A stretch of DNA of 29,366 nt from positions 1 through 29,366 of IMG/VR virus record IMGVR_UViG_3300044475_000055. One strand, written 5' to 3'. The DNA comes from a virus. Its lineage: Duplodnaviria; Caudoviricetes. The notes below the pieces were generated by a model that was given only the letters and a program-made list of their open reading frames with translations, was not told the DNA's origin and did not search any database. The position numbers and the translations under genes were made by a program. The stretch's first letter is position 1. Every line of letters starts with the position of its first letter. Positions 1 to 29,366 of the stretch are shown one piece after another.

Positions 1-132
1 CGTATCGCGCGGCTGGCCGTCCTTGTTGGAGACTGGGATGGTGTGTGCGCCCTTGCAGCCGGGGCACCAAAACGTCACGAAGTCGTACGCGTCGCACGTA
101 CCGTTTCTGAGGACTCTGGAGATCAGCGCCAT
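1..132 (-). CDS. Partial (5' part) small CxxC/His protein, DUF6527-like
   Basis: Manual translation from ATG at 132 gives MALISRVLRNGTCDAYDFVTFWCPGCKGAHTIPVSNKDGQPRDT, open to the window edge. The FWCPGCxxxH motif resembles DUF6527-type phage proteins. The start overlaps the end of the GIY-YIG gene. Confidence 0.65.
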   Translation of the reverse strand, partial: MALISRVLRNGTCDAYDFVTFWCPGCKGAHTIPVSNKDGQPRDT

Positions 133-497
133 TTATTCACCTTTGGTCGGTAGCGCCCGCCAAAGGTCGTGACGGGCAACTTACGGCGGTGCTTGGCCCC
201 GTCGTTCTCGGAGCCCCGGCCACCCGGAGTGCTGTTTAAACCAGTCTTGAAGGAATTGTAGCGTGCGACCCAGTAGCGCTCCCGCGCGTACATCGCATCT
301 CCAGGAGGGGTGTTCTCCAGGACTTCCCAGAGGAACGAATCAAAGCCCAACTCACGAAGGGCTTTGTGGAACTTCAGAGGAGAGCCGTTCTGCGCCGCGG
401 CTGCGTGTTCAAACTTGCGCTGCGGAAGCGTTCTCTCCGTGCACCCGATGTAGACCTTCCCGGTTACTCGGTGCTTCGCGATGTAGATCAGCGGCAT
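123..497 (-). CDS. GIY-YIG endonuclease (catalytic domain only)
   Basis: LIYIAK...KVYIGCT...R..EH N-terminal motifs, then a conserved E and GLN near the C-terminus. GAGG RBS upstream. Confidence 0.85.
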   Translation of the reverse strand: MPLIYIAKHRVTGKVYIGCTERTLPQRKFEHAAAAQNGSPLKFHKALRELGFDSFLWEVLENTPPGDAMYARERYWVARYNSFKTGLNSTPGGRGSENDGAKHRRKLPVTTFGGRYRPKVNKWR

Positions 498-537
498 GTT
501 TCCTCACCAACCATCTGGCCTCTGGCCTGGATGCGAA

Positions 538-575
538 CCAAAGAGAAAGCCGGCGACCTTCACGGCAACCGGCTT
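538..575 (-). terminator. Probable intrinsic terminator after the membrane-gene cluster
   Basis: AAGCCGG (547-553) / CCGGCTT (569-575) stem, followed on the minus strand by TCTCTTT. Confidence 0.5.
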
Positions 576-595
576 CGTCTTGGAGTAGGCCGTGG

Positions 596-976
596 CTACC
601 TGCCGCCGACAACTCCGGCCCCTAGCGCCGTGGTGAGCCAGTAGCAAAAGCCGATGCAGGCGAGGCCATTGAAGACCAGGAGGCCAAGCAAGACGGTGCC
701 CGCCGCGGTGTTGTTTTCCTTGAGGACTTCGTCCAGCAAGACGCTGACCTTGAGGTTCGGCCAGAAGACCATCGATGCCTGCATCTGCATGCCGTAGATC
801 GCGAAGATGAGCCCGCCCGTCTGGAAGATCGTGAGGGCCATCGGGAGATTCACGAACTCGTCGGCCGGCAGCGGGAGCCGGATCGAGAAGGCGAAGAGGC
901 CGGCGAGGATCAGGAACCACGACATCGGGTCGAAGAGCGGGCGCAGGCGAGCGGCGGCTTTTGCAATCAATTTCAT
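596..976 (-). CDS. Membrane protein, DUF350-like (possible lysis/holin accessory)
   Basis: Three hydrophobic segments and the motif LLDEVLKENNTAAG. ATG at 976 overlaps the upstream stop (ATGA). Confidence 0.7.
   Translation of the reverse strand: MKLIAKAAARLRPLFDPMSWFLILAGLFAFSIRLPLPADEFVNLPMALTIFQTGGLIFAIYGMQMQASMVFWPNLKVSVLLDEVLKENNTAAGTVLLGLLVFNGLACIGFCYWLTTALGAGVVGGR
961..976. repeat. 16-bp palindromic motif, degenerate copy (TTGCAATCAATTTCAT)
   Basis: 2 mismatches to consensus; overlaps the ATGA junction of two membrane genes. Confidence 0.6.
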
Positions 977-1386
977 TTCTGTTCTCCTAGAACTTTCGAG
1001 AGTTGTGTATCCGTCCACTTGGACACTCGCTCCGTGAGGTTGTCTACGAAACGCGAGCCCGAGTATGCTAGTACAGCAATGAGCAGCATCTCAAGCATGT
1101 CGGGGATGCCGATGGATTCCATGAGGAAGAACGACATGCCCCCCGCGAACCACGCCATGACCATGTGCGACGCAACGTAGGTCAGGAGCTTCTTGGGGGT
1201 GGCGGACTTGAGGCGGTGGAGCAGGCTGGTGAGGCCGCCCATTGTGGAGAGAACCCAGACGATGATCCAGGCGGTGACGCTGATGCTGCTAAACGTCGCG
1301 TCCAACGTCACGGTTGTTGAGGCCAGTGCGACCGGGGGCCACATGACGAAGAGCAACGCCTTCAAAAGTCGGTAAGCCGAAGTCAT
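973..1386 (-). CDS. Putative holin (LydA-like family)
   Basis: 3-4 transmembrane segments with GGxxSLL and AxxGSxFVD patterns and a charged C-terminus. GGAGG RBS before ATG 1386. Confidence 0.65.
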   Translation of the reverse strand: MTSAYRLLKALLFVMWPPVALASTTVTLDATFSSISVTAWIIVWVLSTMGGLTSLLHRLKSATPKKLLTYVASHMVMAWFAGGMSFFLMESIGIPDMLEMLLIAVLAYSGSRFVDNLTERVSKWTDTQLSKVLGEQK

Positions 1387-1846
1387 GTTTCCTCCCTTCA
1401 TTTCTCGGCTGGACGTAGCGCCATACGGTGTCCACAACGGCAACCCACATGGACGCTAATGCGATTACGCCGTTGACTGCCGCGGGCCAGACCCAAGACT
1501 CGTACTTCAGCATGACCCCCACTATAGCCATGTTCACGATGGCTTGCATCATGTAAAAGTTCACTCGGCCATCCATCAACAGAGTGAAGAGGCCGCCCCG
1601 CTTCAAAAAGTCGTTAGCGACGACATCGAGAAGGGCACCGCAAGCGAACGCGATGAGCAGGTAGTGCAGCCCTACGCCCCACGGGCCGGCTGCATTCGCG
1701 ATGATCGCTCGCGCACTTGTCGGCTCGCATACCGCGGTAAGGGAGACGACGATGCTGAAGAGTGCGAGGGTAATTCGGTGCCCCACTTCGCGGGCACGAT
1801 TTGGGTTGCCACTGTTCTCGTAAACGTACAGGCCAAACATGGGCAC
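1289..1846 (-). CDS. Multi-pass membrane protein (holin/antiholin-associated, unknown)
   Basis: About 4 hydrophobic helices; first gene of the membrane cluster. Start is GTG 1846 or ATG 1840. Confidence 0.65.
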   Translation of the reverse strand: MPMFGLYVYENSGNPNRAREVGHRITLALFSIVVSLTAVCEPTSARAIIANAAGPWGVGLHYLLIAFACGALLDVVANDFLKRGGLFTLLMDGRVNFYMMQAIVNMAIVGVMLKYESWVWPAAVNGVIALASMWVAVVDTVWRYVQPRNEGRKHDFGLPTFEGVALRHVAPGRTGLNNRDVGRDV

Positions 1847-1991
1847 TTCCTTTGCCGCGCCTGCAATCTAGGCGCTCGCTGTGACTCTACTGATCAACCC
1901 CCTACCGGGCTGTCCAGTATTGTGTCACGCCCATGTGAGGCGGGGCCTCATTCGGACGTAATCCGGAGGCCCCGCGAGGGAGGGTGAGCAG

Positions 1992-2007
1992 TTGAAATTG
2001 ATTTCAA
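1992..2007. repeat. 16-bp palindromic motif TTGAAATTGATTTCAA
   Basis: Exact copy; supplies the TGA stop of 2004..2654. Confidence 0.95.
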
Positions 2008-2654
2008 CTTTCGGCGGGCGGTTCGTCGTCCGGCAGAGGCGCATCCGGCCAGTGGATGGCAAGGACGGTTTCCTCGTCAGTCGCCGCCGTCATGCGCTGC
2101 CATAGCGCATCGGTTATGTCGATCAGCGACTGCGTACGATTGCTGATCGCTACGCCGATACCGAAGATGTCCGGGAGCGTCAGCGGGCGCATGACGTTGT
2201 CGGAGCACCGCCACACCTTCGTGGGGTTCAGGTCCGTGCTCGTCTGGAGCATCAGGATAGCGCCAAGCATCTTCACTTGGCTATCCATGTCCGCGTTCAC
2301 CGCGTAGTCCTGGTACGGGATCGGCGCGTACATGAGACCGTCGCGGTGCGTCATGAGCTTGGCCCACTGGCGCGTCTTGAGGACTTCCACGGTTTCGTCC
2401 GTGGCGGAGTCGATGTAGCCGCCCGCGAAGTTCTCGTGGAGCAGCGCCCCCGCTTCGAGTTCATCGAGCAGTTCACCGGCCGCGTACGGGACCGGCGTCG
2501 ATGTGAGGGGCGGCTTGCCGGCGATGAACGCATCGCGGTCGGCAAAGCTCTGGACGTTGACGACCAGATCGGGGAATCGCCCCTCCACCGATACGACACG
2601 ATGGTAGGTGGCGGTCGCCCCGTTGGGCGTTGAAATTGATTTCAAAATCGGCAT
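2004..2654 (-). CDS. Tail-fibre/tip assembly-like protein with C-terminal DUF4376-like domain
   Basis: WRCSDNVMRPLTLPDIFGIG...VLAIHW pattern typical of DUF4376; lies downstream of the tail-tip genes. Confidence 0.7.
   Translation of the reverse strand: MPILKSISTPNGATATYHRVVSVEGRFPDLVVNVQSFADRDAFIAGKPPLTSTPVPYAAGELLDELEAGALLHENFAGGYIDSATDETVEVLKTRQWAKLMTHRDGLMYAPIPYQDYAVNADMDSQVKMLGAILMLQTSTDLNPTKVWRCSDNVMRPLTLPDIFGIGVAISNRTQSLIDITDALWQRMTAATDEETVLAIHWPDAPLPDDEPPAES
2630..2645. repeat. 16-bp palindromic motif TTGAAATTGATTTCAA
   Basis: Exact copy; encodes LKSIS just after the start codon. Confidence 0.95.
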
Positions 2655-2660
2655 GCGATC

Positions 2661-2861
2661 TCACTTTCGTTGGGGGATGTAGCGGTCCGGGTTGCCCTCG
2701 GTGGTGCGGCGGTAATCTTCGCCGGACACGGAACCGAACTTTCCGCCGATGCTGGACTTCTGGATGGACTGGAAGCGGCTTTCGTGGGCGGGGGTGCCCG
2801 TGGCGCAAGCCGAGAGCATGGCGACGATGAACAGGGCGGCGATGGTGCGGATGCGTTGCAT
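2661..2861 (-). CDS. Small lipoprotein (66 aa), possible superinfection-exclusion/receptor-blocking protein
   Basis: AGGAG RBS, then MQRIRTIAALFIVAMLSAC with a lipobox LSAC. Function is inferred from position only. Confidence 0.7.
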   Translation of the reverse strand: MQRIRTIAALFIVAMLSACATGTPAHESRFQSIQKSSIGGKFGSVSGEDYRRTTEGNPDRYIPQRK

Positions 2862-2945
2862 GGTGTTTCTCCTGGGCTGTGCTGGTGGGGCCGAAATTGG
2901 CCTGAACGTAGTTTGCGCTCCCGCGCCCATTTCGTGTAGCTCCAC

Positions 2946-3725
2946 CTAGTCGTACGCCGCCGTGTCCAGAACATACAGGGTCTGCGCGGGTAGGGACCAG
3001 ATTTCCGACAGGGCCGGTCCGTCAACATCGCGTGCGTTGGAGATGGTGGCGCGCTGTCGGCGTACCTGCCCTGATTCGAGCCCGTACAGGTACATGCGCT
3101 CTTGGGTTGCCTGCCCAGCGGAGCTAGATGGTCGGTGCCGTCCATGCGCAGGGCCGATGATCATTGGCGTAGTCACGCCGGATGCGAAAGAGACCAAGTC
3201 CCCGGTTAGGTACGTGCTCTGATCCGTGCGCAAGGGTAGCTCCAGAACCTCCTTGAGCATGAATGGCTTGAGGCCGAAATCCCAGGTTACCGCGCCCGCC
3301 GCGCTGTAGAGACGTAGGCCAAACGGGTCTCCTGACCCCGCCCATTGCGTGAACACGTAGACATCCGTCGTGAGGTGGGAGTCGAAACCAGAACTCGACA
3401 TGACCGACGTGATTGGCGCAGGAGTTGTAGCGTCGATGCTGTAGAGGTCGAAGTACCACGTCGCGGAACCGGACGACGCCCGGCGTACACGCTCAAGAGA
3501 CTGGAGCCTGCCAGCCACCAACTTGAAACCAGCGATGGGCAACAAGTCCGCACTTGCCAGCGTGATCTGGTACCGGCCCTTGTACCGTTCATTGCTGAGG
3601 TTGCTACCCACGGTGCCGTCCACGATGCCTACGTAGCTTGCTTTGCCGATGTAGTGCATGCCGAGGAGGTCGGAGTCCACAACCAGCTCGCCCGCGTTGT
3701 TTTCGATCTTTAGTCCGTATGCCAT
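2946..3725 (-). CDS. Tail-tip associated / putative receptor-binding accessory protein
   Basis: MAYGLKIENNAGELVVDS N-terminus and an internal FGLRLYSAAGAVTWD repeat, typical of genes following gpJ-like proteins. Confidence 0.7.
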   Translation of the reverse strand: MAYGLKIENNAGELVVDSDLLGMHYIGKASYVGIVDGTVGSNLSNERYKGRYQITLASADLLPIAGFKLVAGRLQSLERVRRASSGSATWYFDLYSIDATTPAPITSVMSSSGFDSHLTTDVYVFTQWAGSGDPFGLRLYSAAGAVTWDFGLKPFMLKEVLELPLRTDQSTYLTGDLVSFASGVTTPMIIGPAHGRHRPSSSAGQATQERMYLYGLESGQVRRQRATISNARDVDGPALSEIWSLPAQTLYVLDTAAYD

Positions 3726-3726
3726 G

Positions 3727-4008
3727 TCAGTACACGAAAACGGCTATTCCGCCGTTCCCGCCTGGATAGTTGGTGGTTCGCGTCAGCGTTACTACCGGGT
3801 AGCCCGAGGAGTAGCTGACGGACACGGTGATGAGCCGGTCGTAGCGAATGTACCGGATGGAGCGCCCCGGGTACTGACTCAGGGTGAGGACCGTAGGTGT
3901 CCCCACCTCGACGGTCAGGAGGCCGGCGCAGACCCCCCCGACCGCCACACGACTGTCGTAAACCAGATTGCCCGAGGCGCTTCGGGTCTGTAGTCCGTAG
4001 TCCGCCAT
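3727..4008 (-). CDS. Small tail-tip associated protein
   Basis: MADYGLQTRSASGNLVYDS N-terminus is paralogous to the next gene; translationally coupled to the J stop. Confidence 0.7.
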   Translation of the reverse strand: MADYGLQTRSASGNLVYDSRVAVGGVCAGLLTVEVGTPTVLTLSQYPGRSIRYIRYDRLITVSVSYSSGYPVVTLTRTTNYPGGNGGIAVFVY

Positions 4009-7000
4009 TACAGCAACCCCAGTCGAACGCGACGAACATTGCTGTCGTCGTACACGTCAATACGGTTGTTTGTGACCTCCACCCGGCCGGTGGATGTCAC
4101 ACCCCCGTTGATCGTGTTCGACAGAGCTACAACGCTGAGATTGCCGGCCTGCAAGACGCCGATGCGCGAGTAGTCAATCGCCGCAGCGGCAATGTACGTG
4201 CTGACGTTGACACTAGTGATCTGGTTGAGGTACGCCATCGCCCCTGGGTTGAGATGCCCAAGGTTGAAACTGCCCCCGCCAGCGTTATTCAGAGAGACCG
4301 TGCCGCCCGAGGCACTGAGCGAAACGCTGCTGTTGAGAACACTGGACGGCGCATTGCTGGCGTCAGTCTTGATGGCCCCGATACCCACAGGGGTGACGCT
4401 ACCGGACGCGGACGGACCTCCCGACGTGGACAGCGAGCCGTCAGCGTTTACCGTCAGGTTGATCTGTGCGTTGCTGACCGTAGTACCGTTGCCCGCGCCG
4501 ATGCCGCCCAGTTGACCGGAACTGTTGATCCCGATATTGCTGTTCGCCACCGCCGTACCGTTGCCGGTTCCGATGCCACTGATGTTGCCGCCGGACACCG
4601 AGATGTTGTTGTTCATGATGGCGCTGTCGGCGGGCTGCGACGAAATGTTGCCACCCCACGTTGCGCCGTAGGTCGCATTTGCGTCGCCCGTGTAGCCAAT
4701 GTCGATCAGAGAGGTAGCGCCGCGATTGGCTCCGCTCACGACGAGCGCCCCGGCTTCCGTAATTTGGAAACTGGTGTCGCACCATGCGTTCGTGTCGCTG
4801 CCTACCGAACCCGCGTAGCACTCCGCGCCGTTGCCCTCTCCGCAGCCGCCGATGCCGATCAGGATGTAGGCGCCGCGATACTGGAAAGCCGCTGAACCCC
4901 AAACAGTCCGCGAAGCGCCGTTGCGGTACATAGCTGCCGGCAGGTTGCCCAGCATGCGGTTTCCTGACGGTTCGTCGTACGTGAAGACCACGCAAATGTG
5001 GTTGTTGTCGATCCCATTCAGCGCCGCTGCCATTGCGTTGCATTCTCCCGTGGGGCCGAGCGCGCCGGATAGCGGGTTGAACGTGCCCAGGTCCGTGACG
5101 GCCTTGGTCGTGCGGTGAATCTTCACGACGCGGTACATGGCGCCGCCCGTGGCAAGGTCGGTCCCTGTGTCAGCGTCTCGCAGAACGGAGCCGATGATGT
5201 GCGACGTAGAGCCGAGGCCGTAGGCGCCGACGCGATACGTGCGCGGCTTGCCGCCGACAGCCGACCATTGGTTGGAGGACATCGGACCAAACTGGATGTT
5301 CGTGGCCTTGCCGCCTACCGTGTCAAATGATGAGTCCAAGTACAGCGGTGCGCTGCTAACCCACGGAACGGTGAACAGAACTGCGCCGTTGCGCATGAAG
5401 CGGACGTTCGTACCGTCGTAGGTCACAGCGAGCTGATCCCCCGCCGAGAAGGTGCCGATAGCGGCGCCCCCGTTCAGGACGGCGCCGTTGCTGAAGGCTA
5501 GGAGCGACGTACCACTGTTGTAGAGCCACCAATCGACAGTGTCGTAGCTGCTGTTGGCAACTGGGTCCGAGTTCAGCCCGATCCCGAAGCTGTATGACGG
5601 GTTGGGGTGAATCCAGGAAACGTACGCGCCGCCCGAGTAGCTGTCTTGGGAGTAAACCGCGGCGTTCCACCCGCCCCCGCCAGACACCTTCGTGACCGTG
5701 CTGCCCTCGATAGACATATTCGCGTGGTTGATCAGCTTTACCCCGGCCGCAGCGTTCAAGTCGCCTGCGTAACCGATGCCGCGGATCGTTACCTGACCGC
5801 CACCCGCGTTATTGAGCGTGCCATCTGCGTTGACCGACACCGCGGTATTCAAGACCGAGTTGGCCTCGAAGTATTCACGTAGAGACGGCTCCGTGCCGTC
5901 AACCACGTTGACCATAGGACGGCCGAAGAGCTGGGTTGCGTTCGCCCCGGCGTAGAACTGGTACGCACGGTGGCTGGTAGCACCGGTAGAGCTTTGGTTC
6001 CAGTTGTTCCCGGTGGCAACGAACAGACCCGTCTTGCAATCGATGATGCCAGCGCCCGAATTGCTGTTGTTCACGCTGCCGTACGGGAACACGTACCCGA
6101 CCATCAGGTACCAACGGTCGGTGCTCATCGAGTTGCGACCGTACGCGATGAAGTACGGGTTGCCGTCTACTGTCGTCGAGTTCAGACCGCACACGCTGTT
6201 CGTGCCCCAGTAGACGGAGCCACCAAGTCCCGTATCTCGCACACGAACAGGAACTACGAACCGGTACGTCTTGCTCGGGTCGAGACCGGACAGGCTCGCA
6301 TTCCAGCCCCCGCCTGAGTTTCCGTCGCCTGTGGCTTCTCGGCAGTACCAAACGATGTCGCTGCCACCGCGAGGACCGGTGCCGCCCACGTCATTCGTGG
6401 CGTAAATGATGTTCTCCTCTCCGTTCTGACTCCAGGGGATGGTCGCCCCGCGCTTCCACCATGACACGTCGATCATGTTGTTCTTGATCGCGTCGTCGGC
6501 CGGGCGGTCGGCAACGCCTGCCCAGTTTGCGGTAGTACCGAGGTTGCCGATGGCGTCCAGTGTTTTGGCGTCCGACCACATAGACGCCGCGATGATGCCT
6601 GGGGCGGTCCCTGGTGCGCCAGTATCCGGTGCGCCGCTTTCCACTGTGCCAATAATGAACGTGCTGGCAGTCGGGGTGAACGCTGTCCAAGCACTGTTGT
6701 TGTCGTACTCCCAGCCGGCGGAGGATTTCCGCGCAGCAACGTAGGGGTAGCCTGCTGACCCTCCCGCAATCGTGAATAGCGATAGGGAGGTATCCCACAC
6801 GATCCAGCCGGAGAACGGACCCTGACTACCGTAGAGGAGGCCGTTGGGCACCGAGGTAATCAGACCATTGACCAGGATCGTTCCCGGAGCGTCAACGTCA
6901 GTCCCGGACTGGCTGCGGCCGTGAATCCAGCATTCGTTCCAGTTGAGCGTGCCCGCGAAGTCACCGACGTTGCGCTTGATCGCCAACTGCGGGGTCTGCC

Positions 7001-10000
7001 ACGCTGCTGCCGCGTTGATCCGGGCGTAGTCCAGGTTCTGCCCCGAGCTGAAGATGATGTTCCCGGACGCATCCTTGATGGTGAGCAGTCGGGTGTCGAT
7101 CTGCGCCGCCTGGATGTAGTCGATGAATGCCGACTTGAGGTACAGACCGGCCGGGATAGAAACCCCGTTCACAACGGTGGTCGTCGTGTAGTACACAAAG
7201 GGCGCGTACTGGGTATCCGACACGCCGGAGGGCGGCAGGAAGGTGATCGTGTTCGCGCGGAACGCAATGTCAAACCGCGGGCCTTGTCCGGAGCTGTTCG
7301 TGCCGCTGATGCCGATACCCCCTACTGCGGCAACGCTGCCCCCGCTGACCAGTGCAACGCGAAGTGCCCATTGGGCGCCGAGGTAGCCGTCTGCATCTAC
7401 GCGGGCCTGCGATTCAGTCTGTACCAGCGAGTAGGTGTCCGCCCCCGCGTTTGAGCCAACGGAAATGAAATCAATTTCAAAACCGTCCGACGCGTTATCC
7501 ACGCCTACCTTGCCGAAGTCGATACGAAGGTAGTTGATCGCTGTGGATGTCAGCCAATCGGTGCCGCCAGCGGTGAGAGCGGTCATGTCCCACTCGACGT
7601 TGCCCCAGCCGGTAGTGCCGTCCCACACAGGCTCCGTCGCGATCTTGTTGTAGCTCTCGCTCTCGGAGTGGGACTCGTTGCCGTAGTACAGCTTGCCGTG
7701 CCACGCCGGAGTACCGATGCGCTTGACCTTCGCGCGAATCTTGTCCGCTTTGCTTCCCGGGAACCGTTCGGCTGTAGCGAGGTCGCGCAGGATCACCGCC
7801 TTCCCGCCCGCGTTCGCCATGAGAGTTGCGCTAGAAGCGTTGGCGGTGAACGAACTGAACGATGCCGTGTAGCCCACCCACCCGTTCAGCGAGCCGTTGA
7901 AGTTGAACCCGAGGAGGCCGGTGTACGTGCCTCCCGTGCTGTTCGACGTGACCGTCTGCAACCGCTGGTTCACCGAGCCCTCGACAGATGCGTCTGCGGA
8001 GATGAGGTTGACTTCTTCCAGGAAGTCATCGGCGAGGTTGTTGAACGTCACGCCCTGGGTGGCGATGTCGATCAGTTGCTGGATGTTGCTCGCCGCGGCC
8101 GGGATGTTCTGCACGGCCACATTGGAGAGGTTGCCGGCCTCGTCCTGCGCCCGCACGAAAATCTTCGTGTCGGCGACGAGGTCAGGGATGACGAACACGC
8201 TGCGCTGGTTGCCGCCGCCCGACCCCTTGTCCACCGCCGTATCCCACGTCGCGGTGTTCGGGCCGGAGCGAACCAAGATTGCCTTCAGCGGCTGCGAGGT
8301 CGTCGGGTCCGGGAAGCGGATGTACGTGCCCTCCAGCGTGCGTTCGACGTTCAGCGTGGGCGTGTCCGGGTTCTGGATCACGAGATCGTAGGTCGCCGTG
8401 TGCTTGCTGAAGTTGCCGCTGGTGTCGATGTAGCGCGCCATGATCCGCGTGGTGCCGGACGCACGCCACGTCATCGGCTGCGGTGAGACATCCTTGGTGA
8501 ACGCCTTGGGCAGCGCGAAGAAGTCGGTGTCAGTTGCGATGCCCAGGCGAATATCGAGCCCCGCGTAATCCGGCGTGTTGGTTGGCGGATTCCAGCGAAT
8601 TTCCCATCCGCCATTCGTGACCACGGCGGTGAGGCCGGTGACATCCTCCAGGCTGGAGTTCTTGGACTCGACGAGAACCGTACCCTCCAGGCATTTCTGC
8701 GAACGCATGCCGGTGGGTGAGACGGCGTAGAGGCGCACGGTGTACGTCTTGCCATCCTTGACCGGCACTAGGTCGGCCTGCGCCCCGTACGAGGTGACGG
8801 TGTTCCACGACTGGTCTTCGTCGGTTTTGAAATCAATTTCAAAACGGACGGAACCAATCATCTTTGTCCACGTCGCTTCGATGCGGTAGATCAGGCTACC
8901 GTCCGAGGTGATCTGCGGGTCCGGGGAGTACAGGTTGAGCGCGGCCGGCAGCATCGGCTCGCCAGGAGTCGTGTAGCTGTACTTGGTCTCGATGTACCCG
9001 CCCGTCTGCTCCACCTGTTCGTACTTGTCCGCAGCAATCTCGATGGCCGAGATAGATACCTCGTCCGGGCGGCCTTCGACCTCTTCGATAGCGAGGACGC
9101 GGAAGGGCTTGGACATGCCCATATCGGCCGTGTCCTCGATCACGAAGGTCGTGCGGTCCGGGACATCGCTGACCGGGAAGTTACTCGACGGCACGTTGAG
9201 GGTGTAGTTCTCCCCCAGGATCAGCGGCGTGATCTGGATTTCCACAATGCCGCTATACGTCTGGACTTTCATCGTCCGGGCATCGAGCGTGGCGAAGTAG
9301 ATCGGGTCTCGCAGTTGGATGGTGCTGGCGGTCGCCGACTTGACGCGACCAGTAGTGCCCCAGTCGGCTAGCGGGTCGGCGACCGTGATGGTGTCGAGGA
9401 GGCCGCACATCAAGCCTACCCGGGTCGTCGTGAAGTTGACCGTCGCGATTTCCTTGGTAGCAGTGACGAAGCGGTAGTTAGCCCGCCGCACTGCCTCCCA
9501 GGAGTCGGTGCAACCCACGGCGATGAAGTCGAACGGGACGCGACCGAACTTCGTGATTTCCGCGGTGTTGTCGATGGTGGCAGGGCGCCAGTCTTGCTCC
9601 CAGCCGAGGTCCGGGTTCACGAATGCGACCTGGATATCGTTGTACCGAGTGGTGGGGTCGGAGAAGGTGTAGCCGAAGCCGGCCGGTGTCACGTTCTCCG
9701 GGGTAAAGACGTGCTTTGACGCGCGAGGACGATCCGAGCGCAGGATGATGGACCCGTTGCCGTCGTCGTCGAGAACCGCGTTAAACGACCCTGCGACATA
9801 GCGCAGCATCTCCATGCCGTCGCGAGCTTCTGTGATCCAGTCGTTGTAGGTGAAGCGCGGTTGCGTGCCGCCTTCGCCTCGGCCGTCCGGGACCATCTCG
9901 TCGCACCACTTGGCCTCGGCGTAGAACTCGTACCGGTTGGCAGTGGCGTTCTTGAAGTAGCGCGCGAGACCGTACCGCTCGTTCGTGATCAGCTCGTACA

Positions 10001-10916
10001 AAATCCAGACCGGGTTGTTCGTCCAGGTCATCTTGAACGTGCCGTTCCACGGAGTCGCGCCGTCGTCGTACGTCCGACTGACCGGGTTGTAGTTCGTCGG
10101 CACCTTGACGATGATCCCGTCGAAGACGCCAGAGAACTCCGGCACTTGCGTGAACTGGTTGGACGCCTTGCCGTAGATGTGCATGAATGCCACATCGTCG
10201 AACTGCTGCTCCCCGAGGCGAACAACCTGGAAAGACTCCCAGGTGAGGGCCGCGACATTCTCGTCCACGCCCTGCACGCCGTCCGGGCTGATCTTCGTGA
10301 CGCGGATGTCGTAGTCCACGTTCGCGATGTCCACCGGGATGATGAAGTCCTTCACGTAGCCCGTGGCGGTCTTGCCGTAGACGGTCGTGACCGATTCGTC
10401 GTTGTAGTTCTTCCACGTGGTCTGCGTGGACTTGCGGTACTCGATGCGGAACTGAGCTTCCGAGTTGTACTGGCCCTCCGTCGTCGTCTTGACCAGATAG
10501 TCGAACTTGATCCGGACTTCCAGTTGGTTGAAGCTGTTCCGTTGGATGGCCGGCGTAGTCCGCGTCACCGAGACGTTGTGCGCAAGTTGAATGCCCACGG
10601 GAACGTTGGCCGATGTGCCACCGAGCTTCAGTTCAATGGTCCCGTCAGTGTCCGCGCCGGGGTAGAGCATCGCCGCGAAGTCAGAGAAATTCGCGTCCCC
10701 CGTGGCGCTGACCGCCGCGGTGTTGTCTGCGAAGAAGTTCTCCAGGACGTAGTTCTCGTAGACGTGCCCCTTGATCGGACCTTCACTGATCGCCAAGACC
10801 AGCTCGAAGTAGTCCTGAGACAAGAGGTTGTCCGCCGTGCGTACCGGCTCCTGGGAGTCCCCACCGCCCCCCGCGCCGATGATGAAACCAGGAGGTGCCT
10901 TCCGTGTCGTGCTCAT
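4008..10916 (-). CDS. Tail tip / central tail fibre protein (lambda gpJ-like, host specificity), ~2302 aa
   Basis: ISEGPIKG, VPTNYNPVSRTY, WNGTFKMTWTNNPVW and PRFTYN gpJ motifs; FN3-like segments; a DUF1983-like segment; C-terminal VYDDSNVRRVRLG. Start placed at ATG 10916, after the upstream gene ends. Confidence 0.92.
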   Translation of the reverse strand: MSTTRKAPPGFIIGAGGGGDSQEPVRTADNLLSQDYFELVLAISEGPIKGHVYENYVLENFFADNTAAVSATGDANFSDFAAMLYPGADTDGTIELKLGGTSANVPVGIQLAHNVSVTRTTPAIQRNSFNQLEVRIKFDYLVKTTTEGQYNSEAQFRIEYRKSTQTTWKNYNDESVTTVYGKTATGYVKDFIIPVDIANVDYDIRVTKISPDGVQGVDENVAALTWESFQVVRLGEQQFDDVAFMHIYGKASNQFTQVPEFSGVFDGIIVKVPTNYNPVSRTYDDGATPWNGTFKMTWTNNPVWILYELITNERYGLARYFKNATANRYEFYAEAKWCDEMVPDGRGEGGTQPRFTYNDWITEARDGMEMLRYVAGSFNAVLDDDGNGSIILRSDRPRASKHVFTPENVTPAGFGYTFSDPTTRYNDIQVAFVNPDLGWEQDWRPATIDNTAEITKFGRVPFDFIAVGCTDSWEAVRRANYRFVTATKEIATVNFTTTRVGLMCGLLDTITVADPLADWGTTGRVKSATASTIQLRDPIYFATLDARTMKVQTYSGIVEIQITPLILGENYTLNVPSSNFPVSDVPDRTTFVIEDTADMGMSKPFRVLAIEEVEGRPDEVSISAIEIAADKYEQVEQTGGYIETKYSYTTPGEPMLPAALNLYSPDPQITSDGSLIYRIEATWTKMIGSVRFEIDFKTDEDQSWNTVTSYGAQADLVPVKDGKTYTVRLYAVSPTGMRSQKCLEGTVLVESKNSSLEDVTGLTAVVTNGGWEIRWNPPTNTPDYAGLDIRLGIATDTDFFALPKAFTKDVSPQPMTWRASGTTRIMARYIDTSGNFSKHTATYDLVIQNPDTPTLNVERTLEGTYIRFPDPTTSQPLKAILVRSGPNTATWDTAVDKGSGGGNQRSVFVIPDLVADTKIFVRAQDEAGNLSNVAVQNIPAAASNIQQLIDIATQGVTFNNLADDFLEEVNLISADASVEGSVNQRLQTVTSNSTGGTYTGLLGFNFNGSLNGWVGYTASFSSFTANASSATLMANAGGKAVILRDLATAERFPGSKADKIRAKVKRIGTPAWHGKLYYGNESHSESESYNKIATEPVWDGTTGWGNVEWDMTALTAGGTDWLTSTAINYLRIDFGKVGVDNASDGFEIDFISVGSNAGADTYSLVQTESQARVDADGYLGAQWALRVALVSGGSVAAVGGIGISGTNSSGQGPRFDIAFRANTITFLPPSGVSDTQYAPFVYYTTTTVVNGVSIPAGLYLKSAFIDYIQAAQIDTRLLTIKDASGNIIFSSGQNLDYARINAAAAWQTPQLAIKRNVGDFAGTLNWNECWIHGRSQSGTDVDAPGTILVNGLITSVPNGLLYGSQGPFSGWIVWDTSLSLFTIAGGSAGYPYVAARKSSAGWEYDNNSAWTAFTPTASTFIIGTVESGAPDTGAPGTAPGIIAASMWSDAKTLDAIGNLGTTANWAGVADRPADDAIKNNMIDVSWWKRGATIPWSQNGEENIIYATNDVGGTGPRGGSDIVWYCREATGDGNSGGGWNASLSGLDPSKTYRFVVPVRVRDTGLGGSVYWGTNSVCGLNSTTVDGNPYFIAYGRNSMSTDRWYLMVGYVFPYGSVNNSNSGAGIIDCKTGLFVATGNNWNQSSTGATSHRAYQFYAGANATQLFGRPMVNVVDGTEPSLREYFEANSVLNTAVSVNADGTLNNAGGGQVTIRGIGYAGDLNAAAGVKLINHANMSIEGSTVTKVSGGGGWNAAVYSQDSYSGGAYVSWIHPNPSYSFGIGLNSDPVANSSYDTVDWWLYNSGTSLLAFSNGAVLNGGAAIGTFSAGDQLAVTYDGTNVRFMRNGAVLFTVPWVSSAPLYLDSSFDTVGGKATNIQFGPMSSNQWSAVGGKPRTYRVGAYGLGSTSHIIGSVLRDADTGTDLATGGAMYRVVKIHRTTKAVTDLGTFNPLSGALGPTGECNAMAAALNGIDNNHICVVFTYDEPSGNRMLGNLPAAMYRNGASRTVWGSAAFQYRGAYILIGIGGCGEGNGAECYAGSVGSDTNAWCDTSFQITEAGALVVSGANRGATSLIDIGYTGDANATYGATWGGNISSQPADSAIMNNNISVSGGNISGIGTGNGTAVANSNIGINSSGQLGGIGAGNGTTVSNAQINLTVNADGSLSTSGGPSASGSVTPVGIGAIKTDASNAPSSVLNSSVSLSASGGTVSLNNAGGGSFNLGHLNPGAMAYLNQITSVNVSTYIAAAAIDYSRIGVLQAGNLSVVALSNTINGGVTSTGRVEVTNNRIDVYDDSNVRRVRLGLL
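7465..7480. repeat. 16-bp palindromic motif (ATGAAATCAATTTCAA)
   Basis: 1 mismatch; encodes FEIDF in J. Confidence 0.85.
8827..8842. repeat. 16-bp palindromic motif TTGAAATCAATTTCAA
   Basis: Exact copy in reverse orientation; encodes FEIDFK in J. Confidence 0.95.
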
Positions 10917-10927
10917 CTTTGTACCTT

Positions 10928-10943
10928 TTGAAATTGATTTCAA
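10928..10943. repeat. 16-bp palindromic motif TTGAAATTGATTTCAA
   Basis: Exact copy; fills the I-J intergenic gap. Confidence 0.95.
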
Positions 10944-10944
10944 C

Positions 10945-11613
10945 TTAGCTGTTTTCTTCGTCGATGATCGTGTCTTCGTACGTGTAGTCACTCCCACTGA
11001 CGGAGCCGGAAGACCAGCCGACATTCGGGTCTGCCCCTCCGCTGTAGCCATCGTCGTACGACCCCTCGAACAGCGACGGTTGGTACAGATTCGTCGCCGA
11101 GACGTTGAACGTCAGGATGTGCCCCCACACGCGTCGGCGCCCGAAGAGCAACGGGATGCGAGTGCCGATCTTTGTGGTGTTCTTGTTGGCCGGCAGGTAG
11201 GCGGAGCGCGCATCCGTCTCGGTCTGTCGTCGCACCTCCGGCTGCGGCATCAGAGCCTGTACCAAGCCCGAGACCAGCAACGCCACACCGACTCGCACCA
11301 ACGTACCGGATCGGTCGAACAGAACGCCCACGATGATCAGGATGATGCCGAGGATGATCTGGAAAACGCCCCGTCCGCCCGCGCCGAAAGCCACTGGCGT
11401 TACGACGATGCGCTCAACCGCCGTGGGTTGGTACAGGGAGTCCCGTGACGGGAACTGCTGCAAGGCAAAGGCGTGGCGGTCGCCGTCCTCTTCACGGAAC
11501 CCCGGACGCCCGTTGAGACCACTGATCGCCTCCGCGGCAGTCGCGGCTTCAAGCCAGATGCCATCCGGGTATTGCAAGGCCAGGGGGCCGGACTCAAACA
11601 CAATCTGCTTCAT
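10945..11613 (-). CDS. Tail assembly protein (lambda gpI-like, ubiquitin-like fold)
   Basis: AATAAEAI motif, GAGG plus a hydrophobic stretch, and NTTKIGTRIPLLFGRRRVWG; synteny before J. Confidence 0.85.
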   Translation of the reverse strand: MKQIVFESGPLALQYPDGIWLEAATAAEAISGLNGRPGFREEDGDRHAFALQQFPSRDSLYQPTAVERIVVTPVAFGAGGRGVFQIILGIILIIVGVLFDRSGTLVRVGVALLVSGLVQALMPQPEVRRQTETDARSAYLPANKNTTKIGTRIPLLFGRRRVWGHILTFNVSATNLYQPSLFEGSYDDGYSGGADPNVGWSSGSVSGSDYTYEDTIIDEENS

Positions 11614-11938
11614 GGAGCATCACCATTTTGTTGCGAACGACGAAGGACCGGACACGTGTCTCGGTAACGATGTAGTTGACCCACTCAGGGTGGAGAAGGA
11701 ACGCCGCGTAGTCCGTCGCGGACAGATTGACGTTGTTGGCCGGGTGCGTATGCCACATGGCTACGGCCCGTGTCCGGTAGGGGTCGATGTCCGCCTCTGC
11801 AACCATGAAAGCCAGATGCGGCTCCGGGCTGAGGTTCTTCAGCTCGACTACCTCCCCATCGTCAAGGATCAGTCCGACCCTCTCCCGTTGAGGAGTCCAG
11901 TATGCCAGGAGCTTTTTGGGAGAGTCGGCGTTTTGCAT
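11594..11938 (-). CDS. JAB/MPN (JAMM) metalloprotease, N-terminal half of lambda gpK
   Basis: ERVG...WHTHPANNVNLSATD is an intact E...HxH-x7-S-x2-D motif. Confidence 0.85.
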   Translation of the reverse strand: MQNADSPKKLLAYWTPQRERVGLILDDGEVVELKNLSPEPHLAFMVAEADIDPYRTRAVAMWHTHPANNVNLSATDYAAFLLHPEWVNYIVTETRVRSFVVRNKMVMLHEADCV

Positions 11939-12416
11939 AGTTAGGCAGGATGTCGAAGAGTTGAACCGCGTTTCTGCCGACGTAGGCTGCGTTCAGTGCT
12001 GCTACGTCGGGGTGCCGTACCACGGCCATGAGACGACGGGACCAGGGGCCGGCGATGTAGTCCTCGCAGGACGGCTTGTCGTAGAGGTGGTGAAGGAACG
12101 TGCCGTTACCGACGAACACCGCTACGTGGTTGATCATCTGCTCGCCGCGCATCCAGGGGCGACGTACGGTGAACATCAGGCCGTCGCCCACCTCAAGAAG
12201 ACTGGGGGCGACATCCACGACCTTGAAATCGCTGTCCCGTAAGAAAGGGGCGATCAGGTCGATGCCTTCGCTGAAGAACGACGATGACCGGGCGTAGTTC
12301 GGTAGCTCGATGTCGTAGTTGTCCAGATAGAACTGTCGGCATAGGCCGTAGCAGTCTTTGTCCCCGTCGTCGTACGCGAGGTTGATCAGATGCTTGTACC
12401 GGTCGTAATTGCTCAT
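11862..12416 (-). CDS. NlpC/P60 peptidase, C-terminal half of lambda gpK
   Basis: DCYGL and NHVAVFVGNGTFLHH motifs. ATG 12416 is coupled (TGATG) to the upstream stop. Confidence 0.88.
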   Translation of the reverse strand: MSNYDRYKHLINLAYDDGDKDCYGLCRQFYLDNYDIELPNYARSSSFFSEGIDLIAPFLRDSDFKVVDVAPSLLEVGDGLMFTVRRPWMRGEQMINHVAVFVGNGTFLHHLYDKPSCEDYIAGPWSRRLMAVVRHPDVAALNAAYVGRNAVQLFDILPNYAKRRLSQKAPGILDSSTGEGRTDP

Positions 12417-12931
12417 CAGATGCTCACTGATGGGAACTTGGGTGGAACGAATGCCCGCCCCGGGAGGACGAACGACTGGCCGTCGAGTGCGGAACGCAGC
12501 TCCAGGATGATGGCTGGGTTGCTGAGTTGCAAGATGCGACCGACACGCCACGTGTTCAGGATGAACGAATTCTCGTTCGCGTCCAAGTGCTCTTTGAGGA
12601 CGCGGTAGCGCTTGACGATTGCCCCGTCCATCCAGCCCTGGTGCCCGTACCGAGTGAACTCACCGTTCGGGTTGAACAGGGAAAACTTCGGCCGCGAGAG
12701 TTCGCTGCTCGAATCACGACGGTAGTCGGAGAGGGCGACGCCGTACGACTCCCAGTTAGTGCCCTGCCAGTTGACGGTGTTTTTAGAGGATAGGTAGAGG
12801 TTGACGACTGCGTGCCCCTCCGGGCTCATGATCAATTGGAAAAGCTCGATATAGCCATCGGCTTCGAGCTTCAGCGCCTCTTGATCGTGTACCGCGGCGA
12901 GTGACGAGTCGCCTTGTGCATTCAGACTCAT
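12416..12931 (-). CDS. Minor tail protein (lambda gpL-like, N-terminal domain only)
   Basis: IELFQL, WQGTNW, RPKFSLFN, GAIVKRYRV..HLDA and ELRSALD...LPGR motifs. Confidence 0.85.
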   Translation of the reverse strand: MSLNAQGDSSLAAVHDQEALKLEADGYIELFQLIMSPEGHAVVNLYLSSKNTVNWQGTNWESYGVALSDYRRDSSSELSRPKFSLFNPNGEFTRYGHQGWMDGAIVKRYRVLKEHLDANENSFILNTWRVGRILQLSNPAIILELRSALDGQSFVLPGRAFVPPKFPSVSI

Positions 12932-13314
12932 GGGTGCTCCAGGAGGACAACGGAAAACGCCTCAAGCCAGCCGGATTGGCCGTCCACTTTCTTGGGGGTC
13001 TTGAGCGGTTCCTTGAACGTGCAGACCAGCATGCCGTACTGCGGGTGTTCGTAGTTAAACCGCTTCGCCATCCGGTGGAACAGGTAGAACTGCTCCAGTC
13101 GGTAAAAGTTCCTTTTGGGGTTGGTGGTCACGTCCGGGGCATTGTTCACCAAGTCCCAGTAGTTGATCATCCCCGCAAAGTTCAGGGTAATGGTCCGCTG
13201 GTCTGGCGCAACGGGCGCAGACGTGAAGGTGTAGGAGCGCCCGAGCTGGACTGAATCCCCTGACTGGGGGTACTCAGTGGTCGGGCTGTGAAAGTCGAAA
13301 TCGAACAGTTCCAT
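12928..13314 (-). CDS. Distal tail protein (lambda gpM-like position)
   Basis: 128 aa between the tape measure and L; LEQFYLFH...FNYEHP pattern. Confidence 0.7.
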   Translation of the reverse strand: MELFDFDFHSPTTEYPQSGDSVQLGRSYTFTSAPVAPDQRTITLNFAGMINYWDLVNNAPDVTTNPKRNFYRLEQFYLFHRMAKRFNYEHPQYGMLVCTFKEPLKTPKKVDGQSGWLEAFSVVLLEHP

Positions 13315-16300
13315 TTACTTGCCCATTTGAACGGATTGAATCAGCTTCTTGATGGAGCCGCCACGCGAGATATTGTCCGACACGACTAGGACGATATCGC
13401 TCGGCGTGACGCTCGGCTTCTGATCTTCGGTCACGATCCACACATTCACCGTGCCTGAGCCGCTGGCACCCTCGCCGGTCCCCTTGCCGATGTTGTTGCG
13501 ATGGCGCGGGTCGTCCGCCGTCAACATCTCTTCGCCCTTCATTGCCACGATGGGGACTTCATTCGGCTTGAGACCGATGACGCCGCCCGTGTGGTACCGC
13601 GCCGCGTCGTTGAAGATTGCAGGGGCCACCATCCGCTGTTGCAGGTACGGACTGCCGATGACGCCGCCCGTGTGAGCAATCGCGCTGAGGACACTGCCGG
13701 CACTACTGCTAGCGTCAGACGAAGCACTCGACGTGAAGATGGCAGAAATGAGGCTGGTGAACGAGGTACCCAAGAACGAGAGCAGCGTACCAATCCAACG
13801 CACGAACGAATTGTCCGAGTTCTGGAAGTAGTTGCCGATGTTCGCGCCCAGATTCTCGAAGAAGCCGCCTGTCTGCGCCGTACCCTCCGCGACGGTTTCC
13901 GCGATGTCCTTACCGCCTTCGCTGGCCTGCTTCACGAAGTAGGGATTGGCCGAAGAGCCGTCCGCCTTTGAGCCCACGCCCAGTGCGTCCGTAATCGCCC
14001 CGCCGATACCGCCCTTTCCGCCAACACCGCCGATGGTCTTGAAGATTTCGTCACCGATGCTCTTCGTCGCTTGCGTCAGAACTTGGTTGCCCACGACCTG
14101 AGCCAAGCTGGACAAGCCGGCACGGATGCCGTCGATGCCGCCCTTCATTTTCACGATCACATCTGCGAACTGCGTAGACAGGTCGCGGTTGATCGTGCGG
14201 GCCGTGTTTCCGACTTCAAGGTTCAGGCCAACGATGCTTTGCTTGAACCCCGTGACCTGATCTTGCAGGCTCTTGAATGCGGAAGAGCCGCGAACCTGCA
14301 CGTCGGTGATGCCGTCGAGGAACGTTTGCAGTTCATCGGCGAGTTCCACCATCTTGGGGGTCGTAGAGGTGATGCTGTCGTCCACCGCCTTCGCTGCCTC
14401 CGCAGAAGACAGGATGCCCGCGGTCTGCTGGTCGGCGATGTCCTGCTTCGCCTTGTTGACCTTATTCATGAGGTCGGCCAGCTTGTTGCCGGTAGCAGTC
14501 ACTGCGGCGCTGGCGGCGTCCGTGACAGAGCTGCGATCCAGGTTTTGCGCAAGCGCTTCCTGGCCCTCCGTCTTGAGTTTGTTCAGCCGGTCCTTCTGTG
14601 CCGCACGGAGCGAATCCAGAGTCTGCGTGAAGACCTGAACCGTGTCGGCCGGAATGAGACCCTGCTGATTGAGCTTGGCCTGCTCGCTCAGGGTAGCTTC
14701 GGTGAACTGCTTGTTCGCCCGCGTGATGTCGCGGTCGGTGTCGTCCTGGATGCCTTTCTTGCGCTCTTGCAGAACTGCGATGTCTCCGTTGAGACGCGCA
14801 CGCTCTGCCTCGGCCCGCTTCTTCTCAGCCGCGTCCGCCCCCGGCTTGGCCGCCTCGAAGTTCACCGCCGTGATGTCCAACTGACGTTGCTTGATCTCTG
14901 CGTCGATGGCCTTGAGTTGCAGTTCCTTGCGAGCGTCGTAGTAGTTCTTGATCGTGACTAGGCCACGGTCGTACGCCTCATCTGCAATTGATTGCAACTG
15001 ACGGTAGCCCTCTTGGGCCAGGTTCGCCTCCGCCGCGTTTTGGGCCTTGGCAAGTTCCAGTTCCGCACGGCGAAGACGACGAGCAAGCGACTCCTGCCCT
15101 GTGACCTTCGGATTGAAGCTGTCCTTGCCGGTCGTAGCAGGAGCGGGCTTGGGGGCTCGCGTGCCAGTTAGATTGCTCGCGTCAGCGTTCTTGATGGCCG
15201 CGAGGATCGTAGGCACAGACGAGATGTCCCGATCAAAGAACCGCTTCAGGTTCTTCAACGAGTTCAGCGCGTTCTCAGACAGGCCGGGCAATGCGAGCAA
15301 GCCCTTCAGCTCTTCGTCGAAGGCCGCACGGATGGCTTCCATCGCCCCGCTGTTCGCTGCGGCTTCCTCCTTCAGCCGGGTAATGCGAGCGTCGATGACG
15401 GCGATGTCGGCCTTGTCCTTGCCCTGTTTATCCGAAGAAAGTTTGGCGGTTTCGTCCCGCGCGTTCTTCACGGCGTCCGACAGGCTTGCGTACTTGGAGA
15501 TGTACTTCTCGAAGAGACTCGCGCTCTCGGGCGTGAACTGGCTCTGCACTACTTCGTTGAACGACTTCGCGTCGGCCGACACCTGTTGGTAGTTGACCGA
15601 AATGCCAGCCTGCTTCTGCTTGAGGTCTTCCGCCGCCTTCGTAGCGTCTTGGTAGGACTTGGCAGCGGCTGTGGCCGCCCCCGAGAGCGTGTCCAGAAGA
15701 CGCTGCTCTTCGATATTGGCCTTGCGGTTGCCCTGCGAAGCGGTGCGCTTGTCCAGGATGTCCTGGAATTTCAGAACCTCCTGCTTGGTGCGCTCCATTG
15801 CCTGCCGGGCCGCCTCAACCTCGGTAGCCGCCTTTGCCGCCGCGTTGGCGTTCATGGCGTCGAAGGTCTGCTGGCTCTCGGCCAGTGCGGCTTGAATGGC
15901 CTGCCCTGCCTTCAGGAACTGATCCTGCGCGGATTGGCGTTGCGAGTCCGGGGCGTTCGGGTCCGCCGCCGTGTTCGCCAAGTTCTCGATGGACTGCTTC
16001 ACTTCCGCGCCGCTGCGGCCACGGCGGAGGTCGTCGTACGCCTTCGTAGCGTCAAGCGCGGCCTGGGCCTCCTGGCGCAGCTTTTCGGCGTGCTGCTCCG
16101 CGGCCAGTGCTGCTTGCGCCTTTTCCTTGGAGACGAGACCCAGCTTCTCCGCCATGTCTTTGAACAGACTGGTGAGGGGCTTCAGGATGCCGAGCGCGTC
16201 GGCCAGCGTGTAGATGAGCGTGATCCAGCCAAAGGCGCTCAGGGCGATTCGGCCGAGGAACCCGATGGCGGTAGCCAAGGTACCCAACACGCCGATTGCA

Positions 16301-18456
16301 GCGCGCCACACAAGGCCCATGCGAGCCCAGAGGACCGAGATGATGCCGAGCTGACCGCCCTGCGCTGCGAGCGCAGCATTGGTAGTAGCCAGGGCGGCCG
16401 ATGCCTGCTGGGCCGTGCTGAGAGTTGCCGCCGCGGCTGCTGCGCCGGCTGCTGTGTTGCCTGCGGTGGACGTGACCGAGTTGAACCGTGCGTTGGCAGC
16501 GTCATAGCGTGCCTGGGCTGCGTTCTGCGCTGCGGTGGCTGCGTTGACGGCTGCGGTCGCCCCCGCGGCTTCTGCTGCTTCACGACGTGCCCAGTAGGCT
16601 TGTACGCCACGTAGGCGACGTTGGAAGCCGGCCTCCTCTTCCGCCAGTGCCGTGTCGCGGTCGCGCTTCGCTTGGGTGAGGCCGACGCGCGTACCAGTAG
16701 CAGCGATCTCTTGCCGCCGCGTTTCAAACTCAGTAACGATGGCCGCCCGGCGCGCTTCGCTCTCCGCGGTGATCTGCTGGATTCGCTGGGCCTTCTGCTG
16801 CTCGATGGCGAACAGGGCGTCCGCCGCCTTCTGCATTTCCTGACGTGCGTTGTTCTGGGCGCTGTTCAGTCCCAGACCCGCCCCGCGCAAGTCACGCGAT
16901 GCTGGCGCTTCCGCGAGTGCAGCACGACTGGCTGCGGCCTGGGCTGCGGTCGCCTTCGCGGATGCCGCGGCGACTTCGGCGTCGATTGCGATCTGGGCAC
17001 GCTTCGCTTCGCCCGTACGCTTGATCTCGTCGTACAGCTCCTTGTAGCCCAGCTTCTCGGAGAACCAAGAGCCGGAGAACTTCTTCGTACTGGCCGCTTG
17101 TGCCGCTGCGTTGATCCCGTCCGCCGCTGCCGCAGAGTCTTTTGAAATTGATTTCAAACCGGACGAGAGGCCGAGGAATCGAGCCGTAACCCCGGCCAGG
17201 ACTTCGACCAGCTTGAAGCCGATGAACGCCTGGATGAGCGGGAGGAAGTTCGTCCAGACGATGCCTAGCTGCGCAACGCCGCTGATGAACTTGTCGATGA
17301 GGCCCAGGGTCTGCCCGACCGCCTTACCTACCGCGTTGAGGAAGCTACGGAATTCCGCGGACTTGAGACCGTCTTGCAGGCGCTTCAAGTAGCCGACCAA
17401 CGGACCCAGCAACTGTGAGCTGGCTTCGATGCCCGCGTCGATCAGTGTGTTGAGTGTGATCTTGGCTTGCGCCGCGACCGTGTTCAGGACGGTGGCCTGT
17501 TCCTGGATGGCCGAGAACCCTTGCGCGCCCTTCTGTGCGTTGGCGAAGTTCCGATCCAGAACAACGTTGGCACTGTCCTGCACGAGCTTGTTGACCAGCG
17601 CCCCGATCCGGCCGCCGCCGAACATCTTGACGATGACGTTCTGCTGATCCACCGCGTTGAGCTTGCGGATGCCCTCCAGGACATGCTTGAACGCCTTGAG
17701 GCCATCCGTATCCAGTTCCGCGAGCCACTTCTGCGTAGCGTTCGTCGTCGTGCCGTAGAGCAAGCGGCCGAAGTCCACTGCCTTCTGGTTGAGCGACGAG
17801 AACACTTTGGCGAAGGCCGTACCGACAACTTCGGGCGATTGGCCGAAGTCGATACCGGTGGCAGCGAGCGAGATCGACTGCTGTAGGTTCAACCGCCCCG
17901 CGGCGTCGCCGATTCGCTTCACAACGTCCAGAAGCTCGGCGCCCTTGGCCGTGGAGTTGTTCGACACTTCGTTGAAGGTAGAGACGGCTGTCTCGATTTC
18001 CTTCAGCGGAATCTTGAACACGTTGACGATCTTGCCGATACCGCTCGCCGCTTCCTCCGCGGTGATATCCAGCACGGACGACATCCGAGCGACGGACTCG
18101 GTGAAGGCCACGACGCCCGCGACACCTTCTCGGCCCAGGCCCTGCTGGCCCGCGGCAGCGGCAATCTTCGCGAGGTCGTTGGCAGCAACGTCAACCGTCG
18201 TGGAGAGCCGCAGAATCTCCCGATTCAACTGCTCCATTTCGGTAGCGGTGAAGTTGGTTGTCTTGCGAACGTTTGCGAGTTCGCGTTCCAACTGCACCGC
18301 GGCCACGATAGGCGCCGACGTGATCTTGAGGGCAGCGATGCCCGCGCCGACCGCGCCGACGAACCGAATCAGTCGCGACTCGATCTGATTGAGGGCCGGG
18401 GAAAGATCGTCCTTTCCCCGGATGTTGACTTCTAGATCACTGTTCTGAGTTCCCAC
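13315..18456 (-). CDS. Tape measure protein (TP901-type N-terminal domain), 1713 aa
   Basis: LANVRKTT...DLAKIAAAAGQQG domain, long Ala-rich helical repeats, and C-terminal HTGGVIG..EVPIVAMKGEEMLT. GTG start with GGAGG RBS. Confidence 0.93.
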   Translation of the reverse strand: MGTQNSDLEVNIRGKDDLSPALNQIESRLIRFVGAVGAGIAALKITSAPIVAAVQLERELANVRKTTNFTATEMEQLNREILRLSTTVDVAANDLAKIAAAAGQQGLGREGVAGVVAFTESVARMSSVLDITAEEAASGIGKIVNVFKIPLKEIETAVSTFNEVSNNSTAKGAELLDVVKRIGDAAGRLNLQQSISLAATGIDFGQSPEVVGTAFAKVFSSLNQKAVDFGRLLYGTTTNATQKWLAELDTDGLKAFKHVLEGIRKLNAVDQQNVIVKMFGGGRIGALVNKLVQDSANVVLDRNFANAQKGAQGFSAIQEQATVLNTVAAQAKITLNTLIDAGIEASSQLLGPLVGYLKRLQDGLKSAEFRSFLNAVGKAVGQTLGLIDKFISGVAQLGIVWTNFLPLIQAFIGFKLVEVLAGVTARFLGLSSGLKSISKDSAAAADGINAAAQAASTKKFSGSWFSEKLGYKELYDEIKRTGEAKRAQIAIDAEVAAASAKATAAQAAASRAALAEAPASRDLRGAGLGLNSAQNNARQEMQKAADALFAIEQQKAQRIQQITAESEARRAAIVTEFETRRQEIAATGTRVGLTQAKRDRDTALAEEEAGFQRRLRGVQAYWARREAAEAAGATAAVNAATAAQNAAQARYDAANARFNSVTSTAGNTAAGAAAAAATLSTAQQASAALATTNAALAAQGGQLGIISVLWARMGLVWRAAIGVLGTLATAIGFLGRIALSAFGWITLIYTLADALGILKPLTSLFKDMAEKLGLVSKEKAQAALAAEQHAEKLRQEAQAALDATKAYDDLRRGRSGAEVKQSIENLANTAADPNAPDSQRQSAQDQFLKAGQAIQAALAESQQTFDAMNANAAAKAATEVEAARQAMERTKQEVLKFQDILDKRTASQGNRKANIEEQRLLDTLSGAATAAAKSYQDATKAAEDLKQKQAGISVNYQQVSADAKSFNEVVQSQFTPESASLFEKYISKYASLSDAVKNARDETAKLSSDKQGKDKADIAVIDARITRLKEEAAANSGAMEAIRAAFDEELKGLLALPGLSENALNSLKNLKRFFDRDISSVPTILAAIKNADASNLTGTRAPKPAPATTGKDSFNPKVTGQESLARRLRRAELELAKAQNAAEANLAQEGYRQLQSIADEAYDRGLVTIKNYYDARKELQLKAIDAEIKQRQLDITAVNFEAAKPGADAAEKKRAEAERARLNGDIAVLQERKKGIQDDTDRDITRANKQFTEATLSEQAKLNQQGLIPADTVQVFTQTLDSLRAAQKDRLNKLKTEGQEALAQNLDRSSVTDAASAAVTATGNKLADLMNKVNKAKQDIADQQTAGILSSAEAAKAVDDSITSTTPKMVELADELQTFLDGITDVQVRGSSAFKSLQDQVTGFKQSIVGLNLEVGNTARTINRDLSTQFADVIVKMKGGIDGIRAGLSSLAQVVGNQVLTQATKSIGDEIFKTIGGVGGKGGIGGAITDALGVGSKADGSSANPYFVKQASEGGKDIAETVAEGTAQTGGFFENLGANIGNYFQNSDNSFVRWIGTLLSFLGTSFTSLISAIFTSSASSDASSSAGSVLSAIAHTGGVIGSPYLQQRMVAPAIFNDAARYHTGGVIGLKPNEVPIVAMKGEEMLTADDPRHRNNIGKGTGEGASGSGTVNVWIVTEDQKPSVTPSDIVLVVSDNISRGGSIKKLIQSVQMGK
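14982..14997. repeat. 16-bp palindromic motif, degenerate copy (CTGCAATTGATTGCAA)
   Basis: 3 mismatches, two of them symmetric so the palindrome is kept; encodes LQSIA in the tape measure. Confidence 0.5.
17142..17157. repeat. 16-bp palindromic motif TTGAAATTGATTTCAA
   Basis: Exact copy; encodes LKSIS in the tape measure. Confidence 0.95.
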
Positions 18457-18793
18457 CGAAACCTCCGCTTGTGGCTGCTGCGAGGAGGTTCAGGTGCTCT
18501 TGAAGGGCTTTGCCACCCTTCTTGGAGAACATGCCCGCGGCAACCGCGGACAAGTCGGACACGAATGCGGTTCGTTCCCTCGCCTCTACCTGCTCAACAG
18601 CATCCAAAGTAGCTACGAATCTATCGAGTGGCATGCACCCGATCTCTTGTCGCCGGTACCCGAACCTGACCAGCTTTGCGACTGACTGATTTAACCAAAC
18701 CCCCCAGGGGATTGCTATTGACTCGCCGCCAGTTTCTGGACGGCGCGGCCGAGGGATGCCTTGATCGCCATCGGCAAGTTCCGGGAAAAAAAA
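18437..18793 (-). CDS. Tail assembly chaperone frameshift extension (gpT-like part of the G-T fusion)
   Basis: The -1 frame from the T8 run (18786-18793) is open without stops to 18437: FPELADGDQ...WGVWLNQSVAKLVRFGYRRQEIGCMPLDRF... Confidence 0.8.
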   Translation of the reverse strand, partial: FFFPELADGDQGIPRPRRPETGGESIAIPWGVWLNQSVAKLVRFGYRRQEIGCMPLDRFVATLDAVEQVEARERTAFVSDLSAVAAGMFSKKGGKALQEHLNLLAAATSGGFGGNSEQ

Positions 18794-19299
18794 TCGTAGT
18801 TCACCTCGAAGATCGTGAACGCCAGGGCGATACCGTCCGGGAGTTCCATCGTGACGAATTCCGATTCCTTCACCGTCGTCATGGCTGCGACGATCTTTGG
18901 CAGGACATCGTAGGTGGCCTGGAAAATCGTGGTGACGAGGCCCGCGCGACCGTAGACCTGTTCAACGATGGTCACGAGGTCTACGCCCGCCCACGTGCCG
19001 TCCGCTTTGGCCTTCTGCTCCTGGATGAGCTGGATCAAGACCACGAGGTCTTCTCGGCTCATGTGGGAGACGAGGGAGTTGAAGAAGGCGAGCAACAGGC
19101 CCAGATGCTGGACTTGCCCTTTCTTCACGACGATCTCACGACCATCGCTGAGGGTCAGAGGATTCTCGGCAGTGCCGAAGAGAACGTCCGCCGCCGCGAC
19201 GAGGGTCTGAGCCTCGGCAGGTGCGGTGGCGGAGGAGGCCGCTTGTGCGGCGGCCTTTGCGACAGTCTTAGCTGCCGGACGACGAGGAGCTTTGTTCAT
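18715..19299 (-). CDS. Tail assembly chaperone (gpG-like)
   Basis: Lies between the major tail and tape measure genes; ends ..VNYDFFSR.. over a slippery T8 run. Confidence 0.8.
   Translation of the reverse strand: MNKAPRRPAAKTVAKAAAQAASSATAPAEAQTLVAAADVLFGTAENPLTLSDGREIVVKKGQVQHLGLLLAFFNSLVSHMSREDLVVLIQLIQEQKAKADGTWAGVDLVTIVEQVYGRAGLVTTIFQATYDVLPKIVAAMTTVKESEFVTMELPDGIALAFTIFEVNYDFFSRNLPMAIKASLGRAVQKLAASQ
18786..18793 (-). other. Programmed -1 ribosomal frameshift site (T TTT TTT T)
   Basis: GAT TTT TTT TCC in the chaperone frame; the -1 frame joins the downstream ORF. Confidence 0.8.
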
Positions 19300-19585
19300 C
19301 GGTTGTACCCGTGGAGGTGGCGGCCTCCGCAGGCACGGAGCCGGGACTTGCGAACTTGGCCGCCTTCTGCCGCTCCAACCATCGGGCGGTGTCAATGCCG
19401 GCGACCTTGAACGGTTCATCCGGGGCGTAGTCTACGTCACCGACAGTGACCTTGGTCACTGCAACCATGTCGAACTCCTGCTGCGCCAAGGCAGCGGCTG
19501 CTTCGGCCTTCACGGAGCCCTCCGAAGCCGTGACGGTGGCGGTTGTTGCGGTCGAGCCGACCGGGCGAGCTACGGGCTTGTTCAT
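19268..19585 (-). CDS. Hypothetical virion-region protein
   Basis: GGAG RBS; low-complexity Ala/Thr ends flanking a short globular core (VTVGDVDYAPDEPF...ARWL). Confidence 0.65.
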   Translation of the reverse strand: MNKPVARPVGSTATTATVTASEGSVKAEAAAALAQQEFDMVAVTKVTVGDVDYAPDEPFKVAGIDTARWLERQKAAKFASPGSVPAEAATSTGTTDEQSSSSSGS

Positions 19586-19595
19586 TCAGTTCTCC

Positions 19596-19624
19596 AAAAA
19601 GAAAAAGGGGCCAATAGGCCCCTT
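19596..19624 (-). terminator. Intrinsic terminator after the major tail gene
   Basis: AAGGGGCC-4nt-GGCCCCTT hairpin followed by a T-rich tract on the minus strand. Confidence 0.85.
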
Positions 19625-19644
19625 GGGTTGCTGGCAGAACCAGT

Positions 19645-20415
19645 TTAGCTCATGCGCTTCTCGCGGAAGTATTGCGAGAGGCCGCCGCCGGTGATGGTCA
19701 GGTCCGGCAGGATGTTGCCGTTGAACTCGCCGGAACCGAACTCCTCGTTGATGAATTCCAGGCCGGTCAGCGGGTCCATTGCGGCGCGCGGGATTTCGAT
19801 CAGGCGCAGCGTGCCATCGACCGTGTTCAGGCCCTCGAAGCGCAGGAACTTCTCGGGAGCCGTGCCCTGGGTGAAGGACTCGATCTTGTCGTAGGCAGCG
19901 TAGCTGTAGTCCACGGTCACGGCGTCGCCATCGGTCAGGTCGGCGGCAGCGGTCTTGATGTAGATCGTGCCGAAGCCAGCGTCGTAGTCGTAGTTCGTGG
20001 ATTCGTTGATCGCGGTGCCGGCCTTCTTCAGCACGATGGCCGAAACCTTCGGGTGCTTCAGCGGGATCGCGTAGCCCTTCTTCACGATGTGGGTCTCGCC
20101 GGTCACGGTGCCGAGGGCGACGGTGGACTGGGTGCCGTAGAGGCCGAGGGTCAGCAGTTCGAGCTTCAGGGACTCGGCCGTGAACTTGAACGTCGCATTG
20201 CGTTCCTGGATCACGGTCTGGTCAACGCCGCGCGAACCGGACATCGACTCCTTGTGCTCGAATTTCTGGACGGCGATGTCGAGCGTCAGCGACGTGACGT
20301 TGCCGACGAACAGCACGTTGTCGAGCTGGCCGGTGGACGAGTTGCGGTCGCCGATACCCAGGCGGCCTTGGCCCGAGTAGTAGTACGAGGTCGGAATGGG
20401 ACGGGACTGTGCCAT
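19645..20415 (-). CDS. Major tail (tube) protein
   Basis: YYSGQG...FVGNVTSLTL siphovirus tube N-terminus; strongly GC3-biased codons; followed by a terminator. Confidence 0.85.
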   Translation of the reverse strand: MAQSRPIPTSYYYSGQGRLGIGDRNSSTGQLDNVLFVGNVTSLTLDIAVQKFEHKESMSGSRGVDQTVIQERNATFKFTAESLKLELLTLGLYGTQSTVALGTVTGETHIVKKGYAIPLKHPKVSAIVLKKAGTAINESTNYDYDAGFGTIYIKTAAADLTDGDAVTVDYSYAAYDKIESFTQGTAPEKFLRFEGLNTVDGTLRLIEIPRAAMDPLTGLEFINEEFGSGEFNGNILPDLTITGGGLSQYFREKRMS

Positions 20416-20445
20416 GTTGGAATCTCCAGAGTGAACGTTTGGGGT

Positions 20446-20994
20446 TTACGCCTGCTGCGGACCAGAGGTCAACGGCAGGTTTGCTTGCCACACCTGAGTG
20501 TAGTACAGCATGTTGTCGGTTGATTGATCCGGGTGGGGCTGCTCGGACATGAAATTCCAGCGCCGCGCCGTGAGATCGCCACCCAACGATGAACCGTGAA
20601 TCGAACGACTGAGAACCGCAAGCAGCTTCGTCGCGTTGTACCGCTCTTCGCAATCCTGCCCGGTGGGTACTGCGAGTATCACTAGGAAGGAGTAGGCGAG
20701 CATCTTAGCAGCCCGGCTTCCGTCGTTCGTGGGCGACCTTCCCGATTTGAAATCAATTTCAATTTCGGCCCACTTGCGTCCGTTGTAGGAGACGCCAACG
20801 CCAATGCTGCCCCCGAGACTGTCTGCCGTCTTCCGCTCCAGGTCGTCGAGGTCGAAGACGCCCGCGGCGAGATGGCTAACGTTTGCTGCGGTGAACGCCG
20901 CGGTTGCCTTCTGGATCAGGTCGGCCTCCATCGTGGCGATGTGGTCGGGGTCATCCTGGAAAGGAGGGCCAGGGAGGAATGAGATTTCTGCCAT
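20446..20994 (-). CDS. Putative tail terminator / tail completion protein
   Basis: Synteny immediately before the major tail gene; size and C-terminal YYTQVW strand fit. Confidence 0.6.
   Translation of the reverse strand: MAEISFLPGPPFQDDPDHIATMEADLIQKATAAFTAANVSHLAAGVFDLDDLERKTADSLGGSIGVGVSYNGRKWAEIEIDFKSGRSPTNDGSRAAKMLAYSFLVILAVPTGQDCEERYNATKLLAVLSRSIHGSSLGGDLTARRWNFMSEQPHPDQSTDNMLYYTQVWQANLPLTSGPQQA
20747..20762. repeat. 16-bp palindromic motif TTGAAATCAATTTCAA
   Basis: Exact copy in reverse orientation; encodes IEIDFK. Confidence 0.95.
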
Positions 20995-20996
20995 GT

Positions 20997-21488
20997 TCAG
21001 TCTTCCATTTTTGCTGCGACTCGACGGAGGAGTCCGTCCACTGCTTTGACATCCGCCGCGCCAACGCCAAGGATACGGCGTTGCGGCAGGCCGCGCTTCT
21101 TGTTGCCGTAGCTATGGGCACGCGCCTTCAGTTGAAGGTGCTCACCGCCGACGAAGCCGATGCGAACGCCCGCGCCTGTGTTGACTGCGAATATGCCGCC
21201 CAGCGCGCCTTTGATGGCTCGGATGGAGTCTCGCAGTTCGTTCGTCTGGGAGAGGATTTTCCGGCCTGGGATGCCGCCCGCGCGACGGCGACGAGCCAGC
21301 GTGGTAGCCGCGAGCGGGGTCCACATCTTGCCGTCTGGGTCTTGCTGCTTCTCGAAGCGATCCTTTGCGCGACGCACGAGGAGATCGCTGATTTGGTCGG
21401 TGAGTACGGGCAAAGAAAAAGCCGCACGAATCGTGGCGATCCGGCGGCCTAGTTTCTGCACCCCGCCGACGTAGCGGGTGTCTTCCAT
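20997..21488 (-). CDS. Phage virion morphogenesis protein (Mu gpG / P2 gpS family)
   Basis: RFEKQQDPDGKMWTPL..T, IL..T..LR.SI and LPQRRILG motifs. Confidence 0.88.
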   Translation of the reverse strand: MEDTRYVGGVQKLGRRIATIRAAFSLPVLTDQISDLLVRRAKDRFEKQQDPDGKMWTPLAATTLARRRRAGGIPGRKILSQTNELRDSIRAIKGALGGIFAVNTGAGVRIGFVGGEHLQLKARAHSYGNKKRGLPQRRILGVGAADVKAVDGLLRRVAAKMED

Positions 21489-22111
21489 CAGGAGACCTTT
21501 TCAGATTTGATGGCCCAGAGAACCCGGGCGCGAGGACGAAGGAACCGGCCGTAGATGCGGTGCCGTAGATCGTCCTGAACTGCTTGGTGCAGAGCGACGA
21601 GGCCGCCGCGCCACTTCTCCGGGAGCGAAGGAGTCTGCTGGACGATGCGACGTGCGACGACGAGAGCATCTACGACAGCGCCTTGAATCCAATCCGGGAC
21701 ATCGAGTGCCAGTCGGTAGTCCGGGTTGGTGTCGCTGTCCTCGTCCACCTTGAAGCCAGCGGCGTACTCGGCGGTGATGTATGCGCCGTCCCAGTTGTAG
21801 GACGTGTACTGCACTGTGCCGTACTCGTTGTTGACGAGTGCGTCCACTGGGTCGGTGACATTCATCGTCACATCGCCATCGATAAAGCCGTAGCTGAGGC
21901 GAAACGGGTAGGCCGGTTCGTACATCCCGCGAGGCGCCTTGAAGGTGTCGCGATACGTGGCGTATTCGAGGCCGGGCATGTCGAGGAGCGCTGCAACCTT
22001 GGGGGTCAGCAAACGAATCTGTTCCTTGAGCACATCCTGCCCCGCCGTCTGCGTAGGAGCGCACTTGATATCTATCGCCAAGAGCGCCTTTGCGGGGTCG
22101 ATCAGAAGCAT
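21488..22111 (-). CDS. Putative head-tail adaptor
   Basis: ITAEYAAGF...VPDWIQGAV resembles the Y.AG...VP..I..A adaptor motif; synteny. Confidence 0.65.
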   Translation of the reverse strand: MLLIDPAKALLAIDIKCAPTQTAGQDVLKEQIRLLTPKVAALLDMPGLEYATYRDTFKAPRGMYEPAYPFRLSYGFIDGDVTMNVTDPVDALVNNEYGTVQYTSYNWDGAYITAEYAAGFKVDEDSDTNPDYRLALDVPDWIQGAVVDALVVARRIVQQTPSLPEKWRGGLVALHQAVQDDLRHRIYGRFLRPRARVLWAIKSEKVS

Positions 22112-22127
22112 GGCCTACCCTTCCGCT

Positions 22128-22790
22128 TTAGCTGCGCTGCGACTTGCGGACGGCGGGACCGGTGCGCTTCACCGCGGGCGTGGTCTTGGTGACCGTCGTG
22201 TCCGTCTTGGTGTCGGCGTCAGTGTCCGCGTCGGGCTTCTTGGCACGGGCCTTGACGGCTTCGGTGTCGGCGCCGGTGAACAGATTGCCGAAGTAGTCCA
22301 CCGCATCTTCGATGAAGACGGCGATTTCCTCGTTCGTCATCACCTCGGGGAGTTCGGCCAGCTTGGCGTCAAGTTCTTCACGGGTAGGCGGGCGTTGGTC
22401 GTCGTCCGTGCCGCCCGCTTCTTCCACGGAGCCGGTGCGCTCGATCTTGGTCACGTCTTCCGGCGTCACCTTGCCTTGGGCGGGTTCGTCGTCGGTGTAG
22501 ATCGGGTTGCGCGCCGCGGCTTCGATGGAGTCGGTGTCACGCGGGTTCTGCTCGACGACGCGCTGGACGTTCAGTGCCGTGAAGTCGAGATCGACCTTGG
22601 CGGGTTCCGGGTCCAGTTCGGTGAAGAACGGGATGTCGAGGCCGTCCGAGTCGCTGAAGCGCGCCAGCGTCAGGAGGTATTCGGCAACCGCCGCCGAGAC
22701 GCGCAGCGTGTTGTGCTTGCGGGTGATGACGTTGTGGGTGTGGGTCGGCGAGTTGTAGGTCTCGATACCCGTCTGCTTCAGAGTCTTCAT
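22128..22790 (-). CDS. Hypothetical acidic head-region protein
   Basis: GAGG RBS before ATG 22790; strongly GC3-biased codons; acidic low-complexity middle. Confidence 0.75.
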   Translation of the reverse strand: MKTLKQTGIETYNSPTHTHNVITRKHNTLRVSAAVAEYLLTLARFSDSDGLDIPFFTELDPEPAKVDLDFTALNVQRVVEQNPRDTDSIEAAARNPIYTDDEPAQGKVTPEDVTKIERTGSVEEAGGTDDDQRPPTREELDAKLAELPEVMTNEEIAVFIEDAVDYFGNLFTGADTEAVKARAKKPDADTDADTKTDTTVTKTTPAVKRTGPAVRKSQRS

Positions 22791-22797
22791 GTGAACC

Positions 22798-23004
22798 TCA
22801 TTTGAAATTGATTTCAACCGGGGCGTTTCCCCGGCTGCGTACTCTACTACGACCACTGATAGCTATGGCTTTGTCCACAGCCGCCTCTAGGTCGGGGTCG
22901 AGGTCTTTCAGCCAATCGCGGAAAGCAATACCGCCAATCTCGGTGTTCCAGTTTTGGCACAGGAACCGCCATCTAAGTTCGCCGAGGTTTGCTTCGTTTT
23001 CCAC
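22798..23004 (-). CDS. Small hypothetical protein (possible moron)
   Basis: 68-aa ORF filling the gap after the capsid terminator; atypical codon usage; GTG start with weak RBS. Confidence 0.45.
   Translation of the reverse strand: MENEANLGELRWRFLCQNWNTEIGGIAFRDWLKDLDPDLEAAVDKAIAISGRSRVRSRGNAPVEINFK
22802..22817. repeat. 16-bp palindromic motif TTGAAATTGATTTCAA
   Basis: Exact copy; encodes VEINFK at the end of the small ORF, just upstream of the next RBS. Confidence 0.95.
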
Positions 23005-23040
23005 AGACCGAAGTCTACCGGCTCGCCGGAGTACAGACGC

Positions 23041-23069
23041 AAAAAAGCCCCGGGGTCTAGCCGGGGCTT
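23041..23069 (-). terminator. Intrinsic terminator after the major capsid gene
   Basis: AAGCCCCGG...CCGGGGCTT stem plus a T-run on the minus strand. Confidence 0.85.
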
Positions 23070-23109
23070 GGAATGCCGCCAGAGGCGGCGAGGAGACAAC
23101 TGGCGCCGA

Positions 23110-24057
23110 TCAGATGTTGATCATCTTCACGGTGGCGTCCACGTCATCCATTTGCAGGCCGACGCGGGCCGTCAGCACGATGACGTATTCGCGGGAACGG
23201 ATGTCCTTGTCCGTTTCGACGGTGATGTCGCGGCGGATGCCGAAGATCAGGTTCTGCGGGAACGTGACCAGACCGGTCTTGCCGATGTTGTCGTAAGCCA
23301 GCGCGGCGACGCCTTCCAGTGTCAGGCCGTGGGCCGTCAGCGGGATGTTGTTTTGCAGCGCCGAGTCGCCGTAGCCGGTCTGGCGTTGCGACACCTTTTG
23401 GCGGTACTTGATGGTGTTGGCCATCGAGATATAGCCGCGCATCTGGGGCAGGTACTTCAGGTACGCCTGCGGCAGCGCCAGTTGGGCGTTGGTGAACAGG
23501 TCCGGACTGACGCCGGCATTGGCGTTGTCAGTGATGTGGGCACTGGCGCGCTTCATCCAGCCGTTGGCGAGAGCCAGATACGGGTCGGACGAGGCGGTGT
23601 CGGCCCACAGAGCCCACTCTTCCAGGTCGAGGGCGGCACGTTGCGCGATGAGGCGCATGATGTGCTCTTCCATCGAACGGCCTTCGATGTTGTCCTCCAG
23701 GGCTTCGTAGGGGATGCGGATTTCCGCGATCACTTCCTTCGAGGTCAGGCTGATCTGCGAGGTCGTCGGCTTGGAGCGATCCGCCACACGCAGGTAACGG
23801 TCATTGCCGCCAGCGTCCAGGTCGCCGCCGTTGGTCGGCGCGGCCTTCAGGATGCGGGTCTTGAAGCCCAGGCGGTTGATCTTGACTTCCGGCGAGTTCA
23901 TGCGAACGACGCGGACCTGGGGCAGCATGGTCGGCTGATCCAGGATGTAGTCGATGAACTGGTTCGCCTGTTCGGGCGTCAGCACGCCGCCGTTGGCGGT
24001 CAGGTCGGCCAGCGCGAGGTCTGCGCGGTTGACGAGTTCTTGGGACTTGGTGGTCAT
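23110..24057 (-). CDS. Major capsid protein (HK97 fold; XkdG/P2-capsid-like family)
   Basis: GGVLTPEQANQFIDY and IPYEALEDNIEG motifs; AAGGA RBS; followed by a terminator. Confidence 0.92.
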   Translation of the reverse strand: MTTKSQELVNRADLALADLTANGGVLTPEQANQFIDYILDQPTMLPQVRVVRMNSPEVKINRLGFKTRILKAAPTNGGDLDAGGNDRYLRVADRSKPTTSQISLTSKEVIAEIRIPYEALEDNIEGRSMEEHIMRLIAQRAALDLEEWALWADTASSDPYLALANGWMKRASAHITDNANAGVSPDLFTNAQLALPQAYLKYLPQMRGYISMANTIKYRQKVSQRQTGYGDSALQNNIPLTAHGLTLEGVAALAYDNIGKTGLVTFPQNLIFGIRRDITVETDKDIRSREYVIVLTARVGLQMDDVDATVKMINI

Positions 24058-24099
24058 CTCAGTTCCTTATGGAGTGGCAGGGTGTGGTTGGTGTTGCGA

Positions 24100-25563
24100 T
24101 CAGGACTTGCGGCCGAGGGTGCCGCGGAGGCCACCGAAGGCGGAGGCGCCACGCCACACGTCCTTCTGGGTGCCCTTGCCGTCTTCGGCAGCGGGGGTCT
24201 CGGTGGCCGCGCCGGTCGTCTCGGTCTTGCCGTCGCCGGTTTCGCTGCGAACCACAGTCGTGCCCTCGATCTTTTCGAGACGTTCAACCACGGGGGCCAG
24301 CGCACCCTTGACGGCATCGGCGATGTCGGCACGAGTGATCGTGGCGGCAGCACCTTCGGCCTGGGCGGCGGCACCTTCTCCTTCGGTCTTGCCCGCGCCG
24401 GCAGCAGCCGGTTCGGCGGGTTCCTGGCGCTGCGCTTGGGCGGCGTTGCCGGCCTTGATGGCGTCCAGGAGTCGGGTTTCCATCGAGCCCACGGCGGCTT
24501 CGAGGTCGGCGCGGGTCACGGTGTCGGTGGGTTGGGGCTGGGCAGCTTGCTTGCCCGCACCGCCTTGAGCGTTCGTGTTCATCTCGGGGTTCTCCAGTTG
24601 GGGGTTGGCGGAACGGGCCACCGCGACGAGGACCGTACGCGGGAGGCTGTCCAGGATACCGGTGGCGAAAGTACCGAATTGCTCCAGTGCGTTCGACATC
24701 AGCATTTTGCGCTCCGCCAGAGGCAGGGCGGAATATAGCAAAATCGTGCTCAACACGGAGCGAAGCGAGTAGATAGCTTCGTCCATTGCTTCGCTGAACA
24801 TGGTGTCGGCCAGCTTGGCGTTGAAGTCGAGTTGACCCCAGCCCCAATTGCCGTAGCACGTTTCGTTGATCACGGCGACATAGCCATCCGGGACGGCGCC
24901 GACATCGGAGCGGATGACCGTAGCCGTCAGGCCGGGCTCGATCTCGACGCTGCGGGACTCTTCGTCCGCGGGAACCTCGGCGCGCTGGACCGAGTAGCTG
25001 ACAGCAACACCGTCATCGCCCTTCTCGAATTCCACCTTGCCTTCGATGCCGTTGGCAGTGAGCCAGTCCACGACTTGCTGTTCGGTGAACTGTTCGGCGC
25101 GGAAGACGTAGCCGGTGACGGCCAGTGCGCTCTTGGGGTTGGTTGCCGCCGCGTCGTCGGCGCGTTCGACCGTTGCCACCACGCCGTCATCGCTGAGGCG
25201 GACGGGGATGGTCTTGGTGTCGTTTGAAATTGATTTCAAATCACCGCGGAGGGCGACGATGGTGTCGTCTTTCCGAGTCACGCTGAAGCCGGTGAGACCG
25301 AGACCCTTCATGCGCTCGTTCACGGTGGCGTCGTCGAACGTACCGGGGAAAGTGACGCTCAGGATGGCGCCGGGGTCCGAGCGACGGGTGCGGCGCACGA
25401 CAGGGGTTTTCATTGGGGCTGCTCCTTGGTTGCCTTGGGTGCCTTGACCGTCCGCCGACCGGACGACCTTGAAGGCCACTTTATTCGCCGGACGGCCGAC
25501 GAGAGACAGGAAGGCCGGCTTGATGACTTCCATCAGGTTACCTTCTTGTTCCACTGTTGCCAT
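24100..25563 (-). CDS. Scaffold-like head protein with an N-terminal protease-associated motif
   Basis: Lies between protease and capsid genes; N-terminal FLSLVGRPAN..F motif; Ala/Glu-rich coiled C-terminus; GAGGA RBS. Confidence 0.75.
   Translation of the reverse strand: MATVEQEGNLMEVIKPAFLSLVGRPANKVAFKVVRSADGQGTQGNQGAAPMKTPVVRRTRRSDPGAILSVTFPGTFDDATVNERMKGLGLTGFSVTRKDDTIVALRGDLKSISNDTKTIPVRLSDDGVVATVERADDAAATNPKSALAVTGYVFRAEQFTEQQVVDWLTANGIEGKVEFEKGDDGVAVSYSVQRAEVPADEESRSVEIEPGLTATVIRSDVGAVPDGYVAVINETCYGNWGWGQLDFNAKLADTMFSEAMDEAIYSLRSVLSTILLYSALPLAERKMLMSNALEQFGTFATGILDSLPRTVLVAVARSANPQLENPEMNTNAQGGAGKQAAQPQPTDTVTRADLEAAVGSMETRLLDAIKAGNAAQAQRQEPAEPAAAGAGKTEGEGAAAQAEGAAATITRADIADAVKGALAPVVERLEKIEGTTVVRSETGDGKTETTGAATETPAAEDGKGTQKDVWRGASAFGGLRGTLGRKS
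25224..25239. repeat. 16-bp palindromic motif TTGAAATTGATTTCAA
   Basis: Exact copy; encodes LKSIS in the scaffold-like gene. Confidence 0.95.
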
Positions 25564-25570
25564 TTCGTCC

Positions 25571-26188
25571 TCACTCTTCCAAAGTTTCGACAGTATCCGC
25601 GGTTTCAATCACCTGGAAGCGGTGATTGTGCCCGTCAGACACTTCCGTAATCGTGTGGGTCGCGATTTTATGGGAGTGCCCGTTCTCGGAACTCGTTGCG
25701 CCGGCCAGCGGACGATTTAGCGAATCCAGGGTGATGACGTAGGTGTGAGTGTGGCCGTCGTCCGGGTGGGGCTCGGTACGACCCACGATGGTGCGGTTCT
25801 CTTCCGTGGTGTAGAGGACCGGGATCATGTTGACCAGAGCCTCGTAGCTGTAGCCGTTGAGTTCGCCCGCGAGGATGGCTGACCAGATTTCATCGTTGGG
25901 TACTTTCATTCCGACGACCCAGCTACCTTCGATGAAATCCGGGTCTCCCGACCGGGCGATGAAACTCTCGACGACGTACACATCCCCGGTCACGTCGGTG
26001 CGGTCGTGATCCACATCGATCCCGTAGCCCTGGCGCGCGAACTCGTATGCGAAGTCTTTGATGGCGTCAGGGGTGTAAATGTCCCCGAACGTGTTGACGA
26101 CGTTGGGGACCAGGACTTCAGCGAAGACGACCCGCTCCCATTCCTTCCCGTCGTCCCGGTGCACTAGGCGCATGCTAGGTGCGTCCAT
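25571..26188 (-). CDS. XkdF-like prohead serine protease with His-rich C-terminal tail
   Basis: RVVFAEVLVP..D, IDVDH, VVESFIA, GSWVVGMKV and W..I..GELNGYSYE motifs; GGAG RBS before ATG 26188. Confidence 0.88.
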   Translation of the reverse strand: MDAPSMRLVHRDDGKEWERVVFAEVLVPNVVNTFGDIYTPDAIKDFAYEFARQGYGIDVDHDRTDVTGDVYVVESFIARSGDPDFIEGSWVVGMKVPNDEIWSAILAGELNGYSYEALVNMIPVLYTTEENRTIVGRTEPHPDDGHTHTYVITLDSLNRPLAGATSSENGHSHKIATHTITEVSDGHNHRFQVIETADTVETLEE

Positions 26189-26190
26189 GT

Positions 26191-27768
26191 TTACTCCTGG
26201 CCGTGCTTGGGAGGCTGCACGGTCTCGCCCGTGTTCTCCGTCTGCTTCTGTTGTTCGGTCTTCTGGGCCTGCGCATCGTGGGTCTTCTGCGCCCCCGACG
26301 TGAGAACCAACGGTTTGTCCATCCACGGCTCGTAGCCCTTCTCGCCCTTCTTCGGGTACTGCGGCAGTTCCGTTTGCAACAGCGTGTTGGCGACTTGCTG
26401 CGCAGAGGCCGGAGTGATAGCGCCCATGATGTTCAGAGCTGTGAGCGTCTTGATGACCATCTCAGGCGACGTGATCGACGGGGTGCGCGAGGTCAGCTTG
26501 GCGGTGGTCAGTTGGAGACCGTTGATGCCGTTGACCAAGAGCCGGTTGAGCATGCCGTCCAGCAGAGAACGCTCCGGCGAGAACACCTGTGATTCGGCCA
26601 CGAAGACCGAGGTGGTGGCCGTAGCGAAGTTCACGTCCTGCGAAAGACCGACGACGACCGGAGGTAGACGGAAGCTGGAGCGCACCTTCGCCATGTTGCC
26701 TTCGTCGTACGCCTTGAACAGACCGTCCGACTGACGCTGATCCGACAGCTTCTCCACCTTCAGGTCGATGTTGCCGGACTTGCCGTCCAGTGAGTCGCCT
26801 TCGCCGATGGCTTCGAGCAGAAGAATCTTATGTTGCCGTTCCTTGCCGATACCTTCCGAGTTGAGCTGGTTGCTCAGTTCTTGGTAGGACTGCGCAGACA
26901 GTCGGCCGTTACCGATCATGAGCAGCATCGGCGGGACGGTGTTGTCCTGGAAGTAGCGCATGTTCACTTCTTCCGCCTCGCGCGATCCGATGATCGACGG
27001 GATTTGGTTGATCCAACGCGGGACGCCGTAAGCCTCGACGCTGGGCAGCTTGAAGTGAACGATCTCGGTGGCGAGGTCGCCGTCTTTGTAGCCCGCCTCG
27101 CCCTCAAACATGCCGGTACTGCCGTTCATCTTGCGGGGGTCGCCGAACTCCTTGAACCAGCGTGTCTCGCCAGCGGCGATCTGGATGAAACGACGGAAGC
27201 GCTTGAACTCGGTCACGCTAGTGACTCGACGACCACGGGTGATGGTGTACGTGACTTCTACCGCCTGGGGGTGCTTCACAGCGAGCCGGGTGTAGACCGC
27301 CGATGCGTGACGGAGCAAAGAGATACGGCCGAGTCGGTCACGGATGACTTCCATGAAACCGAAGCCGGCCGTCTCACGGTCGCGGATAACCTCGGACAAG
27401 ATTTCGACCAGCGACTGATCCACGTTCGGATTGTCGATGAAAGATTGCAGCTCGAAGCTCTCGCCTTCGTTCGCCTCCCGGTCGCGATAGAGCTTGTCTA
27501 CCTCCCAGCCGGTGAGGACGATGTTCGTCACGTAGGCGTCGATGCACTGAGCAAGCATGTTGCTTTGCTCGCGCAGTTCGTAGAGGCGGGCGACGTTGTA
27601 CGGGGTCGGCAGGACAAGGGCGCCGTTCGTGGAAAGGACGTAGCCGGTGAACTCGTCGATTGCGCGAACTTGCTTGCTGGTGTTGCCGTCTTCGCGCTTG
27701 ATGCCAAAGACCGTCGCCCGCGCTGCGCCAGGACGACGACCGCGAACTACCACGGTTTTCTTTTTCAT
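26191..27768 (-). CDS. Portal protein (PBSX/XkdE-like)
   Basis: EIVHFK...YGVPRW, YFQDNTVP and FRLPPVVVG...NFATA motifs; ATGA-coupled to the upstream gene. Confidence 0.92.
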   Translation of the reverse strand: MKKKTVVVRGRRPGAARATVFGIKREDGNTSKQVRAIDEFTGYVLSTNGALVLPTPYNVARLYELREQSNMLAQCIDAYVTNIVLTGWEVDKLYRDREANEGESFELQSFIDNPNVDQSLVEILSEVIRDRETAGFGFMEVIRDRLGRISLLRHASAVYTRLAVKHPQAVEVTYTITRGRRVTSVTEFKRFRRFIQIAAGETRWFKEFGDPRKMNGSTGMFEGEAGYKDGDLATEIVHFKLPSVEAYGVPRWINQIPSIIGSREAEEVNMRYFQDNTVPPMLLMIGNGRLSAQSYQELSNQLNSEGIGKERQHKILLLEAIGEGDSLDGKSGNIDLKVEKLSDQRQSDGLFKAYDEGNMAKVRSSFRLPPVVVGLSQDVNFATATTSVFVAESQVFSPERSLLDGMLNRLLVNGINGLQLTTAKLTSRTPSITSPEMVIKTLTALNIMGAITPASAQQVANTLLQTELPQYPKKGEKGYEPWMDKPLVLTSGAQKTHDAQAQKTEQQKQTENTGETVQPPKHGQE

Positions 27769-28142
27769 TGTGCTGGTACCTTCCGGTTGTAGATGTAGCC
27801 CCGCACACGGAGCCACTCGTTCAGGTCAATCGTTCCGCCGTGGGCTGCGTCCGCTTCGATGGTGAGGCTGCAAATCCAGCTTGTGTGGTTCTTGGCGTGA
27901 ACCTTGATGACGCCTCGCCTATTGCGGGACAGCGCACGTACCTGACGACGGATTGCGCCCGCGTCGGTGTCATCCGCCATGTTCACCGCGTTAGGGGTAT
28001 CCACGCCGAACAAACGAATGCGCTGTTTTTTCCACAACTGCTCAATCTTCAGGTCAACCATGGCGACCAAATCGTCGCCAGAAAACACGTCCAAGATTAG
28101 GCAGCTATACGTCTCAAGGTCGTCTTTACGCTCGTCCGACAT
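27765..28142 (-). CDS. Thermonuclease (SNase)-like protein, probably catalytically degenerate
   Basis: VFSGDD...VDL...RIRLFGVDTP...DLNEWLRVRGY matches the SNase pattern; GGAG RBS. Confidence 0.75.
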   Translation of the reverse strand: MSDERKDDLETYSCLILDVFSGDDLVAMVDLKIEQLWKKQRIRLFGVDTPNAVNMADDTDAGAIRRQVRALSRNRRGVIKVHAKNHTSWICSLTIEADAAHGGTIDLNEWLRVRGYIYNRKVPAQ

Positions 28143-28197
28143 CTCGTTCTCCACAGTTCGCAGAATGATACCCGAGGAGGGCACAAATCTCGGGCGC

Positions 28198-28224
28198 AAA
28201 AAAGGCCGACATCGCTGCCGGCCT
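28198..28224 (-). terminator. Intrinsic terminator after the recombinase gene
   Basis: AGGCCG...CGGCCT stem plus T6 on the minus strand. Confidence 0.7.
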
Positions 28225-28238
28225 GTGTTGAGGTCATT

Positions 28239-28254
28239 TTGAAATTGATTTCAA
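28239..28254. repeat. 16-bp palindromic motif TTGAAATTGATTTCAA
   Basis: Exact copy; supplies the TGA stop of the recombinase. Confidence 0.95.
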
Positions 28255-29213
28255 ACTACTACCCGTTTCCAGTCTGTAGCTGTGAGACCTCTGTCGTCTA
28301 GATACACCGCAGTCATTTCCGCGTGTTTGTGTCCCAACAACGTCTGCACTACTTCTGGCGACATACCTTCTGCTATGTAGGTCCGCGCCGATAGGCTGCG
28401 AACTTCATGGAGACTAGGCCACTCATATTGTTTGTAGGCGTCTGGCGGAACTACAGCAACTATTTGCTCTCTGAATCTCGCACTTAGCGATGACATCTCA
28501 ATCGCCCCGCCATTGGCCTTTCGCAAGAGAGTCGGACCATCCGCAGCAATATCCCTACAGTATTCAATTACGTCTTTCAGACTCATGTCTGTCGCCTCTA
28601 GGCGCAACGTCAACGGTATAGCTACCCGCGCTCCTACTAGCTTCCTGGCCTTTTTCTGCTGCTCTACTCGTAGGTGCCCATCGACTACGTCAGAGAACTT
28701 CATCTTGACTAGGTCCGCCCGCCTCTGACCAGTGGCTAACGCCAGCAATAGCATCGCAGGTACCCATAGCTGAGGCCCCGCGTAAGCCGTAGCAAACATT
28801 CGCTGCCATACATCCAGCGTTAGTCGCTTTCGTAGCCCAGGTGCTTTTGGTGCTTTTACGTGAGCCGCTGGGCTTGTCTCGGCCACGCCGTTAGCTATGG
28901 CCTCTGCATACACATCCCGTAGCTCGCCCAAGACTCGGACGGCTGTATGCGGTGTGAAGAGTTTTAACTTGCTAGCTACTTCGTGTGGTCGCAGCGCACG
29001 CAATGGGCTGATGCCCCAGTTAAATTCAATGTGCTTGATTGCTGCCGCGCGATTCTTCAACGTCTGATCTTTGTACCCTCGCTCACTGATGGCCTTCCGG
29101 TACGTCACCAACCACTCTGCCATCGTCGGCCCGGCGTCAACTTCGTTGCTGTTCGCTAACGTGAGACTCTTCAGGGCTTCTTCTAGAAGTCTCTTTAGTT
29201 CTTTCTTTTTCAT
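28251..29213 (-). CDS. int: Tyrosine recombinase, lambda-Int-like (core-binding plus catalytic domains)
   Basis: TGQRRADL (R), QQK (K), HEVRSLSAR (HxxR) and LLGHK..EMT..Y.DDRG..W, closely paralleling the lambda Int C-terminus. Confidence 0.92.
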   Translation of the reverse strand: MKKKELKRLLEEALKSLTLANSNEVDAGPTMAEWLVTYRKAISERGYKDQTLKNRAAAIKHIEFNWGISPLRALRPHEVASKLKLFTPHTAVRVLGELRDVYAEAIANGVAETSPAAHVKAPKAPGLRKRLTLDVWQRMFATAYAGPQLWVPAMLLLALATGQRRADLVKMKFSDVVDGHLRVEQQKKARKLVGARVAIPLTLRLEATDMSLKDVIEYCRDIAADGPTLLRKANGGAIEMSSLSARFREQIVAVVPPDAYKQYEWPSLHEVRSLSARTYIAEGMSPEVVQTLLGHKHAEMTAVYLDDRGLTATDWKRVVV

Positions 29214-29301
29214 ACCGTTCCTGGGTAGTTCTGGATCGAACTCTAAGAACGCGGCACGAAATTACTAACCCCGTATCTGCGCGCCCGCAAACGAGGGGTG
29301 C

Positions 29302-29331
29302 AAAAGAAAAAGCCCGCACTAGGCGGGCTTT
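29302..29331 (-). terminator. Intrinsic terminator upstream of the recombinase gene
   Basis: AAAGCCCGC-ACTAG-GCGGGCTTT hairpin with a T-rich tract on the minus strand. Confidence 0.8.
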
Positions 29332-29366
29332 ATAGATTCCGGTACCTACCGGCAGGGGGTGGGAAT

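Follow-up and report, generated by a model that had tools for sequence, protein, structure and literature searches.

The window, the whole 29,366-nucleotide stretch of DNA analyzed here, is the virion-gene part of a siphophage related to the Pseudomonas Samunavirus phages. Its virion and lysis genes lie on the minus strand (123..29213) and include portal, XkdF protease, capsid, tail tube, tape measure, lambda-like tail tip, holin, GIY-YIG, and recombinase genes. Scattered through this region is the palindromic 16-mer TTGAAAT(TG/CA)ATTTCAA, present as nine exact copies, one copy with a single mismatch, and two degenerate copies. The window has a GC content of 60.9%, below the ∼63% estimated in a first-pass annotation that had picked out the motif from the sequence alone.

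A degenerate site with two mismatches (961..976) lies over the start codon of the minus-strand ORF 596-976 (MKLIAK). The first exact site (1992..2007) overlaps the TGA stop codon of the DUF4376 tail-assembly gene 2004-2654, and the second (2630..2645) occupies codons 4-9 of the same gene (LKSIS), whose start is backed by a weak PHROG match beginning at residue 3. The gene for the central tail fiber J holds the one-mismatch site (7465..7480, FEIDFI) and an exact site (8827..8842, FEIDFK). The following exact site (10928..10943) is most likely intergenic, in a 28-bp gap that separates the stop codon of tail-assembly gene 10945-11613, which it closely follows, from the probable start of J at 10916. 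Two sites lie within the tape measure gene, one degenerate (14982..14997, LQSIAD), in a form common among relatives, and one exact (17142..17157, LKSISK), at the same alignment column as a site in the related genome G004. Further exact sites are found within gene 20446-20994 (20747..20762, IEIDFK), where nine other aligned members lack it, in the last codons of the small ORF 22798-23004 (22802..22817, VEINFK), and within a putative scaffold gene (25224..25239, LKSISN), while the last (28239..28254) overlaps the TGA that ends the gene for the tyrosine recombinase (28251-29213). Six of the nine exact copies are thus intragenic and two cover stop codons. The coordinates, the peptides read through the motif, and both stop overlaps are as the first-pass annotation gave them.

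Ten copies with at most one mismatch occur in the window, compared to none in 100 dinucleotide shuffles. Shuffling synonymous codons with the proteins held fixed, a control proposed along with the original observation, gave a mean of 0.015 exact copies and a maximum of 1 (n = 2000), compared to the six that lie wholly within curated genes. The motif also draws on codons that the window otherwise avoids, as had been claimed: TTG makes up 11.5% of Leu codons, AAA 19% of Lys, TCA 6% of Ser, and ATT 16% of Ile. A spacing of about 2.5 kb is correct as a mean (2480 bp) but not as a period, with gaps ranging from 638 to 4835 bp. Similarly, the TG/CA center described as invariant is so in 12 of 12 window copies, but relatives use other centers, including CA/TG, TA, AG, AT, and GA, with CG in the SM1 and JP1 variants.

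Counting the motif in relatives, another of the proposed checks, found it in 17 of 17. There are 23-55 sites per genome in 14 complete or near-complete relatives of a proteobacterial clade and 25-49 in three further relatives, each with its own variant; RcTiptonus has 53, TM16 27, and G011, classed as a provirus, 49. The Streptomyces outgroup Samisti12 has none. The usual form is TG(A/C)AA-N4-TT(G/T)CA, of which each phage lineage keeps its own tight version, and the TG(A/C)AA core half-site is nearly constant across hosts. Sequences flanking the sites are not conserved, and cultured phages carry the motif as well. Among 150 bacterial genomes of one class, with the true hosts outside this sample, there were 86 matches (0-6 per genome, ∼0.2/Mb).

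Selection acts on the DNA and not on the protein, as the first-pass annotation had argued. The codon shuffles and the varied peptide frames support this, and at one orthologous position the reading frame differs between genomes: the column of site 25224 is also a site in G003 and G004 in the same frame, and in G001, G002, and SM1 in another. Intragenic sites turn over; of 101 positions compared, 81 are private and 20 shared, with three read in different frames. Sites are also more evenly spaced than chance, with a CV of 0.40-0.66 against ∼0.96 (P ≤ 0.007 in 14 of 14 genomes). With the boundary sites fixed, intragenic copies still made the distribution more even (P ≤ 0.012 in all 15 cases, the window among them), and a distance-to-boundary test gave P < 0.05 in 10 of 15; the genomes tested are related, so these tests, like those of co-occurrence below, are not independent. 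Even spacing was not significant in the fragments G008 (P = 0.06) and G009 (P = 0.07). Density is alike across blocks in six genomes (one site per 2.6 kb in virion, 2.8 kb in replication, and 2.3 kb in other genes), and the longest of 530 inter-site gaps is 8.0 kb. No fixed period or helical phasing between sites was detected (R 0.03, expected 0.04). A palindrome recurs every 2-3.5 kb, and intragenic copies override codon choice where gaps would otherwise be long. It is unusual for selection on spacing to be so strong that codons are rewritten.

The best candidate for a reader of these sites is the uncharacterized family phrog_17202 (SM1 gp050), a putative DNA-binding protein. The first-pass annotation had suggested looking for a ParB/KorB, HTH, or RHH gene with the motif in its promoter, and a site lies within 200 bp upstream of the phrog_17202 gene in 11 of 13 genomes, compared to 319 of 1916 genes overall. 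Among distinct loci (60 of 75 kept, after dropping duplicate proteins and those with less than 200 bp upstream), 40 have an upstream site against 4.3 expected. SIO-2 and 1.215.B have no scored site there, and the candidate is not alone in having one, since the AAA gene is preceded by a site in 10 of 14 genomes. Of the 17 relatives, 16 carry the phrog_17202 gene, as do 59 of 50,697 phage records in GenBank, every one of them named after a proteobacterial host, and 64 of 73 loci retrieved through the gene carry a strict site. It sits within the replication/recombination block, after ruvC. The gene is absent from the window and from the 8.7-kb extension G006, and would lie in the missing ∼60 kb of this phage. 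The family comprises 4467 clusters at 50% identity (E ≤ 0.001), with members unannotated or misannotated.

Residue-level co-variation of the candidate with the motif is modest. Across 44 loci, 39 with RecA (near-duplicates and loci with fewer than four sites dropped), motif distance follows the GWxK helix most closely (partial rho 0.31 given RecA, P = 0.002); no such relation holds for the HTH segment of the candidate (P = 0.10), and one does hold for the unrelated neighbor c14 (P = 0.006). Other readers were considered and rejected: an H1-like, K/A/P-rich, winged-helix-like protein (SM1 gp093) occurs in only 7 of 17 genomes, an HTH protein encoded before the large terminase (c26, probably the small terminase) in 9 of 17, and ParB_N proteins are missing in 4 of 17. 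A role for the phrog_17202 protein as a virion-borne DNA-entry ratchet was also set aside, as the DLP3 homologue gp62 is not among the 21 ghost-particle proteins given in the accessible part of that report, with the reservation that ghosts lose DNA-bound proteins (PMC7326821).

The structure model of the candidate (pLDDT 91.7) is closest, at a borderline level, to a ParB/KorB DNA-binding domain followed by a ribbon-helix-helix-like domain. Matches include ParB (PDB 6S6H; Z 7.7, rmsd 3.4, 101 aligned), Spo0J (PDB 1VZ0; Z 6.7, rmsd 2.7, 89 aligned), KorB (PDB 8QA8 and 1R71; Z 5.8 and 5.6), StbA (Z 5.1), and SopB (Z 4.8). All of these fall below Z 8, a range in which, by the tool's own guidance, a match may reflect nothing beyond a common arrangement, and the second-best match is Raf1, at 7.5. 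ParB-family or StbA DNA-binding domains account for 6 of the 13 top rows, and residues 153-205 match the N-terminal domains of NikR and MazE9 (Z 4.1-4.2). By sequence, the candidate has no significant link in Pfam or the PDB (Noc only at E = 2); a weak DUF3102 match appears in 2 of 12 members (E 0.05-0.08), and embedding similarity to DUF3102 and Plasmid_parti_N-like domains scores 0.86-0.87, under the lead threshold of the atlas. An N-terminal ParB CTPase domain was not detected, with a ParB_N match in 0 of 12 members and the arginine patch in 0 of 14, and three members have almost nothing before the core. Of the candidates found, the best is a dimeric-type binder resembling ParB/KorB.

Our leading reading, a tentative one of just under even probability, is that these evenly spread palindromes are sites at which the phage's own phrog_17202 protein coats and regulates the genome. 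Predicted to join a ParB/KorB-type DNA-binding domain to a ribbon-helix-helix-like dimerization domain, the protein would coat the DNA every 2-3.5 kb. Where a site adjoins a promoter, as in the minority that includes those of its own gene and of the AAA-ATPase/replication operon, it would repress transcription and set its own level; by a hand-made scoring, only 85 of 597 sites have a predicted promoter nearby. At the promoter-less majority it would organize the DNA through bridging or block read-through. Lacking a CTPase domain, it would not share the sliding of KorB, and this would account for the need for many close, even sites. The protein is likely a KorB-like but clamp-less genome-wide organizer and repressor. 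A bolder version, possible though doubtful, is that these siphophages, a large clade with genomes of 80-110 kb, form a sequence-addressed nucleoid, independent of lysogeny, from a clamp-less ParB-type protein on palindromes selected for spacing, with gaps below ∼8 kb. Coating or bridging during infection might then compact the genome, separate its copies, or shield it from host defenses.

The same protein and sites could instead serve lysogeny maintenance alone, the protein acting as a master repressor with genome-wide roadblocks, for which the stoperators of cluster A mycobacteriophages and the inverted repeats of phiC31 offer analogues. We consider this unlikely. Lysogeny does occur in the clade: DLP5 is a temperate phagemid (PMC5834331), DLP3 forms lysogens (PMC7326821), the provirus G011 ends with an integrase-like ORF, and the window encodes a tyrosine recombinase. 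However, RcTiptonus, the relative with 53 sites, gave no laboratory or bioinformatic sign of lysogeny (PMC8601537), and the candidate gene lies in a replication/recombination block. A pattern search of limited reach through 185,579 species genomes recovered few copies of it, three close ones, all on 3-4 kb MAG contigs, and one weak match. Several members of the clade are phage-therapy candidates called lytic, and a genome-wide repressor, if true, would bear on that label.

It is quite unlikely that another protein reads the sites, either the MerR/Xis-like HTH protein c32 of the same block, found in 15 of 17 genomes, or a proteobacterial host factor acting in DNA entry, protection, or as the target of a decoy. 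Such a reader would fit the nearly constant core half-site, and JP1 and L320 share one motif yet have quite different predicted recognition helices in the phrog_17202 protein. However, TM16 has its 27 sites with no c32 match, and c32 does not track the motif (P = 0.12). The tight variant proper to each lineage also argues against an outside reader, and the bacterial counts, at most six matches in a genome, weaken the host-regulator decoy raised in the first-pass annotation.

It is very unlikely that the sites serve as a dispersed centromere by which episomal phage DNA is segregated or positioned without ParA, possibly with neighboring stand-alone ParB_N proteins acting in trans. StbA has such a ParA-independent role for plasmid R388. 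The fold matches to ParB, SopB, and StbA and the phagemid state of DLP5 (PMC5834331) favor it, as do ParB_N genes directly 3′ of the candidate in SM1, G001, G002, G004, and G005; these genes are absent, however, in SIO-2, 1.215.B, and G013. A single motif pattern for the ParA/IncC deviant Walker A found nothing in six-frame ORFs of 18 genomes, and no ParA Pfam match occurred among 122 G001/G002 proteins scanned. Together with the missing CTPase domain, this weakens the classical parS centromere that had been offered as an analogue. A centromere should not require even whole-genome coverage, and the fixed promoter geometry points to regulation: 7-8 bp separate site and -35 box in 23 site-promoter pairs, often so at the candidate's own gene, and further cases have gaps of 16-17 and 24 bp, steps of about one helical turn.

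This position before the -35 box also fits activation, in which the protein would touch RNA polymerase from upstream at sigma-70 promoters and remote sites would be reservoirs or loop anchors. Many members do have a long acidic and Ala/Lys/Pro-rich N-terminal region. Activation is highly improbable, as it leaves the intragenic gap filling unexplained, and in SM1, G001, and G002 the site of the AAA gene seems, judged by eye, to be located downstream of the -10 box. Chance, protein-level selection, a mobile repeat, and an adapter or assembly artifact are effectively eliminated by the shuffles, the differing frames, the non-conserved flanks, and the presence of the motif in cultured phages.

In the literature searched, with most subscription papers outside its scope, we found no description of these repeats, and the stem “palindrom” does not occur in two reports on members of the clade (PMC7326821; PMC8601537). 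The closest known arrangement is that of the IncP-1 plasmid RK2, in which KorB reads 12 palindromic OB operators in ∼60 kb and also represses promoters (PMC13768133). Both systems scatter palindromes over a replicon, and the candidate model gives borderline matches to KorB. Unlike KorB, the candidate would form no sliding clamp and has a predicted ribbon-helix-helix-like C-terminus, and no IncC/ParA motif was found in the 18 genomes scanned; the phage sites are about twice as dense, evenly spaced, and turn over within genes, and their carriers are phages, one of them virulent. LacI-family operators (cre, galO) have a 14-bp TG...CA span, as here, with a conserved central CG step. In contrast, the center here is free to vary between lineages, and a LacI-type reader was rejected, with the LacI HTH (PF00356) in 0 of 5 phage genomes and controls positive.

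Among phages, cluster O mycobacteriophages carry more than 30 17-bp dyad repeats, about a third intragenic, mostly off promoters and in both orientations, with no evident lysogeny and, in the part of the paper available, no binder proposed (PMC4351075). These too are genome-wide palindromes, but of a 7-3-7 form, another sequence, and another host phylum, and an examination of 29.8 of the 69.8 kb of Corndog found no phrog_17202 homologue. Dispersed phage palindromes were known before without a reader, and the present ones come with a candidate, with sites that vary naturally, and with phages in culture whose hosts are tractable (RcTiptonus, JP1, DLP5, SM1, and SIO-2), making the proposal directly testable. 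The stoperators of cluster A mycobacteriophages, as described in the same paper, are also many repressor sites along the genome, within and between genes (PMC4351075). Stoperators are asymmetric and oriented with transcription, whereas the sites here are palindromic and, as the first-pass annotation had noted, show no fixed orientation, with eight one way and four the other in the window and mostly near-even numbers in the relatives.

The pattern of palindromic 16-bp sites, TTGAAAT(TG/CA)ATTTCAA, in the window is real. All 12 positions reported in the first-pass annotation were recovered, and the exceptional abundance that it claimed was borne out, with 10 matches at ≤1 mismatch in the window compared to none in 100 dinucleotide shuffles. 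Six exact copies lie wholly within curated genes, compared to a maximum of one in 2000 synonymous shuffles that kept every protein sequence; two exact copies overlap stop codons, as had been noted, and one is probably intergenic. The proposed recurrence about every 2.5 kb stands as an average (mean gap 2480 bp) but not as a fixed period, and the gap CV is 0.50 compared to 0.89 (P = 0.014).

The motif is clade-wide. Counting in related phages gave 14–33 exact matches to its core, usually TG(A/C)AA-N4-TT(G/T)CA, in HJ05, SIO-2, DLP5, and JP1, 27 in RcTiptonus, and 17–32 in five IMG/VR genomes, with 0–1 matches to a reversed control pattern in the phage genomes searched. Two Rhizobium phages missed by this first pattern have the same arms and different centres. 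Per-genome matrices found 23–55 sites in 14/14 complete or near-complete genomes (0–0.3 in shuffles), the least secure count being the 23 sites of 1.215.B, grown from 4 seeds, and 0 sites in the Streptomyces phage Samisti12. Three additional genomes hold 25–49 sites each, two of them with changed arms (TGCAGG-NN-CCTGCA and TGCAGA-NN-TCTGCA). Among the relatives, G004 has the window's 16-mer as its consensus, with 9 exact copies; G011 (L325–L330), a provirus of 101 kb, has an altered motif and a terminal integrase-like ORF, and G012 (L331–L336) is a 100.5-kb record with terminal repeats. A scan of 150 genomes from a single bacterial class gave 86 occurrences of the pattern (maximum 6 per genome).

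Selection on the sites acts on the DNA rather than the protein, as first proposed: the scaffold-gene site of the window, G003, and G004 (read LKSISN, LQSVAK) aligns at one column with that of G001, G002, and SM1, whose reading frame there is different (GAINCT, SAIACT). Across genes with orthologues, 101 intragenic site positions were compared: 81 occur in a single genome and 20 in more than one, with 3 of the shared ones read in different frames. Because the flanks are not conserved, mobile repeats and adapters are ruled out. The even spacing is also selected. Gap CV is 0.40–0.66 compared to about 0.96 in 14/14 genomes (P ≤ 0.007), and when intragenic sites are moved with intergenic and gene-edge sites fixed, evenness persists at P ≤ 0.012 in 15/15, the genomes being related and the trials thus not fully independent. 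Intragenic sites lie further than chance from boundary sites in 10/15, and evenness is not significant in two short fragments. The 530 gaps have a median of 2.2 kb and a maximum of 8.0 kb and follow no fixed period, and density is similar across virion, replication, and other blocks.

The sites are probably read by the phrog_17202 protein (SM1 gp050). A LacI HTH was found in 0/5 phage genomes, and clustering of all genes left this one uncharacterised core family, encoded after ruvC. It is present in 16/17 genomes; the exception, G003, also misses the neighbouring genes, and its record starts within the terminase gene. The family matches 59/50,697 phage records in GenBank, and every one of these is named after a proteobacterial host. 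Loci fetched through the family contain a strict site in 64/73, with variant sites in several of the others. A site lies ≤200 bp upstream of the gene in 11/13 genomes (112 bp in G004), the highest of 29 core genes and followed by an AAA-ATPase gene (10/14), compared to 17% for all genes; in IMG/VR and genome loci this is 40/60 compared to 4.3 expected. By hand-made scoring, sites near predicted sigma-70 promoters most often lie 7–8 bp ahead of the −35 box (23 pairs), and only 85/597 sites are near such a promoter. In GenBank records the candidate carries the label single-stranded DNA binding protein or RNase E/G.

The predicted fold and co-variation also bear on this candidate. The 205-residue core model (pLDDT 91.7, low-confidence linker at ~141–160), compared with 48,161 chains, best matches the DNA-binding domain of ParB in complex with parS (6S6H; Z 7.7, rmsd 3.4, 101 aligned), then Raf1 (Z 7.5), Spo0J (6.7), KorB (5.8 and 5.6), StbA (5.1), and SopB (4.8), and its C-terminal part resembles the N-terminal domains of NikR and MazE9 (Z 4.1–4.2). 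The tool itself rates such values as borderline, and they carry weight because the ParB-type family recurs. Motif distance tracks the GWxK helix of the protein (partial rho 0.31, P = 0.002; 11 tests) more closely than it does a MerR-like rival (0.11, P = 0.12). For the HTH segment the tracking is not significant; in ParB-family proteins, a helix that is not part of the HTH reads bases. Recognition-helix conservation in the fetched loci is partly built in by the search pattern. Counting against the candidate, its unrelated neighbour c14 tracks motif distance significantly (P = 0.006), JP1 and locus L320 share a motif and differ in the predicted recognition helix, and the gene is absent from the window itself.

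We tentatively suggest that the phrog_17202 protein may be a KorB-like organiser and repressor of the phage genome; such a protein, which would need a site every few kilobases because it could not slide, is the reading that fits all observations. KorB itself, a CTP clamp that slides, has 12 OB sites in ~60 kb (PMC13768133), whereas no ParB CTPase domain was found in the phrog_17202 members scanned, and the reader is proposed to be unable to slide. Lysogeny as the reader's only job fits poorly: DLP5 is a phagemid (PMC5834331), DLP3 lysogenises (PMC7326821), and G011 is a provirus, yet RcTiptonus, apparently virulent (PMC8601537), holds 53 sites. Even coverage would not be required of a centromere, and the phage genomes scanned yielded no ParA Walker A motif.

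This kind of phenomenon is already known, since KorB with its OB sites exists, as do the >30 17-bp palindromes of cluster O mycobacteriophages, of unknown function (PMC4351075). The motif family, spacing rule, and candidate reader appear new, with no earlier description found in searches of open-access main texts.

The contig covers 29 kb of a phage whose type has complete genomes of 80–110 kb. Its genes encode portal, XkdF protease, capsid, tail tube, tape measure, lambda-like tail tip, holin, GIY-YIG nuclease, and tyrosine recombinase, with virion, lysis, and recombinase genes on the minus strand throughout. Among cultured phages, Pseudomonas Samunavirus is closest (capsid 58%), followed by phages infecting Aeromonas, Vibrio, Stenotrophomonas, Agrobacterium, Rhizobium, and Rhodobacter; some Samunavirus GenBank records label the capsid gene methyltransferase or HNH nuclease. 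G006 is the same phage and extends the window by 8.7 kb, with 3 further good sites. The lambda-like tail-tip module (4008–13314, minus strand) replaces the tail genes of SM1, G001, G002, and G004 and holds 3 sites, which suggests that sites are gained after module exchange. The tyrosine recombinase (28251–29213, minus strand), with a site spanning its stop codon, has a GC3 of 0.55 compared to ~0.75, was not found in any relative searched, and may be a recently gained integrase. A GIY-YIG homing endonuclease (123–497, minus strand) adjoins the lysis genes. Among the relatives, the AAA ATPase (17/17) forms an operon with the small genes DUF1257 and DUF2997 (in 12), usually headed by a site (SM1 23721–27956, L126; G001 89506–93940). 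A protein with a Lys/Ala/Pro-rich tail (SM1 73419–73985, L127:26419–26985; 7/17 genomes) has a winged-helix-like domain, judged by eye, in a linker-histone-like layout.
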